This document shows, piece after piece, positions 1 to 64,000 of a DNA stretch of 64,000 nucleotides. The stretch covers positions 68,092 through 132,091 of IMG/VR virus record IMGVR_UViG_3300029305_002985; one strand, given 5' to 3'. The position numbers were made by a program, and so were the translations under genes. The stretch is from a virus. Numbering within the stretch: the stretch's first letter is position 1; the number at the start of each line of letters is the position of its first letter. Below the pieces are notes generated by a model that saw nothing but the letters and a program-made list of their open reading frames with translations, ran no database searches and had not been told where the DNA came from.

Positions 1-384
1 AAGGTCAAGTTTGTAGGTGTCCGCACCGATGCGGAAAGTGATGAGTTTTCCGCTATTGACCACAACAATGTCCTCTGCGTTGAGTGTCGGCAACATCTCC
101 GCTACTGCCTTTATGATGCCCTCTTTCGTGGGGTCATCCTTTTTCACACGCTCTCTCTGCGTTTTCGGTTTATACTCCGCGCGGGCTTGGTGTACTGTTG
201 CGGTTACGCGGTTTTCCTTTGCCTTTTGGCACAGGGCTTCCTGTTCGGCATTGACCTCATACCCCTCGTCCTCAAGCCACATTTGGATTGCTTCGCGTTG
301 GGTCAGCCCCAACATCTTGCGGTATGTGGCTATGGTGTTATCGGGGATATTGACGCGCTTGCCACCTTTGAGTTCATAAAGCAT
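1..384 (-). CDS. hypothetical early protein, possibly DNA-binding (start codon at 384-382; C-terminus lies beyond the window start)
   Basis: Minus-strand ORF MLYELKGGKRVNIPDNTIATYRKMLGLTQREAIQMWLED... with RBS AAGGAAGGAG about 8 nt upstream of the ATG. It is absent from the ORF track because no stop falls inside the window. Its promoter region overlaps the GTTCACAA repeats. Confidence 0.5.
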   Translation of the reverse strand, partial: MLYELKGGKRVNIPDNTIATYRKMLGLTQREAIQMWLEDEGYEVNAEQEALCQKAKENRVTATVHQARAEYKPKTQRERVKKDDPTKEGIIKAVAEMLPTLNAEDIVVVNSGKLITFRIGADTYKLDL

Positions 385-404
385 ATCGGTATTCGCTCCT
401 TCCT

Positions 405-478
405 TTTTATTACATATATATTATACCATAAAGTTGTGAACACCGTATGAACAAATTGTGAACATTTTGTGAACTTTA
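405..478 (-). promoter_or_regulatory. promoter (TGgTATAAT extended -10) overlapped by four GTTCACAA direct repeats at about 11-bp spacing
   Basis: Minus strand reads aagTTCACAAaatgTTCACAAtttgTTCATAcggtgTTCACAActttatggTATAAT. Repeats start near 434, 446, 457 and 468. Confidence 0.45.
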
Positions 479-481
479 TGG

Positions 482-505
482 GGAGGGGGCTTATAGCCCC
501 CTCAT
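482..505 (-). terminator. GC-rich hairpin downstream of the 507-854 gene
   Basis: gagggggc-ttat-agccccctc inverted repeat immediately after the stop codon (minus strand). No clear U-tract. Confidence 0.35.
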
Positions 506-506
506 A

Positions 507-854
507 TTAGGCGAGGGAGAAAGTGGAAACTTTCTTTTCCACCGACTTGATGACCTCACCGCTTGCGACCATCTTGCCAAGCATAGCGGTCACCTTTTGA
601 ACGGTGATGTCGGGGTAATCTGCGACCAGTGCCTTATGCACCTCGCTTGCGCGCTTGCCACCGTTTGCAAGCACCTCGGAGATTGCGATGAAATACTTTT
701 CATCGGCTTCGGCTTTCTTTGCGTTTGCGCTACCGCGCTTTGCATCTGCCTGTGCGATTTTCTTTTCGCACCACGCGACCACCTCGGCATCGTTCGCCAT
801 AGCGGAGATAATGCGGTTGAGAATGTCTTTGGAAGTAACCTTTTCGTTTGCCAT
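507..854 (-). CDS. hypothetical early protein, 115 aa; paralog of the 1404-1754 gene
   Basis: ORF with RBS GAAAGGAAAGG 9 nt upstream of the ATG. Shares ...DEK(Y/F)F.AI..VLA.G.KRA.EV..AL..D.TIQKVTAML.KMVA..V.K.VEKKVSTF.L with the protein at 1404-1754. Confidence 0.7.
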   Translation of the reverse strand: MANEKVTSKDILNRIISAMANDAEVVAWCEKKIAQADAKRGSANAKKAEADEKYFIAISEVLANGGKRASEVHKALVADYPDITVQKVTAMLGKMVASGEVIKSVEKKVSTFSLA

Positions 855-939
855 AGTGTTGTACCTTTCCTTTCATAGATAGAAGATTGATTTGTGGATT
901 GCGGTTTGGGAGAGCCGTACGCTCTCTCCCTCTCTGCTC

Positions 940-1003
940 TTATATTATACCATACTTTGAGCCGTTTGTCAAGGGGTTTTTGAAAAGTTTTTCAAATTTT
1001 TTT
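940..1003 (-). promoter_or_regulatory. early promoter, P1 type: UP-like palindrome TTGAAAA-N-TTTTCAA, -35 TTGACA, 17-nt spacer, TGgTATAAT
   Basis: Reverse complement reads ccTTGACAaacggctcaaagtatggTATAATataag. The -35 is at 967-972 and the -10 at 944-949. A stem-loop (GGGAGAGAGCGTACGGCTCTCCC) lies in the 5' UTR. Confidence 0.6.
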
Positions 1004-1189
1004 TCGCACCGCCTTGCGCTTGCGCTCTCTGTCTTGGTACATTTATATTATACCACAAACGGACGCGGATTGCAAGAGCAATACTGCACAAAATTTAGGT
1101 TGTTTTGTGGGAATTTTTTGTGCAAAATGCCGAGCGAGGTTTGCGCGGAAAAAGTTAGGTAAGGCTAACACCACGCGCAAATCGGCTCT

Positions 1190-1262
1190 GGAGCGACCGC
1201 TCCAGAGCCGGCAAATAAAAAAGGCGCGAGCCGTCGCTCACGCCTTTCCCGCGCGGTTGTGA
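1190..1262 (-). terminator. tandem rho-independent terminators downstream of the 1404 gene
   Basis: Minus-strand hairpins GCCGGCTCTGGAGCGGTCGCTCCAGAGCCG and GGCGTGAGCGACGGCTCGCGCC, the second followed by TTTTTTATTTGCC. Confidence 0.55.
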
Positions 1263-1403
1263 TGGCGTGATAGCCACCACGATAGACGGAGCAGGGGGTT
1301 TCACCCTCACACTCTCTCCCGGTGGCCGCCGTCGCGGTCGGGGGCGATTTCCTTTTTAATCTATCCGTCTATGTAGAGGGGCTTACGCCCCTCTGTGGGT
1401 GGA

Positions 1404-1754
1404 TTACTCGGCATCCTCACCCTCGCCATCAACCCCAAAGTTGAGGGCGAAAGTGGACACCTTCTTCTCCACGGTCTTGGTTACGCGCTTTGCCGCAACC
1501 ATCTTGGTGAGCATAGCCGTGACCTTCTGAATGGTCAGACCATCCATATCCTTTGCAAGCGCATTGAATACCTCGGTGGCGCGCTTGCCCTTGCCATCCG
1601 CGAGAACATCCGCAATCGCGTCAAAGAACTTCTCGTCCTCTGCGTTCTTCTTGGAGTTGGCGGAAATCGCCTTCTTCTCCAACTTTGCGATGCGCTCCTC
1701 GCAGAACTTGATGAGGTCATCGTGACCGCCGATTTCCTCGAACACGGAAATCAT
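1404..1754 (-). CDS. hypothetical early protein, 116 aa, paralog of 507-854. A probable N-terminal extension runs to the ATG at 1808 through an in-frame TAG at 1775-1773.
   Basis: ORF MISVFEEIGGHDD.... Upstream in frame: ATG(1808) GCT ACT GTT GTA AAG GCA AAG GCA CCC ACT TAG AAG GAG CAG TTC GGC AAG ATG(1754). The ATG at 1808 has the same RBS geometry as the paralog (AAAAGGAAGG + 9 nt). Confidence 0.6.
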   Translation of the reverse strand: MISVFEEIGGHDDLIKFCEERIAKLEKKAISANSKKNAEDEKFFDAIADVLADGKGKRATEVFNALAKDMDGLTIQKVTAMLTKMVAAKRVTKTVEKKVSTFALNFGVDGEGEDAE

Positions 1755-1865
1755 CTTGCCGAACTGCTCCTTCTAAGTGGGTGCCTTTGCCTTTACAACA
1801 GTAGCCATAGTAGTGTACCTTCCTTTTCTTATTTTTTTTATTGTCAGCGGCTCTCGCCTTACTGC

Positions 1866-1935
1866 TCTTATATTATACCACATTCCGTGGGGTTTGTCAA
1901 GAGGTTTTGCGAAAAATTTTTATTTTTTTCGCGCC
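1866..1935 (-). promoter_or_regulatory. early promoter P1 type (TTGACA-17-TGgTATAAT)
   Basis: Reverse complement ccTCTTGACAaaccccacggaatgTGgTATAAT. The -35 is at 1895-1900 and the -10 at 1872-1877. An A/T-rich UP-like segment lies upstream. Confidence 0.6.
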
Positions 1936-1953
1936 CTTTGTGGGGGAGAGGGA

Positions 1954-2721
1954 TTAACCCTCTCCCTTGATGGTGAATTTGATACCGCTATCGTTGGGGA
2001 GTTTGCGCTTGTTGGTATAGGGGAAGATATGCTCCTCGCCATCTGCGGAAACTACCTTAAACTCGCGCATAAGGTTGCGCGGAATGGAGCGATATACCTT
2101 GTAGTCGGTGTTCCACTCTGCGCCATTGATGATACAATAGTGCAGAATATCCAACTCAATCTCGGCATCCGCAAGGGCGGTGTGCGCTTCATCAAACTCT
2201 GCGTTCTGCGAGAGGAAACGATATACACTCTCTGCGGTGGTGGCAAAATTGCCACTTTCGGTGAACAGTTTATGCTTTTCGCAAAACTCTTGGTATGCGG
2301 TTTGGAAAGCGATAAACTTGTGGACATATCCGCGAATATCGTGGATTTTCACATTATCAAGCGGATTTGGGGTATGATGCCACTCGGCATTGAACGCGAA
2401 TACGCGCTTGTCAAAGTCGCTATTGAACGCATAGGCATCAGTAATGCCGAACTGTTCAATATCACTTGCGACCTTTGCCGCTACCCATTCCCATTTATGC
2501 TTGGTCATAAGGCGGTTAGCAAGCATATCCTCATAGCGCGCTCTCTTGTCCGCATAATATGCGGTGGAAAAGAGCATCATATTGTTCCATACATCGGTGA
2601 CGATATAGGAACGCTTTGCGACTATAACCTCTCGCTCGGTGTCAAACACACAGTAGCCGAGGTCATAGCAGAACGGCTTTTCAAGATTAGCCGTTTCGGT
2701 GTCAAAGACCATAATGTTCAT
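1954..2721 (-). CDS. DEDDh-family 3'-5' exonuclease (DnaQ/RNase T-like; comparable to T4 DexA-type phage exonucleases)
   Basis: N-terminal Exo I motif MVFDTETANL (D-x-E), central acidic motifs, and C-terminal Exo III motif HTALADAEIEL (H-x4-D). RBS GAGAGGAAA. 255 aa. Confidence 0.75.
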   Translation of the reverse strand: MNIMVFDTETANLEKPFCYDLGYCVFDTEREVIVAKRSYIVTDVWNNMMLFSTAYYADKRARYEDMLANRLMTKHKWEWVAAKVASDIEQFGITDAYAFNSDFDKRVFAFNAEWHHTPNPLDNVKIHDIRGYVHKFIAFQTAYQEFCEKHKLFTESGNFATTAESVYRFLSQNAEFDEAHTALADAEIELDILHYCIINGAEWNTDYKVYRSIPRNLMREFKVVSADGEEHIFPYTNKRKLPNDSGIKFTIKGEG

Positions 2722-2777
2722 CGGGGGTGTTTTCCTCTCTTTCTACCATAGGGGGTAGCCCTCGCTCCCCACTCGGT

Positions 2778-2850
2778 ACTTATATTATACCACATCTTGT
2801 GGCTTTTGTCAAGGGGTTTTTCAAAAGTTTTTTGAAAAATTTTTTCGAGC
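2778..2850 (-). promoter_or_regulatory. early promoter P1 type (TTGACA-17-TGgTATAAT) with UP-like TTGAAAA/TTTTCAA element
   Basis: -35 at 2807-2812 and -10 at 2784-2789 (reverse complement). Same cassette as at 940-1003. Confidence 0.6.
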
Positions 2851-2905
2851 CTTGCAAGGTGGCTTTTTCAAACGAAGCACGAAGCAACTACCGAAGCCCT
2901 CGCCC

Positions 2906-2990
2906 CTTGACATTTATAATTATACCACAAATGCGGGAAAATTGCAATAGGCAAATTGCACAAAGTTTTGCACAAAAATTTGTGCAAATT
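2906..2990 (-). promoter_or_regulatory. second upstream promoter P2 type (TTGCAA-17-TGgTATAAT) plus TTGCACAAAGTTTT motif and palindrome TTGCACAAAAATTTGTGCAA
   Basis: -10 at 2920-2925 and -35 at 2943-2948 (reverse complement). Motif at 2957-2970, 9-bp-arm palindrome at 2969-2988. Confidence 0.5.
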
Positions 2991-2995
2991 ACCAC

Positions 2996-3062
2996 TTGAC
3001 AGGCAAAACGGCTCGTGGCGCAGGACCACGAGCCGGCAAAAAGAGGGCGATTACTCGCCCTC
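2996..3062 (-). terminator. tandem rho-independent terminators downstream of the 3051 gene
   Basis: Minus strand: GAGGGCG-AGTAAT-CGCCCTC followed by TTTTT, then GGCTCGTGG-TCCTGCGC-CACGAGCC followed by GTTTTGCC. Confidence 0.65.
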
Positions 3063-3272
3063 AATTTCCTTCCAGTACTCCTCTTCCTCTTCGTTGGAGT
3101 TGATGTCAAGATAGACAATGTCGTCTTCTGCCGTAACCTCGCCAACCGTGCGGTAGTAGGCATCAATTTCATCTGTATCATTGTTGGGAACAAGGACAAT
3201 ATTGTTACCTTTTCCTTCTCCCATCAATTTGGTGAAAAACGCGTGCATCTCTTTTACAGTATAAACTTTCAT
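3051..3272 (-). CDS. hypothetical acidic early protein, 73 aa
   Basis: ORF with RBS AAGGAGA. Co-transcribed with the AbrB-like gene upstream, since no promoter lies between them. Confidence 0.55.
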   Translation of the reverse strand: MKVYTVKEMHAFFTKLMGEGKGNNIVLVPNNDTDEIDAYYRTVGEVTAEDDIVYLDINSNEEEEEYWKEIEGE

Positions 3273-3316
3273 TTTTCATTCTCCTTTATGTTTTTATGTA
3301 GAGGGCGTTTCCGCCC

Positions 3317-3790
3317 TCAATCATCCTCGTTGCGGATGGCATACTCTGCCGTGCGCACCATTGCGCGCACAAGTTTACTGTCTGCATCTTTGGGGAGAAC
3401 AAGGTATGCGATGGGTTGACATTGGTCACGGATGGGCACGACATAGTGGTCACCAATCTCCATTGCGCTCGTTGCGCAAGTTTCGAGGTGTTTGGGGAAA
3501 GAAGGGTTGTTTCGTCTGTTGACGAACAACAGTTCATCACTCTCGTTATAGAGAGCCACCGCATCTTCGCCAAACTCCATAGCCGCGCTACCATACAGTG
3601 CTTTGAGAATGGATTTGATGTTCTTTTCCTCGGTCACCATATGCTTCTTGAAGCAGACATACTTGCCATCCTCGCTCATATAGATTTCAAGGGGGTCGCC
3701 CTCGCGGATATGGAAATTTCTGCGGATTTCCTTAGGGATAACCACGCGACCGAGGTCATCAATTCTGCGAACAATTCCAGTTGCTTTCAT
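3317..3790 (-). CDS. AbrB/SpoVT-family transcription regulator (N-terminal swapped-hairpin domain plus C-terminal extension)
   Basis: N-terminus MKATGIVRRIDDLGRVVIPKEIRRNFHIREGDPLEIY is the canonical AbrB/MazE/SpoVT DNA-binding motif. 157 aa. Confidence 0.75.
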   Translation of the reverse strand: MKATGIVRRIDDLGRVVIPKEIRRNFHIREGDPLEIYMSEDGKYVCFKKHMVTEEKNIKSILKALYGSAAMEFGEDAVALYNESDELLFVNRRNNPSFPKHLETCATSAMEIGDHYVVPIRDQCQPIAYLVLPKDADSKLVRAMVRTAEYAIRNEDD

Positions 3791-3829
3791 AGTAAATACC
3801 TTCCTTTATGTTGTTATGTATGAGGGGCA

Positions 3830-4291
3830 TTAAAGCCCCTCTTTGATAAGGCGGAACAGGTCAAACAGACCATCGGCATCAACCGCGATACCGCCATTGT
3901 TCACCCACTCTCTGCGGTTGCGCTCCTCATCATCGACAAGGAAGCCGAAGCCCTCTGCCACGGTATATTTGGGAGTGCCGTATGCGAGAATGTGGATTTC
4001 GTCAAACTCAACCGAGGGCAGGTGCTTTGCCAACCACTTGCGCTTGACCTCTGCGACCTCTGCGTTATAGGCATCGGTTGCGTTCTTGGCAAGCCACGAG
4101 AGGACACAGACCTTAACCCCTTGCTTGCGGAGAGCGTTGATATAGCGCGCCATCGTAGCCATATGCACCATCGGCTTGGCTTGCGCGTAGGGGGTTGCGA
4201 TGTGGTTTTCAAGCATTTCGCGCCAACCCTCAACCGCGTAGAGGTCAGCGAAAGTTCCGTCCATATCAAGGTAAATGCGGATTTCGTTCAT
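3830..4291 (-). CDS. HAD-superfamily hydrolase, 5'(3')-deoxyribonucleotidase-like
   Basis: Motif I IYLDMDGTFADL (DxDGT) at the N-terminus. Size and pattern resemble NT5C-type nucleotidases. 153 aa. Confidence 0.6.
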   Translation of the reverse strand: MNEIRIYLDMDGTFADLYAVEGWREMLENHIATPYAQAKPMVHMATMARYINALRKQGVKVCVLSWLAKNATDAYNAEVAEVKRKWLAKHLPSVEFDEIHILAYGTPKYTVAEGFGFLVDDEERNRREWVNNGGIAVDADGLFDLFRLIKEGL

Positions 4292-4315
4292 AGTATGTTC
4301 TCCTTTTCCTTTGGT

Positions 4316-4390
4316 ACTTATATTATACCATACTTTTGGTGGTTTGTCAAGAGGGTTTTCAAAAAAAGTTGCAATCTTTTTTCAAGCAAG
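4316..4390 (-). promoter_or_regulatory. early promoter P1 type (TTGACA-17-TGgTATAAT)
   Basis: -35 at 4345-4350 and -10 at 4322-4327 (reverse complement). Confidence 0.6.
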
Positions 4391-4450
4391 GGTCTGTTTC
4401 TGTTCACTACCCTTCGCGCGTTTGGGTTTCTGTGTCCTTCCTCTCCCCTC

Positions 4451-4520
4451 TTGACATACTAATTATACCACATTCACGGGATTTTGTCAACAGTCAAGTT
4501 GCACAAAGTTTCGCGCGGAA
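4451..4520 (-). promoter_or_regulatory. upstream P2-type promoter plus GTTGCACAAAGTTT motif
   Basis: Reverse complement TTGACA...TGgTATAAT followed by TAGTATGTCAAG. Motif at 4498-4513. Confidence 0.45.
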
Positions 4521-4540
4521 AATGACCGAGGTTTGGTGAT

Positions 4541-4598
4541 AATGCACAAAACGGCACGCGGCGAGCGCCCGCGTGCCGAGCGAAAGAAAGGGCGCGGA
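4541..4598 (-). terminator. tandem terminators downstream of the 4599 gene
   Basis: Minus strand GGACGCGGAGTAATCCGCGCCC followed by TTTCTTTC, then GGCACGCGGGCGCTCGCCGCGTGCC followed by GTTTTGTGC. Confidence 0.55.
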
Positions 4599-4826
4599 TT
4601 ACTCCGCGTCCTCTTCTTCTACCTGTATTACTGCTTCTGTGGAAAAATCGCTCTCCACGGAATTGTGATACATATTTAACTTGCCCTCATTGTAGAGCAT
4701 CATCACTGCATCTTTAAGGGAGCATTCTTCTTCTTCTGCGCACTCTTGCACGAGTTGGCTTTGTTCCTCATCAAGATAACAAGTGTAAGTTACTGTTGCT
4801 TCAACAGTTACCGCAAATCTTGCCAT
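4599..4826 (-). CDS. hypothetical acidic early protein, 75 aa
   Basis: ORF with RBS AAAGGAGAAAAAAC. Preceded by the conserved hairpin-ACATAAAAACATAAAGGAG leader. Confidence 0.55.
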   Translation of the reverse strand: MARFAVTVEATVTYTCYLDEEQSQLVQECAEEEECSLKDAVMMLYNEGKLNMYHNSVESDFSTEAVIQVEEEDAE

Positions 4827-4878
4827 TGTTTTTTCTCCTTTATGTTTTTATGTATCGGCGTGGATTGCTCCGCGCCGA

Positions 4879-5214
4879 TTAAAGAGCCATCATAAAATTC
4901 CACCACCAAACCATCCAGCCGATGAACAAAAGAAAACCTATAATAAGGAAAACACCTCGGCATAAATTTCTTTGGTTCTTTTTTATCTTATATTGCTTCA
5001 TCTTTTGCTCATAATCTTTAAGAGCCGCTTCCCACAATTCTTTGCTTTCATAGTGTCGTGGATAGGGATAGCTGGGTCTAGAAAAGTCTGCGGCTAAATA
5101 TTCCCAACACCAACCAGTTACGACAACAAATATAATTGTGCAAAATAACATCAAGATTGCCATAATTTTTACCCCCAAATCATAATGATAAGATTGTATG
5201 CGTTCATCACCCAC
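4879..5214 (-). CDS. small membrane protein (2 TM). An alternative start at 5163 (MAILMLF...) is coupled to the upstream stop.
   Basis: Hydrophobic segments ILMLFCTIIFVVVTGW and VFLIIGFLLFIGWMVWWW. TAAAAATTATG overlap with the upstream gene. Confidence 0.5.
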   Translation of the reverse strand: MGDERIQSYHYDLGVKIMAILMLFCTIIFVVVTGWCWEYLAADFSRPSYPYPRHYESKELWEAALKDYEQKMKQYKIKKNQRNLCRGVFLIIGFLLFIGWMVWWWNFMMAL

Positions 5215-5420
5215 AGTGCCACATTAAGCACCACCAAGTTGATGCGCCTTGCTTGCCAACAAAATGCCGTTGCGATGGTCGCGCCGATGAAGAACGGAAT
5301 TGTCGCGTTCACGCCACAGATAACCAACACCGCGCAAAGCACATAGATAAGTGCGGTGATGTCGGTCACATCAAAGCGGTATGCGCGGTTGAGTTCAAAG
5401 TAGTTCTTAAATGCACGCAT
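5169..5420 (-). CDS. small membrane protein, 83 aa, 2-3 TM
   Basis: Segments ALIYVLCAVLVICGV and FFIGATIATAFCW. RBS GAGGTG. Its start overlaps the end of the 5407 gene. Confidence 0.55.
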   Translation of the reverse strand: MRAFKNYFELNRAYRFDVTDITALIYVLCAVLVICGVNATIPFFIGATIATAFCWQARRINLVVLNVALWVMNAYNLIIMIWG

Positions 5421-5589
5421 CTTCTAACACCTCGTTTCCATCGCTTTCAAAGATTGCGGCGGTTGTGAAGCCCCAACCGCAACCGCATCTGTAATAACTT
5501 ATTCTCTTGATAGTCCAACCATTTTCTTCATATTCGGTTTCAAAGAGTTTAGGTTGCGCGGTGCTACCGCAGTTAGGACACTTTACCAT
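5407..5589 (-). CDS. zinc-ribbon protein, 60 aa
   Basis: CPNCG ... CGCGWG four-Cys arrangement. Confidence 0.5.
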   Translation of the reverse strand: MVKCPNCGSTAQPKLFETEYEENGWTIKRISYYRCGCGWGFTTAAIFESDGNEVLEDACI

Positions 5590-5590
5590 T

Positions 5591-5776
5591 TTATAACTCT
5601 CCTAACTTGATAACAGAAATAATCACAAAGTCTGTTACCATATTCTCTTTGCTATTATAGTGGTCGGGCAAAGCGGCAAGCCACTCCGCAAGGTCGCGTT
5701 CGTGCCAGATAAAATTATTGCAATCGACCTCAAAGCGGTCAAGACTTGCGGAATAAAGTGTTGCAAGATAGGTCAT
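5591..5776 (-). CDS. hypothetical protein, 61 aa (start MTYLATLYS)
   Basis: The ORF-track upstream extension overlaps the promoter -10 (ATGTGGTATAAT), so the true start is the ATG at 5776, after RBS GAGAGGAGAACATAAAA. Confidence 0.5.
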   Translation of the reverse strand: MTYLATLYSASLDRFEVDCNNFIWHERDLAEWLAALPDHYNSKENMVTDFVIISVIKLGEL

Positions 5777-5802
5777 TTTTATGTTCTCCTCTCTCTTGGT
5801 AT

Positions 5803-5862
5803 TATTATTATACCACATTTGATTGAGTTTGTCAAGGGGTTTTATAAATTTTTTTGGAAGGT
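5803..5862 (-). promoter_or_regulatory. early promoter P1 type (TTGACA-17-TGgTATAAT) for the 5776-to-4879 operon
   Basis: -35 at 5830-5835 and -10 at 5807-5812 (reverse complement). Confidence 0.6.
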
Positions 5863-5896
5863 CTTATCTCCTAGAGCGTACCACGCACTTCCTCCC

Positions 5897-5965
5897 CTTG
5901 ACAATAATATTATATCACATTTGCAGGAAATAGTCAATAGTCAAAATCACCAAAGTTTCGCTCGC
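5897..5965 (-). promoter_or_regulatory. upstream P2-type promoter plus motif variant TCACCAAAGTTT
   Basis: Same cassette family as 2906-2990. CTTGACAATAATATTATATCAC. Confidence 0.4.
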
Positions 5966-5995
5966 AAAAATGGCGGCAACTGGTTAAATTGCACA

Positions 5996-6030
5996 AAACG
6001 GAGCGCGCCGACCCTGCGCGCTCCGCTCGG
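5996..6030 (-). terminator. rho-independent terminator downstream of the 6145 gene
   Basis: Minus strand GGAGCGCGCAGGGTCGGCGCGCTCC followed by GTTTTGTGCAA. Confidence 0.55.
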
Positions 6031-6144
6031 AACTTTAGGCAAAAATAAAAAAGCCTAGACACGAGAAATTCGGTCTAGAAATTGTGGAAGAGGTCTACTT
6101 CGCGGAAAACCGACGCTCGCACGATCGCTTGCGCCGTCCAGCGA

Positions 6145-6444
6145 TTACTGGAAGTGTTTAATCACATCTTGTGCATTGTATTCATTTTCGTCTTTCTCCA
6201 AGATAATAATTGTTCTTTCAATTTCGGCACAGTTGCCTAAATTTTGGATGGTTGAAATAACTTTCGAAATCTCTTCCGCACAATCATTTTTTGTCCCGTC
6301 AGAATGGAAGAGTAGCCGCGCGGACTCTTTGCAAAATAACGCGTGAACCGCGAAATCCGTGGCGGCAACTGCCTCCCACTCAAGAGGGACAAGAGAAGAC
6401 TCAAAAGGTGTTAGCACAAGAGCGTGGATTAAATGATACTCCAT
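6145..6444 (-). CDS. hypothetical early protein, 99 aa
   Basis: ORF with RBS AAAAGGAGG. Promoter TTGACA-17-TATAAT directly upstream at 6450-6508. Confidence 0.6.
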   Translation of the reverse strand: MEYHLIHALVLTPFESSLVPLEWEAVAATDFAVHALFCKESARLLFHSDGTKNDCAEEISKVISTIQNLGNCAEIERTIIILEKDENEYNAQDVIKHFQ

Positions 6445-6449
6445 CGCTT

Positions 6450-6508
6450 TGACCTCCTTTTATCTCTTTGTATTATTATTATAATATAAATTTTTCAAAA
6501 TGTCAAAT
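6450..6508 (-). promoter_or_regulatory. promoter TTGACA-17-TATAAT
   Basis: Reverse complement atTTGACAttttgaaaaatttatatTATAATaataatacaaagagataaaaggagg. Confidence 0.6.
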
Positions 6509-6509
6509 G

Positions 6510-6549
6510 CGGCAGACCTAGGTTTTTCTTCCTTGACCTAGGTCTGCCG
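6510..6549 (-). terminator. 14-bp perfect-stem hairpin (terminator for the 6683-6557 operon)
   Basis: gcggcagacctagg-N14-cctaggtctgccgc. On the minus strand it is followed by ATTTGACATTTTG. Confidence 0.55.
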
Positions 6550-6556
6550 CACTTTC

Positions 6557-6661
6557 AAAATTCATCGTAGTGTTCAGCCGCATCTTTCTCATCCTTTGGG
6601 ATAGCGCCCCAAAAGATGCCAAGCACCGCCGCAAAAATAAAGATTACCGCGATTTCCATAG
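6557..6661 (-). CDS. 34-aa hydrophobic membrane peptide
   Basis: MEIAVIFIFAAVLGIFWGAIPKDEKDAAEHYDEF with RBS GGAGAAAACT. Below the ORF-track size cutoff. Confidence 0.4.
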
Positions 6662-6682
6662 TTTTCTCCTTTTGAAGGGCGA

Positions 6683-7189
6683 TTACTCGCCCTTCTGCAA
6701 TTTAAGATATTCTTTTACCATTTCGGCAACATCTACCGAACTACCGCGCGTTTGTGCCATTCTGATTTTTTCTTCAAAGGGGTGCGCCTTGCGCCATTCA
6801 AGTGCAATTTGCTCTTGTTCAAGATTGTAAGCAATACATTGTTCGTATTCTTCTTCAAAGTTGAGTTCACGGAAGCGGTCTGTCAAGGTGTCATTTTTGG
6901 TTTCACAAGTGACAATGTTGATGCTTGCCCACACCATTATCACAAAGCAAGCGACCGCGCCAACCGCGAAGCGCCAATCCCAATAGGTGTCTGCCAAACA
7001 AGCGAAAGTGAGGGTTGCGATGAACAAAGGCAACCAAAGGTACAAGCAAAAGTGTTGAAGCCACTCGTTGCGGTTAATGGCTTTTTCAGTCTGCTGGTCA
7101 ACCTCTTTTGCAAAAGCCTTTTCCTCATTGTCAAAGCCATTGGTGTTGGGGTTAAAGGTCTTGTAGGTGAAGCAACGAGAGAGTGTCAT
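6683..7189 (-). CDS. membrane protein, 168 aa, 2 TM
   Basis: Segments LYLWLPLFIATLTFACL and AVGAVACFVIMVWASINIV. Confidence 0.6.
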   Translation of the reverse strand: MTLSRCFTYKTFNPNTNGFDNEEKAFAKEVDQQTEKAINRNEWLQHFCLYLWLPLFIATLTFACLADTYWDWRFAVGAVACFVIMVWASINIVTCETKNDTLTDRFRELNFEEEYEQCIAYNLEQEQIALEWRKAHPFEEKIRMAQTRGSSVDVAEMVKEYLKLQKGE

Positions 7190-7262
7190 TGTTCTGTTCT
7201 CCTTTTGATGTAGTGTTCAAGAAGGGCTCTGTATCTGTTGCTCCGTCACTGGCGGAATGTTT

Positions 7263-7360
7263 GTGTCATCCCCTCTTGACACTTATATTATATCATAAAT
7301 GCAGGATTTCGTCAATAGGCAAGTTGCACAAACTTTTGGCGCGGAAATTGTGCAAGGTGC
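7263..7360 (-). promoter_or_regulatory. P2-type promoter (TTGACG-17-TGaTATAAT) with upstream GTTGCACAAACTTTTGG motif and inverted partner ATTGTGCAAGG
   Basis: Reverse complement cctaTTGACGaaatcctgcatttatgaTATAATataagtgtcaag. Motif at 7324-7340. Confidence 0.5.
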
Positions 7361-7376
7361 TAGGCTACAGTAAAAT

Positions 7377-7430
7377 CGCGCCGTGGCAAACGGTCACGGC
7401 GCGGCGAGAGTTTCCTCTCAACCGCGCCGC
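7377..7430 (-). terminator. tandem hairpins downstream of the 7435 gene
   Basis: gcgccgtg-gcaaacggt-cacggcgc and gcggcg...cgccgc. On the minus strand they are followed by GATTTTACTG. Confidence 0.45.
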
Positions 7431-7434
7431 GCGC

Positions 7435-7746
7435 TTAATTCATTTTGAAGATGGGGTCAATGTCAATCGGCACAGGGCAGTTCTCTCCATAGCACTCAAT
7501 GGTGATGGAGTAGCGCTTCGTGCGCCAAAATTCGCGGTTCCACGGCTTGTAGTAGACAACCATAGAGATTTTGTGCTTGCTTCGGTTGTGGTCGATGGGA
7601 CAGACTTTTTCAGCAAAACTGCACACCTGCTCGTTTGCGCCCTTGCGCTTTTTGAGTATTTCGATGGCTTTAGCTCGTGCCGTGGTGAAATCGGTGAAGG
7701 CGCGCTTTTCGTGATGGTAGTTGACCATAAATACAGACATTTTCAT
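7435..7746 (-). CDS. hypothetical protein, 103 aa, third gene of the MazF-like operon
   Basis: ORF 17 nt downstream of the MazF-like gene, with RBS AAAAGGAGAACATAACA. Confidence 0.55.
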   Translation of the reverse strand: MKMSVFMVNYHHEKRAFTDFTTARAKAIEILKKRKGANEQVCSFAEKVCPIDHNRSKHKISMVVYYKPWNREFWRTKRYSITIECYGENCPVPIDIDPIFKMN

Positions 7747-7762
7747 TGTTATGTTCTCCTTT

Positions 7763-8110
7763 TCAAAATAGATTGAGTTGAATTTTGAGCGCTTTGCTTA
7801 CTCTTGCCATTTCCTCGGCGGTGGCTTCGCCCATATACTTGGACAGTCGGCACTTGTCAATGGTGCGGACTTGCTCACAGAGGATAGTGCCTTTGATGGC
7901 GCGTCCCTCAATGGGATAGAGGGTTGCGTGGGTGGGAATAGGTTTCTTGACTTGGGAGGTTATGGAGCAAACCGTGACCGTGGTGCTTCGCGCGTTGTTA
8001 ATGTCATTTGACACAATCAATACAGGGCGCAAACCGCCTTGCTCGCTACCCCTTGCAGGGGAGAGGTCAGCGTAGAAAATCTGACCTCTCTTGATAGGGT
8101 TATTCATCAT
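7763..8110 (-). CDS. PemK/MazF-family endoribonuclease toxin homolog, about 115 aa
   Basis: MMNNPIKRGQIFYADLSPARGSEQGGLRPVLIVSNDINNARSTTVTVCSITS...ATLYPIEGRAIKGTILCEQVRTIDKCRL matches the MazF/PemK/Kid fold motifs. Start taken as the ATG at 8110; the longer ORF-track extension is unlikely. Confidence 0.7.
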   Translation of the reverse strand: MMNNPIKRGQIFYADLSPARGSEQGGLRPVLIVSNDINNARSTTVTVCSITSQVKKPIPTHATLYPIEGRAIKGTILCEQVRTIDKCRLSKYMGEATAEEMARVSKALKIQLNLF

Positions 8111-8321
8111 AGTCAAACCCCTCAACCACCTTGCGCTCGGTATGCGCCTCACAGTGGTACATAACCTCACCCGTCCAACGATTGACCACATCGCACACAT
8201 CGGCGTGTCCGCAATCCACACGGATATAGCCGTATGCTTTTGCATCGTCAAGTTCCTCAAAGTCCGCCTTGTGCTTGCCATCAAGCAGTACCATAAGGTC
8301 GCAGGTTTCAATGTTCATCAT
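8100..8321 (-). CDS. Cys/His-rich 73-aa protein overlapping the MazF-like start by 11 nt; candidate non-canonical antitoxin
   Basis: Overlap geometry typical of antitoxin-toxin pairs. Motif DCGHADVCDV...YHCEAH. No MazE/AbrB-like fold is recognisable. Confidence 0.5.
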   Translation of the reverse strand: MMNIETCDLMVLLDGKHKADFEELDDAKAYGYIRVDCGHADVCDVVNRWTGEVMYHCEAHTERKVVEGFDYDE

Positions 8322-8364
8322 AATATGTTCTCCTTTTCTTGTCGGGGTCTTACCCCTTTGACAC

Positions 8365-8440
8365 TTATATTATACCACATTTGTGGCAGTTTGTCAAGGG
8401 GTTTTTCAAACTTTCTTTGAAAAATTTTTTATCAACAGTG
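8365..8440 (-). promoter_or_regulatory. early promoter P1 type (TTGACA-17-TGgTATAAT) with UP-like palindrome
   Basis: -35 at 8392-8397 and -10 at 8369-8374 (reverse complement). Confidence 0.6.
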
Positions 8441-8496
8441 AGTGGGGTTTGTTCCATTACCTTGCAAGTACCCCATATTCTTTTACTTCCTGTCCC

Positions 8497-8580
8497 CTTG
8501 ACACTTATATTATATCACATTTTCGGGATAAATGCAATAGGCAGAATAGACAAAGTTTCGCACAAGTTTTTGTGCAAAAT
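8497..8580 (-). promoter_or_regulatory. upstream P2-type promoter plus GACAAAGTTTCG motif and palindrome GCACAAGTTTTTGTGC
   Basis: CTTGACACTTATATTATATCAC. Palindrome at 8559-8576. Confidence 0.45.
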
Positions 8581-8594
8581 GCTAGCCCACCCAC

Positions 8595-8648
8595 AAAACG
8601 GCTCGGCGCGACCCACGCCGAGCCGCTGAACAAAGAAAGGTTGGGCTT
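8595..8648 (-). terminator. tandem rho-independent terminators downstream of the 8647 gene
   Basis: Minus strand GGTTGGGCATAAGCCCAACC followed by TTTCTTTGTT, then GGCTCGGCGTGGGTCGCGCCGAGCC followed by GTTTTGTG. Confidence 0.6.
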
Positions 8649-8925
8649 ATGCCCAACCCCTCTCTTTTTTAATTTGTTCGTAGCGCTCTGCCTTTTCGCG
8701 CTCGATTTTTTCTTTATCATACACGCGACACTTGATGCCCGTGTAGCCATACTTTTTGAGGTCTGCGCCGCTCCAATAGCGCTTTGCGCATATCTTCTTG
8801 ACGCCTTCCATTTGGTAGTGGCTCTTGTTCTCACAGTATGCCGCTATGCTCGGCACTTCAATGATTGCGCTGACCGCGCGATAGCCTTTGTCGCTTACGA
8901 GAGTGACCTGAATTTGTTTGCTCAT
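8647..8925 (-). CDS. hypothetical basic protein, 92 aa
   Basis: ORF in an ATGA-overlapped operon with the 8922-9116 gene. Confidence 0.55.
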   Translation of the reverse strand: MSKQIQVTLVSDKGYRAVSAIIEVPSIAAYCENKSHYQMEGVKKICAKRYWSGADLKKYGYTGIKCRVYDKEKIEREKAERYEQIKKERGWA

Positions 8926-9116
8926 TTGTTCTTACCTCTCTTTCTCTTTTTGTATGCCTTATAGATGGCACGACCGATGGGGATTGCAAGCATTGGGGAG
9001 AAGATTGCGCAGACCGCAATGGTGAGTTTTTCATCCCACGCATATTGGTCATCAATCAAAATGCAAATCCAAGTGTTAAGGAGTATCCAACCGAGAATAA
9101 TTGCAAGTGCTATCAT
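8922..9116 (-). CDS. small membrane protein, 64 aa, 2 TM
   Basis: Segments IALAIILGWILLNTWICILI and AVCAIFSPMLAIPIG, with a basic tail. Confidence 0.55.
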   Translation of the reverse strand: MIALAIILGWILLNTWICILIDDQYAWDEKLTIAVCAIFSPMLAIPIGRAIYKAYKKRKRGKNK

Positions 9117-9130
9117 CTTATGTACCTCTC

Positions 9131-9200
9131 TTTCTGTACTTTTATTATATCATATTTGCTTGCTCTTATCAATAGGCATTATGCACAAAGTTTTGGGGCG
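9131..9200 (-). promoter_or_regulatory. promoter TTGATA-17-TGaTATAAT plus TTATGCACAAAGTTTTGGGG motif
   Basis: Reverse complement cctaTTGATAagagcaagcaaatatgaTATAATaaaagtacag. Confidence 0.5.
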
Positions 9201-9207
9201 GGACTTG

Positions 9208-9516
9208 TCAACAATAGACAAGTCCCATATCGCGCCAGCGCAACACGCTGATTTGATTGCACGCGCGCCCGACTTCCAGCGCTTCGCGCTTCGTTGCTAC
9301 GCGGTGGCTTTTGTCGATATAGTAAACACCTTCGCTGAACCAAACACCGCAGTTGCCGCTATATGCCTTTACTGCATTGATGGCTTCGCGTGCGGTGCGG
9401 CACTCGATGCCCTCGGTGGCTACTTGGTAGCCTGTCTTATGGGTGATGCACTTGCCGCCTTTAAGCGTCAAGCCGTCATTGTCACGCAGTTTGAGAATGG
9501 TGCGAATGTTAATCAT
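9208..9516 (-). CDS. hypothetical protein, 102 aa (start MINIRTILKL)
   Basis: ATG at 9516 preceded by GGTTTACAGTT. The longer ORF-track version runs into the upstream promoter. Confidence 0.5.
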   Translation of the reverse strand: MINIRTILKLRDNDGLTLKGGKCITHKTGYQVATEGIECRTAREAINAVKAYSGNCGVWFSEGVYYIDKSHRVATKREALEVGRACNQISVLRWRDMGLVYC

Positions 9517-9559
9517 AACTGTAAACCTCTTGTATGTATTCAGTAGGGGTTGTACTTCC

Positions 9560-9626
9560 CCCTTCTGTACCTTAATTATACCACACTTTGCACCTTTTGT
9601 CAATAGACAAGTTGCACAAAGTTGAG
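9560..9626 (-). promoter_or_regulatory. promoter TTGACA-17-TGgTATAAT plus GTTGCACAAAGTT motif
   Basis: Reverse complement tctaTTGACAaaaggtgcaaagtgTGgTATAATtaagg. Confidence 0.55.
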
Positions 9627-9642
9627 GTTGGGGTTTTGGTTA

Positions 9643-9810
9643 TTATCCCCAAACCTCTGCTTCTGCTTGCGCGGCAGTGGTGTAAACAGTGGTGGCAAGC
9701 ACGCGCCCGTTGTTTGCTTGTGCGAACTCTTGTGCCGCGGCTTCAGTGGTGAACATAGCAAGAAGGTCAGCCTCAAACTCGGTGTTTTCCCATACTGCGT
9801 AGATAGTCAT
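9643..9810 (-). CDS. hypothetical 55-aa protein
   Basis: MTIYAVWENTEFEADLLAMFTTEAAAQEFAQANNGRVLATTVYTTAAQAEAEVWG with RBS GAGAGG. Below the ORF-track cutoff. Confidence 0.45.
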   Translation of the reverse strand: MTIYAVWENTEFEADLLAMFTTEAAAQEFAQANNGRVLATTVYTTAAQAEAEVWG

Positions 9811-9845
9811 TTTTTGTACCTCTCATTTATGTATTTGGAAGGTCT

Positions 9846-9900
9846 TTCCCCTTCCTTCTGTAATAATTATACTACTTTTTGCCTCATTTGTCAAGCCTTT
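9846..9900 (-). promoter_or_regulatory. promoter TTGACA-17-TATAAT
   Basis: Reverse complement ggcTTGACAaatgaggcaaaaagtagTATAATtattacagaaggaagg. Confidence 0.55.
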
Positions 9901-10018
9901 TTCAGGATTTTTTCTTCGTCATTTTGCACAAAATTTCGCGCGATTTTTATTTGATAGTTGTGCATTCTGCCCAACATAGGGCCCGCGCGGCCGCACACGA
10001 AAGCACAAGGCACTGTGC

Positions 10019-10336
10019 TTAATCAGCACAGTACCCTCTGCGATAGTTATTATTTATTGCGGTGAAGAGGAAGTGCGGCAGCCGCTCAATGCGAAAGTGT
10101 CTCTTCACTTGCCCCACAGTAGGACAGTACATAGTGATGATTTCCTCTTGTTGATTGCGGATAATCATCACACCAGTGGAAGTGAGATAGAGAGTGACAG
10201 CCTCGCGCCATTCTCTTCTATCCTCTTCTTTGATAGTCATCACTGTTCTACCAAAGCCAACCTCTGTGGCAATTCTTGCATACCTGTCAAGCCTGTCTTG
10301 CTCCATGTGTTTTGTAAGAGTTACTCTCATCATCAT
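10019..10336 (-). CDS. hypothetical protein, about 105 aa (start MMMRVTL)
   Basis: ATG at 10336 lies 5 nt after RBS GAGGTGA. It is co-transcribed with the 10347-10508 gene (10-nt gap). Confidence 0.5.
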   Translation of the reverse strand: MMMRVTLTKHMEQDRLDRYARIATEVGFGRTVMTIKEEDRREWREAVTLYLTSTGVMIIRNQQEEIITMYCPTVGQVKRHFRIERLPHFLFTAINNNYRRGYCAD

Positions 10337-10346
10337 GGCGCTCACC

Positions 10347-10508
10347 TCACGCGTTCAGCGCCTTAAGAATTTCTCTGCGCTCTGCTTCAAGTTCGCGGCG
10401 TCTGTTCCAGTTCTCGTTCCACTTGTTGTAAGCATCGCACATCTCGATTGCCCACAGTTCGTTCTCGATTGCTTCAAGTCTTGCTTCCATCTTTGCTCTG
10501 TCCATCAT
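10347..10508 (-). CDS. 53-aa coiled-coil-like protein
   Basis: MMDRAKMEARLEAIENELWAIEMCDAYNKWNENWNRRRELEAERREILKALNA with RBS AAAAGAGGTAAAG. Confidence 0.45.
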   Translation of the reverse strand: MMDRAKMEARLEAIENELWAIEMCDAYNKWNENWNRRRELEAERREILKALNA

Positions 10509-10555
10509 TGTTCTTTACCTCTTTTTATGTATTTGGAAGGGGTCTCTCTCCCTCT

Positions 10556-10645
10556 TTCCATAATTATTATACCACATTGGGTGGCTCTTGTCAAGTGGCA
10601 AGATGCACAAACTTTTCATTGTTTGTTCGTGCATCTTGCACAAGG
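10556..10645 (-). promoter_or_regulatory. promoter TTGACA-17-TGgTATAAT plus imperfect inverted pair of the GCACAAAC motif
   Basis: Reverse complement ccacTTGACAagagccacccaatgTGgTATAAT. ATGCACAAAC...GTTCGTGCAT at 10604-10640. Confidence 0.5.
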
Positions 10646-10661
10646 TTTATTAATCCTCGTA

Positions 10662-10787
10662 CTTGTAAAGGAATGCGCCGTGCTTGCGCGTTTCCACTTG
10701 CATCTCTTGCTTGCTCATACCCATACAACACACTTTGTGTCCATCCCCAAACACGAACCAGTACCACTTCTTTGCCATTTTAATTTA
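10662..10787 (-). CDS. 41-aa peptide
   Basis: MAKKWYWFVFGDGHKVCCMGMSKQEMQVETRKHGAFLYKYED with RBS GAGAGG. Confidence 0.35.
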
Positions 10788-10814
10788 CCTCTCTTGTATG
10801 TATTTTTGAGGTTG

Positions 10815-10870
10815 GGCTCTTGCCCTTCCTTCTGTAATTATTATACCATAAAAGCAGGTGTTTGTCAATA
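10815..10870 (-). promoter_or_regulatory. promoter TTGACA-17-TGgTATAAT
   Basis: Reverse complement cctaTTGACAaacacctgcttttatggTATAATaattacagaagg. Confidence 0.55.
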
Positions 10871-10899
10871 GGTTTTTTGAAATATTTTTATTGTTTACA

Positions 10900-10985
10900 A
10901 TTTGTTCACAATTTCAGGATTAACATAAAGTTTACAAATTATTAACAATTCGTTCACAAATTATTTACAAATTGTTTACAATTTA
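10900..10985. repeat. array of seven 11-bp-periodic direct repeats GTT(T/C/A)ACAA(A/T)TT; iteron- or operator-like
   Basis: TTTACAA/TTCACAA/TTAACAA units start at 10904, 10915, 10931, 10942, 10954, 10965 and 10976. Same core as the array at 430-478 but in opposite orientation. Confidence 0.6.
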
Positions 10986-11018
10986 AAAACCGCACCGCGC
11001 CGGGTGTTCGCGGTGCGG
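10985..11018 (-). terminator. rho-independent terminator, minus orientation
   Basis: Stem ccgcaccgcg/cgcggtgcgg with 9-nt loop, flanked by AAAAA at 10985-10989 (TTTTT on the minus strand). Confidence 0.6.
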
Positions 11019-11224
11019 CGATCGATTTAATGGGGCGTGTCTACACACCATTCGCGCGTATTTTTTTGGCCTGACTACACAGTAATCTCTCTCTATTAAC
11101 CGGGGGTGGTTTATGGGAAAAAATTTTTTCTCGTTGTGGAAAATGGCTTTTCCTCGTACACCCACCCTCCAAATCTTTTTTCAATTTAGGAAAACGAAAA
11201 CCCCCATCCTTCCCCTCATCTCGA

Positions 11225-11260
11225 TAAAAAAAAGCGAGACACGCTTGCGCGTATCTCGCC
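11225..11260 (-). terminator. rho-independent terminator for the lipase gene
   Basis: Minus strand GCGAGATACGCGCAAGCGTGTCTCGC followed by TTTTTTTTATCGAG. Confidence 0.65.
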
Positions 11261-11273
11261 TCGGTCGTTAAGG

Positions 11274-12026
11274 TTAATCATCTAACCCCATTTCAATTCT
11301 CAATACAACCCCATCTTCACTTTCATCAAAAGCCTTTAAACTTTTTACCATCTCGCTTTGATAATGCGGCCACACAGCCACAATCTCTCTCGCAGCTTTC
11401 GTATCTCTAAATCCACTCTTTATCCACTGCCATAATGCCGCAAATGGCTTCCACTTGCCGCCTATCTTAACCATCTCTCCAACATGGCAGAAACCAAATG
11501 CACGAGGCGGCATATGGGTCACGATATCCGCGCGGTTGCGGAAGACTCTAAAATTCTTCCATCTCTCTTGCAATTCATCCTTAACCCAAAATCCTGAATA
11601 AATGCGCGGCCCTTCAAAACTAATCCCCCAGCAGGTGCCGCGAATATCGGGGCGATGGAACCAGATACACTCATGCGCGAATGCGGCAAGGGCGCCGCCG
11701 TGACTATACCCAATCACCACGATCTTTTGCCACTTATACTCCAAATCAGTGAGGCTCTTGGTTTCCGTAATCTTCTTAATGATGATGTCCTCAACTTCTT
11801 TCCATGCGGCAAGGAAACCCCCGTGCACTCTATAGGGAATCTTCATGTCTTTATAAGGCTTGCGCCAATAGCTGAAGTTGCGGCGCCAATCAACATCTCC
11901 ATTGCTACCCTCAAAATAGATATAAAGCGCGCGGCCGTCCTCGACGAACGCATAGTTTACATGATTGCCACACTCTTGATATTTGACATCATAAGCGCAA
12001 TTTCTGAATAATTTTTCAAAGGTCAT
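11274..12026 (-). CDS. class-3 (fungal-type) lipase / alpha-beta hydrolase
   Basis: Nucleophile-elbow motif VVIGYSHGGALAAF (GxSxG) within a lipase_3-like arrangement. RBS AAAGGAGA. Standard code, no in-frame TAG. 250 aa. Confidence 0.65.
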   Translation of the reverse strand: MTFEKLFRNCAYDVKYQECGNHVNYAFVEDGRALYIYFEGSNGDVDWRRNFSYWRKPYKDMKIPYRVHGGFLAAWKEVEDIIIKKITETKSLTDLEYKWQKIVVIGYSHGGALAAFAHECIWFHRPDIRGTCWGISFEGPRIYSGFWVKDELQERWKNFRVFRNRADIVTHMPPRAFGFCHVGEMVKIGGKWKPFAALWQWIKSGFRDTKAAREIVAVWPHYQSEMVKSLKAFDESEDGVVLRIEMGLDD

Positions 12027-12121
12027 AATAAAATTCTCCTTTCATTATATTTTCCCTTTAAATATATAAAAATGGCGGCAATCCAATTAATTAAATTTGC
12101 CCTCAATGCGGCTGCCGCGTC

Positions 12122-12150
12122 TTGACTTCCGCAAAATTTTTTATTACACT
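12122..12150 (+). promoter_or_regulatory. candidate plus-strand promoter TTGACT-17-TACACT at the head of the late block
   Basis: cTTGACTtccgcaaaattttttatTACACT. Weak -10. Confidence 0.3.
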
Positions 12151-12184
12151 TTCTATATAGAAGAACTAGTGAAAGGAGCCTTAA

Positions 12185-13354
12185 ATGGACGAATATTTAG
12201 ATGATCTCTTGCCCGATGATGTAGACGAAGTGGCTCCTGAAACGGAACAAGAGATACTTGAAGAAAAAATGGCGGCGATCGATGCTCCATTAAAGTTAGA
12301 CTATAAACTAACTGACATTAATGATCGCGTCGCTCTTGTAGATAAAATAATTGCGGCGACCCCTAAGGAGAAATTAACCAACAGATACCTGGAGTATCTT
12401 GGCGACTATATTATGTAGGCAATCACCAAAGAAGAGCGCAAACAGCATCTATTCATGACAGACAATCGCCGCGTTACAATTGACAAGCGTGAGACCTCGC
12501 TTGAAGGTCTAATCGAGAAATTTGAGAACGGCGCCGATGGCATCTATAATATGATGACCAATGATAAAAATATTATCATGACGCCAAAAGTAGAGATTAC
12601 TGAACAGGATATTGCGGAGGTACCAGGTCTACGCGAATTGCGCGAAGCCATTAATGTCGTAGAGCAATAGTATAAGGCGGCAACCGGCAAACGCAAATAT
12701 GCATTAAAGAAACAGCTAATAGAAATGAGGCGCGACCAGTATGTGCTTAAAGGAATGTTTAAGCAGACAACAAAGGCGGCGCCTTGTTCGCGTGGAATCA
12801 ACAAAGTTGACCTTTGGGAAGAGCGTTGGATTGATGCAGCGGGCGAGCCATAGAGTAAAGGTCTAGTTACATTTTTTAATCCTGACCATGTGGCGGCGAT
12901 CCTGCGAAATTACAACGGTTTAAAATTAGAAACTGCGGGCCAATATTGGAATGACTTTTTTTATTTGATATAGGACTTTGATGGATTAATTCACAGAGCA
13001 TTAAAATATCAATAGCCGCTTCTTTGGGATTTAATGCAAATGAAGTTCCAAGGTAAGCAAAACATAGAAATTGCGGCCGCCCTTAAAGAGAAACATGGCA
13101 AGTCTTATACGCCAGAATATATCTCTTAGTTATGGGGGAAGAAAATTCCGAAGCTTATTTCTGAGCAAGAGAAGAATGATTATTTAATTCAATATTACTC
13201 CACGATTGCGCCGGAGAAAGCAAAGTGGAAGAAATGTTCAAAATGTGGACAAATTAAATTAGCTCATAATAGATTTTTTTCAAAGAATAATACCTCCAAA
13301 GATGGGTGGTACAGCCAGTGCAAATGCTGTAGAAATTCTAAAGGAAGGAGCTGA
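12185..13354 (+). CDS. hypothetical protein, about 389 aa, acidic N-terminus and C-terminal Cys-rich zinc-ribbon; first gene containing sense TAG codons
   Basis: ORF-track fragments 12185-12418 and 12455-12670 are in the same frame, as is everything up to the TGA at 13352-13354. In-frame TAGs at 12416, 12668, 12851, 12971, 13010 and 13127. C-terminus CSKCGQIKLAHNRFF...DGWYSQCKCC. Confidence 0.55.
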
Positions 13355-13359
13355 TTATT

Positions 13360-14589
13360 ATGGCTCAAACATATTGTGAAAAATGTAAACATACTATGGA
13401 TGAAGCTAACTTCTATACATATAAAGATGGTAGTAAAACCGAGCTATGTAAGAAGTGCCTTACAATGCACATAGATATGTTTAATCCTGAAACCTTTATG
13501 TGGGTTTTGGAAAAAATGGACGTGCCCTATGTCCCCGCGGAATGGGACTCGTTGCGCGATAAAGATATTGAAAAGAAAGGTATTAAGGCGACTGCTAGCG
13601 CGGTGTTCGGTAAATACCTGTCTAAAATGAAACTTAAACAATGGAAAGAATACGGATGGGCGGACACCGAGAGACTTCAAGCGGAGAGTGCGGAAAAGGC
13701 GGCGATCCGTGCAGAAGAGTAGGCAGCTAAAGACGCCTATTACTAGGAACAGCTGGATGCAGGCGCTATTAGTGAAGCGCAATACAAGACGCTAGTGAGC
13801 GGCAAGACGCAGCTCGACCGCGCTTATAATCAAGTTGCCACTGGACAGTATTTAGGAAATGATAATCCTTATAATGAAAACTTTTTTATGAACGAGTCAG
13901 AGCTCGCGGATCCGGGAGCTGAGCTGACGCAAGAAGATAAGGTTTACCTTGCTATGAAGTGGGGTCGCCTTTATAAGCCCGGTGAGTGGGTTGAACTTGA
14001 GCGCATGTATACGGAAATGACAAATTCGTTTGATATTCAAGATGCTGACTCTGAGGCAACACTGATTTTACTTTGCAAAACTAACTTAAAACAAAATCAA
14101 GCTATCGACTCTGGCGATATTGAAGGCTTCCAGAAATTATCTAAAGTCTCTGAATCTTTGCGTAAGACCGCTAAATTTACTGCGGCCCAGAACAAAGAAG
14201 CAAAAGGAGACTTCGTTGACTCTGTAGGTGAGCTTATCCGCCTTTGCGAAACAGAGGGCTTCATTCCTCGTTTCTGCACAGATATTCCACAGGATAAAGT
14301 AGATCTTACTCTCGCTGACCAAAAGGAATATATCCGTAAGCTTGTAACGCAAGACCTGGGCTTTGGCCAACAGATCGAAGATGCTATTAAGAAGATTCAG
14401 ATCCAAAAGGAAATGAATGAGGCGGCAGACCGTGCGCGCGAAGAAGCGGGCGATAACTATATTGATCCTATTGATGAAATAGATGATGAGGATATGGCAG
14501 CATTCTTTGAAGAGAAGGCTGCGCAAAGCGATCAAGATGAGTCGCTGTTTAAGGACGGTGATAAATCCTTATGGCCTTAGCAGACTTAA
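13360..14589 (+). CDS. putative DNA-packaging / small-terminase-like protein with N-terminal zinc ribbon, about 409 aa
   Basis: CEKCKH...CKKC at the N-terminus. The TAA at 14587-14589 overlaps the terminase ATG (TAATG). In-frame TAGs at 13720, 13747 and 14578. Functional assignment rests on position only. Confidence 0.4.
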
Positions 14590-16310
14590 TGGAATTGTCC
14601 CAATCTAAGGGGCAAAAGAAAATTGGATTATCAGAAGAACGCGTTAGGGCGGCGTTGCCAGTAGTGCGGCAATACGTCGCCTATTGGCGCGAGTATCCTG
14701 ATATGTTTGTGGAATTTTTGTGCGGCGATAATAAAGAAAACTTTTAGCTGTTTTTCTATCAGCGCCTATTCTTGCGCGCCGTTATGCGCCATAGATATGC
14801 GTATGCAACTTTCCCCCGTGCTTACTCTAAATCATTCTTATCAGTGCTTGTGTTAATGTTGCGCTGTGTGCTTTATCCTGGGTCTAAGTTATTCGTAACG
14901 ACTGGTGGTAAGGAACAGGCGGCAGGCATTGCTAAAGAAAAATCAGACGAGCTTTGTAAACTTATTCCAGGTTTGGCAAATGAGCTAGACTTGACAAGAG
15001 GTAAAACTAAAACTAGTAAAGATAATATTGAGCTTATTTTTAAAAATGGATCTAAGCTAGATATCATGGCGGCAAGGCAGTCTTCGCGTGGTCGTCGTGC
15101 AACAGGCGGTCTAATGGAGGAATGTATCCTTATCGATCAAACGCTATTGAATGAAGTTATTATTCCTACAATGAACGTTGACCGTAGATTGGCGGACGGC
15201 ACATGGCAGGAAAAAGAAACAGTTAATAAATCGCAGATTTATGTCACTACCGCGGGTTGGAAAAACAGTTTTGCTTATGAGAAACTTATTCAATTGCTTA
15301 TTCAGTCTATTATCGACCCGAGTGAAGCGATTGTTATGGGCGGCTCTTGGCGCGTTCCGGTTATGGAGAAGCTGCTTAAAAAGTCATTCATTGAAGAACT
15401 TAAGCTCGATGGAACTTATAACGATAGCTCCTTCGCGCGTGAGTATGAATCAGAATGGAGCGGCGATGCGGAGAACGCATACTTCTCAGCTGAAAAGTTT
15501 GATAAACATAGACAGCTATTGCAGCCTGAATACTAGTATAGCGAGCGTAGCTCTAAGAGCGCATATTATGTACTAGGCGTCGACGTAGGTCGTAAGGGTT
15601 GTACCACAGAGTGTGTCGTTATTAAGGTGACGCCGCAGGCCCAGGGTTCGGCGCTTAAGACTATCGTTAACATCTATACCTGGGACGAAGAGCACTTTGA
15701 GCAGCAGGCTATTAACCTTAAGCGCTTGTTCTACAAGTATCGTGCGCGCGCTATTGCGATTGACGCCAACGGTCTTGGTATTGGTCTTATTGACTTCATG
15801 GTGAAGAATCAAACCGATCCAGAAACAAATGAATTGCTCCCAAATTTTGGAGTTGAGAATGATGATGAAGGATTTTATAAAAAATATAAGGACGGAGACA
15901 CCGAAATAGATGCTATGTATCTAATCAAGGCCAATGCGCCCATTAACACCGAGGCGCACACCTACGTGCAGACTCAGCTTAGTAGTGGCAGAATTAAGTT
16001 CTTGATTGATGAGAACCAGGCTAAGGTTAAGTTAATGAGCACAAAGATGGGTTAGTCTATGGATAACAGCAAACGAGCTGATTATCTGATGCCCTTTACA
16101 CAGACGACTATTCTGCGTGAGCAGATGCTGAATCTTGTAGAAGAGAACGAGGGTGTTAATATTATCCTTAAGCAATCTTCTCGTAGTATCAAGAAGGATA
16201 AATTCTCCGCTTTTGAATATGGCTTATATTATGTAAAGCAAGATGAAGATAGAAAGCGCAAGAAGAAAAAGCGTAATATTAGTGAGATGATGTTTTTCAC
16301 TTCTAACTAA
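14589..16310 (+). CDS. terL: terminase large subunit, about 573 aa
   Basis: Fragments 14589-, 14772-15536, 15627-16055 and 16059-16310 are all in frame 0 and separated only by TAGs at 14745, 15534 and 16056. N-terminal ATPase region; C-terminal RNase-H-like nuclease motif YVLGVDVGRKG...AIAIDANGLGIG. Confidence 0.8.
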
Positions 16311-16385
16311 AAATTTTTAAGGACATTTTTGATAAATATGATTAACTTAATTTTTATATATATACAGTGAAGGAGGATTGGTATA

Positions 16386-16742
16386 ATGAGAGCTTCTAGA
16401 GGCGAGATAAAAGTCGCAGAGATACTCACTGAAGCCGGTTTGTCTTTTACCGAAGAATATTCTTTCCCGGACTTGTTAGGTCATACCGGACGCCCGCTCC
16501 GCTTTGATTTTGCTGTGTTCGATGATGATGGTGAACTTGATTTCTTAATTGAATACCAAGGTATCCAGCATTACGAGCCCAAGTCAAAATTCGGCGGCAT
16601 AGCAGGTTTACGCCAACAGCAGTATTATGATATGCAAAAACGCGAATATTGTAAGAAACATGGAATCATCCTTGTTGCAATACCTTACTTTGACGATCCG
16701 CGCCTAAACTATGACTACATAATGCATGCGGCCGGCTATTAA
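16386..16742 (+). CDS. DUF559/Vsr-like PD-(D/E)xK endonuclease; free-standing homing-endonuclease-like gene
   Basis: RPLRFDFAVFDDDGELDFLIEYQGIQHY...K resembles the E-x-D/Q-G-x-H core of Vsr/DUF559 nucleases. No TAG codon. RBS GAAGGAGG. Inserted between terL and portal. Confidence 0.55.
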   Translation: MRASRGEIKVAEILTEAGLSFTEEYSFPDLLGHTGRPLRFDFAVFDDDGELDFLIEYQGIQHYEPKSKFGGIAGLRQQQYYDMQKREYCKKHGIILVAIPYFDDPRLNYDYIMHAAGY

Positions 16743-16852
16743 GTTTAGTATGAGTTGACTTGACCGAAAATTTTTCGTATAATAAGAGAGAAAGAAAAGA
16801 GGTGCATATCTTGATCAATCGAAGAGAAGAGATTAAAGCAAAGGGTTTTAAA

Positions 16853-18391
16853 ATGACTCTTTCTAATAGCACCACAGATGCTGCTGAGCGTTCTATGACC
16901 GATTTTTCAAAAATTAAAGTCGGTTTGAAAACTTTAGAGGACGCGGTTATTGAGTTAGGTGATTATCGCAAAGCTAATCCGCGTCTCTCTGATAAAGCTG
17001 CTATTCTTCAAGCCATTAATAATAACGATATTGTGACAATGAGAGAGGTTTCCGCCTTTTTCTATCGCATCAGTGGTATTTATTCAAGACTTGTTAAGCA
17101 CTTGAGTAATTTCTATCGTTACGATTGGTTGCTTACCCCTTTTGTTCCTGAGTCAACTAAAATGACTCCAGAACGAATTATTGAGCAAACTAATCGTGGT
17201 CTTAATGCCCTTGATGAATTTCAAGTAAAAAGATATTTCGGCCGAGTGGCGCGAGAGGTCTTAATTAAGGGTTGCTACTATGGATATCGTATCCAGAATG
17301 GCGATTCTTATCAAGTTCAAGAGCTTCCGCAAAACTATTGCCGCAGTAGATTTAGCGTTAAAGGTAAGCCAGCAGTTGAGTTCCACATGAAGTTTTTTGA
17401 TGATCATTTTAAAGATGGTGAGCAAAAAATTAATGTGTTGAACTTATTCCCTAAAGAGTTTAGACAAGGCTACATTAAATATAAAAATGGAGAGTTGCCG
17501 CCTGCTTTTAAGGGAGATACTTCTGGCTGGTATTTATTAGATATTAATAGCACCGTAAAGTTTAATATTGGCGGCGTTGACTATCCATTATTTATGTCAG
17601 TTATTCCTCATATTATTGACTTGGATGCGGCACAAGATTTGGATAGAAAAAAGATGCAGCAAAAATTGTTAAAGATTATTATTCAAAAAATGCCACTCGA
17701 TAAGAATGGCGATTTAGTATTTGATGTTGACGAAGCGCAGGAATTGCATAATAATGCGGTTAAGATGCTAGGTAAGGCCATCGGTATTGATGTGCTTACT
17801 ACTTTTGCAGAAGTAGATGTTGCGGACTTAGCTGATAAGTCAAGCGTAACTTCTATTGATGAACTTGAGAAAGTAGAGCGCACAGTTTATAACGAATCAG
17901 GTACTGCTCAAAACTTATTCAACACAGATGGTAATATCGCTCTTGAAAAATCTATTCTTGACGATGAGGCAAGTTTGTATGATTTGATTTTACAATTCCA
18001 AGACTTTTTAAACGAGCTATTGGAACCCTTTAACAAGAACCCTAAGAAATTTTATCTTAGAGCACAAATTCTACCAACTACTATTTATAATTATAAAGAT
18101 ATGTCTAAATTATATAAAGAACATACTCAGCTTGGATATTCTAAGATGCTGCCGCAGGTGGCGCTTGGACAATCTCAAAGCACGATCTTGGCAACCGCTA
18201 AGTTTGAAAATGAGATTCTTGATTTGGTCAATGTCTTTATTCCCCCTATGTCTTCGAATACAATGAACTCTGATTCGTTGAAAAATCGCGGCAAGGGGTC
18301 AGATGGTGAAGAGAAGAAGGCAGGTCGTAAGGAAAAAGCTGACGACGAAAAATCAGAAAAGACCATCAAAAACAAAGAAAGTATGAACTAA
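16853..18391 (+). CDS. portal protein (by position, size and acidic C-terminus), about 512 aa
   Basis: Continuous ORF, no TAG, directly after terL. Start chosen at ATG 16853 (MTLSNS); the ORF-track version begins at an upstream TTG. Confidence 0.6.
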   Translation: MTLSNSTTDAAERSMTDFSKIKVGLKTLEDAVIELGDYRKANPRLSDKAAILQAINNNDIVTMREVSAFFYRISGIYSRLVKHLSNFYRYDWLLTPFVPESTKMTPERIIEQTNRGLNALDEFQVKRYFGRVAREVLIKGCYYGYRIQNGDSYQVQELPQNYCRSRFSVKGKPAVEFHMKFFDDHFKDGEQKINVLNLFPKEFRQGYIKYKNGELPPAFKGDTSGWYLLDINSTVKFNIGGVDYPLFMSVIPHIIDLDAAQDLDRKKMQQKLLKIIIQKMPLDKNGDLVFDVDEAQELHNNAVKMLGKAIGIDVLTTFAEVDVADLADKSSVTSIDELEKVERTVYNESGTAQNLFNTDGNIALEKSILDDEASLYDLILQFQDFLNELLEPFNKNPKKFYLRAQILPTTIYNYKDMSKLYKEHTQLGYSKMLPQVALGQSQSTILATAKFENEILDLVNVFIPPMSSNTMNSDSLKNRGKGSDGEEKKAGRKEKADDEKSEKTIKNKESMN

Positions 18392-18406
18392 GGAGAGGAG
18401 AAACCG

Positions 18407-19816
18407 ATGAATAAATCAGTTCAAACGATAAACTCTCCAGAGTTTATCAATTTACAACCCTTAGATATCAACCCATTAATGAGCGCTTGTGAGATTAAAG
18501 TTCTTTATGTAGGCGGCAACCGCAATGGTTCCTTTATTACAAAAGAAGTTGCAACCGATATGGCCAAGACTCTTCGTGGTGCGCCTATTGTAGGTTATTA
18601 CCGCAAAGATGTTGAAGATTTTGGTGATCACGGTCAACGCGTAATCATCGATGGTGATGGTATCAAATTCGAGTGCTTAACCGTTCCTTATGGTTTTGTA
18701 GCACCCGATGCCAAAGTTTGGTTCCAAGAATTTGAAGATACCAATGACTTTGGCGAAAAAACTGTGAGAGAATATCTAATGACTACTGGTTTCTTGTGGA
18801 CGGGTCAGTTCCCGGAGTGCAAGTCGGCAGTAGAGGGCGAAGGCAAGCCGCACTCTATGGAGCTTGATGAAGCATCTTTGGATGGACACTGGGCTAGAGA
18901 TACCAAAGGCATGGATTTCTTTATTATAAATGACGCAACATTTTCGAAGCTGTGCATTCTTGGCACCGATGTGGAACCTTGTTTCGAAGGTTCAAGCGTG
19001 AAGGCTCCTGAAGTTAGCGCGTCTTTTGCTAAGGTAGATGATGCCTTTAAGCAAACATTATTTAGCATGATGCGAGATTTACAATTCGCATTACAAGGAG
19101 GTCAGCAAATGGACGACACAACTATCGTAGTTGAGACTCCTGTTGTAGATCCTGCGGCCGAGCCTGTGACTGAGCCAGCAACGGAACCCGTTGCAGAACC
19201 AGCTACTGAGCCAGTGGCAGAACCTGCGCAAGAGCCCACTACAGACGATGGTCAGGGCGCCCCTGCTGCAATCGAGGATCCTGTTCCCGCAGAGCCTGCA
19301 CAAGAGCCTGCTGAGCCTCAGGACCCCGTGACTGAGCCCGCCGCAGAGCCTGCAACAGAACCTGTTGTTGAGCCTACCGCAGAGCCAGTTGCCGAGCCTG
19401 CTCCTCAAGAGCCTGATCAATATGCGCAGTTAGAGGCTGCTCATGCTGAACTTCAAGCTCAGTATGACGAGCTTTCTGCTCAATTTACTGCCCTTCAGGC
19501 AACCAACGAGTCGCTTACCGCGCAAATCGCTGGTTTAACAGAGTATCGCGCTCGCATCGAAAATGCAGAAAAGGACGCAATGATTAAAAAGTTCTACATG
19601 TTGTCTGACGAAGACAAGCAAGATATTGTGGCAAACAAGGCACAATACACTGTAGAAGAAATTGAAGAAAAGCTTTCTGTGCTTTGCTTCAGAAAACAAG
19701 TTAGCTTTGGCAAAGAGCCTGAGCAACAGCCTGTTGTTACCTTTAATCTTGGTGACTTGGGCGCTTCTCAACCCGCATGGCTTTCTGCGGTTGAAAATTA
19801 TAAGAAAAATAATTAA
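18407..19816 (+). CDS. scaffolding protein (possibly with an N-terminal prohead-protease-like domain), proline-rich EP(A/V)TEP(A/V) repeats and C-terminal coiled coil
   Basis: Tandem repeats EPVTEPATEPVAEPATEPVAEP in the middle. The C-terminus QLEAAHAELQAQYDELSAQFTALQATNESL is heptad-like. Sits between portal and capsid. Confidence 0.55.
   Translation: MNKSVQTINSPEFINLQPLDINPLMSACEIKVLYVGGNRNGSFITKEVATDMAKTLRGAPIVGYYRKDVEDFGDHGQRVIIDGDGIKFECLTVPYGFVAPDAKVWFQEFEDTNDFGEKTVREYLMTTGFLWTGQFPECKSAVEGEGKPHSMELDEASLDGHWARDTKGMDFFIINDATFSKLCILGTDVEPCFEGSSVKAPEVSASFAKVDDAFKQTLFSMMRDLQFALQGGQQMDDTTIVVETPVVDPAAEPVTEPATEPVAEPATEPVAEPAQEPTTDDGQGAPAAIEDPVPAEPAQEPAEPQDPVTEPAAEPATEPVVEPTAEPVAEPAPQEPDQYAQLEAAHAELQAQYDELSAQFTALQATNESLTAQIAGLTEYRARIENAEKDAMIKKFYMLSDEDKQDIVANKAQYTVEEIEEKLSVLCFRKQVSFGKEPEQQPVVTFNLGDLGASQPAWLSAVENYKKNN
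19140..19410 (+). repeat. tandem 12/15-nt repeats encoding the (T/A)EP(V/A) linker
   Basis: Repeated gagcc(t/a)g(t/c)(g/t)... units seen directly in the sequence. Confidence 0.5.
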
Positions 19817-19830
19817 GGAGGACTTAAGAA

Positions 19831-20337
19831 ATGGCTTTAATTAAGCGTATCGGTTATGGTCAGGTTGAGCCTAACCACCTTTCCGCTCAAAGAAATGGTC
19901 AAGTTTACGGTCAGCTTCCTGCTGCTGCAGACATTGAGGTTCTTGAGAATGGTCAGTTCGTAAAGTATAACTATGCTGAAGGTGTTTGTGACTTCGCAGG
20001 CGCCGGCGAGTGGATGCTCGTTCTTAATGAAGTAAAATTATATGACAGCTTCTGGAGAGAGTCTTACAAGGACTTCGCTATGAAGAAAGCTGATTATAAC
20101 AAGGGTGTTATGACTCCCCGTGTTATGAAGACTATGCCTGGTGACATCTTCACTACTAACTGCATTGCTGGCAGCGAGACTGATGCTGGCGTTGAGATCG
20201 CAGTTAAGGATGTGCTTGGCATCAACGCTAAGGGCTATCTTGAGAAGGATGCCGCTGGCGATATCCAATTCCAAGTTGTAAAAGTATACACTATGCCTGA
20301 CGGCCAACCCGGCGTTAAGGTTATGCGTATTAAGTAA
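19831..20337 (+). CDS. hypothetical head protein (decoration or auxiliary), 168 aa
   Basis: TAG-free ORF with RBS AAGGAGG, immediately upstream of the major capsid gene. Confidence 0.45.
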   Translation: MALIKRIGYGQVEPNHLSAQRNGQVYGQLPAAADIEVLENGQFVKYNYAEGVCDFAGAGEWMLVLNEVKLYDSFWRESYKDFAMKKADYNKGVMTPRVMKTMPGDIFTTNCIAGSETDAGVEIAVKDVLGINAKGYLEKDAAGDIQFQVVKVYTMPDGQPGVKVMRIK

Positions 20338-20354
20338 TAAAGGAGGACTGAATA

Positions 20355-21410
20355 ATGGCACTTGATAGAGCAAATCTTCACACATTAGGTAAGACTCTTG
20401 CCAGAGCTAAGGCCTCTGCACCTACTGCTTACTCTTTTGGTGAGAATAAATACAGCTATGCTGATCTTGACGGCACTTTCCGTCAGGAGTTAAATGAGCT
20501 CGTTGGCACTTATGCGCTTTACCGCGCTAATAAGAACGCTATGTTCGAGCTTTTCGAGGAAGTTATCACTGATGTGCTTCCTATTAAGGTTATGGAGCAA
20601 TATGGCGCTTTCGCTGAAATTAAGTCTTATCGTCAAGGCGAGCGTCCTGTGTTCGTTCAAAAGATCACTGAGGCTTCTAAGCGTCGTGCTAAGCAATTCG
20701 TGACTAAGGTTGGTCTTGCTGGCCGTTACGAAATCTTCAAGCTTGATGGTCGTAGCTACGAAGTAACAACTTCTGCTTACGGCGCTGCTTGCCAGATTTC
20801 TATCGAGGAGTTCCTTGATGGCCGCATTGACTTCGCTACTCTTCTTGACATCATGCTTGAGGGCTTTGATGAGGCTATTTACCGTGAGATCGCTGCTGCT
20901 CTGATCGGTTCGGTTGAGTCTCTTCAAGCTGGCAACAAGTTCGTTGGTTCTAGCTTCATCGAGGAAGAAATGGACGAGCTTCTTGCAGTTGCTGATGCTT
21001 ATGGTAGCGGTCGTTCAACAATCTACTGCACATTCGAATTCGCTTCTCAAATGCTTCCTGAGAACGGTTGGGTTTCTGACTCCATGAAGGATCAGGTCTG
21101 GGCAAATGGTTACCTTGCTAACTACAAGAACCACCAGGTTATCGTTCTTCGTCAGTCTTACACCGACACTGATAACCTTCACAAGGTGATCGATCCTTCT
21201 TACGCTTGGATTATTCCTGGCGGCGCTGAGAAGCCGATCAAGATCGCTTTCGAGGGTGACACTCTTATGAAGGAAATTGAGAGCCAGGATGACTGGTCTC
21301 GCGACCTTCAAATGTACAAGAAGATCGGCGTTGCCGCAATCGTGTACAACGACATCTGCGTATATCAAAACACATCTCTTAAGATGGATCGCGACGTAGA
21401 CGGCGAATAA
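20355..21410 (+). CDS. major capsid protein (HK97-fold size class), 351 aa
   Basis: TAG-free, strong RBS AAAGGAGG, followed by a strong terminator. Position is after the scaffold gene. Confidence 0.65.
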   Translation: MALDRANLHTLGKTLARAKASAPTAYSFGENKYSYADLDGTFRQELNELVGTYALYRANKNAMFELFEEVITDVLPIKVMEQYGAFAEIKSYRQGERPVFVQKITEASKRRAKQFVTKVGLAGRYEIFKLDGRSYEVTTSAYGAACQISIEEFLDGRIDFATLLDIMLEGFDEAIYREIAAALIGSVESLQAGNKFVGSSFIEEEMDELLAVADAYGSGRSTIYCTFEFASQMLPENGWVSDSMKDQVWANGYLANYKNHQVIVLRQSYTDTDNLHKVIDPSYAWIIPGGAEKPIKIAFEGDTLMKEIESQDDWSRDLQMYKKIGVAAIVYNDICVYQNTSLKMDRDVDGE

Positions 21411-21431
21411 TTAAACAGTAAACATATTTAA

Positions 21432-21465
21432 GGGAGGAAGGAAGGTGGGTCCTTCCTCCCTTTCC
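21432..21465 (+). terminator. rho-independent terminator after the capsid gene
   Basis: gggaggaagg-aaggtgggt-ccttcctccc followed by tttcc. Confidence 0.6.
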
Positions 21466-21505
21466 AAAACCAACCCACAAAATGGAGATAAAAGGAGATT
21501 ATAAT

Positions 21506-22114
21506 ATGATGACTAATAATAAAATGGTCAAAGTTACCAACCGTAGCAATAGCTTAGTAGGATATCACATCCCTGAGTTGCATGTAAAGAGACGCTTCGC
21601 ACCTAATGAGACAAAGACTCTCGCTGTTGATGAGATTTATGCTCTTCACGCACAAAAAGGCGGCAAAGCTTTAATTAAGAATCACTTGGTCCTTGATGAT
21701 CAAGATCTGGTCAATGAGTTGATTTATAATGTTCAGCCTGAGTATTACTATACTGCTGCCGAAGTGCAAGCACTTCTACTTCATGGCTCTAACGATCAGT
21801 TGCTCGACGCTCTTGACTTTGCTCCAGAAGGAGTTGTTGAGATGATTAAAAATGAGGCTGTTAAGTCTAAACTTAATGATGTACGCAAGCGTGAGATCAT
21901 TATGGAAAAGACTGGCTTTAATGTAACTAAGGCTATTGAAGCAAATGCGGAAAGTGAGAAGGTTGTTGTAGCACCCACAGGCCGTCGCGCGGCTCCTGTT
22001 AGCGCAGCACCTAAGTATGCTACTCTCTCTGCTTCAGAACCAGAAGCTGCTTCTGAGGCTCCAGCAAGACGCACTGCTGCACCTCGCTACTCGGTAAATG
22101 TAAAAAATAATTAA
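21506..22114 (+). CDS. hypothetical structural protein, about 202 aa
   Basis: Start MMTNNKMVKV after RBS AAAAGGAG. TAG-free. Confidence 0.5.
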   Translation: MMTNNKMVKVTNRSNSLVGYHIPELHVKRRFAPNETKTLAVDEIYALHAQKGGKALIKNHLVLDDQDLVNELIYNVQPEYYYTAAEVQALLLHGSNDQLLDALDFAPEGVVEMIKNEAVKSKLNDVRKREIIMEKTGFNVTKAIEANAESEKVVVAPTGRRAAPVSAAPKYATLSASEPEAASEAPARRTAAPRYSVNVKNN

Positions 22115-22138
22115 GAAAAGAATGAGAGGTAAGGGCCC

Positions 22139-23032
22139 ATGAACATAGTAATAAAGGCAGGTTCTGCCTCATTAACATAGTTTAGTTCTAATTTATCTTA
22201 TTCTTTAGAAGATATTAAAGTATATTCTGATAAAGAGATTACGAGTGTTAAATTAATAGCAGATAATCTTCCATATCCTTGTGAAGTAATAGACACTAAA
22301 ACTACTTTAGGAGATTTTGCTATTTATACGCTTGATGCTACAATTGCAATTGCTGAAAATAATTATATTGTTAGTTTTACAATGGAAGATGATACTACTG
22401 TATCATTATCTACAGCAATTCATTTAAGACAAGCATTTAGCAATAGTGACTTATAGGATGAACATACTGCTTTACTTGTTATAGATCGCACTATTCAAAT
22501 CATCCCTAATTAGGTAACTCTTGTTGCAGAAGATCATCTGTCATAGCAAATTCGTTTTAAGATTAGAAAAAGATATGATAATATTTCTTTTTTAGATAGC
22601 AGCTCAAAATATGTTTATATTGATTATATTCCTGCAAATTGGGAAATAGTAAAACAAGAGCTTGCAGAAGTAGCAACAGAAGAACAAAAGGAAATATTAA
22701 AAAATTTGTCTTTTATTCACAGTGCGGTTAGTATTGAAGATAATACTGATACTGATTATTCTTATATTCGTTGGGATGTGCCTTATTTAGCAACTTGTAA
22801 AGCAGGAACTCTCACAATCGCTCTTTCTATTGCAACAGCAAATACAGATTATTTATGGCAAACGACACCTGCTCATTTAACGGTATAGCCTAATATTGGT
22901 TTGCGTAAAAACAAAGGTAATATTAATGTTAGTACAATTAATGATCTTGATGCACGAATTTCTGCTTTAGAGCACATCTTCTCTGGAGAAGAGGACTCGC
23001 CTACCGTCGTTATTAAAGGAGGCGACTTATAA
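22139..23032 (+). CDS. hypothetical structural protein, about 297 aa with multiple sense TAGs
   Basis: Frame 2 is continuous from ATG 22139 (RBS GAGAGG) to TAA 23030-23032. The ORF-track fragment 22706-22888 lies inside it. Confidence 0.5.
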
Positions 23033-23490
23033 TGACAGAACTAAGCACTATTTATGAAGTTTTTTTAAGTAAGATTACAGATGATATGTATCTAGAACTT
23101 ACAAAAGATGAAACCTATAATATGATTTTTGATATTTTTAGAAACTCGTTGCACTGGTTTGAGTTTCCTCGTTTTGACCTATATTCTTTTAGTGAAGAGC
23201 TTGGATCATATCCCATTACACTGAGTCACGAAGAAATCAATATTATTGCGAATTATATGATTGTTGAATGGATTAATCAACAACTTGCAAGCATTGAGTT
23301 AGTGCGTATGAAATATAGTGGAAGTGACTTTAAGTTTACTTCACAAGCTAACCATATGCATAAACTCACTAATCTGCAAAAGGAATATGAGCGCAAAGGG
23401 TTTCATTTACAGCGCCTATACAAAAGGCGCAAAGCTGATGCTAATGGCATCATGAGATCGACATTTGGTTCTATTATGGATCCTAAGTAA
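23032..23490 (+). CDS. hypothetical protein (head-tail connector candidate), 152 aa
   Basis: ATG overlaps the previous TAA (TAATG). TAG-free. Confidence 0.5.
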   Translation: MTELSTIYEVFLSKITDDMYLELTKDETYNMIFDIFRNSLHWFEFPRFDLYSFSEELGSYPITLSHEEINIIANYMIVEWINQQLASIELVRMKYSGSDFKFTSQANHMHKLTNLQKEYERKGFHLQRLYKRRKADANGIMRSTFGSIMDPK

Positions 23491-23500
23491 GGAGGCCATT

Positions 23501-23824
23501 ATGGAGCTAATGAAATATAATCTATATGTTTCTACCGAGGGATTAGAGAAGCATCTTATGCGTCTGACAAACCAGATTTATAAGTTGCTTCCTAGTCGTG
23601 AGGAAGGTCTTGATTGGGAAAGACCTTTGGAGGCAATTATTGAAGAACTTGCGGGGCTTAATCGCCTTATGGAAAATAAATGCGAAGAAAGTTTTTTACC
23701 GCTTTGTTCAAAACTTGAAGGATTGTTTACGCTGACAAAAGACACAGATTTTCTGTTATTTAGAAGCACAATCTTTAAATGCTTAGGCTTGATGGGAGAT
23801 ATTAATAATTATGTCAAGTCTTGA
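23501..23824 (+). CDS. hypothetical protein, 107 aa
   Basis: RBS TAAGGAGG 6 nt upstream. Ends with TGA. Confidence 0.5.
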   Translation: MELMKYNLYVSTEGLEKHLMRLTNQIYKLLPSREEGLDWERPLEAIIEELAGLNRLMENKCEESFLPLCSKLEGLFTLTKDTDFLLFRSTIFKCLGLMGDINNYVKS

Positions 23825-24812
23825 TAATCTTAAAGCTCGTGTAAATTATCGCGGCGGCTCAGCTATAGAAAGAATGAAGTAGGATAAACTCCGTGGTCTA
23901 CACCAGGCGCTTCATTATTCATATCAGGCTGAAACTGCAGTACTGGCAGATGGCCGCGCGTTTAAATGCTTAATCAACCCCAATAAGATAAGCATGGAGC
24001 TTGATGACAAAATGTTATCTATTCCTTTTGAAGATATATGTGTCAACTGGGATAGATCAGAATCGCGCAAGAAAGAAAAAGAGCAAATTGGAGTTAAAGT
24101 TGGAGATACTATTGTATGGCAAGAAAACGGCACGCACTGGCTCGTTTATATGTAGTATTTGCAGGAAGATGCGTATTTCCGCGGTTTAATGCGTCAATGT
24201 GATACCGAAGTTTCCGTTAATGGAAAGTCATACTGGGTCTATTTGAAAGGACCGAGTGAGAAGGGTATTAATTGGCAAAAAACTAACAATTTTGTTTTTA
24301 ATAAATTGAATTATACCTTGGAAATGTATATTTCAAAAGATTAGAATACAAATGAGTTCTTTCAGCGATTTAAAAAATTAAAAGTTTAGGGAAAACCCTG
24401 GGAAGTGCAAGCAGTAGACTCAATTACTACTGAGGGCATTATCGCGGTTTACCTAAAAGAAGATTATACTAATGAATTTGAAGACACTACTGAAGAGCCA
24501 TTGCCGCCTGAAGAAGAAACTCCGGTAACTCCGGAAGAGCTTACTCCAGAGCCAATGCTGTTTAGAATGCGCCGCGTAGAGCCTTAGATTATTGGTCCCG
24601 CAGAAGTTCATGCGTTTGATGTGGTCAACTATTCAATAGAGGGCATTACTGGCGGAACATGGTCTTTAAGTAATAAGCGCGCACGCATTGCCGCAGTTAG
24701 TGAGTCTTCAGTGGAAATAGAGATTACCACTGGTAAAAGTGGTTCGGTAACATTAATTTACACTATTGACGGAATGGAGATTAAACATAATATCTCTATT
24801 CTATCATTATGA
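23811..24812 (+). CDS. hypothetical structural protein with C-terminal Ig-like (Big_2-like) domain, about 333 aa
   Basis: Fragments 24159-, 24405- and 24621-24812 share frame 0 with the ATG at 23811. The C-terminus EVHAFDVVNYSIEGITGGTWSLSN...VTLIYTIDGMEIKHNISI is Ig-like. Confidence 0.5.
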
Positions 24813-24830
24813 GATAAAAGGAGTTAAGTT

Positions 24831-25406
24831 ATGAAGAGAGATTTGGTTATGACTAGACCTTTGACTTCATCATTCTTATCATGCGAAAAAGATACTGAAA
24901 CTATTCTAAGAAAACTTTTTATTGAAAGTAGACCTTATAGCGATATACTAAAGCGTCTTTTGGTTGTGCAAAGCAAAGATTGCTTAGACGAGGATAAGTA
25001 TAATGAAAAAATTAAAGAGTATTCTGTCGCACGATTAGTAGATGAAGGATATATCTTTTTAAAGCCTATACTTTATTTTAAAGAGCATGAAAAAATTAAA
25101 TCTTATCTTTTATTACATTTTGATGATTTCTCTCCAGATTACAATAATCCAGAGTTTAGAGATTGCGAAGTAAGATTTGATATTATTTGTCATGCTGATC
25201 AATGGGATTTAAAAGATTATCAACAAAGACCTTTAAAAATAGTTGGATATATTGATGGCTTATTAAATAAAACCAAGCTTTCAGGTATCGGCACCCTGTA
25301 GTTTAAATCTTGTTATTAGACTACAATTAATGAAACTATATCAGGATATACGCTGGTGTATGAGGCAACTCATGGCAGCGATGATCAAATTCCCGCAGAT
25401 GAATAA
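24831..25406 (+). CDS. hypothetical protein, about 191 aa (reads through the TAG at 25299)
   Basis: RBS AAAAGGAG. Frame 0 continues to the TAA at 25404-25406. Confidence 0.45.
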
Positions 25407-26157
25407 TGAGTTGCTTTTACTCTCAGGCAATGATATTCCTTTTATTGAAGCCGGTTTAACTATTCATCCTTTAACAATGCGAGAAATTGCATTGTTAGGA
25501 GAAGAAGCATTTTTTACCGGTTGTGAATTATTGAAGTTTTCAAAAGATATACTATCAATTGAGGACAAAGTTAATTTATCGAATTATAGTGATTTTCAAA
25601 TATTAATGTCAATAATGAGTGATAATAGTGTTGCGATGCAAAATAATGTATCCTCAGCTCGAATGGTGCTTGACTTACTATTTCCATTATACACTGTTAC
25701 TATTTCTCCTTTTGGAATTATATGTTCTTAGAATGATGAGGTTTGCGGTGCAATTACAGAGTCTAACTTTGATGCATTTAAACAATTAATAAAAAAGGTT
25801 TTTTGCTTAGAAAAAACCTCCTAGTCTCAAGAGTATGATCCAACTGGTGAATTAGCAAAAAAGATTGCAGATAAGTTTAAGAAAAGAAAACAATAGCTTG
25901 CCGAGCTTAAACAAAAGCCTGAAAAGGTTGCAATCTTAAGTAGATATATTTCGATTTTAGCAGTGGGAGAGCATAAGGATATTAATAACCTTATGAATTA
26001 CACTGTTTATCAATTATTTGATGAATTCCAGCGCTTCGAATTGAAGCTTGCCTATGATATGAATCTTAAGGCGCGGCTGGCTGGAGCCAAAGATGTTAAA
26101 GAGCCTGAGGATTGGATGAAAGATATCCATGACGGCTCAATTCAAAATAAAAATTAA
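25399..26157 (+). CDS. hypothetical protein, about 252 aa (alternative start 25330)
   Basis: Frame 1. Fragments 25330-25731 and 25963-26157 are joined through TAGs. Overlaps the previous gene by 8 to 77 nt. Confidence 0.45.
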
Positions 26158-26172
26158 GGAGGACAACACTTT

Positions 26173-27108
26173 ATGCAATTCGGTATTCGCGAAATTTGTG
26201 ATGTTGTTTTTAAGGCTAAAAATGCCGGCTCTCTTGGTTCTTTTAATTATGTTGCAGGTCAGCCTGTTCTTTACATCGACAGCGCTAAGACTTCTACCAT
26301 GGAGGGCGCCGCTACCACTGTTTATGCTCAGGGTGGTAAGGGCAATGCGCGTTTAATTGCTTGGGAAGGTGAGAGAACTCTTACTTTCACAGTTGAAGAT
26401 GCGCTTCTTTCTGAGCTTGGTTTCGCAATTCTTTCTGGTGCTGGCATTCTTAAGGCTGGCGCAGGCAAGACTGTTTATGTTCATACTACTGCTACTCAAG
26501 TAGTTGGCACAGACGGCACTATTGATTTAACGGATGCTCTTGGAGCAAATGAAAAGATCGACGACAACTCTCCTGTCTTTGCAATGGTAATGAGCCAAGG
26601 TTCTATTGAATCTATGCTTAGTGGACTTGAGGTTGATGCAACAGGTAAGAAGCTTACTGGTGCAATTAAAGCTGGTACGGTTAACGGAGAGGAAGTTGCA
26701 AATATTTATGCAGGTAAAACTGTGTTTGTTGATTTCTATGTTGCTAAGACCGAGGGCGTTACAGAGATGAGCATTGACATGGAGAACTTTGCTGGTTACT
26801 ACTATGTTGAAGCATCTACTCTTTTCCGTCGTCAATCTGATGGTAAAGATCTTCCTGCCGAGCTTATCTTCCCCAATGTTAAGATTCAGTCTAACTTTAC
26901 CTTTACGATGGCAGCAACTGGCGACCCTTCTACTTTCACCTTCACAATGGATGCTATGCCTGGCTATACTCGTTTCGACCGCACTAAGAAAGTGCTTTGC
27001 GTAATGCAGGTTGTTGACGAGAGTGCCGCTACCGCAGATGATGAAGTTGATTCAACTAGCACAACTGCTGATGGTGAACTTAAGTATCCTATCGTTGATG
27101 CTGACTAA
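26173..27108 (+). CDS. major tail (tube) protein, 311 aa
   Basis: TAG-free, strong RBS AAGGAGG, followed by a terminator. Located upstream of the chaperone-like genes and the tape measure. Confidence 0.55.
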   Translation: MQFGIREICDVVFKAKNAGSLGSFNYVAGQPVLYIDSAKTSTMEGAATTVYAQGGKGNARLIAWEGERTLTFTVEDALLSELGFAILSGAGILKAGAGKTVYVHTTATQVVGTDGTIDLTDALGANEKIDDNSPVFAMVMSQGSIESMLSGLEVDATGKKLTGAIKAGTVNGEEVANIYAGKTVFVDFYVAKTEGVTEMSIDMENFAGYYYVEASTLFRRQSDGKDLPAELIFPNVKIQSNFTFTMAATGDPSTFTFTMDAMPGYTRFDRTKKVLCVMQVVDESAATADDEVDSTSTTADGELKYPIVDAD

Positions 27109-27122
27109 TAATTTCAATAATA

Positions 27123-27150
27123 AAAAGGAAGGCTTCGGCCTTCCTTTTTA
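27123..27150 (+). terminator. rho-independent terminator after the major tail gene
   Basis: ggaaggc-ttcg-gccttcc followed by tttttat. Confidence 0.6.
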
Positions 27151-27164
27151 TATAGGAGGTTTAT

Positions 27165-28169
27165 ATGCATACAAATATTGCTAAGACACTTACAAAAACG
27201 ATTGTAGAAGAGCATCCCGCGTTATTTATGGCGGAGTTCAAAAGCATATTAGAGCCATTAAAAAATTCTTTGGAGGTATATTGTAGAGAAGTTTCTCAAT
27301 TAAGGGATTAGTTAAGTCAATATCCTATACAAACAGCATAGCCATAGAAACATGATAAGGAAAGTTATCAAGCTCGTGCGATCGAAGTGCGCGACATTAG
27401 AAATAAAATTAAAGAAGCTAGTTTTGATATACGCAGAATGTTATTAGATGGATATAAATTAATTTAGTTGACAAGAGAAGTATTAACAGGATAGCAAATA
27501 GATTATTAGATTGGTTTTGAACTAGGACGCGGAAAAAATAAAAAGTTTTATAATGGTAAGACCTCCATGGAAGAAATTCTTAAAAATGCAAAAATTAGTT
27601 TAGCCGCAACCCAAAAAGGAGGAACTCTAGATTATGTATTAAAGGTTGCAAATAAAACAACTTTAATTGCTTAGGGTATTACAGTGACAGAAGCTAATTC
27701 TGATCAAACTAATTTATTATCAAGAATTAAGGTTTACAGTCAAAGAAGCCATATGAAACTTAATAATGGACATATTTATGAAATTTATGCAAATTTTGAT
27801 AAAAATGGTAATTATTCTCCTAGTACGCAATAGCTGCGTCATATGGCAAAGACAGTGCTGTCAAACACAGATAAGTTTTATCATAAAGGCGATATTGATT
27901 TAACACAGATAAAAGGCTTATTGGGTTCAAATCCTTCTATTGTAAATTTTTCAAGTATTTTTTTAGCGGTATAGGCTTTATATAAAATTATTAAAGATCT
28001 ATGTGATATGAAGATTTCAGAGACAGAGGCTTACGCAATGTTACAAAGTTTCTTTCATTTTGATCAAAAAATTGGAGATGTTAGTCAAGATGTTGTAAAA
28101 ATGGCGGTAGATGAAATTAAAACCTTATTTAAGAATTTGCCAAATAACTATTATATTAATACGACTTGA
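27165..28169 (+). CDS. hypothetical protein between tail tube and tape measure, about 334 aa, many sense TAGs
   Basis: Frame 0 is continuous from ATG 27165 (RBS TAGGAGG) to TGA 28167-28169. Confidence 0.45.
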
Positions 28170-28194
28170 CTTTTTAAAAATTTTCCTATATAAT
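28166..28194 (+). promoter_or_regulatory. internal sigmaA-type promoter TTGACT-17-TATAAT
   Basis: TTGACTttttaaaaattttcctaTATAAT, overlapping the stop of the previous gene. Confidence 0.5.
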
Positions 28195-28238
28195 ATAATT
28201 AGTAATCTAAATAAGAGATAAAAGGAGATAAATTAAAT

Positions 28239-28772
28239 ATGAAATTTTCTGATTTTAATTTAAAACTTGACACTTCTTATAATACTTTTGAAATTGGTCC
28301 TAATCAAGAAGTACAAGTATTAAAGTATCTTCCTATTGAAGATAAAAATGATTTGATTCAAATTACTCTTCAAAATAGTGAAGAAAATGGTCTTTATAAT
28401 TTACTATTAGTAGATATGTATTTCCATTTGTATATTGTATATATGTATACAGATATTGAATTTACAGATGAAGAAAAAGATGACGCGCCAAAGCTCTATG
28501 ATATTCTTTGGAGCACAGGAGTTATGAGTGCCGTTTTAAATGCTATGAATGAAGAAGAATATAATACTCTTTTCGGGATGCTTCAAGATACTATTGAGGA
28601 TAGAAAACAATATAAAAATACTATTGCTTCTGTTATTAATGGTTTTATTGAGAATATGCCTGTCAACGCAGAGGATGCAGCAGAGATTATTAAGAAATTC
28701 GATCCTGAACAATTCCAGCAAGTGATTCAGTTCGCGCAAGCTGCTAACGGCGGCCGCCCTATTGAGGGTTGA
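28239..28772 (+). CDS. tail assembly chaperone-like acidic protein, 177 aa
   Basis: Acidic ORF with no TAG, immediately upstream of the tape measure gene. RBS AAAAGGAG. Confidence 0.45.
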   Translation: MKFSDFNLKLDTSYNTFEIGPNQEVQVLKYLPIEDKNDLIQITLQNSEENGLYNLLLVDMYFHLYIVYMYTDIEFTDEEKDDAPKLYDILWSTGVMSAVLNAMNEEEYNTLFGMLQDTIEDRKQYKNTIASVINGFIENMPVNAEDAAEIIKKFDPEQFQQVIQFAQAANGGRPIEG

Positions 28773-28800
28773 GAAAACGAGGCCAATTTAAATTAATCGA

Positions 28801-28850
28801 AATACCCTTATCTTTATATTATATTAAGGTAAGGGTATTTTTATTTTTAC
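28801..28850 (+). terminator. terminator- or attenuator-like hairpin between the chaperone and tape measure genes
   Basis: Arms aataccctta / taagggtatt (10 bp) with a 19-nt loop, followed by tttatttttac. Confidence 0.4.
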
Positions 28851-28881
28851 CCTGAAATGAGAGAAAAGGAGGAAATAATAA

Positions 28882-31800
28882 ATGGCTAAACAAGGAAATA
28901 TTAAATTTGGTGTTTCTTTTGACATTGATTAGAAAAGATTGACTGAATTAAAAACTTCCTTATCAAAATTATCTTCTATTAGTCAATTTGATTTAATTAA
29001 ACCAGATAAAGATATTGCTGATTTAAGACGTATTCAAGACACTGCGAAACAAGTTGGAGTAGCTTTATAGTCAAGTTTTAATAAAGATTTAGGAACTTAT
29101 AATATCTAGACTTTTAGAAATAATTTAACTGCATCGAATTTAGATATTGCCACTATTGGTAAGACATTTGCTTAGGCAGGAGAAAAAGGAAATATTGCTT
29201 TTAGAAATATGATTTAGGCTATTTCTAAAACCAAATTTGAACTTAAAGAGTCTCATGGTATCCTTGATAAAATGAGAGAAACTTTAACCAATACCTTACG
29301 ATGGACTATTGCTTCAAAAGCAATTAATAGTGTAACTGGCTCAATTCAAAAAGCTTGGGGTTTTACAAAGCAACTAGATGCTTCTTTAACAGATATTATG
29401 ATTGTTACAGGAAAAAGCTCTAGCGAAATGGAAAAGTTTGCAAAACAGGCAAACAAAGCTGCTAAGGCTATTGGTGGCACGACAAAAGAATACACTGATG
29501 CAGCATTGATTTATTATCAATAGGGTTTAAATGATCAAGAGGTGGCTGCAAGAACAGAAACCACTGTAAAAGTTGCAAATATTACAGACCAGGGCACAAA
29601 AGAAGTCTCTGAACAATTGACAGCTGTATGGAATGGTTATAAAGTATCTGCTCAAGAAGCGGAGAGCTATATTGATAAACTTGCCGCTGTTGCATCTACC
29701 ACTGCCGCAGACCTGGAAGAATTGTCTACTGGTATGAGCAGAGTTGCGTCCGCCGCAAATATTATGGGCGTTGATATTGACCAATTAAATGCTCAACTTG
29801 CTACTATTGTATCTGTTACAAGAGAAGCTCCTGAATCTATTGGTACAGCACTTAAAACAGTTTATGCTCGTATGAGTGATATTGAAGCAGGTATTGATTC
29901 TGAAACCACTCTTGGTGAATATACTTCTCAAATGGCAGAAATGGGTATTAATGTACTCAATGCCCAAGGCAATCTAAGAGATATGGGCGATGTAGTTGAA
30001 GAAATTGGTGGTAAATGGAACACTTTAAATCGTGAATAGTAGGTTTCTTTGGCTCAGTCTATTGCAGGTACAAGACAGTATTCTCGTATGATGGCCTTAT
30101 TTGATAATTGGGATATGTATTAGGAGGCTCTTACTACTTCATAGTCTTCTATTGGTACTGTAGCTTAGCAAAACAGTATTTATATGGATTCATTAGATGC
30201 AAAACTAGAAAGCTTAACTGCTAGTGCAGAAAAGCTTTATATGCAACTATTTGATTCAGATAGTTTTAAATCTTTAATTGAAACAGTTGCCACATTAGTT
30301 GATGGTATTAGTAGTTTTGTAGAAGGATTAGGTGGAGGCGGGAATTTATTATTAATGCTTACCCCGTTATTAACTAATTTATTTAGTAAAACTATTGGTC
30401 AAGGACTTTCTTCTACCCTAATAAATTTAGTAAATGCTAAAACGCGAGCTCAAGAAATGTCTGCCAGCCTCATTGAAATGAGGTCTTTGCTTAAAGACAT
30501 AGGGGATGGAACTGAAATTGATCCTTTATCAGTAAAATTTTTAAAGATTTAGGAACATTTAAAAACGCTTTATTAGCAAGGAATGCTAACAAAAGAAGAA
30601 TTTGAATAGCTTAGTAACACTGCATCAACAGCAATAGACGACGCAAATCAAGCGTCTGCGTTAAGAGCTGAGCGATAGAATATTGATAGCAAAGTTGCTG
30701 TAGGAGGCGGACTTTCATTAGAAGCAATTGCTCAAGAAAGAGACGCAGGAAATCTTGAAAAAGTTGCAACAATGCAACGAGACTATGCAACTGAAGTTGA
30801 CGCAAAAACAACTATGTTTGAAGATACCTATCAACATTATAATGAAGACTTGGCACAAATTGATTCAACCGATACTGAACAAATAAAAAAATATATTGAT
30901 CAATTACGACAAGAAATTGAAAATGTTGGTGTTATTTCTGATGAGGACGAGGCACAAATTGAAGCTAGCTTATAGGCGGCAGAGCAAGAGCTAGAAATCA
31001 TGAATAAAAAGAAAAATGCTTTAAAAGAAATTCAAGAGTTACAAGCATAGAATAGGCAAATTGCTGAAGATGCAGGCACTTATGATCCTAATGAAATGGA
31101 TGCAAGTACTGCTGGATTATTAGAAGCTAATGGTCAAAGAATATAGGCATTACAACAAGAAGCAGATAGTTATGGTGATCTTGAAAAAAGAGGAACCTAG
31201 GCTATTTTACGCATTGAAGGCGCAAATGGTCGAGCTCTTAAAGGAATAGAGACAGGTAGTAAAAGAGTTAAGGCTGCAGCTAAACAAGCAGGATCAGGAT
31301 TAGAATCTGAATTGGATAAACGAAGCAAAAATGCTGTTAATAAAATAGAAAAAAATTTTAATAAATTAGATTTAGCTTCGTCAATTAAAACATTTACTAA
31401 TGTAGCCGGCGCGGCAATGGGAGTAATTTCTGCTTTTCAAACTTTAAAGGGTATTGGCAATATTTGGGATAACGATGATCTAACAACAGGTGAAAAAGTT
31501 ACTTAGACATTTACAACTATTCTTTCTACTGCGCTAATGCTTATTCCTACTTTAACCAGTGTTATTGGAGGTTTGGTCGGAAAAGCAAAAGCAATGGTTG
31601 CAAGCGCTGCAGCAGCCGCCGCCGATGCAGCTGCGACTGGTACAGCAACAGGTGCCACTCTGTCTTTTGGTGCGGCATTGTGGGCTACTATTTGGCCTAT
31701 TTTAGCAGTAGTTGCGGCAATCGGCGCCTTAGTTGCTATTGTTGCATTAGTAGCTTATGCATTAGATGCAGATTCGCGCGCAGCCAAAGAAGCAGCAGAA

Positions 31801-34800
31801 ACTGCCAAAGGATTAGAAGAAAGCTATAAAAATGTGCAAAAAGCATATGAAGATTTAAAGAAATCTTTATCAGAATATGACGAAGCTCAAAAAGCTTTGG
31901 ATGAGATGACCAAGGGCACCAAAGAATGGGAGGAGGCCTTATAGGCTGCCAACCAACAGGTTTTAGATTTGCTAACTAAATATCCTGAACTAGTAGAGTA
32001 TGTAACACGCACTAGCGATGGTAGATTGCAAATTTCTGAAGAGGGACAAGAAAAAGTTTTAGCAAAGGCTGAGGGCGCTGTTGCAACTGCGGGGTTAATG
32101 AGCACCCTTGGTAAGGTAAGAGCCACTGGTAAATAGTTGACATCCGATGTTACAGATGTAATTCGTGAGAATAATATGCAATATACTGCCTCAGATGGAT
32201 CATTGTATTAGGTGGGTACAGCTTAGTTAGAGGGTATTGTCAAAAAGCTATCGGAAGAGGGGCTGACTTTAAGCGGGCTTGACGCCGCAGGTATTCAGAA
32301 ATTATTAAGTGAGAAACTTAATATTTCTATTGACAGTATTTTTGCAGCAAGCCTAGACAAGGCGAGTGAGGAAATAGACAAAATGTCTATGGCACTAGAA
32401 CAAAATACAGATGCTTTACGATTATCTTTTGAAGAAACTGCTAAAGATTATTATGAGTCTCAGGGCCATGATTTAGGACCTAATGCTGCGGCAGTAACGC
32501 GTGCAATGAGTACCACTATTACAGAAGATAAAATTTCTCAAAAAATAGATGATATGGACTGGAAAATGGATGATGATGCTTTCCATGAGGAGTATGCTAA
32601 ATACATGGTTGAAACAGGATAGTGGCAATCATATAGCAATATTGATGATGAGCTTGGTTCAGGTGCGTTTACTTATGTAGATGCAAAAGGAGAAACACAC
32701 AGTGGAGAATCTATTAGCGATGATATTATTATGACCGCAGTGGCATCTCATCAACTCATGAAAGATTCTGAATCTGACTTAGAAAGTGTTATTGCTGCTG
32801 TAGGAGAGCTAGCAGCAATGAGTGGCGGCAACAAGGAATTAGAATTTGCTTTGACTAATTTATCTGGCAGCCAAGGAGAAAAAGTAGATTTGTCTGCAAT
32901 GACATAGGACGAAGTTACTGCATTTCAAAATATGGATCTTTCTAAGGTTGACTATAAAGCATTAGGGTATGATAGTCTTGAAGAATTAGAAAAAACTCGT
33001 CAAGCATCAATAGATGCATATAATACTGCTTTAAATACTTATACTGATGGTTTATCTGAAACAGCAAAAGGTGCATTTAATGAATTGCTAGCTGGTGAAG
33101 ACGACCAGGGTGGCTTAAAAGATCATGTTAATTAGCTAACTTTGTAGCAAAAGCAAAAGTTTGCAAAAATGTATCAACAAATGTTTGATGCAGCAGGGAA
33201 AGATGGGCTTGATAACTTTAATAAAGTTCTAATAAGCGCAGGAGAAAAATCTGATGAATTAATTAATTTATTAACAACAGAAACATTTGATTGGGCAAGC
33301 GATGATATTCAAGATGATTTATAGGCTAAATTAGACGAGGCTAATATTGAATTACCAGAAGGCTTTAATTTTGATGAATTAGTTGAGTCAATGCGTGTTT
33401 TAAATGGTATTGATACTAGCTTTAATCTTGCTAAAACACAAGAAAGTATTGCTCAAATTTAGGGCTTAGTAGGTTCTTTAAATCAGCAAGGAGATACTAT
33501 TTCTGCAGAAGACTATGAAGCTCTTGGAGATGAAGCGCAAAGCTATTTTACTCAAATGGCTGATGGTACATATATGCTTACTGAGTCCGTAACAGGATTT
33601 TCTAAAGCTATGAAAGAGTATTCTAAAAATAAAGCACTAAGAGAATTAGAAGAAGAAGCAAAATAGTTGAAAAAATAGGAAACTGATCTCGGCGCACTGG
33701 CAAAGTTAACCACAGTCGGGACAGTAACAACAGCAAAATCTGCGGCAGCGGCTTACCAAGATGCCTATAACGCGTATTTTGATGCTGGAGATGATCAAAC
33801 AGAGACAACCAATAAAAAAGTTATTAAAGATTGGCTACTTGGAAATAGCTCATCGGCATATGCTTTTAAACAAAATACCAATAATAAATTAGCCGATGGA
33901 AAAACTTTTGCATCATTAACTGATGAAGAATGGGAAGAATATATTAATAAAAGATTTTATTAGCTTGGTGGTAATACTATTGAAATTTATGATGATTATG
34001 AGTTTTCAACTAATGGACATGATATAACGTAGTTAGATCTTAATGACACCAATGAAGATGGAATAGATATTTTAGCAGAGGTTTCCAAAGAAAAAGGATA
34101 CGCTGCCGATAGAACAGCCACCGGTTAGCGATTTGCAAATTCATCTACTTTAGGCTAGATTAACAGTAATTTATAGATACTTAAAAATTTAGACTCTTCT
34201 ACTCTGGAAGAATTAGGGTTTAAACCCAGTGAAATTGAAGATTATATAAAACAACTTTCTACGATTTCGAGTAAAGGCGGCGCCCTTGATGCAAATGATG
34301 TTACCACAGTTAATAATATTGCTAAGATTTTTAGTGATATTTCTTTTGACGCTATTAATACCGAAAGTTTTACCGAAGGAATCTTAAATACCTTGAAACA
34401 AGCTAGTTCAGAAGAAGAGTTGGCTGCTTGGAAAGAAGACTTTCTTAAAAAATTTGGATATACAAGCTTAGAGGCGCTAGAAAGTGATACTACCGCAGTC
34501 GCCACCGCAATTAAGGCAGCATTTAATGATACCTTATTGCCATTGGTAGTAGCTAAAAATCATACTGAAGAGTTATTGAAAAACTATGAGTCTCAACTTG
34601 AAGCTATTGAAAAAATCAATTCAGAATATGAACATATGAACTCTTTGCTTGAGCATCAACGTACTTTAATTGAATTAACCGCAGGCGAAGATGCTTACTC
34701 TGAGCTAGCTGATCTTTATGAGAGTTAGGTTTCTGCAGTAGAGGCATAGCTCCAAAACTCTGCAAAATCTGTTTCCTATTGGCAAAATGAAATGACTGCG

Positions 34801-36345
34801 GCAATCGCATCTGGAGACTCTGCTCTTTATGAAGCCGCAAAAGCTAACTGGGAAAGTGCAACCTCTTCGTATTATGACCAAATGTCTCAAAAAATTGAAT
34901 TACTGAAAGAACAGTATTTAAATTCAATTAATGAAATCTTTGATGAACAAGAAAAACTCTGGGGTGATGGAAAGAGTTTGAATTATATTGAAAGTCAGTG
35001 GGATATGATTCAAAAACGCGGCGATCAATATCTTGATCCCGTTAATGCGGCATTTGAAAAGCAAAAGGTTGAAAACAAGTTTGATACCGCAATTAATGAA
35101 ACTCAAAGTCTTACAGCTCAAAAGCGATTAAGAGATTTAATGAATGATGAGTTAGCGTTGCTTGAAGACAAAGATAAGTTAAGCGAATATGACTTAAAAC
35201 GCGCGGAAGCCCGTCTTGAAGTGGAAAAAGCTTAGATTGCTTTGGAAGAAGCTAGAGCTAATAAGTCTAAGATGCGCTTAATGCGTGGCGTGGACGGTAC
35301 TTATAGCTATCAATATGTTGCAGATGTTGATAATATTGCTAAAGCGCAAGAAACCCTTAATAAGGCTCAACAAGATTTGTATAATCTTGACACCGATGAA
35401 TATAAAGCAAATCTTGAGACTGCTTTAGAGTATTACCAAGAATATAAAGAGAAGTTGCTTGAGATTAATCAGATTACAAATCAAGATGAAAGAAATGCTT
35501 AGTTGGCATTATTAAAAGAGGAATATATTGGTGAAAATGGCTTATTAACCAATCTTCTTGGAGATAATGATGAAATTAAAGCTAATCTTGCTTCTTCTTT
35601 TGGTGACTCAATGGTGTTGCTTGGAGAGGACTTCGGTTTGCTTGGAGATGCGGTTGATGCAACTACTAGTAGCTTAGCTGATTTTATTGAAAACATGGAT
35701 TTAAGTTCTCTTGAATCTGAATTGAATAATTTAACCACTCCCTGGGAAGAAATTAATGCAGCTACTGTAGAATGGACAACTTCTCTTGAAAATGCAAAAG
35801 CTACTGTAGAAGAAATCGCCGCAGCCATGAGCACGGCCACTTGGGGTAGTACAAATGGTTTAACCGCTACCACCGGCTGGGATGGAGAAAAGGTAGGTAC
35901 TGAAATTGCTACCTCTCTTAAAGATTTACTTACTTCTCTTACATGGACGCAAAATGCAGAAACTGGTGAATGGGGATGGACTGCTCCTGCAAGTGCGGCA
36001 ACAGGTATGTATACTGGTGAATGGGGCGACGAAGGAAAGCTTGCTATTCTTCATGAAAAAGAGCTCGTCCTTAATAAAATGGACACTGAGAATATTCTTG
36101 CAGCAGTTGATTTAGTAAGACGCATTTCAAACGCACTTTCTTCTTCAATGTTAGCAAATACGCTTGCAGATATTGAAGCAACCTATGCAGAAACATTTGA
36201 TAATTCTGAGAGCGAAGTGCTTGAACAGAATGTTCATATCACTGCAGAGTTCCCGAATGCAACGGATAAGAATGAAATTGAAGCGGCGTTCGATGAACTT
36301 ATCAATCTAGCCACTTAGAAAATTTACGAGAACAAGCGTAAATAA
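28882..36345 (+). CDS. tail tape measure protein, about 2,487 aa, with more than 50 sense TAG codons
   Basis: Thirteen ORF-track fragments from 29272 to 36318 share frame 1 with the ATG at 28882 (RBS AAAGGAGG). Gaps contain only TAG. Conserved tape-measure core ...ALKTVYARMSDIEAG...GKWNTLNRE(TAG)(TAG)VSLAQSIAGTRQYSRMMALFDNWDMY. Hydrophobic stretch at 31537-31760. Ends at TAA 36343-36345. Confidence 0.8.
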
Positions 36346-36356
36346 TCTAATTCTAT

Positions 36357-36390
36357 GGCGGCGATCAGATAATGATCGCCGCCCTTTAGA
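36357..36390 (+). terminator. hairpin terminator after the tape measure gene
   Basis: ggcggcgatc-agataat-gatcgccgcc followed by ctttag. Confidence 0.45.
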
Positions 36391-36393
36391 AGC

Positions 36394-36422
36394 TTGACTT
36401 TTGACAAAAAACAAAATATAAT
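36394..36422 (+). promoter_or_regulatory. sigmaA-type promoter TTGACT-17-TATAAT
   Basis: TTGACTtttgacaaaaaacaaaaTATAAT. Confidence 0.5.
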
Positions 36423-36453
36423 ATATAAAAAGAGATAAAAGGAGGTTGGATAA

Positions 36454-39400
36454 ATGGGCAATTTAGCCAACAAAATGCTTGAGGCGATGGGTATTATTGC
36501 AGATGCAGCCGCCGCAAGTTAGAATTTTGATAGAACTGTCTAGGCTCAAGTTATTAGTGTTAATTAGCAAGATGCTACAGAGTATGTTGTATCATATAAT
36601 GGTGCAAACTATTCCGCAAAAGGAGCAACTGGTTATACAGTGCAAAGCATTGTATGGGTAACTGTGCCAGGTAATGATTTTGGACAAAAGTTATAGATCA
36701 TTGGTTTATCTTCATCTATTGATGCATCTACTTAGATATTAAAGAGTAGCGAAAATGAATTTGAAACTATAACTTCAAATTTAGCATAGTTAAATTCTCA
36801 ATAGTCTTGGAGTGGTAATAATATTGTTTTATATGAAAGATAGGCTGGAAGAGACAATCCAACAACAGATTTATTGGGGCTAACAGACGGAGAAAGAATT
36901 ACTAATGCAATTAATAGCTCTCTTTATTTTGAAATTGGTACAACTATTACTACCACATTTTCTAATTATACTGGAGAGGAAAACTTTGGTATTAGATGTA
37001 CATTTAATAGTCTTTCTATTGGTAACGATGGGGTGATAACACTAGATATAAATGATTTCTCTGGCAATCCTTATTATTTGATTGGAGAGCCTTAGAAAAA
37101 AGTATTTTCTATTTCTGACGCAATTGAAGGATTAGAATTATTAAAAATTGAATTATTCTTTGAGAATATTCCTGCAGGAAGTTCGATTACTTTTAATTCT
37201 TTTACTTTTTATGGCTGTCGCATGGTTGACCGCAAAGATGGTCTTGAAGCAGTTATGCGTTTTGTAAACGGATCAGATAATATTATCATCCCTTTAGAGG
37301 GAAAGGAATTAGGCGAGGTCGATAATTTAATATTTGAGACAGTTTTGCGTAAAGATGGTATCTTAATTAAAAATGAAACAGAGCTTAATAGCTATAATTA
37401 TCAATGGTATTTAAAGACCCTAGAAGATAGCGCAGCGTTAAGATTGTTGGCTCCTGATTGGTCTGAAGCAGCTTTCTGCGGAACTACTGTTGATTGGGAT
37501 CTAGATAGTGAGAAAAAGAAGATTAAATAGTATAAAGGCGTTGATTCAGTTGTTTATATGCCTACAAAAATTATTGAATCATAGATATATGATAAAGTAA
37601 TTAAGGCAGAAGGCGACTCTGAGCGTATACAGGCCTTTCCTGATAATTCAACTGAGAATTTAGTCTATTATAGCAAGGAAACTAAGCAATATTATAAGGG
37701 TGGCGCAAATGGTGAATATATTTTAACTAATCTATATTCTCTTGCAAACGACTCTAATATTACTAAACTTGGGGTCTCTTGCGGAGATGGAGAAACTGCA
37801 TTATTTAAACCAGGAAATAATGTTGAAGCTATTATACTTAGCAGTGACATAGTATGGAACAATGTTGTTCGCCCTAGCCCAGAAAGAACTCGTGAAACAG
37901 TATATCTGCAATATTTAACTAATGCAGTTTTTTATTTAAAGCCAGGTAGTAGCACAATCAATACCTTACATAGCTATATAAAATCATTTCGGGTAATTAA
38001 AAAAGGTTGGGCAGAGTAGATTGCATCAAAACCAAATTAGTTAAAGATTAAAGCTGATGCGTTTTTTATGCCTAAGAGCTTTTTACAATGTAAAGTATCT
38101 CATAAAATAAATTCGACAAATGCGAAAACAGAAGAAGAAATAATTACCAATAGTTCTAGTAGTTATAAAATTGATTTTCAAATTGGAGATATTTATAGAG
38201 GCACTGGAGAAAATAAGGATAAATGGTATTAGTCATTGGCTTTTGGAGTTAAAGAAGGTTATGAGTGGCCAACAGATATACTACAATATGCTTGGTATAA
38301 AAATGACGAATTACAAAAAACCTAGTCTGGCGCAAGTAACGGCTCCACTTATCGTTCAATTACAATTGTAGTGCCTGCTGATCATAATGACACTTGGAAA
38401 GGTGAGATCTATACTGATACGAATTTCTTTGTTGTTAGTCATGAAACTACTATTAATTCGCGCCCGGCACCATAGGATGCAGAATCAAATACTTTAATAG
38501 TAGATTTAGTTGGACAATCTTTGTTTTTAATTAAAGAAGATGGAACGTGGCCCAACAATCAAGCTCCTTCACATACTATTACCGCTTATTTAACTTATCA
38601 TGATCAAACTGGTAATATTAGTTTTCCTACGGCAGACGAGTGTGAGTTTAAATGGTATCTAGGAGTGGGCGAAAATAAAGTCTAGCTACAAGCTATAAAT
38701 AATAATGAAATGAGTAATGAGGGAACAGGTGCAGCAATTAAAAGCGCCTTGGGGAATAGCGCTTTTAAAGAAATTAAAATTACAGGTAATGTCTTAGAGT
38801 TTGTAGCAAAATCCCCTTATTTATCTACTTATATTGAAAATTTAATTACTTGTGATGTTACTTATAGTTTTACGAAAGATGGTGAAACATAGGAAGTTAT
38901 TGGACACGGACAATATGATCCTTCCTTTGTTAAAAATGGTTAGGCCGGAACCAATGGTACCAATTTCTTATGTAGATTTACAATGAATGGCGGTGCGAGT
39001 TTTCCAGAATATTTAAAATCTGGCTCAATTAATACTACAAATTTAACAGCACTGGTTAAAAATGTAGTTAATAATAGCATTGTAGAGCCCTCTAAAATTA
39101 CTTATTTTTATGAAAATAACTAGAAAATTAATGAAGGTGAATAGGCTCCTGATTTTTCAGATATTAATAATCATAAAGTTCTTTACGCAACTTATGAAGC
39201 AGCAGGTGACCCATCTTCGACTTATTATACTTCTATTCCAATTATTAAACTTCAAGGTGACACAACTATCATAGAACCAACCACTTCTTTACAAGTAGTG
39301 TTTGGATAGTCTGGGCGTCTTGCAAGTGGACTGCCTATTACAATCACTTTAGGTTCAGGATCAAGTACTATTGGAGTAAAACCTTGGGAAGGGAAATATT

Positions 39401-41829
39401 TAAAAGCTACTTAGGAAGAGTCTGTTATTACTATTTCTTTGAAAGATACTTTTGAAAAGTATAACGGTGATATTCCTTATGAAACTTTAATTCTTTAGGA
39501 CGGAACAAGAATTCCTATTCTTCTTTCTTCTAATCGTTTTGAATACACCGCAATTAATGGCTGGGATGGCACAAGTATTAAGATAGATGAAACTAATGAT
39601 ACTGTATTAGCGCCGACAGCTGGTTTTGGTCAAAAAGAAAATGACAATAGTTTTACAGGTGTAATGCTAGGTAGTATTGTTCCTACCGGCACCAACTCTA
39701 GCGAGATCATAGTAAAATGCGATCGATTAAAAGATAATAAGACAATGATTATTGACGGAAAGGAAGAATCTGCTCAAAGTCTTGAGAAAAATAAGTTTTA
39801 TTTAGACTAGTCCGATATAGCTGAAAGTAGATCTGAAGGTCAATACTATGTAATTAGAGGCACTGGTAACAATGCTTATTTTGAAAAGTCCTTGCCGCCA
39901 AATTTTACAGGCATTCTTGGAATGAATCATGGCAATACTACATTCTCTCTTGATTCAAAGACAGGTAGTTTGTTTGCAAAAGGGCATATTGAGGCAACTA
40001 GCGGCAAGATTGGCGGAGTTGAAATTGAAAAAGTTGTTGCAGCTGCCAATCCTAATTTATTGTTAAATTCAAATATTGAAATTAATAGTACCTAGTATGA
40101 ATTAGCTCGTTTTAAATTGGCTGAGAATATTTAGGAAGGAGAGAGATGTACTCTTTCTGTTTGCTTAACTATTCCAAGTGATTCTAAAAAAACTTAGATT
40201 TTGGTGTATAATAGCGGAAGCTCGACAAGCATGGGAGAGTAGGCACATATTTAGATTGGTTCTAATAAAGGAGAAAAACGAGTATATAGTAAAACCTTTG
40301 ATTGGGTTGTTGGTGAAAGTAATAATTCAGCTTTATATTTATGGATGTTTCCAAGTAATGAATCCGCAGAAACTATTTTCCATTGGGCTAAATTAGAACG
40401 AGGAGAAGTTGCTACTGATTGGCGACCAGCTAATGGAGACTTTTTAGAAAAAAACCTTATTGAAAATGAAAATATAAAATTGGTAAATTGCGAAAGAGAA
40501 GGAACAATACAAAGTCAAAATATTAATATTAAAGCTGGATCTGTTAGTGGAAGTAATACATCGGCGATTATTTTAGGAACATTTCCTGCAGGAAATTACA
40601 CTTTTAACTTAAAATCAATTATTGATCAATAGTGGATTGCAAATCATAGAATTATTATTTCTTCTAAACCAGAATGGGTTGAAGAATGGGTAGCACCAGA
40701 AAGTCCTATAGAAGGAGAAGAATTAGCAGCAGAACTAGCAGGGAAGTTTATCAAAAATACTACTTATGCGGGAAGTAATTATGTTGGAGGAGATGGCTAC
40801 TACACTAGAAAAAATTTCCCTTGGCGCTTTACTATGAGCGAATCTTTCACTATTGGAATTGTTATTTTAAATGAATATACTAGAAGTAATAGTATTTAGT
40901 TTTAGAATGTAAAACTTGAGTCTGGGAGCTGGCTTACAAAATGGACAGATTTTAACGATTCTTTAGTTAGCTCTAATATAAATACATCAAACTATTCTTG
41001 GAAGTTTTCTCCTTCTAGTGGTATGTTTATGTGGGATGGTGCGCAAGGTATTATTTCTGCGACCGATCCAACTGGCAACGCAGTGTTTAGTATTACTAAA
41101 GAAAAAGGATTATATATGCGCGGTAACGGTATCTTTACTGGTGAAATTCATGCTGACCAAGGCGGAAAGATTGGTGGATTTACAATTAACCCAGACAAGT
41201 GGCTAGAATATAAATCTAATGATTCAACAGCCGGGTGCGGAATGGGAGTCAGTGGTCAGGCTTACGCATTTTGGGCAGGAGCTTATACTGGCAATACCCC
41301 CGGAGAAAACTCAAAATTTAGAGTTGGTCATGATGGAAAATTTTATGCTGAGGAAGGAATTTTTGGACCCTGGACCTTATCTAAAGAAGGATTAACAGGA
41401 ACTGATTTTAAAGTCGGGGCAAATGGATTATATATAGGTAAAAAATCTACTGGATATTTTTAGTTTGCAGATGGCAAATTTTCATTTTATAAAGAAGGAG
41501 AAGGTTCATCGATTAATGCAGAAATATATCAAGAAGAGCAGGGGGCTGGATGGTATTTATCTGGATTTGGTTTTAAGAATATCAATGGTGGCTTTACACT
41601 TAACAACGCTAGTATACTCATACAAGATGCTTCAGGTAATATTGAATTAAAAAACGGAAAAGTATCTGCGAAAGAAGTTCAAGGTATTTTATATTCTAGC
41701 GATGGTACTAGAGGCCATAAAACTACTACTTTTACCATGAACTATATGGCTACTGCAGTAAATGGGTATACATTATATATAGAAATTAAAGATGGGCTAA
41801 TAACAAACATATACACAAGAGATACTTAA
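36454..41829 (+). CDS. giant tail protein, about 1,790 aa; probable fusion of distal-tail and host-specificity/fibre regions
   Basis: Frame 1 is continuous from ATG 36454 (RBS AAAAGGAGG) to TAA 41827-41829, interrupted only by TAGs. Fragments 36874-, 37222-, 38710-, 39892-, 40345- and 41023- are all in this frame. Internal motif HWAKLERGEVATDWRPANGDF near 40390-40450 is a hallmark of Gram-positive phage tail-fibre or minor structural proteins. Confidence 0.6.
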
Positions 41830-41871
41830 TTTAAGGACAAATTAAATTAATCCATAACCCATAATTTTCAT

Positions 41872-41915
41872 ATAACTATAGGTTGAAGAACCAAAAATTC
41901 TCAACCTATAGTTAT
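41872..41915 (+). terminator. perfect 15-bp inverted repeat with 14-nt loop
   Basis: ataactataggttga-agaaccaaaaattc-tcaacctatagttat followed by tctta. Confidence 0.4.
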
Positions 41916-41940
41916 TCTTATAGATAGGAGGTTACACAAA

Positions 41941-42279
41941 ATGATCATACAGAAAAACGCAGAATTTTTCAAGCGTATGAACACTCCTACTGTATCAAAA
42001 CCATTTTCGAATTCATCGGCAGATACTTTAGCAGTCCAAATTAGCGGCGACTTCTCAGATGGTAAATTTCACATCGAAGGAAGAAATAACCCTAAGGGCG
42101 ACTGGGTATCACTTGCGGCAATTGATCTCAGCGACTTTTCTCCGGTCCGCGGCGGCTTTACTAAGTCTGGCATGTATGAGCTAGGCATTGTAGGCATTAG
42201 AGAGATTAGAGCGCGCATTGAGTCAGTGAGCGGAAATGTGTCAATATTCGGACAAATGATTAGCACGGAGGAGACTTAA
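41941..42279 (+). CDS. hypothetical tail protein, 112 aa
   Basis: RBS TAGGAGG. TAG-free. Confidence 0.5.
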   Translation: MIIQKNAEFFKRMNTPTVSKPFSNSSADTLAVQISGDFSDGKFHIEGRNNPKGDWVSLAAIDLSDFSPVRGGFTKSGMYELGIVGIREIRARIESVSGNVSIFGQMISTEET

Positions 42280-42280
42280 T

Positions 42281-43183
42281 ATGGCAATAGATATTATTGC
42301 AAGAGGTCTCGCTACATCGCTACTTGGTTCGAATGGAAAAATCGCTTCGAACAAAATGCCGACAGTGGAAGGAACTAGCGAACTAACAGGATTTTTCCCA
42401 ATTGGTAAACTAACTGATCCTTCTTTAATTGAAGGCAAGACTTCTGAAGAGATTTTGCTTATGATGCTTTTCGGCGTAGTAAGCCCCACCCTTACTGCTC
42501 CAAGTTTAAGCATTGAGTTAAGCACAAAAACACCTTTAATCATCGGGCGCGAAGCGACTCTCGAAGGCGCATTGGTGTTCGATCGAGGAAGAATTGACCC
42601 AGCCTATGGAACAAGCGGCTACCGCGCCGGTCTTCCAATTTCCTTTTCAATTGCAGATGAGTTAATTGAAACGAGCAATACTACTTATAATTTTAAATTT
42701 TCATTCACACCCACCGCGTCTGAAAATTTCGTTGGCTACAGCGTTTCGTATAGCGAAGGCGAGCAGCCTTTAAATAGTATTGGGCAAAACTTTAACTCCC
42801 CACTACCTGCAGGTATAATCGGCAATCAGCTATCGATCGCCGCAACTTACCCTATCTATTGCGATGAAGGCAAAGAGATAGAATTTGAATGGTTTGAGGA
42901 CGAAGATGGCGAAGGATATGCAGCTTTGTTTGCAACAGAGGCAACGGGAGAAAGATAGTCTTTCTCGGTATCTAATGATCTTAAGGTGATAGGCGTTAAA
43001 ACCTTTGATGACTTAGCTCAATAGTGGAACTGGCTTGGAGGAGAAACCGCGGAGGTATCATTAACATATTTTGATACAACCACAGTTACAGGAGAATCTC
43101 TTGGAGAGACAACAGATTACACTTTATACACGCATAACTATCTCGAAGTAGGAGCGCGTGAATTACGCATTTATGTTGAGTAA
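42281..43183 (+). CDS. hypothetical tail protein, about 300 aa
   Basis: Frame continues through TAGs at 42956 and 43019 to TAA 43181-43183. Confidence 0.5.
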
Positions 43184-43194
43184 GGAGGCCGCGT

Positions 43195-43704
43195 ATGGCA
43201 AGATATAAAGGTATATTTAAAACCTCGAATAATTACGAGCCATAGGTTGCCGGACCTTTTGACGCGAGAATGCTCGTATAGCTCAAGTCTGATTTGACTA
43301 CTAAAGCAACTTGGGCACAAACTGACGGCAGCGTATGGACGTATGCGGGAATGATTGTGGCGGTCGCCGCAGATACTCCCGAAAACAATGGCGTTTATAT
43401 GCTATTGGTGAAGGATTATTCTATTGAAAGCAATTGGCGTAAGTTTGCCGATATAATTGATGTAGAAGACCTTCAAAGACAAATTGATAGTATTGAATTA
43501 ACTGGCGGCGGCAGCCTCGATGTAGAGGTTGAGACAGAAGCTGAACTTCCTGCCACTGGTGATGAAAATACAACTTATTATGTAAAAAATGACAAAAGTA
43601 TCCAGCGTTGGGATGAAGAAGCCCAGGATTATATTTCCTATGGTGGAGCTCCCGCAGTGGATATAACAATTATAAATGGAGGAAATGCAAATGGCACAGA
43701 TTAA
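43195..43704 (+). CDS. hypothetical tail protein, about 169 aa
   Basis: RBS TAAGGAGG. TAGs near 43243 and 43279 are read as sense. Confidence 0.5.
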
Positions 43705-45100
43705 TACGAGAATTGTATTAAGAAATGACACTAAGGCCAATTGGGAGTTAGTAAAAGATACTGCTACTCTTAAGGTTGGCGAAATGGGCATTGAAACCGA
43801 TACTGGTTTATTTAAAATTGGTAAGCAAAAGGTAAATGCAGAGGGCGTGCTTCAGTTTGAAGCAGACGGCAAAACCCCTGTTCTCTGCACTTGGGCCGAG
43901 CTTTCCTATGCTAATGATCTTTCTACTGTAACCAATGGTGTTCAAGTTATTGATGGTACTGTCGAAGATCTTGAAGACGGCGTTGTTGTGGGCGATATGG
44001 CAATCGTTCGCTCCGTGATCAATGGTGACATCAAATCTCACACTGCTTACGTGTGGAATGGCACTGCATGGGCAGCAATGGATGGTAATTATTCCGCTGC
44101 AAATGTATTCCTTCCCTCTGAGATTGTACTCGCAGGTGATTATGGCCAGGTGTATGATACTGCTGATAAGAAATATTATGACATCACAAGTCTTGGCAAC
44201 TATCGCAAGGGCGATGTGATTGATGCTGGTACATCTATCGAGGATGTATTCTCTGCCTTATTCACCAAGGAAATTTCTACTGATCTTCAAAATACTAAGC
44301 CTAGCACTTCGATCACTGCTACTAAGAATACTTATCTCTTAGTTGGCGCCAATTCTACTGCACAGACTGTAACTCTTTCTCTTAGCAAAGGCGCTTATGA
44401 CAATGGTTATGGTTATGTCGCTAGTAAGAATGAGACTGGTATCGAAGCCGGCACAAAGGCTGTTACTGTTGTGACTAACGACGGTACTGGCGCAGAGGCT
44501 TCTAAATATTATGTAAATGGTGTGGAGCAATCTGGCAACACCTACTCCGTTGCTTCTACTAAGAAGACAACGGCTCCTTCTGCTGAAACTATTAAGGCTA
44601 AGATTTCTTATGTGAACTGCGGCCACCCCGTATCTAACCTTAAGAATATCTATCCTGCTCAGAAATACGCTGATGGCACTACTGATGAAGCAAGCGCAAC
44701 CCTGAACATGTGGTATTATCCTATTTACCAGGGCTTCACTTATGCTGATGATGCAGTTGCTGATCATGCAAATGTTACAGCTAGTAAATTACAGGCTCTT
44801 GGCGCACCTCAGTCTGGTAGTACAAATACTAATGCTACTATTACTGGCTCTACTGCTTACAATAAGACAAAGATGACCAAGGCTGTTGCTAAGAAGGCTT
44901 GGAGACAATATTACATCGCATATCCTAAAACTTATGGCTACACAATGAGTAAGGCAAAGGATGCTAACAACATTGACTGCACTGTAAGAGAGGCTGCTGA
45001 TGTTACCATGACTTTCAATGGCGTAGATGTTGTCTACAAGGTTTACTACATTCACAATGGTTCTGACTATGGTACAACTACCATTACTTGGACAATGTAA
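43691..45100 (+). CDS. tail fibre / receptor-binding protein 1, conserved N-terminal fibre anchor domain, about 469 aa
   Basis: N-terminus MAQINTRIVLRNDTKANWELVKDTATLKVGEMGIETDTGLFKIGKQK matches the conserved N-terminal fold shared by Gram-positive phage fibres and hyaluronidase-type fibres (ETDTG...K.GDG). TAG-free. Confidence 0.6.
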   Translation: MAQINTRIVLRNDTKANWELVKDTATLKVGEMGIETDTGLFKIGKQKVNAEGVLQFEADGKTPVLCTWAELSYANDLSTVTNGVQVIDGTVEDLEDGVVVGDMAIVRSVINGDIKSHTAYVWNGTAWAAMDGNYSAANVFLPSEIVLAGDYGQVYDTADKKYYDITSLGNYRKGDVIDAGTSIEDVFSALFTKEISTDLQNTKPSTSITATKNTYLLVGANSTAQTVTLSLSKGAYDNGYGYVASKNETGIEAGTKAVTVVTNDGTGAEASKYYVNGVEQSGNTYSVASTKKTTAPSAETIKAKISYVNCGHPVSNLKNIYPAQKYADGTTDEASATLNMWYYPIYQGFTYADDAVADHANVTASKLQALGAPQSGSTNTNATITGSTAYNKTKMTKAVAKKAWRQYYIAYPKTYGYTMSKAKDANNIDCTVREAADVTMTFNGVDVVYKVYYIHNGSDYGTTTITWTM

Positions 45101-45116
45101 TAAGGAGGAATGAATT

Positions 45117-47822
45117 ATGGCTACAATGAATGAAAATTTCTTTTCTGAATTACTGAGTCCTAAGGCCGCGAAATGGTCTGCGGGCGTTGCGTTTGACCGC
45201 TCTAATGGACTTCCTCTTGATCAATGGTCAGTATTCCAGACCAAGGCTGATGCTTAGGCTTATCTTTCTAACAGTAAAGCATATCCTGGTCAAGTAATTG
45301 CTTATGCAGAAACAGACGGTTCTATGACCGCTTGTGTGCTCAGCCAAAATGCTGAAGGCACTGCTTTAACACTTAAGCAAATTGGCATTATTCCTAGCGG
45401 CGATGCTAAGACTATTGAAGTTACTGCTGATGGTCAAATTAGCATCTACGGCTTTGGTGATGCTACCACTGGTTACCTCCCTCGTAAAGCTGAAGATGGT
45501 ACTCTTGAGTGGGTTCCGATCTCCGCTGTTGTACAAGGTGACGGTAATAAAATTACTACTCTCACAAGCTCTGATAATTCTGTAATCATTGAGAAAACTA
45601 CTGATACAGATACGAGTCTTGTTTACGACCTTAAGGTTGTTCACCCTGATGTTCCTGAGTATGCTATTAAGAAAGATGAGCGTACAGAGGGCGCGACTGA
45701 GACTAAGTATCACTTAACAAAAGATGGTGCAAATGTTGATGTTGAAATCGTTGTTCCTGATGCTTATAATGATACCGCACTTGCTGGTAGAGTTAAGACT
45801 CTTGAGGATGCAGGTTATCAAACCGCCACCGATGTAAATAATGCAATTACTACAGGTATTGCAAACAAGGCTGATAAAGCTACCACCCTCGCTGGCTATG
45901 GCATTACTGATGCCTATACAAAAGAAGAGGTTAATACTGAGCTTGCTAAGAAAGCTGCTCAAACTGATCTTGAAGCACTTTAGGGAAGAGTTGACGCCTT
46001 CTTAACCGGCACGGGCACAGAAGCTGCTCTTGATTCACTTCAGGAGTTAATTAATTACATTAACACCCATGACGATGTTGAGATTAGCACTTTAATTGCT
46101 GATCTTGATGCTCTTGAGGCAAAAGTTGATACTGGCGACCAAAAGGTTAGCGAGTATGTAACCGCTGCTATTGACGCTCTTAAGATTGGTGATTATGCTA
46201 AGGCTGCAGACCTCACTACTCTCGCAGGTAGAGTTAAGACTCTTGAGGAGAAACCTTTCGATACTTATGCCACTAAATCTTAGGTAGAAGCTGTCGATGG
46301 TAAGTTCGCAAACTATACCACAACTACAGACCTTAATACCGCCCTTGCTGGTAAGGTCGATGATGCTGATTTAGCAAATTACTACACTAAGGGCGAGGTT
46401 GACGGCAAGAATTACGCTGTTGCGGCAACAACTCTTGCGGGCTATGGTATTACCGATGCCTATACCAAAACTGAGATTGATAACAAGGGCTATGCAGTGG
46501 CTTCTGAAGTTGAAGACACTTATGCAACCAAGCAAGAAATTGCTGATGCAGGTTACGCAGTTGCTGAAACTGTAAACGGTGAACTTGCTAAGAAGCTCGA
46601 AAAAGTTACTATCGCTCATACCTCTGAGAATGTTGATGAAGGTGTAACTTATAGCGAAGATGGCAAGACTGCTAATGTAGTTGTTGACACTTACGCAAAG
46701 AGCGAAGTTTATACAAAGGGCGAGACCGATACTGCTATTACAAATAAGATTAAGGAGTTTACCGGCGGCGAGTCTGCTGCAGACGTGCTTCTTGCTCTTA
46801 GCGATTATAAGAAAGCCAATGACACCGAGATCTATGGCGCAGAAAAGGTTGCTTCTTGGACTGACAATGAAGGCAAATATACTCCTGACTACACCAAGGA
46901 CAGCCGCATTGATGCGAATGACGCTGCTATTAAGGCAAACGCCAAAGCTGTCAATGATCTTGCGGTTCTTGTTGGTACTCTTGGCGAAACCTCTGAGACT
47001 ACTCTTGCTGGCAAGATTGGTGCTCTTGAGGCTCACGATGCCGCTCATGCAATTGAGTTTAACACATTAAGCGGCACTGTTGGTCAACAGACCAAAGATA
47101 TCGCGGCAAACGCAGCTGCTATTAATACTATCAACACTGTTGATCTTCCTGCTCTTACTGCTGCTATTCAAGCAGAAGAAAATGCTCGCAAGGCCGCAAT
47201 CGGCGCTCCTTCTAGTGAGGGCGTTGCCGCAACCGGTGTTTATGCAGCTATTGAGGCTGTTGCCGATACGATTGACTTTACTCCTTATGCTACTAATGCA
47301 AGAGTAGATGCGATCTATAAGGTTGAAGGAGAAACTAAGTCTGGCGTTCTTGCTGACGCAGTTGTTGACATTGCGACAAATAAGGTTGCTCTTGATGTTC
47401 TCAATGGTGTAACCGCTGATAGCACTGGCGACACTGGTAAGTCCGTAAGAACAATTGCTGCCGAAGAAACCGCGAAGATTGTAGCTGGCGCCGATCCAAA
47501 CTATGATACTCTTAAAGAGATCGCCGATTTCATTAAGAATGATATCTCTGGCGCAGCTGGCTTAACTAATACAGTTAATGCTCATACCTCTATCCTTGCT
47601 GGTATTGGCGAGAGCAACGAGCATAAGACGGTTACTGCTTATGTAGCTGACTATGTAGGCGATCAGCTTGCAACCGTTGTTCAACCCAAGGCTTCTACTG
47701 AGGTTACTGTCGCTACTGATGGTACTCTCGGACTTGGCGAAGTAAGCACTGATAAGCTTGTTCAAGGTAGTCTTGAACTTGTTCTCAATGGCGGTAGCGC
47801 CAGCACTGGCGTACAAGCCTAA
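45117..47822 (+). CDS. fibrous tail fibre protein with internal repeats (AGYGITDAYTK x2, LAGRVKTLEE x2), about 901 aa
   Basis: Frame 0 is continuous from ATG 45117 (RBS TAAGGAGG) through fragments 45324- and 46497-47822. Sequence is Ala/Thr/Asp-rich and fibrous. Confidence 0.55.
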
Positions 47823-47836
47823 TAAATAAAAACCTA

Positions 47837-47866
47837 GAACAGGGCTCTCTGCTCTGAGCCCTGTTC
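47837..47866 (+). terminator. 11-bp stem hairpin after the fibre gene
   Basis: gaacagggctc-tctgctct-gagccctgttc. No U-tract. Confidence 0.35.
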
Positions 47867-47922
47867 CACTTAAAGCGGCGTTTGCCGCGTGAAATTTTAA
47901 TAATTAAAAGGAGATTTTAATT

Positions 47923-49944
47923 ATGGCTGAAAAAATTCTTAATACAAGAATTCAACTTAAATATGACACATTGTCTAATTGGCAAGGTAGTGCGTTTAAT
48001 GGTAACGATCCCACAAAATATTTAAAAGCTGGCGAAGTTGCTATTGTAACCCTTGCTCCTAACGCTGAAACTAATCCCACTGCAACCGCAAATCAGCATC
48101 CTTTGTTGATGAAGGTTGGTACTGGCTCTCACAAGTTTGATGCACTTCCTTGGGTATCGGGCCTTGCTGCTGATGTTTATGCTTGGGCTAAGAAAGCAAC
48201 TCCTGATTGGGCCGACTTCCCTGCACTTCCTATTGAAGTAGTTGATGAAGGTACGGGTAAATTTGTAACAGACTTTACTTATGTAAACAATAAACTTACA
48301 ATTACTCGCGCAGATGCAGTTAATAGTTTAACACCTACTGATGATGATATTGTAATTCTTACAGTTGATAAAACTACTGGTGATATAACTATTGATGGCA
48401 AACATAAAGAATACAATAAAGCGGGTACTACAACTGATACAGATAGCAATTTAACTACTGCAGGTCAAGAAATCACTGTAAAAATTCCTAAGCTTTCTGT
48501 TGATAAATATGGTCATACTGAGTTTAATGGTGAAACTACTCACACAATTAAGCTTCCTGGCGAAATTGCCGTTGGCGATGGCGATATTACCATTGAAGCA
48601 GGCAAAGGTCTTACTACTGGCGGTACTTTCAATGTAAATCAAGATACTGATAGCACCATTACGCTTAATCACCAAGATGCACCCACAACAGGCAATGCAG
48701 CAGTGGTAAAAACTGGCGGCACTGGTCGTACTTATGTGACTGAAGTTCTTGTTGATGATATGGGCCACATTGCAGGAGTTAAGACTGCTACTGAATCTGA
48801 TCAAGATCTTGGCGACTATAAGACCAAGCAGGCCGAAAAAAGTGGAACTCTTACTGGCGCAGAGGTTCTTGGTACTTGGAGTCAAAATGCTAATGGTGAA
48901 GTAACCATTACTTCTCGTATATTAACAGCAGCGGATCTCGGTCTTGATACTGTTATGCACTTTATTGGCGCTTATGCCACAGCTCCCACAAAAGCTTTTG
49001 CTGGCACCGCTAATGAAAGAGCATTGGCAAATGGTGATGTATATTTAAATACTGCGAATGCCACTGAATATGTTTATAGCGGTGGTAAATGGGTAGAGCT
49101 TGGTAATGAAAGTGCTGCTGGTAGCCATGCATTGAAAACTGTTACTATTACTGGTACTGACGGTCTTGAAGGTGGCGGCGACCTTTCCGCTAATCGTCAA
49201 ATTAAACACGCCGTTCCTACCGGTGCCATAGAAGGAAAAACAACACCTAATACTGCACAAACTCCTGCACATGGTGAAACCTTTAATATTCCGGTAGTTA
49301 AAACTGATAAGTTTGGTCATATCATTGAAAAAACAACTACAACTGTAAAAATTCCCGATCTTCCTACTCCCGCAGATATTGGTGCGGTTGAATCCGTTTC
49401 GTTTGAAGCAGGTATCGTTGTTACAAAGGATGCTGATGACGCTCCAACAATTCCCGGATTTAAACTTACTGTTGATGGCGAGGACTAGCTTGTCGAGATG
49501 CGAGCTGGTAATGGCGTAACAATTTCGGCGGATAATGCAAACACTGCTGATAATGATGCCGCCTCTTGGTTGCAAGTTGGACTTGATATTGATTTTGTAG
49601 ATGGAGCGAGTCTACGTGAACCAGAAAGCGCCCCTGCAGAATCTGGAAGTTACGAAGGCCTCGGAGCACGCTATGGTGTAAATATTGGTAACGAAACTTT
49701 GTTTGGTGTAGCAGATAGCGACACGCTTTCGGCAGCTGGCGGTTGGGATGTTGATGCGTATGGTAGAAATCTTATTTCTTTTGAGATTAAAGATAAAGCA
49801 GTTACTACTGCAAAAATCGCAGACCACGCAGTTGGCGCACATTAGACAAAGGCTTGCGTCGATTATAAAAACGAAGATGGCACTATTCCTGAGGATGCGG
49901 AAGTTTGGGTATTCAATTGCGGAAGTGCTACTGTAAACGTTTAA
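47923..49944 (+). CDS. tail fibre / receptor-binding protein 2 (paralogous N-terminal anchor domain), about 673 aa
   Basis: N-terminus MAEKILNTRIQLKYDTLSNWQGS...LKAGEVAIVT...MKVGTGSHKFDALPW. Fragments 47923- and 49498- share frame 1 and end at TAA 49942-49944. Confidence 0.55.
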
Positions 49945-50006
49945 TCTAATAAATAATGCGATAGGCCTAGGTTAAGCTGCTTCACCTGGGTCCCGCGCCT
50001 AAAGAC

Positions 50007-50035
50007 TTGACAAAAGTCAAAACTTTTCATACAAT
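50007..50035 (+). promoter_or_regulatory. sigmaA-type promoter TTGACA-17-TACAAT followed by a 9-bp stem hairpin (50049-50075) in the leader
   Basis: TTGACAaaagtcaaaacttttcaTACAAT, then ggttgggcc-tggaatgat-ggcccaacc. Confidence 0.45.
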
Positions 50036-50120
50036 TAAATAAGAGACGGGTTGGGCCTGGAATGATGGCCCAACCTAGTCCCCGAAAATTTGGAATGATA
50101 ATTTTAAAGGAGGACATGAT

Positions 50121-52004
50121 ATGTCTAACAAAGAGTTAAAGACTCGCATTTAGATGAAGAATGATACCCCTGAACATTGGGATACCGCATCCCAAAATGG
50201 TTTTATTCCTCTTCTTGGCGAGCCTATTTTTTATAGAGATAATAATGATACTGTGTATGGTGTTAAACTTGGTGATGGAAAAAATACCCCAAATGATTTA
50301 CCATTTTTACATGGTATGATTTCTGAAAATAATACTACAGTTTTAACAAATCAAGATTTACAAATATTATTTGCTCAAGAAGGATCAAAGTTTCTTAAAT
50401 CAAGTGAATTTTCTACAGCTGGGGCAGGAGAAGAATTTATTTCATTAGTAGATTTAAATGTTAATAAAACCTATTCTGCTTTTGGTCAATTTGGAGAATT
50501 TGGCTTATTATTTTATAATGATGGAGAATGGTAGCTCCCGTATGGTCATTTTTCTTCTAAATGGGATGATGAATCTCAAGATATGGTTGAAGTAAAAACT
50601 ACTTGGATTACTGAAGTTAAAACAGATTTATATGAGGGCATTAGAGTACCTTGTCTTCAGACTTCTTGGGAAAATGGTATATTACAAGTATTAGATCAAG
50701 AGTCTATGACTTTATATCCAGTCGCAACAAAAAAAGACTTGGAAAACTTAGATATTAATCTCCCTATTGAAGGAAACGGTACTAACACTGTTCAAAAGAA
50801 TTATTCTCATACTCTTACTGGCGATGCTAATGCTATTTTTGGCAAAGGTACTACTACAGTAGCTGGCTCTGGTAACTTACTTGCTGGACATCAAGGTTCA
50901 AAAAATATTACTGGTTCTGGCAATATTGTGGTTGGCAATGGTGGTACCGATTATTTAAGACGCGGTGAATCAGGAGAGTCTATTGGTAACTTAATGATTG
51001 GTAGCAGCCTTGATGTAACTGGTTCTTATAACCTTATTGATGGTTCTTTGCATCTTGTTAAAGGTACTTACAATATCATTAGTGGTAAAAATCATGAAAT
51101 TGAAGGTAATTATAATGTAATCACTGGCACTGGTGAGTTTGCAGATGTTAAAACTAAAGTAAAGGGCAAAGCGAATTTCGTATCTGGTGACTTCTCTAAT
51201 TCTTCTATTGTTGGTAATTATAATAGTATTATTAATGGCGGCGGTGATAACATTATTACTGGTGATGATCCAGAGGCAGGCGCAGATAAGGCCCAGCATA
51301 ATATGATTATTGGTAGTACAACTACTATTACTAATTCTGAGAACTGTTTATCTCTTGGTCGTTTAAATACAATTAATAATCATAATCGTTCTGTATTAAT
51401 GGGATTGGGATTAACTGCAACAAGAGATAATCAATTAATTATTGGTAGTTATAATGATGAAAGTAAAACAGGTGGCATTCTTGTTGTTGGTAGTGGTTCT
51501 ACTGATGAACATAAAAATGCTATGATTGTATATAAAGAAGGCACTGTAACAATTGGTAGCGATCCTATTGGCGATATGGATGTTGCTACTAAACATTATG
51601 TTGATTAGAAGCATATTTATGCTACTGATGCAGATATTAATAGTTTGTTTGATGTAGAAATTAGCTTTGATGTCTTATATTGCACTGACAGAGTTGAATA
51701 TTCTGTTCCCTCTAAGGGCACTAATTGGGGAGGTGGAAATGGGGTAGTTCGTTTAAGTCTTGGCTCTGGAGTTGCCGTTGATAATAATCAATGGAAAGCA
51801 ACTTTATATGGTTATGGCTATGGAGACGGAGTCTATGGCCCGGTTGTATCTACTATTTCTAGAGGCGGAGTTGCGGAAATTGATTTTGAAGAAAAATATG
51901 ATATTTCTACTGATGCTTCTGGCTATGTTTGTTATGCAGTAGTTGAATTCTCTATTAATGGTGTCCAATACACAGAAACAACAGATGCTGTATATTATCC
52001 ATAA
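50121..52004 (+). CDS. tail fibre / receptor-binding protein 3 with beta-helix-like (G)xYNxIxG repeats, about 627 aa
   Basis: N-terminus MSNKELKTRIQMKNDTPEHWDTA...GVKLGDGKNTPNDLPFL. Repeats GSYNLIDG, GTYNIISG, GNYNVITG, GNYNSIING. Fragments 50154-, 50583- and 51645- are in frame 0. Confidence 0.55.
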
Positions 52005-52017
52005 GGAGGTTTGAAAT

Positions 52018-52281
52018 ATGGCTTTACCAAATGAATTAAAAATGAAAGTCAATATTGACGACTCTCTCCGAGCGGATAGTACTAAAATTACTGAAGGCAA
52101 GATGATTGAAGGCAGTGATAAATTAGTTGATATGAATGTGCTTGCTGCTTATGATAAAGCACTTAAGGGTTCGGGTTTAGGAGAAAGTTTTGATACCTTA
52201 AAAGAAATCTAGACAAAGCTTGAAAATATCGCAACAGAGGATGATATTGATAGTTTATTTACTCAAGAGGAGGTGCAATAA
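52018..52281 (+). CDS. small hypothetical protein, about 87 aa
   Basis: Frame 1 reads through the TAG at 52210 to TAA 52279-52281, which overlaps the next ATG. Confidence 0.4.
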
Positions 52282-55046
52282 TGAGCACTACTAATGAAAA
52301 ATTAATCAATCTTGGTCTTTTATCTCATTATGATGAAAAGATTAAAGATTATATTGATACTGCTGATAATGCAGTAAAAGAAGAAATTGAAAATATTGAG
52401 CTTAAAGTATTTACGCCTAGCGTTGCGGCAAACGGTGATCTTTCCTGGAGCTTAGGTTCTGTTGTTGATGGAACTACCCCTGCGACTTAGAATATTAAGG
52501 GTCCTCAAGGCGATGACGGCACAAATGCTACTATTACTGGTGCAACTGCCACGGTAGATGCAAATGTTGGTACACCTAATGTTACAGTTACTCTTGGCGG
52601 AACCGAGTCTGCTCGCACTTTTAATTTTGCTTTTAAAAATTTAAAAGGTGCGCCAGGCGGGGATGGTAATGATGGTGAAGACGGAGCAGATGGCCGTGGC
52701 ATCCAATCAATCGCTAAAACTCAAACAGTTGGCTTGGTTGATACTTATACTATTACTTATACGGATAATACAACTTCTACATTTACAGTGACAAATGGTG
52801 AGGATGGGAAAGATGCAGACGGAGGTACTGGCGCTACTTATGACCTTATCCTTGGCACAGAAGGTAACGAAGCAGGTAAGCTTATTCTTGTTGGTAGTGA
52901 CGGCAGTAGAGATATTGTTGAATTACCTGGTGATATTTCACAAGGAGAAGCTGAAGGCACATTAACTTCTGGTGTAAATACACAAGCCATCTCCCAAGGT
53001 TCTACCGCTATGGGCGTTGATGTAACTGCAGGCTCTAAAGCATTCTATATTGAGGCTATTGAGCATAATGCGGAAACTAAAACTGGTAAGATTTATCTAA
53101 AGACCACTAATGTTTTAGCGCCAGCGTTAGAGTCAGAGTATATTGCCGGAGCGCACGCTACTTCTGGAGACGGATTTTATCTTAGAGATCTTGAAGTTAA
53201 TATACCATATACATATGTTTCTAACAGTTATGGTTCGGGCATTTTGTTATATGATGGCACATCAATTACTACAACTCCGCAAGTAGATGAATGGTGGTTA
53301 GAGACGGCAGAAAATGTTTATTGGGTTTTTGATACAGTTTAGCTATATAAAAAAGCTATTCTTGGAACAGGTACTACATATGCAAATTTTGCTGATACAG
53401 AAGGATATGCTGAAGACGATGAGTTTTCTATTATTCGTTCTACGATAGTTCCTAATGCAAATGGCACAGAACATGTTGCTCACTATGGTTTTGCAGGTAC
53501 TATTACTGCTGTTGAGGGTAATGTAATTAGTTATTCTTGCACTGTAAAAGGCGGTAATAATCGTTCTAAAACTTTTAATACTGCTGATTTCTGGGCAACT
53601 TGTCCTACAGGAACGAACCGCGCCGTTTGGGCAGATTGTATTTTTTGGGTGCCAAAGAAGCCAAAAGTAGGTTTTACCATTGCTAAATCCGCTTGGGCTA
53701 TTGTTGATGGCCCAATAGATCTCGTAGTAAGTGGCAATGTAATAACTAATAATAGTGAAATTAATATTTGGGAAATTTATGACTTAGAAACAGATAATTC
53801 GGTGGTTCTTTTAGATCCATATATGCTTTTTTCATTAAATGAGTTAGATATATCTAAAGTATATGGCATTCGCACTGATGCCGGCAACTCTAATGGCTCA
53901 TTGAAATATCAAACAACAGAATTGTTCCAAGGCACAAATGTCTTTGGTGACACTAACTATGGTTCAGCGGGGTCTGCTTTCTTAGCAGGTGGAGGAAATG
54001 CTGCAGGTGGTGACGGCGCTACTTTATTTGGTACTCGTAACCGTGGTGTTTATGGAAATATTATTTCAGGTGGCGATAACTTTTCTAATGGTTTACACTC
54101 TATAATTTTAGGTCGTTTCTGTTCTAATTTGGGTAGTTATAATGTTATCACTAACTTAAATAATGATATTAAATTTAGCTCCATTGATGATAAAGCTAAT
54201 TTCCTTGCTGGACAGGACAATATTATTAGCGGCGGCAGCGCTTCCTTTGGTGGCGGCAAAGCTAATAAAATTCAAGGTAATTAGAATATATTTGGCGGCT
54301 GGAAAAATGTTTTTACCGGTAATTATAATATTGCAAGTGGTGCCCAAAATAAGTTATATGGAACTAGCAGCGCTATTTTTGGTGAGTTTAATAATATTGG
54401 TTATCAAGATAATGGCAATCTTGGTACAGCATTTACTGCAGTTCTCCTTAGTGGCACTTGGTTAAAGGCAGGAGCTAATTATCAAACCGTTTTAGGCAAA
54501 TATAATGCAGCTACAACAAGCCCCTTTGTTATTGGATGGGGTTCTGGTGATGCAGCTGCGTAGCGCGCTAATATTTTTGAAGTTACAACAAATGGTCGCA
54601 TTATTACTTCTGCTGCTTCTGCTACTTATATTGCAGGTAAGAATAATACTATTACAGCTGGTGGAAATATAGGCATTTTTGGACACGACAATAAAGTTAA
54701 TGCCTCTAATAAAACAATGATTATTGGTAGTAACAATACTGTTAATCAAGGACATGAATACACATTAGTATCTGGCCGATATTTAACCACCACAAAAGGC
54801 TATCAAACAGTATTAGGTATTTCCAATGATGCCACCGCAACTGATGATGATGTTGTTGTGGTAGGAGGCGGTAATTTTGAAGCACCAGGTAGTGCGAATA
54901 GAAAAGAAAGAAATATCTTTACTATTCCTAGAACAAGTGTTCAAGCTACAAATAGTGACGGAAAATGGTATTCTAAGCCCTCTAAATCTTCTGATGCAAT
55001 TACCTATGGTTATTTACAAGAGGCCTTATTGAACGGAGCGTGGTAA
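52281..55046 (+). CDS. collagen-like-repeat tail fibre, about 921 aa
   Basis: G-X-Y tracts [17 protein letters not shown]...[19 protein letters not shown] near the N-terminus. C-terminal NxIxG repeats paralogous to those at 50121-52004. Fragments 52734-, 53649- and 54717-55046 are in frame 0. Confidence 0.55.
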
Positions 55047-55047
55047 T

Positions 55048-57369
55048 ATGGGAACATATTTTACTAATGAAACACTAGACGCACTTTGGGTGCGTCTAGT
55101 GAATGCAACAGAAAAATTGATAAGCTCTACCCCCTCCACAAATAAGGTTATTTTAGAAGAAACAAATATGGAGCCCTTATATATTGATGAGTGGGGAACT
55201 GCTTATAATTATTACTCTCCAGATGCAGATATTTTTGATTAGAATTTAGTTATTCTTCTTAATGGGGCGCAATATAATGTATATCTTCCTTCTGAAGATT
55301 TTATACCAGGTTCTTCAATGAATATTGTTAGTAATCTATATTACGGTGAACTTAATGCAGCAGGACATTATTTATATGTTGAAGATTATGCTACCACTGT
55401 TGAAATCTATGTGGAGGCTAGTAACGATATCCCTTCTTTAAGCAATACGGGTATTAAAGGTATTCACGATGCTCTTCTTTCTCACTATAATCTTTCTCAC
55501 GAAAATACTCCCACCACACCTGGTGATTATATGAAAGGAATAGCAGTCGCGGCGAGATATAAAAAATATGGAACAGAAGAGCCCGATATGTTATGGAGCC
55601 TTGAACAAATTGTAGAAGAGCTTGAAGGAACTAGTTCTGAGTTACCAATATTTACTTTAGATGAAACATTGTCTTTAACTGCTTCAGAAGGGTTTGTTTA
55701 TTATGGTGATCTTTATTTAACTTTATATAAGGATGGGGAATATTTTGGTAGTATTTTTGGTGCAGACGGCACTGTTCCTTTTGATTTTTTAAATACTGGC
55801 TCTTGGGTTGATTAGCCACCGCCTACTTTTTCGACCGGTACTTATTATGCCACAATAGGCTGGTATAGCGATGAAGGTTATACTCAATATAATAGTGCTA
55901 AATCAAACGAAATTTATATTGCTGATGTTCCGACAAGATATAGAGTTGTTTTAAATACTAATGGTGATTATTCTTTAACTCCTTCTACTGGCGATGCTAC
56001 TTTGGTTTTGTATGATATTACAACACAAGAATCTCAAACTATAATATCTGCAGGCCCAGTTGGAAGTGGAAATTTGTCTGAATATATGATAACAGGACAT
56101 CAATATTATGTTGAAGTTAATTCGATATCGGCAGATCCTGATTATGGGACTTATAGAAGTGAAACCATTACGTATTCAGGGCCAGCTATCACTGTTACTT
56201 TATCGCAAGATGGTATCGCTTCAAGCAATATAACTACAGATCCAGACTGGTATCTATACAATGCAGAGACAGATGAATTGATTCATACTGTAAATGCTTC
56301 ACTCTCTCCAGTGGATTTTTCTTCTCATATGACTCCTGGCAATCAATATTATGTAATAGTACAGGATATTCAAAGTAATACAATTACTTATTCAGGAAAT
56401 GGTGGGGAAGAACCAGAACTGGCGGTTTCAGTCACATTAAATAGCTCAGGTATTGCTACTGTAATTTACACTGGCTTTACTCCTGCGTCTGCCAATGATG
56501 TTTATTGGACATTATATAATGAGGCAGGAGAGTATTTAGTATATGATTCGACGTATGATGATTCTATATATACTCATGATTTCTCTTCTTATATGACAAA
56601 CGGTGCTTTATATAAAGTAGGGGTTTCTGCCTATACTCAAAGTATTGATAGTACCATAGATGGCTCAAGCGATTATGTGGAATATCTTAGTAGCGACGTC
56701 TTCGATGCTTGGATTTCCGCCACTCTATCTAAAACATAGCTAAGCGATGATATTAGATTTAATGTAAATTATAGTTATTCTTCATCTGATTTATATATAG
56801 AAGGTGCACTTGTCACACTATTTAATGATACTCTTAGCGAAACAGTTGTCTCTGATTGGCGCGCGCCAACAAATGGTAACACTCCAGATATCGCTTCTTT
56901 TGCTTTCTTAGCTACAGATTTACATACTGATTATGCTTATGATAATCATTATATATTAACTGTTACTACATATGAAAATATACCCGCTGATGTTATTTGG
57001 AATACTACTTCAATTGAGTTTACTTGGCCTTTTGGGCAGGGCGGAGGAGGATCTACTACGCCAAGTTATTCCGGTAATCCTGATGCCTCAATGACAACAG
57101 ATGGTTATATCTATGTTTCAAACTATTCAACAGAAGAATATAATGGATCGGACGCAATAGTTTATGCCTCCTGGAGTGATGTTGATGGAGGCTCTCAAAC
57201 TGAAACTGAATTGGGAAGTCTTTCTTATGGATACGTAATGTTATCTGATGGAGTATATTTTGAAGGGGAACCTTATATGAGTGAAGTCTCCTATTCTATT
57301 GTGATTAGAGATCCAAATGATGAAACCAATAGTACAGCGGAAGTAAGAGTTACAAAACCTCTTGATTAA
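55048..57369 (+). CDS. tail-associated protein with three tandem repeats of about 80 aa, about 773 aa
   Basis: Repeats LYDITTQESQTIISAGPVGSGNLSEYMITGHQYYVEVNSI / WYLYNAETDELIHTVNASLSPVDFSSHMTPGNQYYVIVQDI / YWTLYNEAGEYLVYDSTYDDSIYTHDFSSYMTNGALYKVGVSA. Fragments 55048-, 55318-, 56002- and 57091- are in frame 1. Confidence 0.5.
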
Positions 57370-57372
57370 TAA

Positions 57373-57402
57373 AAAGGCGGCAAACAATTGCCGCCTTTCT
57401 TC
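57373..57402 (+). terminator. rho-independent terminator
   Basis: aggcggcaa-acaa-ttgccgcct followed by ttcttcc. Confidence 0.6.
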
Positions 57403-57493
57403 CATAAGGACAACTTTATATAATCCTCTTAATCTAATTTTTATATTATAATGTGAAACGATAATAACCTTTAGAAAGGAGGAGTAAATCTAA

Positions 57494-58017
57494 TGACATC
57501 ACTTTTAACAACATATACTATTACAACTGTTGTATTAGTTTTATGTGTATGCATTCCTATGATTATTAAGGGAGTGACATGGATTGTTAATCTTATTAAG
57601 AAACATAAATCCAATTAGCAAGAAGCTTTTGAAGCAGGTTATGAAGCCGCAGAAGAAGATGAAGCAATAGAAGAACGCTTTTGTGAAGGCGAAGAGTTTA
57701 TGCAAAAACTTGAAAAGCGTGAAACGGATTTGGAATAGATTATGAAAGATTAGCAAGAATAGATTGGGCTTTTGCGCCAAGAGATTAAGAATTTGTCTGA
57801 GTCTGACAATTTAAATATTAAACACGATATAAAGAAAGCTTGGGTTAGAGTGGTTTAGCTCGGCCATTCTATTGACTACCAAGATTTAGAAGTGTTAAAT
57901 GCACGCTTTGCTATCTATGCTGCACGAGGCGGCAATAGTTGGGCAAAAACAATGATGGAAGAAATCAACAAAAGGGCTACAATTACTAGCCCATATAATC
58001 AAGAGCAGGATAAATAA
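57494..58017 (+). CDS. membrane-anchored coiled-coil protein, about 174 aa
   Basis: N-terminal TM segment TTVVLVLCVCIPMIIKGVTWIVNLI followed by an acidic, coiled-coil-like region. Sense TAGs present. Confidence 0.45.
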
Positions 58018-58059
58018 TTCCTGCTCTTATTTTAAATTTGAGATAAAAGGAGTGAAATT

Positions 58060-58776
58060 ATGGGAAATTATAATATACTTACAATCGCTAGAATAGCGGG
58101 AGGTCAATATATCGAATTATTTAACAAAGACGGCGTGGAAATTGGTGACCGTGTGAATAAAGATAGATAGATAAAAATATATGACCCTCAATCTTTACAT
58201 AAATTTACTGCAAAATGGTATTCCTTATCATTAAGTTCAGCTCCATTAAAAGATGAAAAAACACTAAGCTATATTTTAGATCTAGGCGGACATACTGTAT
58301 TAGAGGGAGAAGGAAAATATTTACCTTTACTTTATAATCCAGAAGTAACTGATTTAAAATGGAATTATGTAGATACTGTTACCGCAACTTTGGGTGGGCA
58401 ATACCCTATTGTTACAAGAAATGGCGTATAGAAGTATAGAACTTTTACTTTAGGTGGAATGATTTCTTAGGATTTAGATATGCCTTTTGAAATGTTTGAT
58501 GGATATCAATTTTTAAGCGAGTCTGAATTAGCCGAAATTAAGGCAGCAGGGGGTACTGATCTTTTTATAGATCAAGTATTTAAAAATAGAGTAACTGAAT
58601 GGCTTCAAAACGGTTAGCCTAAAATTTTTATTTCAGAGCAAGAAGGCGCAATGAAAGTGGCATTATCAAACTTCTCTTGGACAGGAAATAAAACTTTAGG
58701 CAGATATAATTACACATTTTCTTGCACTGCAACCGAGGTTGAGGCATTGCCGCCATATGAGGAGATTACGCCATGA
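58060..58776 (+). CDS. distal-tail-protein (Dit)-like structural protein, about 238 aa
   Basis: RBS AAAAGGAG. Frame 1 runs to TGA 58774-58776. The call rests on size and on its position immediately upstream of a Tal-like gene. Confidence 0.35.
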
Positions 58777-61163
58777 GCTTACAAGATCTATATAATTATC
58801 CTATTCGAGAGCATTATGTAAAACTTAATGTTCTCGATAAAGAAGGATATATGTTAGGCGAAATTACTGGCCGCGCAACAAGTGGAAGCATTAATGTAAA
58901 TGGAGATTCTTCAGTTAGACGAACAGGAAGTTTATCATTAGTAGCAGACAAATAGATTTCTAATATTACGGCTATTGACAATCTTATTTCTATTGAAAAA
59001 CAGGTTGCTGTTAGCATTGGTTTAAAAAATTTTACAAATGAGTCAATAACCTCACCACTTATTATGACGGATATTAATTTTATTATATCTCGCAGACGAG
59101 GAGAGGGTAGAGCTCAAAACTCTTCTAAGTTTGGAGCCAATATTAATAATGATGGTGAAGGCAATATTGAGCAAGATATTTGGCATATGTCTGGAACTGA
59201 TACCGTAGACATTTTTATATAGACTAATAACAAGATAAAAATTTCAGATATTCAATGTATTTCGTAGGGCAATAATATTGATTTATCGGATAAAGTAGAT
59301 ACAACCATTAGTCCTCTTATTGGATAGGGTAATATAGTGGGTTCTTTTGCGGTTGAGGCAGAAAATATTCAACAATGCGAAAAACGATCTTCAACAGAGT
59401 TTGTAATTACTCCAGAAGATGGGAAAATAGGAACTCAAAGTTTATATCGAATTCCAAATGCATCTACTAAATTTATATTAAAAGCAAAGATTTATATTAA
59501 TCAAGAAGATTTGCCAATAACTAGAGCAGAAGAAATTGTTTGGTTCAAACAAGGTTAGTTTGTTATCAGCGGAGCTTCTGTTGCTCATAATACAAATGGT
59601 ATTAATATTTCTGTAAACCTTAAAGATAAAATGGCATTATTAAATGGAGATTGCGGTGGCACTTTTTCTATTGGTTTAGTTCATTCTCCAATTTATGAAG
59701 AAGCAGAAGACGGATCCATTGCTAAAAGTTATCCTTTAATTTCAGAATTAATTCGCACTGTTGTAAAAGAATATGGTGGCATTCCGGCAAGTAAAATTAT
59801 TATACGAGATATTCCTAATCAAATAGATAATATGGTTCATTGGAGCGGCAGTTATCCTATTTATGGCGAAGAACGAGGAGAGTCTTTAAAAACGCTGCTA
59901 CTTACATCAGCAATCCCTCCAACACAAGGCTATGATACCTTTACATATGGAGACTCTATTGGATATCAATATACTGATTTTACTTATCCTACTGAATCTG
60001 AGCTATCTTCTAATGCAGGTGAAACCGTAGTATCGGTTTTAGATAAAATTAAAAGTATGCTAGGTAATTACGAATATTTCTTTGATCTTAATGGTAATTT
60101 TGTATTTTAGCAAATAGAAAATTATATCAATGCAGGCTCAGCAGAGGACACTATTCCAAACGCCATCGCTAATAATGGAAGTATTGATTATTTAGCAACC
60201 TATCCAGAAATAAATAGTATTTATGATTTTGGTGATAATGAGTTAACAACTGTATTTAATAATAATCCTAAATATGAAAGTATTAAAAATGATATTTGCG
60301 TTTGGGGAATGAAAGGTAGTAATAAACAAGCAATACAATATCATCTTGTTATTGATGATATTCCCACTTTTACATCGGTCACTAAAAATGATGTGGCTTT
60401 TTATCAAGATCCATATGATGCAACGGTTTGGCGAGTAAGAAAAGGCAATCCTAAGGCTACTGATACACTTGGTCAGCTACCAATAAATGATTATCGTACT
60501 TATATGTATTATAATTATTTGCAAGAAGGAGAAAAGTCTCTATATGCTATTTATGGTAAAGAGCTTGAAGAAAATTGGCCTAGAATCTATGATTTACGAG
60601 AAGGTCAATTTAAAATTGAAAGCTATCAAGATAGTAAAATCTTTTTGAATAATATGCCTTATTTCTTTGAAATTATTGACCCAAAAGTAGATGGAGAAGT
60701 AAGTGTTTTAGAAGGTATTAAAGTATCCAATATCGGCCGCAGATAGAAAGTCATTAATGATGATAAAGTTAATATCTTGTTAACCCCCATGCCACCCAAT
60801 TGGCTATATATTCCTGCTGGTCAAAGCTCTACTGCTGCAGAAAGAGCAAAAGCAATTAGAGAAGGTAAAAATTTTATTTAGGTGCCAACTCAACTAGCCC
60901 AGCATATTACGTTAGGGGCGGCAACAAACTCTGCCTATGATACTATCCGTGCAATGTTGCATGAGACAATAAGTTATAACGAAAGTGTTAGCATTACAAC
61001 TGTGCCGATTTATCATTTAGAGCCTAATAAGATGGTGCAAGCCAAGGATCCTGATATTCATATTGAGGATAGAACCAATTATTTAATTAAAAGTTTTAAT
61101 ATTCCTCTTGACTCTAAAGGGACTATGACATTACAGTGTACAAAGGCTGTTTCAAGAATATAA
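58773..61163 (+). CDS. Tal / baseplate-hub-like minor structural protein, about 796 aa
   Basis: N-terminus MSLQDLYNYPIREHYVKLNVLDKEGYMLGEITGRATSGSINVNGDSSVRRTGSLSL resembles Sipho_tail / prophage-tail N-terminal domains. Fragments 58773-, 59337-, 59631-, 60309- and 60882-61163 are in frame 0. Confidence 0.5.
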
Positions 61164-61165
61164 TA

Positions 61166-61200
61166 AAAAGACCGCGGCGTCCGCGGTCTTTTCTTTTTTA
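61166..61200 (+). terminator. strong rho-independent terminator
   Basis: aagaccgcgg-cgtc-cgcggtctt followed by ttcttttttat. Confidence 0.7.
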
Positions 61201-61257
61201 TTACACCTGAATTAACTAAAATAAGCAAATTTTCCTTCAAAATACCATTTTCGATTT

Positions 61258-61284
61258 CCTCATCATCTTGATGAGGATTTTTTA
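61258..61284 (+). terminator. second terminator hairpin
   Basis: cctcatca-tct-tgatgagg followed by attttttag. Confidence 0.5.
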
Positions 61285-61400
61285 GTTCTCCTGCTAAATT
61301 TACAAACTTTAATAAAAGTTAGGTAAATTTTAATTAAAGTTATTTATTTAATTTTCATATAATATTGCCAAAGTAAAAATCCAAAAGAAAAGGAGATATT

Positions 61401-61865
61401 ATGATGTATAACAACTTCCCCCAGACGCCTCCGTATTATTATGGATACGGATATCAACAATATGCGCGCCCAATAACTACTTAGGAAAATGCGGCAGGGT
61501 CTACCCCAACGCAGCCTCAGACTCCAATTTATGCGCCTCAACCTGGACCCGCGCAAAACTTTATTAAAGGTCGTCCAGTGGTTTCAATCGACGAAGCTCG
61601 CGCAAGTCAGATTGATTTAGATGGTTCGCTTTATGTATTCCCCGACCTTGGCAATAAGAGAATTTACACAAAGCAAATTAATCTTGATGGCACTGCCGCT
61701 TTTAATGTATTCACTCTTGAAAAAGAAGCGGAAACCTAGCCTGAACAACCTAAGGTAGACTATGTCACTAAAGACGAGTTAGCAATAATTTTAGACTAGT
61801 TTAAACAGTCTTTAGCGGCTCCAAAAGCAACTCCAAGCAAGTCATCCGCGCCAATTAATTTTTAA
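61401..61865 (+). CDS. hypothetical Tyr/Gln/Pro-rich protein, about 154 aa
   Basis: MMYNNFPQTPPYYYGYGYQQYARP.... Three sense TAGs. RBS AAAAGGAG. Confidence 0.45.
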
Positions 61866-61881
61866 GTAAAGGAGATTAACT

Positions 61882-62130
61882 ATGCCTTATAATGTAAATC
61901 CAATGGAATTAATTATGCAAATTAAGCAAGGCAAAAACCCTCAAGAATTAATGCTTGGCATTCTTGAGACTGGCGCCTCGCAAAACCCTATTTATGCTAA
62001 TCTCTTGCAGCTCGCGAAAGACGGCCGCACCGCCGATATCGAAGCCTTTGCGCGCAATGTAGCAAAAGAAAAGGGCATTGATTTTGATAAAGAATTTAGT
62101 AGGTTCAAAAAGCAGTATTTTGGCCTCTAA
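61882..62130 (+). CDS. hypothetical protein, 82 aa
   Basis: TAG-free. RBS TAAAGGAG. Confidence 0.5.
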   Translation: MPYNVNPMELIMQIKQGKNPQELMLGILETGASQNPIYANLLQLAKDGRTADIEAFARNVAKEKGIDFDKEFSRFKKQYFGL

Positions 62131-62162
62131 TTCTAAATAAATTATAAAGGAGGACATATAAT

Positions 62163-62960
62163 ATGTTCAGTACTTCTAATGGATATTCTTTATCCGACAT
62201 CGCTGCTGTAACTGGCAGCAACAACCGTAATGGCGGCTTCGGCGACGGCGATTACTGGTGGATCATTCTTCTTTTCCTCTTTGCTGGCAACGGCAACTGG
62301 GGATGGGGCGGCAATGGCGGCGGCCAAGGTGGCTCCACAGTCCGCGAAGAAATCTCTTATGGCTTTGATATGAATGGTATCGAAAACGGTATCCGCGGTA
62401 TTCAGCAAGGCCTCTGCGATGGCTTCTACGCAGCTAACACTGGTATGCTTAACGGCTTCTCTGGTGTTCAATCTACTTTATGTCAAGGATTCGCAGGCGT
62501 CAACGCTGCCATTACTGCTGACACTGTTGCTACAACTGGCGGTATCCATGACTTAAGCACACAGCTCGCTCAGTGCTGCTGCGATAATAAGTATGCTTTG
62601 GCTACTGGTTTCGCAGACATTAACTACAATCTTGCAACACAGAGCTGCGCAACTCAACGCGCTGTTGCTGACGCTTCTCGCGATATTATCGCTAGCAACG
62701 AAGCGGGTGTTCGCTCTATCCTTGACTTCTTAACTCAAGACAAGATTGCTACTCTTACTGCAGAGAATCAATCTCTCAAGTTCGCTGCTTCTCAGGCTAG
62801 CCAAAATGCTTTCATTACTGCTAACCAAGACGCGCAAACTGCTGAGTTAATTCGTCGTCTCAGCACGCCATGCCCAGTTCCTGCGTATGTTGTGCCCAAC
62901 CCTAACTGCTGCTACGGTGTGACTTACACTCCTGGCTGCGGCACTTCTTGCAGCTTCTAA
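62163..62960 (+). CDS. Gly/Trp-rich N-terminus, internally repeated, Cys-rich C-terminus protein, 265 aa
   Basis: DYWWIILLFLFAGNGNWGWGGNGGGQGG. Repeats NGIRGIQQGLCDGF / NGFSGVQSTLCQGF. C-terminus PNPNCCYGVTYTPGCGTSCSF. TAG-free. RBS AAAGGAGG. Confidence 0.5.
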   Translation: MFSTSNGYSLSDIAAVTGSNNRNGGFGDGDYWWIILLFLFAGNGNWGWGGNGGGQGGSTVREEISYGFDMNGIENGIRGIQQGLCDGFYAANTGMLNGFSGVQSTLCQGFAGVNAAITADTVATTGGIHDLSTQLAQCCCDNKYALATGFADINYNLATQSCATQRAVADASRDIIASNEAGVRSILDFLTQDKIATLTAENQSLKFAASQASQNAFITANQDAQTAELIRRLSTPCPVPAYVVPNPNCCYGVTYTPGCGTSCSF

Positions 62961-62988
62961 TTAACGAAGAATGGAGGCTTGAAAAAGA

Positions 62989-63408
62989 ATGGAATTAATT
63001 GCTAATGCAGTTCAGACAGTGGCGGCAACCGCCAATGTGCAATTTACTGACGAAGTAGTTAGTGGTTGCAATTCGATTCTCCATAGAGCCGGAAGTGGTC
63101 TTGTGACCTTGCGCGGTATTACTAACTAGTGCCGCGCAAGATTTAAGGCTTTCTTTAGCGGCAACATTGCAATTCCTGAGGGCGGCACAGTAGAGCCTAT
63201 CTCTTTAGCTATTGCTCTTAATGGAGAAGCTATCGCATCAACAACAATGATTCAGACTCCGGCCGCAGTTGGCGAATTTGCTAATGTGGCAAGCGCCGTA
63301 TATATCGACGTTCCCGCCGGATGCTGCATCACCGTAAGCGTGCGCAACACCAGTCCCGATGATATTGATGTGCAAAACGCAAACTTAATTATTGAAAGGG
63401 TGGCGTAA
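62989..63408 (+). CDS. hypothetical protein, about 139 aa, one sense TAG at 63124
   Basis: Frame 1 from ATG 62989 to TAA 63406-63408. Confidence 0.45.
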
Positions 63409-63410
63409 TT

Positions 63411-64000
63411 ATGGAAAAGTTAAAGCAAATGAAAGAGGCTCTCGTTGGATGCGTTGAGGGCCAAGTGTTCGGAAATCTTAAGGATGTCGACGCAAAAGAA
63501 CTCGGCGAAGCTATGGATATGATTAAAGACTTATCCGAGGCTATCTACTATTGCACAATAACAGAGGCAATGGAGGGTGAGAAACATGGCGAAAAATCAG
63601 GTAAAGGCCAGCATGGGATGATGTACTACAAAGAGAGTATGACTCCTATGTACCACTATCCTTACCCAGTAGAATATTATGATCCCAGATACAGAACTAA
63701 TTATTCTATGTATGAGCGCGGCAACCAAGGCGGAAATGGCGATAGTGGTTCCCGCCACTATCAAGACGGTATGATGGATTATACCATGTATGAAAGCGGC
63801 AATGCAGGGACTGGTCATGCACAGGCTATGCGCGGCTATCGTGATGGTATGGTGATTCAGCCTATGGAGCGCGATCCTAAAGAAGGACGCAGTGGCGAGC
63901 GCCGCAGAATGTATATGAGTGGTAAGGGCATGAAAGATAAGACTTCTCAGATGAAAGAGCTTGAAGCTTATATGCAAGAGCTTACTTCTGATATGACTGA
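63411..64000 (+). CDS. hypothetical Met/Tyr/Gly-rich protein (3' end beyond the window)
   Basis: MEKLKQMKEALVGCVEGQ...MMYYKESMTPMYHYPYPVEYYDPRYR.... No stop codon before the window end. Confidence 0.45.
   Translation, partial: MEKLKQMKEALVGCVEGQVFGNLKDVDAKELGEAMDMIKDLSEAIYYCTITEAMEGEKHGEKSGKGQHGMMYYKESMTPMYHYPYPVEYYDPRYRTNYSMYERGNQGGNGDSGSRHYQDGMMDYTMYESGNAGTGHAQAMRGYRDGMVIQPMERDPKEGRSGERRRMYMSGKGMKDKTSQMKELEAYMQELTSDMT

What the first reader, a model, noticed from the sequence alone, without database searches (positions are those of the whole stretch)
10985..12185. Abrupt compositional and coding-strand switch coincides exactly with the code boundary, with a terminator-bracketed lipase gene in between
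Left of about 11.0 kb is GC-richer sequence with all genes on the minus strand and standard code. Right of about 12.2 kb is AT-rich sequence with all genes on the plus strand and TAG recoded. The junction carries a minus-strand class-3 lipase (11274-12026) with its own terminator. About 200 bp of non-coding sequence (11030-11225) lies between two minus-strand terminators. A divergent region at 12030-12185 has a candidate late promoter. This could be the early/late divergence point of one phage, with the lipase as a moron, virulence or host-membrane factor. Alternatively, it could be an assembly chimera of two unrelated elements. Both halves use TTGACA-17-TATAAT promoters and GGAGG RBSs, which favours a single host and hence a single phage.
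Basis: partly seen in the sequence, partly recalled or inferred. Interest (0 to 1): 0.5.

Follow-up and report, generated by a model that had tools for sequence, protein, structure and literature searches.

The report
Early/late junction of amber-recoded phage
This is the genuine control junction between the early and late gene arms of one uncultivated gut phage that reads the TAG stop codon as an amino acid in its late genes, with an accessory lipase gene slotted in; the pattern is already known for such phages, so the finding is real but not new in kind.

Summary
The junction is real and is not an assembly chimera. Window 10000-13500 recurs 100% identical and unbroken in contigs from six samples and three pipelines. 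The same gene order holds in seven diverged lineages. It is the divergent early/late control region of an SPbeta-like siphophage related to Phass-1 and Enterococcus phage EF1.

Several details need correcting:
- The left arm is TAG-free, not shown to be "standard code". It has 0 in-frame TAG and 0 TAG stops in 24 genes.
- The right arm has 153 in-frame TAG in 23 of 37 genes and also no TAG stops.
- The code boundary does not sit exactly on the strand switch. In sister lineages the minus-strand lipase carries TAG at late-arm density (7.8 vs 9.2 vs 0.4 per 1000 codons). The boundary is therefore at about 11.0-11.27 kb.
- The GC step at the junction is modest. The skew switch is sharp.
- The two arms use different promoter subclasses.

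The lipase is an intact class-3 serine hydrolase (S108/D167/H181). It occupies a variable cargo slot and is absent from relatives that share the junction, so it behaves as a moron. The 200-bp "non-coding" stretch is a conserved element with fixed spacing and no conserved RNA fold. It is most likely a DNA site, possibly pac. No suppressor tRNA was found.

The parts
10650..10778 (-). First early gene (42 aa) of the leftward arm. It is TAG-free with a TAA stop and a GAGAGGTAAA ribosome-binding site.
   Evidence: It is conserved as the first gene after the junction in L008, L010 and L011.
10840..10868 (-). First early promoter, TTGACAAACACCTGCTTTTATGGTATAAT. It matches the sigma-A consensus 12 of 12 and has an extended -10. 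It is one of 12 such promoters, all on the minus strand between 944 and 10868.
   Evidence: 13 matches in the window against 0.08 expected. It keeps its position in L008 and L012, and in L017, L047, L048 and L052.
10883..10985 (.). Array of seven 11-bp repeats (GTTYACAAWTT, i.e. TTGTRAAC on the minus strand) directly upstream of the first early promoter. It looks like an operator or iteron array.
   Evidence: D1, I1-I5; 6 of the 7 window matches lie here. It is almost invariant in L008 and L012. Lineage-specific replacements sit at the same place in L016, L018, L047 and L048. A related TGTGAACAA motif occurs in L052 and L057.
10985..11018 (-). Second intrinsic terminator: CCGCACCGCG-N9-CGCGGTGCGG followed by T5.
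   Evidence: (I23). In L012 the stem is kept while the loop changes. It is absent from L016, L017, L018, L047 and L048.
11030..11225 (.). Conserved non-coding junction element. The core runs from about 11200 to 11071 on the minus strand: TCGT..GAAAT..AAAAAAGA-TTTGGAGRG-N..-TGTMCGTGAG ... (55 nt from TTTGG) TCCCRNAA..CACCCCC..GATAGTTGTGTAGTC.
   Evidence: It is present in 11 lineages, including lipase-less L052, L053 and L056. The anchor spacing is constant at 54-56 nt. There is no conserved ORF, and frame-breaking indels occur in L012. It has no Rfam match. RNAalifold finds 0 conserved pairs.
11231..11262 (-). Intrinsic terminator of the lipase gene: 14-bp stem, GCAA loop, T8.
   Evidence: Every lineage has a hairpin plus T-run here, each with a different stem sequence.
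11274..12026 (-). Class-3 lipase/esterase, 250 aa, predicted cytoplasmic. The catalytic triad is S108 (GYSHG), D167 (ADIVTHMPP) and H181 (FCHVG). It has 0 TAG in this phage.
12027..12184 (.). Divergent control region. The plus strand carries the promoter of the rightward operon. The minus strand carries a conserved non-consensus motif upstream of the lipase, (A)GTTAATTGATyNCCGCnnTTTTTATATATT, at 12052-12100.
12122..12150 (+). Sigma-A-like promoter of the rightward arm, TTGACT-17-TACACT, with an AAAATTTT spacer.
   Evidence: The same position reads TTGACA-17-TATAAT in L016 and L017, TTGACA-17-CATAAT in L018, and TTGACC-17-TATAAT in L052.
12185..13354 (+). First gene of the rightward arm, 389 aa. 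It belongs to phrog_5767, which is annotated 'sigma factor' (an HTH-type label, not verified here). It has 6 in-frame TAG, the first at 12416-12418, so the standard code would stop it after 77 aa.

Best explanation
Window 10.8-12.2 kb is the natural divergent control junction of one uncultivated large siphophage. Its longest contig is 104.5 kb, and related IMG/VR contigs are 130-135 kb. It belongs to the SPbeta-like lineage that also contains Phass-1 and Enterococcus phage EF1.

Leftward arm. This is a host-takeover-type early arm of small genes. At least 12 consensus, extended -10 sigma-A promoters drive it. Its genes contain TAG neither in frame nor as a stop. They can therefore be translated correctly in an unmodified host and also after suppression begins.

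Rightward arm. This is the morphogenesis arm: sigma-like protein, YonG-like protein, TerL, portal, YonD-like, YonB-like capsid protein, tape measure and fibres. It starts from a weaker sigma-A-like promoter. In 23 of its 37 genes TAG is a sense codon, most likely Gln. Full-length late proteins therefore need amber suppression. This is inferred and follows the published model for recoded phages: translation-level gating of late and lytic functions.

Lipase. It is an accessory gene, a moron with its own ribosome-binding site and terminator. It sits in a variable cargo slot between the late promoter and a conserved junction element. It is catalytically intact. Across the clade it carries TAG at the density of late genes, so functionally it belongs to the suppression-dependent regime. 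The real code boundary is thus the terminator/element region at about 11.0-11.27 kb, not the strand switch at 12.1 kb. Its most likely role is to attack host membrane or envelope lipids late in infection, around lysis. This is inferred with low confidence.

Non-coding stretch. The 200-bp stretch is a conserved cis element defined by sequence and spacing. It is most likely a protein-binding DNA site. By analogy with SPbeta, whose genome opening point lies in the equivalent divergent gap, it may be the packaging (pac) site. The adjacent 11-bp repeat array is an operator-like site controlling the first early promoter.
For: SHOWN
- The junction is identical in six independent assemblies.
- The same gene order holds in seven diverged lipase-bearing lineages and in lipase-less relatives.
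- Pfam YonB, YonD_N and YonG_N hits occur in SPbeta gene order (compared).
- The capsid protein is 45% identical to that of Phass-1, 36% to EF1/VRE9 and 26% to SPbeta-like phages.
- TAG counts are 0 in 2347 codons on the left and 153 in 16531 on the right. None of the 61 genes ends in TAG.
- Replication genes beyond the window (NrdD, Pol III alpha) are also TAG-free.
- Across eight lineages the lipase has 16 TAG in 2042 codons (7.8 per 1000). Late genes have 9.2 per 1000 and early genes 0.42 per 1000.
- TAG aligns with Gln in the conserved WPHYQSEM motif, and elsewhere with E, K and R.
- Two promoter classes exist, and the promoter at 12122 keeps its position across lineages.
- The lipase triad aligns with that of Thermomyces lipase 1dt3. 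S108 and D167 are invariant and H181 is at least 90% conserved across the homologues.
- The AlphaFold model has pLDDT 89.6 and its top matches are fungal class-3 lipases.
- The element is conserved with fixed 55-nt spacing and has no consensus RNA structure.

FROM THE LITERATURE
- Early genes compatible with the standard code, and recoded structural and lysis genes, are the established pattern. Lysis genes are preferentially recoded (bioRxiv 10.1101/2021.08.26.457843).
- The Phass-1 group uses TAG for Gln and carries 2-3 tRNA-Sup-CTA genes (PMC10607447).
- The SPbeta genome opening point lies between the divergent genes yonR and yonP (bioRxiv 10.1101/2021.11.22.469490).
Against: - No suppressor tRNA, and no tRNA at all, was found in the window or in about 19 kb of flanks of the same phage. 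The means of TAG decoding is unproven here. tRNA(CUA) genes were seen only in more distant relatives: L089, L093 and L137.
- The window's own lipase has no TAG. Its 'late' status rests on orthologues.
- No convincing promoter for the lipase was identified. The conserved upstream motif does not recur elsewhere in the window.
- The 'sigma factor' label of the first late gene comes only from a PHROG annotation. Pfam finds no sigma domain.
- The right arm also has sigma-A-like promoters, so temporal control by transcription is not established.
- The pac assignment is an analogy only. Contig ends near the element are not at one position.
- The timing of expression was not measured.
Confidence: 0.78

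Rival explanations
1. Assembly chimera: two unrelated elements were joined by the assembler at about 11-12 kb.
For: The arms differ in GC (46.7% versus 38.2%), in tetranucleotide signature (r = 0.39-0.56 between arms, 0.73-0.89 within the right arm) and in TAG usage. In one sample the assembly breaks between about 11184 and 11229.
Against: The 3.5-kb span across the junction is 100% identical in six contigs from six samples and three assembly pipelines. The exact lipase is on at least 23 contigs. The arrangement is conserved in seven diverged lineages and in cultivated relatives.
Confidence: 0.01
2. The lipase is an early or host-takeover gene that belongs with the leftward arm. On this reading the code boundary does coincide with the strand switch in this phage.
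For: It is on the same strand as the early genes. Its GC (45.9%) is close to that of the left arm. It has 0 TAG in the window and in L008, L012 and L048. It lies immediately next to a sigma-A-transcribed region.
Against: It is insulated from the early arm by one or two terminators and the junction element. It lacks the TTGACAAA...TGNTATAAT early promoter found upstream of left-arm gene groups. Four orthologues carry 1-9 in-frame TAG, up to 36 per 1000 codons in L018, while early genes of the same contigs have almost none.
Confidence: 0.12
3. The conserved 11030-11225 element encodes a small non-coding RNA that ends at the second terminator. It might act as a replication primer or regulator, like the non-coding early transcript in the origin of lactococcal phage c2 (recalled from memory).
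For: In the window, L008 and L012 it is bounded by terminators. The minus strand folds with z = -3.9, against -1.7 for the plus strand. Each lineage can form some local hairpin in the variable middle part.
Against: No sigma-A promoter precedes it. Five lineages lack the 3' terminator. Minimum-free-energy folds differ between lineages. RNAalifold finds no conserved pair in the 11-lineage, gap-free alignment. It has no Rfam match. Much of the z-score comes from the terminator hairpin.
Confidence: 0.15
4. The junction is an evolutionary recombination seam. A mobile early or host-takeover module from a different source was joined to a conserved late/replication backbone. That would explain the compositional contrast without any artefact.
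For: The tetranucleotide signature of the left arm is distinct. A protein from the far end of the early arm has no relative in IMG/VR, whereas NrdD has 51. Early gene content differs between lineages. The operator repeats are lineage-specific.
Against: The junction element, the early-promoter type and the position of the first early promoter are conserved across lineages. The contrast can also arise from different selection on short, highly expressed, TAG-free early genes. This rival is compatible with the best explanation rather than exclusive of it.
Confidence: 0.2

Closest known systems
Stop-codon-recoded (code 15, TAG to Gln) gut phages with early genes compatible with the standard code and recoded structural/lysis genes (Borges et al., bioRxiv 10.1101/2021.08.26.457843; crAss-like phages, PMC7886860)
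   Same: In-frame TAG is confined to the structural/late module. Early and replication genes are free of it. TAG is not used as a stop. Low GC goes with recoding. Close relatives differ in whether they are recoded: L050, L053 and L056 are not, while L052, L054 and L057 are.
   Different: This is a different lineage, SPbeta-like and probably with a Firmicutes host rather than crAss, Lak or the named clades. No suppressor tRNA was located. The boundary can be placed to within about 250 bp at a defined control region, and it is offset by one gene from the strand switch.
Phass-1 / proposed Phassvirus group and relatives, including Enterococcus phage EF1 (Babkin et al. 2023, PMC10607447)
   Same: These are siphophages of about 130-140 kb from gut samples. 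Some members recode TAG. The capsid protein is 45% identical to that of Phass-1 and 36% to EF1/VRE9. The sigma-like, phrog_3314 and TerL gene order is shared with VRE9.
   Different: This is a different genus-level lineage. There is no DNA similarity to Phass-1 across the junction, and the GenBank map of Phass-1 shows no equivalent strand switch near its capsid genes. Neither a lipase nor the junction is described in that paper ('lipase' occurs 0 times).
Bacillus phage SPbeta: the yonR | yonP divergent gap at the head of the yonP-yonA late operon, which contains the genome opening point (Kohm et al., bioRxiv 10.1101/2021.11.22.469490)
   Same: The late operon has the order YonG, YonF (terminase), YonE (portal), YonD, YonC, YonB, YonA. 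It diverges from an oppositely oriented arm across a long non-coding gap. There are Pfam YonB/YonD_N/YonG_N hits here.
   Different: SPbeta uses the standard code. It has the YonO RNA polymerase and other genes between the gap and yonG. It has no lipase. No sequence similarity between the two gaps was tested or shown. pac was not demonstrated here.
Phage morons: accessory genes with their own expression signals inserted between conserved genes (concept recalled from memory, Hendrix and colleagues)
   Same: The lipase has its own ribosome-binding site and terminator. It sits in an intergenic slot. It is absent from relatives with an otherwise identical junction, and other cargo occupies the same slot in L053, L057 and L017.
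   Different: No autonomous promoter was demonstrated. The gene is stably kept across at least eight lineages rather than being sporadic.
Mycobacteriophage Lysin B and other phage lipolytic enzymes (functional analogy, from memory)
   Same: It is a cytoplasmic serine esterase/lipase without a signal peptide, encoded by a phage and plausibly acting on envelope lipids late in infection.
   Different: It is a different family. LysB is cutinase-like, and the Foldseek match to a Gordonia LysB is insignificant (E = 0.028, TM = 0.24). It is not in a lysis cassette. The substrate is unknown.

Membership tests
Pfam PF01764 Lipase_3 (class 3 / fungal-type lipase) | Profile match above the curated gathering score | tested here: met
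   47.4 bits against a cutoff of 22, E = 2.4e-12, covering profile positions 2-138 of 140.
Pfam PF01764 Lipase_3 (class 3 / fungal-type lipase) | Ser-Asp-His triad with a GxSxG nucleophile elbow | tested here: met
   GYSHG (S108), ADIVTHMPP (D167) and FCHVG (H181) align with GHSLG, NDIVPRLPP and GYSHSS of Thermomyces lipase 1dt3. All three residues are identical in at least 97% of 121 homologues. In a 49-sequence subset S108 and D167 are invariant and H181 is at least 90% conserved.
Pfam PF01764 Lipase_3 (class 3 / fungal-type lipase) | Alpha/beta-hydrolase fold of the fungal lipase type | tested here: met
   The AlphaFold2 model has pLDDT 89.6 and pTM 0.87. Foldseek top hits are Rhizomucor miehei lipase (E = 6e-10), feruloyl esterase A and mono/diacylglycerol lipases.
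Pfam PF01764 Lipase_3 (class 3 / fungal-type lipase) | Lipolytic activity and natural substrate | not testable with these tools
   This needs an enzyme assay.
Code-15 (TAG to Gln) recoded phage | In-frame TAG in conserved, otherwise intact genes | tested here: met
   153 in-frame TAG in 23 of 37 right-arm genes. Reading TAG as sense turns fragments into ORFs of 2487, 1791, 921 and 901 aa.
Code-15 (TAG to Gln) recoded phage | TAG not used as a terminator | tested here: met
   0 of 61 genes end in TAG (49 TAA, 12 TGA).
Code-15 (TAG to Gln) recoded phage | TAG positions align with Gln in homologues | tested here: inconclusive
   In the lipase alignment TAG aligns with Gln in WPHYQSEM and YKWQK. 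Elsewhere it aligns with E, K, R and N. The sample is small. Gln is the published assignment for the related Phass-1.
Code-15 (TAG to Gln) recoded phage | Phage-encoded suppressor tRNA(CUA) | tested here: not met
   There is no tRNA in the 64-kb window or in about 19 kb of flanks of the same phage, and no Rfam tRNA hit. About 20-50 kb of the genome could not be read. tRNA(CUA) is present in distant relatives L089, L093 and L137.
SPbeta-like siphophage lineage | SPbeta-type morphogenesis genes in SPbeta order | tested here: met
   Pfam YonG_N, YonD_N and YonB hits on the genes at 13360, 18407 and 20355, with TerL and portal between them. The order is the same as yonG-yonA in NC_001884.
SPbeta-like siphophage lineage | pac / genome opening point in the divergent gap upstream of the late operon | not testable with these tools
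   This needs virion read termini. Only the analogy with Kohm et al. is available.
Moron (accessory cargo gene) | Present or absent between otherwise conserved flanks | tested here: met
   The junction has no lipase in L052, L054 and L056. Other genes fill the slot in L053 and L057. L017 has an extra 103-aa gene there.
Moron (accessory cargo gene) | Own terminator and own promoter | tested here: inconclusive
   The terminator is clear, and every lineage has a hairpin plus T-run after the lipase gene, each with a different stem sequence. The promoter was not identified. There is only a conserved non-consensus upstream motif.
Structured non-coding RNA (for 11030-11225) | Conserved secondary structure with covariation, or membership of a known family | tested here: not met
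   RNAalifold finds 0 pairs in the 11-lineage alignment. Minimum-free-energy folds are inconsistent. There is no Rfam match even at E <= 5.

The most novel reading that the evidence does not exclude
The conserved junction element, defined by sequence and spacing, is the packaging/opening (or origin) site of a large and so far undescribed branch of SPbeta-like gut phages. The class-3 lipase beside it is a new kind of lysis-stage, membrane-attacking phage effector. In sister lineages its production is held back by amber codons, which would make it an example of code-gated expression of a toxic enzyme outside a lysis cassette. In addition, this phage may decode TAG without a tRNA(CUA) of its own.
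Probability: 0.15. Interest if true: 0.6.

Novelty: new member of a known kind. Interest (0 to 1): 0.33.

Why it matters
- It gives a base-level example of where a phage's "two codes" meet. The boundary follows regulatory class, not strand or composition. The early arm is TAG-free rather than "standard".
- This is practically important for annotating recoded phages. Single-code gene callers split the late arm into fragments, as the JGI and ENA gene calls for this phage show.
- It offers two testable leads. One is a widespread phage class-3 lipase family (more than 430 homologues, none in cultured phage genomes) whose TAG load suggests late, possibly lysis-linked action. The other is a conserved junction element that may be the pac site of this lineage.
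- None of this overturns current understanding.

Tried and rejected
- Motif scans. An 18-mer of the element searched in IMG/VR gave two chance hits in unrelated contexts. A degenerate 21-mer searched in JGI metagenome contigs gave 19 chance hits and none was the element.
- Lipase searches. The lipase has no relative in IMG/VR by pattern search, none in 50,697 phage genomes by tblastn, none in PADLOC, and only a sub-threshold NCBIfam hit.
- Hunt for the suppressor tRNA. ARAGORN was run on the window, on flanks of the same phage, on junction loci of relatives, on GTDB loci and on 58 IMG/VR loci. tRNA(CUA) appeared only in distant relatives.
- Walking further along the contig failed. The cluster representative of the far early protein sits on 1-kb contigs. 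That protein has no IMG/VR relative. The IMG/VR contigs reached through NrdD are only about 76% identical in a few DNA segments, so they are not the same phage.
- The small-ORF reading of 10983-11165 (60 aa, GTG start) was rejected. There is no start codon in L012 or L016, L012 has an early stop, and frame-breaking indels are present.
- The RNA-structure reading of the element was not supported.
- A search for a recurring 'late promoter' based on the lipase upstream motif found nothing. GATYNCCGCNNTTTT hits elsewhere are coding sequence or terminators. GTTAAW-N17-WATAWW is not enriched.
- A first look-up of the lipase was off by one codon and gave a false 'not on record'. This was corrected.

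Full report
WHAT IS IN THE SEQUENCE

Reading stop to stop under the four possible codes shows that only "TAG = sense" repairs the right-hand 52 kb. Fragments fuse into plus-strand ORFs of 2487, 1791, 931, 902 and 800 codons. With start codons chosen by ribosome-binding site, the 37 right-arm genes (12185-63408, all on the plus strand) hold 153 in-frame TAG in 23 genes. All of them end in TAA or TGA.

The left 10.8 kb contains about 24 small minus-strand genes. They have good AGGAG/GAGGT ribosome-binding sites, no in-frame TAG and no TAG stop (18 TAA, 6 TGA). At the right-arm TAG rate, 21.7 in-frame TAG would be expected there (P = 4e-10). So the strand switch and the contrast in TAG usage are real. 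The left arm, however, is TAG-free rather than demonstrably "standard code".

GC content is 46.7% on the left and 38.2% on the right overall. The step at the junction itself is small: 0.42, 0.47, then 0.40-0.43. The right arm is a mosaic in which low GC goes with high TAG density (rho = -0.47). The portal-capsid block at 16.4-22.1 kb is GC-richer and TAG-free. What flips sharply at 11-13 kb is the GC and AT skew, as expected at a point of divergent transcription. The tetranucleotide signatures of the arms do differ: r = 0.39-0.56 between arms and 0.73-0.89 within the right arm.

ANATOMY OF THE JUNCTION, READ ON THE MINUS STRAND FROM 12184 DOWN TO 10650

1. A 158-bp divergent control region.
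2. The lipase gene, 12026-11274. It matches Pfam Lipase_3 (E = 2.4e-12) and PHROG "esterase/lipase".
3. A strong intrinsic terminator at 11262-11231.
4. About 200 bp without a credible ORF.
5. A second perfect 10-bp hairpin plus T5 at 11018-10985.
6. Seven phased 11-bp repeats, GTTYACAAWTT, at 10985-10883.
7. A 12-of-12 sigma-A promoter with an extended -10 at 10868-10840.
8. The first early gene, 42 aa.

On the plus strand, TTGACT-17-TACACT at 12122-12150 precedes the first rightward gene, 12185-13354. No tRNA and no Rfam family is present anywhere in the window.

NOT A CHIMERA

The exact lipase protein is on at least 23 contigs from JGI, ENA and Logan. Window 10000-13500 is 100% identical, without a gap, in six contigs from six different samples and three assembly pipelines.

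Seven further lineages have lipases 58-75% identical to the window's. All show the same order: a late operon on one strand, the lipase and then small early genes on the other.

WHAT PHAGE THIS IS

The rightward genes carry the Pfam families YonG_N, YonD_N and YonB, with TerL and the portal between them. This is the yonG-yonA order of Bacillus phage SPbeta.

The capsid protein is 45% identical to that of Phass-1, a 136-kb phage with TAG read as Gln. It is 36% identical to Enterococcus phages EF1/VRE9 and 26% to SPbeta-like staphylococcal phages. The first rightward protein (phrog_5767, annotated "sigma factor", though Pfam finds no sigma domain) occupies the same position ahead of the phrog_3314/TerL genes in VRE9_2.

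Babkin et al. described the Phass-1 group, its reading of TAG as Gln and its two or three tRNA-Sup-CTA genes. They placed EF1 in the same broad group (PMC10607447). Eight contigs binned into GTDB MAGs (portal 56-64% identical) keep the sigma-like/YonG/TerL/portal block, with minus-strand genes diverging upstream. L052, L054 and L057 are TAG-recoded, while L050, L053 and L056 are not. The divergent junction is therefore ancestral to the lineage, and recoding is an overlay on the late arm.

THE CODE BOUNDARY IS ONE GENE TO THE LEFT OF THE STRAND SWITCH

The window's lipase has no TAG. Its orthologues in L016, L017, L018 and L047 have 4, 2, 9 and 1 in-frame TAG.

Summed over eight lineages:
- the lipase has 7.8 TAG per 1000 codons;
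- late genes have 9.2 per 1000;
- early genes have 0.42 per 1000.

TAG aligns with Gln in the conserved WPHYQSEM motif, and elsewhere with E, K and R. In the clade the lipase therefore belongs to the suppression-dependent class. The functional boundary lies in the terminator/element region at about 11.0-11.27 kb.

This fits the published model. Genes compatible with the standard code are expressed first. Structural and especially lysis-related genes are recoded, so they cannot be made prematurely (Borges et al.). NrdD and Pol III alpha beyond the right end of the window are also TAG-free.

PROMOTERS

Perfect TTGACA-17-TATAAT occurs 13 times, against 0.08 expected. Twelve of these are minus-strand sites between 944 and 10868, mostly of the form TTGACAAA...TGTGGTATAAT. 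This is a dense array of strong early promoters.

The right arm has near-consensus sites upstream of genes, several with an AAAATTTT spacer:

| Position | Sequence form |
|---|---|
| 12122 | TTGACT-17-TACACT |
| 16755 | TTGACT-17-TATAAT |
| 28166 | TTGACT-17-TATAAT |
| 36394 | TTGACT-17-TATAAT |
| 50007 | TTGACA-17-TACAAT |

The 12122 site keeps its position across lineages. It is a full consensus in L016 and L017 and near-consensus in L052, TTGACC-17-TATAAT. Both arms thus look readable by the host sigma-A polymerase. This makes translational gating by TAG a plausible timing device, but it remains an inference.

THE LIPASE

The residues S108 (GYSHG), D167 (ADIVTHMPP) and H181 (FCHVG) align with the catalytic triad of Thermomyces lipase 1dt3. 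All three are conserved in at least 97% of 121 homologues. In a 49-sequence subset, S108 and D167 are invariant and H181 is at least 90% conserved.

The AlphaFold model (pLDDT 89.6) matches fungal class-3 lipases, feruloyl esterase A and PLA1. Its best viral match is an annotated "Lipase" from a metagenomic siphovirus (34% identity). It has no signal peptide or transmembrane segment.

The family has more than 430 members in metagenomes. It has no member in 50,697 deposited phage genomes and none in PADLOC. More distant members sit in co-directional operons of other large phage-like contigs.

Relatives with the same junction lack the lipase (L052, L054, L056) or carry other genes at that position (L053, L057, and the extra gene in L017). 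This is the signature of a cargo slot and of a moron.

Its role is unknown. The late-type coding, and a TAG load in L018 (36 per 1000) well above that contig's late average, make a membrane or envelope-lipid function around lysis the best guess. Confidence in this is low.

THE "NON-CODING 200 BP"

This stretch is better conserved than the lipase gene. An HMM built from eight lineages also finds it in lipase-less L052 and L056, directly beside the late promoter, and in L053 and L057.

Two anchors, TTTGGAGRG and TCCCRNAA, are 54-56 nt apart in all 11 lineages, although the sequence between them differs. L056 has a 44-bp tandem duplication of the 5' block.

There is no conserved ORF and no preceding sigma-A promoter. 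Five lineages lack the 3' terminator. Single-sequence folds disagree, and RNAalifold finds no conserved pair. The favourable z-score of the window sequence (-3.9) is largely due to the terminator hairpin.

Conservation of sequence plus spacing, without conserved structure, points to a protein-binding DNA site. In SPbeta the genome opening point, where packaging starts, lies in the equivalent divergent gap between yonR and yonP. A pac site is therefore the best-supported analogy. An origin of replication or a regulatory site remains possible. The cumulative GC-skew minimum at about 12 kb does not discriminate, because it coincides with the strand switch.

The 11-bp repeat array next to the element is nearly invariant in L008 and L012. 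In other lineages it is replaced by different palindromic repeats at the same place. This is typical of operators that co-evolve with their binding protein.

WHAT REMAINS OPEN

- The means of TAG decoding is unknown. No tRNA was found in about 84 kb of this phage, and tRNA(CUA) was seen only in distant relatives.
- The lipase promoter is unidentified.
- Whether the first late protein is a true sigma factor is untested.
- The host is unknown.
- The timing of expression is entirely inferred.

VERDICT

This is a genuine and well-defined early/late junction of a TAG-recoded SPbeta-like phage. It is a new member of a known kind. Interest is modest. It carries two testable side leads: the code-gated lipase and the conserved junction element.

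Noticed in passing
window 944-10868 (minus strand): There are twelve perfect TTGACA-17-TATAAT promoters, mostly TTGACAAA...TGTGGTATAAT with an extended -10, in 10 kb of small genes (0.08 expected). This resembles a host-takeover module with many strong early promoters, as I recall for the SPO1 terminal redundancy.
   Followed up: partly
window 16386-16742 (+); L050, L053, L056, L057 TerL regions: A TAG-free HNH/homing-endonuclease gene lies between TerL and the portal gene (phrog_559/9084). In several relatives the TerL match is split by insertions of about 1 kb, which suggests mobile introns or inteins in the terminase gene.
   Followed up: no
window 7763-8110 (-) and 3317-3790 (-): The early arm encodes a PemK-like toxin-domain protein and an AbrB/MazE-type DNA-binding protein (MKATGIVRRIDDLGRVVIPKEIRR...). 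They are not adjacent. The AbrB-like protein is a candidate binder of the 11-bp repeats.
   Followed up: no
window 28882-36345 and 36454-41829 (+): Two giant late ORFs of 2487 aa (42 TAG) and 1791 aa (34 TAG) are visible only when TAG is read as sense. They are presumably the tape measure and a tail fibre or host-recognition protein. Standard-code gene calls in public assemblies break them into fragments.
   Followed up: no
window 16386-22114 (+): The HNH-portal-scaffold-capsid block has no TAG at all and mostly higher GC (0.43-0.47; the portal gene is 0.37), inside an otherwise recoded arm. Across right-arm genes TAG density falls as GC rises (rho = -0.47, p = 0.003).
   Followed up: partly
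window 11015-11026, 12069-12083, 12266-12283, 36374-36388: A GC-rich motif, (ATC)GATCGCCGCC(A)TTTT, recurs in three kinds of place: in the second terminator region, upstream of the lipase (and at the same place in L017), inside the first late gene, and just upstream of the promoter at 36394. There are 9 matches against 0.84 expected, but several fall in coding sequence or terminators. Its meaning is unclear.
   Followed up: partly
L089:1912-1998, L093:21039-21128, L137:4789-4864 and 5073-5147: tRNA genes with a CUA anticodon (amber suppressors, which ARAGORN labels 'Pyl') lie in tRNA clusters near the NrdD/replication genes of more distant relatives in IMG/VR. L137 has two copies.
   Followed up: partly
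L056:4029-4293 (minus strand): The 5' block of the junction element is tandemly duplicated, as a unit of about 44 bp: GTTTCGTCTTTTGAAATCAAAAAAATATTTGGTGAGAAAAT. This is iteron-like behaviour.
   Followed up: no
window about 11184-11229; contigs L003 and L021 (sample ERZ27248436): In one sample the MEGAHIT assembly breaks inside the junction, and the two contigs overlap by about 45 nt. Nearby, the window has a 25-nt G-rich insertion (GATGAGGGGAAGGATGGGGG...) relative to L008. This could reflect strain-level indel variation or a physical DNA end.
   Followed up: no
L043 (Enterococcus phage VRE9_2) record 131250-132560: In this cultivated relative, the stretch between the minus-strand genes and the operon that contains the sigma-like gene (which itself starts about 3.5 kb from the strand switch) holds only tiny ORFs of 30-40 aa called by PHANOTATE. 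It is probably a long non-coding control region comparable to the junction studied here.
   Followed up: no
L022:12741-20798 (beyond the right end of the window): The late arm ends about 0.9 kb past the window. It meets a converging minus-strand module of dUTPase, NrdD/NrdG, guanylate kinase and DNA polymerase III alpha. NrdD, guanylate kinase and the Pol III alpha fragment were translated and are TAG-free.
   Followed up: partly

Follow-up and report, generated by a model that had tools for sequence, protein, structure and literature searches.

An SPbeta-like gut siphovirus in which TAG is very probably read as sense, most likely as glutamine

The question raised by this locus is how a virus can express a terminase, a tape measure and tail proteins whose reading frames are interrupted again and again by the codon TAG. 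The window (the whole 64,000-nucleotide stretch analysed) very probably represents 64 kb of a ~139-kb SPbeta-like siphovirus from gut metagenomes, in which TAG has been reassigned to sense, most probably to glutamine (code 15). The genome size is based on a 138,670-bp contig that carries the exact tail-tube protein, and the phage comes from animal or human gut metagenomes (gut or rumen). Its hosts are probably Bacillota; related contigs have been binned with Eubacteriales, Lachnospiraceae and Bacilli MAGs, binning being weak host evidence where phage contigs are concerned. When TAA and TGA are the only stops allowed, positions 12185 to 64000 of the plus strand resolve into 38 genes comprising 16,741 codons. 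The features of this module that matter here are as follows.

12185..64000, plus strand: late (virion) module, readable only with TAG as sense
12185..13354, plus strand: g1, first gene of the module, 389 aa, six TAGs; phrog_5767, labelled 'sigma factor'
13360..14589, plus strand: g2, 409 aa, three TAGs; phrog_3314
14571..16310, plus strand: large terminase (TerL), 579 aa, TAGs at 14745, 15534 and 16053
16386..16742, plus strand: HNH/homing-endonuclease-like gene in the TerL-portal interval, TAG-free here
16853..18391, plus strand: portal protein, no TAG; phrog_2739
18407..19816, plus strand: g6, YonD_N family, coiled coil, weak scaffold-like match, no TAG
20355..21410, plus strand: major capsid protein (g8), YonB family, HK97 fold, no TAG
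26173..27108, plus strand: tail tube (g16), Pfam YomU_Tube, fold matches to SPR/SPbeta-type tube proteins, no TAG
27165..28169, plus strand: g17, 334 aa, nine TAGs (2.7% of codons)
28882..36345, plus strand: tape measure, 2,487 aa, 42 TAGs
36454..41829, plus strand: large tail protein, 1,791 aa, 34 TAGs (51% of its Gln-type codons)
57493..58017, plus strand: g31, 174 aa, five TAGs (2.9% of codons), N-terminal hydrophobic stretch

Across the 38 genes, in-frame stop codons comprise 153 TAGs, spread over 24 genes, and not one TAA or TGA, while of the 37 complete genes 31 terminate with TAA, six with TGA and none with TAG. The other frames of the same genes hold 577 TAG, 1,238 TGA and 1,299 TAA. 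For the tape measure, the off-frame rate of TAA plus TGA is 0.081 per codon, and the chance of 2,487 codons without either is ~6e-92. The first-pass annotation of this DNA had already described genes that need TAG readthrough, end only in TAA or TGA and break into fragments sharing one frame, among them a terminase split by three TAGs, and all of this was borne out. Its counts were too high for the tape measure (more than 50 TAGs, against 42) and for the tail protein (more than 40 in 1,790 aa, against 34 in 1,791 aa). Re-prediction with TAG as sense, the check it had proposed, gives full-length genes with homologs to terminase, tape measure and structural families. PHROG matches to these and to the sigma-like protein extend across the TAG positions, which are also covered by full-length standard-code homologs, encoded uninterrupted in 56 standard-code related loci. 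Conserved essential genes are therefore broken by in-frame TAG only and are full-length once TAG is sense; ENA gene calls already yield the same products. A standard code, with the late genes as pseudogenes, parts of a defective phage or sequencing or assembly errors, would agree with the JGI standard-code calls, which fragment the late module, but this reading is almost certainly wrong, effectively refuted by a pattern that is confined to TAG (153 against no TAA or TGA), keeps all fragments of a gene in one frame, never uses TAG as a terminator, recurs in 54 related loci with TAG at Gln columns, and is reproduced in identical sequence from many independent samples and assemblers. The 100% identity of the window to JGI, ENA and Logan contigs obtained independently rules out assembly error as the source of the TAGs. 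A phage code change of this type is already well documented, and the pattern seen here is real.

The residue inserted at TAG is most likely glutamine, as judged from alignments. Alignment of the TAG sites to homologs, a step also suggested earlier, gave Gln as the maximum-likelihood residue, ahead of Lys and Glu by 14-22 nats of log-likelihood. Against 80 TerL homologs, the columns that hold TAG are for the most part invariant Gln (positions 64, 116, 222, 356, 379, 414, 469 and 495), and opposite the TAGs of relatives the window residue is Gln 542 times, Lys 169 times and Glu 168 times. A minority of window TAG sites align to Glu, Lys, Tyr or Ser, and some fall at columns conserved in relatives as Glu (TerL 322), Tyr (g1 277) or Ser (g1 315), where Gln would be a non-conservative change. 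Glu, Tyr and Ser all have codons one nucleotide from TAG.

We then considered the decoding route. The first-pass annotation had reported no suppressor tRNA or release-factor gene within the window, concluding that they must lie elsewhere in the genome. None was found in the window; the window holds no tRNA and no Rfam match. The search of 82,454 bp of the ~139-kb genome (the window plus 18.5 kb of flanks, with ~56 kb outside it) recovered no suppressor tRNA, with no tRNA match at Rfam gathering thresholds and no credible tRNA candidate among the matches listed by relaxed ARAGORN. Nor did 49 kb of a TAG-recoded relative (contig 3300037453_001206, 5.2-54.2 kb) yield a suppressor tRNA, a release factor or an aminoacyl-tRNA synthetase, and the same holds for the window, its 18.5 kb of flanks and the related loci, across which the only tRNAs seen are two tRNA-Lys. 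TAG might be sense without a dedicated Gln suppressor tRNA, the residue being mixed or not Gln, for instance through RF1 inhibition with near-cognate reading (Gln, Lys, Tyr, Trp), a second suppressor of other identity or a non-canonical RNA. We regard this as unlikely. The tRNA-free 82,454 bp and the 49 kb of the relative speak for it, but the ~56 kb beyond the search weakens the argument, and although TAG suppressors were detected in only 40% of TAG-recoded genomes (Borges et al., 10.1101/2021.08.26.457843), tRNA(CUA) genes are present in Phass-1, a distant relative. They include a pair of distinct CTA tRNAs, one of them with a long variable arm, again leaving room for a second identity. The TAGs at Glu-, Tyr- and Ser-conserved columns could be taken the same way, yet conserved non-Gln columns are no commoner for TAG (3/38) than for ordinary Gln codons (11/245), and the substitution profile of the TAG sites fits Gln best.

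Upstream of the late module lies a set of features on the opposite strand.

507..10778, minus strand: early block, about 24-25 small genes, no in-frame TAG and no TAG stops
944..10868, minus strand: 12 perfect TTGACA-17-(TG)nTATAAT promoters, none on the plus strand, chance expectation 0.08
11274..12026, minus strand: class-3 lipase gene, TAG-free

The minus strand is the conserved coding strand of the early block, in which 25 genes (2,597 codons) contain 58 CAA/CAG and no TAG (P = 5e-7 at the late-gene rate). The promoters are sigma-70-type and host-type. The exception that had been flagged at 1773-1775 is real and is the sole TAG in an early gene: on the minus strand, it forms codon 13 of an ORF from ATG 1811, corresponds to Lys/Arg in homologs, and precedes AAGGAG and ATG 1754. 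The lipase gene is without TAG, as had been stated, and is followed by a strong hairpin terminator at 11262-11231. In the flanks, DnaE, NrdD and other replication-side genes are intact under standard-code calls. None of 57 non-late genes ends in TAG in public gene calls, and TAG is never a stop in about 95 genes, late and non-late together, while relatives that do not recode TAG use it to stop 17-26% of homologous genes. The first-pass annotation had assigned the standard code to the early block. That, apart from 1773-1775, no early gene needs TAG readthrough is correct; since the block contains TAG neither as a sense codon nor as a stop (0/57), however, it is code-neutral rather than demonstrably standard. 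The core of the earlier reading, a code-15-like recoded phage with early genes that an unmodified host can read, is supported.

These observations suggest a possible course of infection. Host RNA polymerase would fire the twelve consensus minus-strand promoters, and the host ribosome would translate the early genes together with the replication genes outside the window, which it could read because they contain no TAG. The plus-strand module would need TAG read-through for 24 of its 38 genes, including sigma-like g1, terminase, neck proteins, tape measure and tail/baseplate proteins, so that full-length products would have to await a TAG-decoding activity. A suppressor tRNA(CUA) encoded by the phage is the presumed source of this activity, perhaps assisted by some interference with release factor 1. 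The virion proteins of highest abundance (capsid and tail tube, joined in this phage by portal and scaffold-like protein) avoid TAG, likely because suppression is slower or leakier than normal decoding. Against this scheme stand the TAG in one early gene and the near-consensus sigma-70-like promoters that also lie inside the late module, given which transcription may or may not set the timing.

Whether TAG density serves a purpose can be approached through the related loci, which comprise 56 with the standard code, 54 with TAG->Gln and 47 with TGA->Trp. Portal, scaffold-like g6, g7, capsid protein g8 and tail tube g16 are TAG-free in this phage, in agreement with the earlier description of capsid, tail tube, portal and scaffold, and the block g4-g9 has no TAG among 83 Gln codons (P ~1e-9). 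Capsid and tail tube avoid the reassigned codon in both the TAG and the TGA lineages, and the tail tube shows no TAG in 12,732 codons of 47 TAG-recoded relatives. The TAG-free state of the portal is specific to the present phage, the TAG/Gln share of this gene being 0.23 in TAG-recoded relatives. The claim that fibres are TAG-dense applies only to the 1,791-aa protein; the remaining large tail proteins have 2-5 TAGs each. Likewise, the proposal that TAG density tunes expression gains from the family-wide, convergent avoidance in capsid and tail tube and loses by the phage-specific portal and by a density that tracks low GC.

It is possible, though we lean to the other side, that TAG is reassigned but unevenly spread by AT-biased mutation (CAG, GAG, AAG -> TAG) where selection is weak, and is not a timing device; inefficient suppression alone would make purifying selection exclude TAG from abundant or early-needed proteins. 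TAG density and the TAG share of Gln codons drop with rising gene GC (Spearman -0.48 and -0.53), in keeping with the route to recoding through low GC and stop codon loss proposed by Borges et al. (10.1101/2021.08.26.457843). Variable alignment columns hold 32 of 38 TAG sites against 173 of 245 CAA/CAG Gln sites, and the residues opposite TAG include, besides Gln, Glu, Lys, Tyr and Ser, each a single nucleotide away. The portal, without TAG here but not in relatives, fits this explanation as well; the convergent avoidance of the same genes in TAG and TGA lineages does not, as it points to selection rather than to drift by itself. In early and replication genes the depletion is moreover total, with ~7,600 codons lacking sense TAG under standard-code public calls (the sole exception, at 1773-1775, lies just upstream of the called start), and its edge coincides exactly with the strand and promoter boundary. 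Mutational spread is no argument against the recoding; what it calls into question is the purpose alone.

The reassignment of TAG matches published code-15 phages, both in the Agate-like pattern (Borges et al.) and in the distant Phass-1. Code-15 gut phages (crAss-like, Lak, 'gemstone'; 10.1101/2021.08.26.457843, PMC7886860, PMC9523058) likewise concentrate in-frame TAG in structural/late genes, keep early/replication genes largely TAG-free, have lost TAG as a stop, and show TAG aligned with Gln and sometimes Glu, and the role proposed there, timing of late and lysis gene expression, is the one suggested here. The present phage, in contrast, is of an SPbeta-like siphovirus lineage, neither Crassvirales nor Lak, and no suppressor tRNA was located in the 82,454 bp searched. 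According to PMC9523058, code 15 in crAss-like phages has been proven by metaproteomics, and the peptide-level proof of Gln at TAG concerns crAss-like phages only. The tail-tube gene is preferentially recoded in crAss-like phages (Borges et al., 10.1101/2021.08.26.457843), whereas here capsid and tail tube avoid TAG. The 'Agate' clade (10.1101/2021.08.26.457843), compared by description, resembles the present phage in genome size (mean 154 +/- 27 kb vs ~139 kb), in animal gut sources, in closely related standard-code, TGA- and TAG-recoded members (here 56, 47 and 54 loci) and in recoding of structural/lysis genes rather than replication machinery. Agate recoded modules are spread across the genome (Borges et al.), as opposed to the single 52-kb late block visible here.

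Phass-1 (OQ749652, PMC10607447) has a similar, ~136-kb siphovirus-like genome with TAG->Gln in terminase, portal, tape measure and fibre genes, and shares with the present phage a very long tape measure, a class III ribonucleotide reductase and an intact TAG-free capsid homolog. Amino-acid identities are 43% for TerL, 45% for capsid and 45% for tail tube, and a nucleotide search with window positions 13342-21300 (TerL to capsid) gave no match to Phass-1. The three proposed species of the Phassvirus genus are 80-86% identical in nucleotide sequence (PMC10607447), and these values place the two phages in the same broad lineage but in different genera. They also differ in gene order around nrdD and dnaE, and Phass-1 has 36 tRNAs, with tRNA(CUA) adjoining nrdD, whereas the nrdD neighbourhood here is without tRNA.

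The SPbeta-like character of the virion module comes from Pfam matches on capsid, tube and neck proteins together with fold matches, including one between the SPR tube protein and the present tail tube. Precomputed Pfam families on the exact window proteins are YonB, YonD, YomW, YomV, YomU tube and YomO, families named after SPbeta proteins. TerL is 44-46% identical to those of large siphoviruses infecting Bacillota that are SPbeta-like or related (SPbeta/SPR, Geobacillus virus E3, Enterococcus phage EF1/H1). Continuous alignments showed no in-frame stop in the TerL, capsid and tail-tube homologs of these cultured phages, and no recoding was found in Enterococcus phage EF1 (Babkin et al., PMC10607447). 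The EF1/EF5 TerL is interrupted by a homing-endonuclease gene only. The TGA->Trp (code 4) sister lineages have the same genes, synteny, late-gene bias and capsid/tail-tube avoidance as the present phage, but with a different stop codon reassigned, TAG kept as a true stop (26% of genes) and a GC of 0.27-0.31 vs 0.34-0.42 in TAG-recoded relatives.

Several individual late genes deserve comment. Searches with g1, whose C-terminal end is Cys-rich and HNH/Zn-ribbon-like, returned no Pfam or PDB sequence match, and the gene is recoded in both TAG and TGA relatives. The last TAG of g2 (14578) stands three codons ahead of TAA and could be either sense or stop. The HNH/homing-endonuclease-like gene after TerL is recoded in relatives, and no homolog family was found for g17. 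From its hydrophobic N-terminal stretch, judged by eye to be a membrane helix, g31 may be a lysis or membrane protein. The tape measure contains a tandem TAG-TAG at 30037-30042.

Reading only TAA and TGA as stops divides the plus strand between 12185 and the end of the window into 38 closely packed genes (the late module, numbered from g1), next to a minus-strand early block. The features discussed here are as follows.

507–10778, minus strand, early block
from 12185, plus strand, late module, beginning with g1 (sigma-like) and g2 (phrog_3314)
14571–16310, plus strand, large terminase subunit (TerL)
16853–18391, plus strand, portal
18407–19816, plus strand, g6, YonD_N family
20355–21410, plus strand, g8, major capsid protein
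26173–27108, plus strand, g16, tail tube
27165–28169, plus strand, g17
28882–36345, plus strand, g19, tape measure
36454–41829, plus strand, g20, 1,791-aa tail protein
57493–58017, plus strand, g31, possible lysis or membrane protein

Across their 16,741 codons, the 38 late genes hold 153 in-frame TAG, distributed over 24 genes, and no in-frame TAA or TGA; off frame, the same genes contain 577 TAG, 1,238 TGA and 1,299 TAA. The 37 complete genes terminate in TAA (31) or TGA (6) and never in TAG. At the off-frame TAA plus TGA rate of the tape measure (0.081 per codon), the chance of its 2,487 codons being free of both is ~6e-92. These counts, together with profile matches that run across TAG sites, bear out the proposal of the first-pass annotation that the late genes require TAG as a sense codon. 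TerL carries the three TAGs that had been claimed (14745, 15534 and 16053), but the claimed numbers were too high for the tape measure (42 rather than more than 50) and for the 1,791-aa protein (34 rather than more than 40). Assembly error is excluded because contigs from JGI, ENA and Logan, all independent assemblies, are 100% identical to the window, and in the ENA gene calls the same products are already full length (796, 334, 333 and 297 aa, among others). Standard-code annotation shatters such genomes: the JGI calls (loci L081 and L323) split the late genes, whereas the ENA calls on identical DNA (L083 and L326) keep them at full length, so code 15 is already applied by some public pipelines. 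The final TAG of g2 (14578–14580) precedes its TAA stop by three codons, within the overlap with the TerL start, and both sense and stop are possible there. The capsid gene is split in a variant contig (L327), apparently through a local sequence error rather than by a TAG read as sense.

The read-through products have recognizable identities. A profile search matched g1 to phrog_5767 (“sigma factor”) over residues 62–386, with all six TAGs inside the match, while TerL matched terminase families and g19 eleven tape-measure families, again across the TAG positions. Precomputed Pfam annotation of the exact window proteins includes YonD_N, YonB, YomW, YomV, YomU_Tube, YomO and PhageMin_Tail, and by these family names the virion module is classed as SPbeta-type. 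The earlier labels “capsid” (g8) and “tail tube” (g16) hold because Pfam families and fold matches agree. An AlphaFold model of g8 (pLDDT 73) matched exclusively HK97-fold capsid proteins and encapsulins; the low-confidence model of g16 (pLDDT 60) matched exclusively siphophage tail-tube proteins, the SPR tube protein first, which counts as supporting evidence only alongside the YomU_Tube name. Searches of a local Pfam copy and of PDB sequences returned no match for g1, the capsid protein or the tail tube.

Several further features of these genes were observed. Two families labelled “unknown function”, phrog_15503 (245 positions) and phrog_24618 (230 positions), match only the N-terminal and only the C-terminal half of TerL, respectively, and standard-code calling of recoded phages may have produced them as fragment families. 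Between terminase and portal lies an HNH/homing-endonuclease-like gene (16386–16742) with no TAG here and a TAG/Gln share of 0.28 in TAG-recoded relatives. A TAG-free 474-aa tail protein (43676–45100) has an N-terminal Mtd_N (major tropism determinant) domain, and g6 contains a long Pro/Glu/Ala/Thr-rich repeat (…EPVAEPATEPV…, 19100–19400) ahead of a coiled coil.

Glutamine had been assumed by analogy in the first-pass annotation, and we sought to assess this by aligning TAG positions with ~240 related loci from IMG/VR, centred on TerL, the tail tube and DnaE. Among 80 TerL homologs, invariant Gln prevails in the columns where TAG occurs (positions 64, 116, 222, 356, 379, 414, 469 and 495). The window residue facing a relative’s TAG is Gln 542 times, Lys 169 times and Glu 168 times. 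At the alignable window TAG sites (38–47, varying with the coverage cut-off), a Codetta-like likelihood favored Gln over Glu by 22 nats and an empirical substitution-profile comparison favored Gln over Lys by 14 nats, and both competing residues were rejected on these margins. Several window TAGs do fall at columns conserved in relatives as Glu (TerL 322), Tyr (g1 277) or Ser (g1 315), residues that each have codons one nucleotide away from TAG. Conserved non-Gln columns are no commoner for TAG (3/38) than for ordinary Gln codons (11/245), variable columns hold 32 of the 38 sites, and the same Glu alignments of TAG are known from the Lak phage literature. Pyrrolysine is opposed, by inference, by the frequency of TAG (0.9% of codons) and its Gln-like substitution profile. 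Gln is the best-supported residue on these alignments. A tandem in-frame TAG-TAG occurs in the tape measure (30037–30042), and 52 of 56 relatives have Gln opposite the first of the pair.

The early block presents a different picture. Homology places the coding strand over 1–12026 on the minus strand. A plus-strand ORF at 8362–9954 (531 aa, three TAGs) was rejected as an antisense shadow, as the minus-frame ORFs there are better conserved (78% identity, 4e-54, vs. 50%, 5e-33) and purine skews point to the minus strand. Against 58 Gln codons, the 25 genes of the block contain no TAG (P = 5e-7 given the late-gene rate), bar one at 1773–1775. We extended the window by 9.5 kb to the left and 9 kb to the right; the right flank encodes dUTPase, NrdG, NrdD, guanylate kinase and DnaE, all intact under standard-code calls. 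TAG is absent from early and replication genes as a stop as well: 57 public gene calls in the non-late regions end in TAA (38) or TGA (19), and none in TAG, which ends 17% of homologous genes in standard-code relatives and 26% in TGA-recoded ones. The earlier statement that the early block uses the standard code is thus right in that in-frame TAG is missing, but is not borne out as regards the standard code as such, since TAG is missing as a stop too. Being TAG-free in both roles, the block is readable under either code, a requirement if the code changes mid-infection.

The one exception that had been noted was confirmed. On the minus strand, TAG 1773–1775 is codon 13 of a gene starting at ATG 1811 and aligns to Lys/Arg of the conserved N-terminal “TKKERF” motif of homologs. 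The gene lies directly behind a perfect promoter, and AAGGAG plus ATG 1754 follow its TAG. Either the full-length form is made only post-switch or the start has shifted downstream; the gene could yield a short form before the switch and a long form after it.

Independent delimitation of the early block comes from its promoters. Twelve perfect TTGACA-17-TATAAT matches lie on its minus strand between 944 and 10868 (0.08 expected by chance), and just three more occur elsewhere in the 82-kb composite of window and flanks. In most of the 12 the −10 is extended (TGTGGTATAAT) and an A-rich stretch lies upstream; their longer common consensus comprises this A-rich stretch, CTTGACAAAC and ATGTGGTATAAT. 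The block is therefore marked as transcribed by unmodified host polymerase, driven by strong predicted host-type promoters. It also carries a PemK/MazF-like toxin gene (7763–8110, minus strand) overlapping an upstream 73-aa ORF (8100–8321), and a separate 157-aa protein (3317–3790, minus strand) with a MazE/AbrB-type domain, both by precomputed Pfam. A class-3 lipase gene (11274–12026, minus strand), unusual cargo for a phage, stands alone between the early and late modules with its own strong terminator (11262–11231).

These patterns suggest a scheme in which TAG, a sense codon of 24 late genes with Gln as its best reading, would delay part of the late program. A phage-made suppressor activity would accumulate after early expression, and only thereafter would g1, terminase, neck, tape-measure, tail and putative membrane proteins appear at full length. 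The head operon (portal to capsid), with a near-consensus promoter upstream (~16760) and a hairpin downstream (~21430), could be translated whatever the state of the switch. Near-consensus sigma-70-like promoters in the late module lie at 12100–12150, 16755–16790, 36390–36425 and 50005–50040, and GC-rich hairpin terminators at ~21430, 27130, 36360, 47840, 57375 and 61170; late operons may therefore need no phage-specific polymerase factor. With these promoters, part of the timing may be transcriptional.

TAG accounts for 22% of Gln-type codons in the late module overall and for 30–51% in the tape measure, g20, g17, g10 and g31; g4–g9, the tail tube and several further genes have none. In 47 TAG-recoded relatives the tail tube totals 12,732 codons without a single TAG, and in TGA-recoded relatives it has no TGA. 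Family-wide TAG/Gln shares are 0.019 for the capsid protein, 0.010 for g7 and 0.004 for g9, vs. 0.17–0.47 for portal, terminase, neck proteins and tape measure; the capsid protein, g7 and g9 have TGA/Trp shares of 0.01, 0 and 0.20 (four TGA), respectively, in the TGA lineage. That the most abundant virion proteins convergently avoid whichever codon is reassigned supports the view that these codons are costly. The suggestion that TAG density tunes expression gains from this family-wide avoidance in capsid and tail tube, but the TAG-free state of the portal is specific to the window phage, and TAG density tracks gene GC (Spearman ~ −0.5, with more TAG in low-GC genes), so mutation pressure is part of the picture. 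In a 2-kb profile, GC is 0.43–0.50 in TAG-free or TAG-poor stretches (early block, 18–22, 42–50 and 62–64 kb), 0.32–0.38 in most TAG-rich stretches (22–42 and 50–62 kb), and 0.41–0.43 in the TAG-containing g1–TerL region (12–16 kb). That a standard-code phage recently donated the TAG-free head module is unsupported, best identities being similar across code classes.

The decoding agent itself is presumed. In agreement with the first-pass annotation, ARAGORN found no tRNA in the window, and no other Rfam family was found there. The 82,454-bp composite yielded no credible tRNA candidate even with relaxed ARAGORN settings; the exact tail-tube protein occurs on a 138,670-bp contig, so this search covered all but ~56 kb. 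ARAGORN on both 10-kb flank extensions and ~320 related loci returned two tRNA-Lys and no suppressor, Rfam on the window plus 148 kb of relatives no suppressor tRNA, and three walking steps along a TAG-recoded relative (5.2–54.2 kb) no tRNA. Flank proteins found no relative in IMG/VR, two metagenome scans gave nothing, and the flank-protein homolog search reached short contigs only. Suppressors were detected in only 40% of TAG-recoded genomes (Borges et al., 10.1101/2021.08.26.457843). An improbable alternative is that TAG is made sense without a canonical phage suppressor tRNA, e.g., by disabling host RF1 and using near-cognate or modified host tRNAs. If true, the decoding of TAG would be graded and in part ambiguous, and the codon would gate packaging, tail and lysis functions, with procapsid proteins code-independent.

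The related loci fall into three code states: in 56 no stop codon occurs in frame, in 54 TAG alone does and in 47 TGA alone, the TGA aligning with Trp 448 times. TerL identity to the window is 60–84% across all three states, and TerL-centred loci have GC of 0.27–0.31 in the TGA lineage and 0.34–0.42 in the TAG lineage. Sister lineages among loci L001–L172 read TGA as Trp or keep the standard code; capsid and tail tube avoid the stop codon that a lineage has reassigned. Four TAG-recoded relatives (L247, L255, L259 and L274) carry 5–10 in-frame TAGs per gene upstream of dnaE, so not every member of the family confines TAG to its virion module. Three code states among close relatives is the pattern that Borges et al. 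(10.1101/2021.08.26.457843) describe for several clades, most closely “Agate”. Its large genomes come from cattle, pig and tortoise, its standard-code and TGA-recoded members share >80–90% nucleotide identity, recoding affects structural and lysis genes and not replication machinery, and two TAG-recoded members encode RF2 (Borges et al., 10.1101/2021.08.26.457843). Compared with this published description, the SPbeta-like family of the window phage probably fits the Agate type of pattern.

The finding holds, and its subject is a known feature, a code-15 recoded phage in an SPbeta-like family. As an instance of amber reassignment in a Bacillota-type phage it is clean and well delimited: a dozen consensus host promoters independently mark its early region, which is TAG-free as sense and stop. 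Its standard-code, TAG-recoded and TGA-recoded sisters form a natural comparison within one family, and the avoidance pattern is useful for estimating suppression cost and testing recoding as a late-gene timer, a principle already published. Related contigs binned in MAGs are mostly Bacillota, weak evidence for a Bacillota host. Cultured and GenBank neighbors are distant by TerL: Geobacillus virus E3 and Enterococcus phages are 44–46% identical to the window TerL, and Phass-1 (OQ749652), a published TAG-to-Gln phage with three tRNA(CUA) genes (Babkin et al., PMC10607447), 43%. The tRNA(CUA) genes of Phass-1 adjoin nrdD, unlike the nrdD neighborhood of the window phage, which holds no tRNA. Adjacent tRNA(CUA) genes in Phass-1 differ in form, ~72–75 nt vs. 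~88–91 nt with a long variable arm (L254 12442–12610; OQ749652 62.4–62.6 kb), and this pair hints at two suppressor identities.
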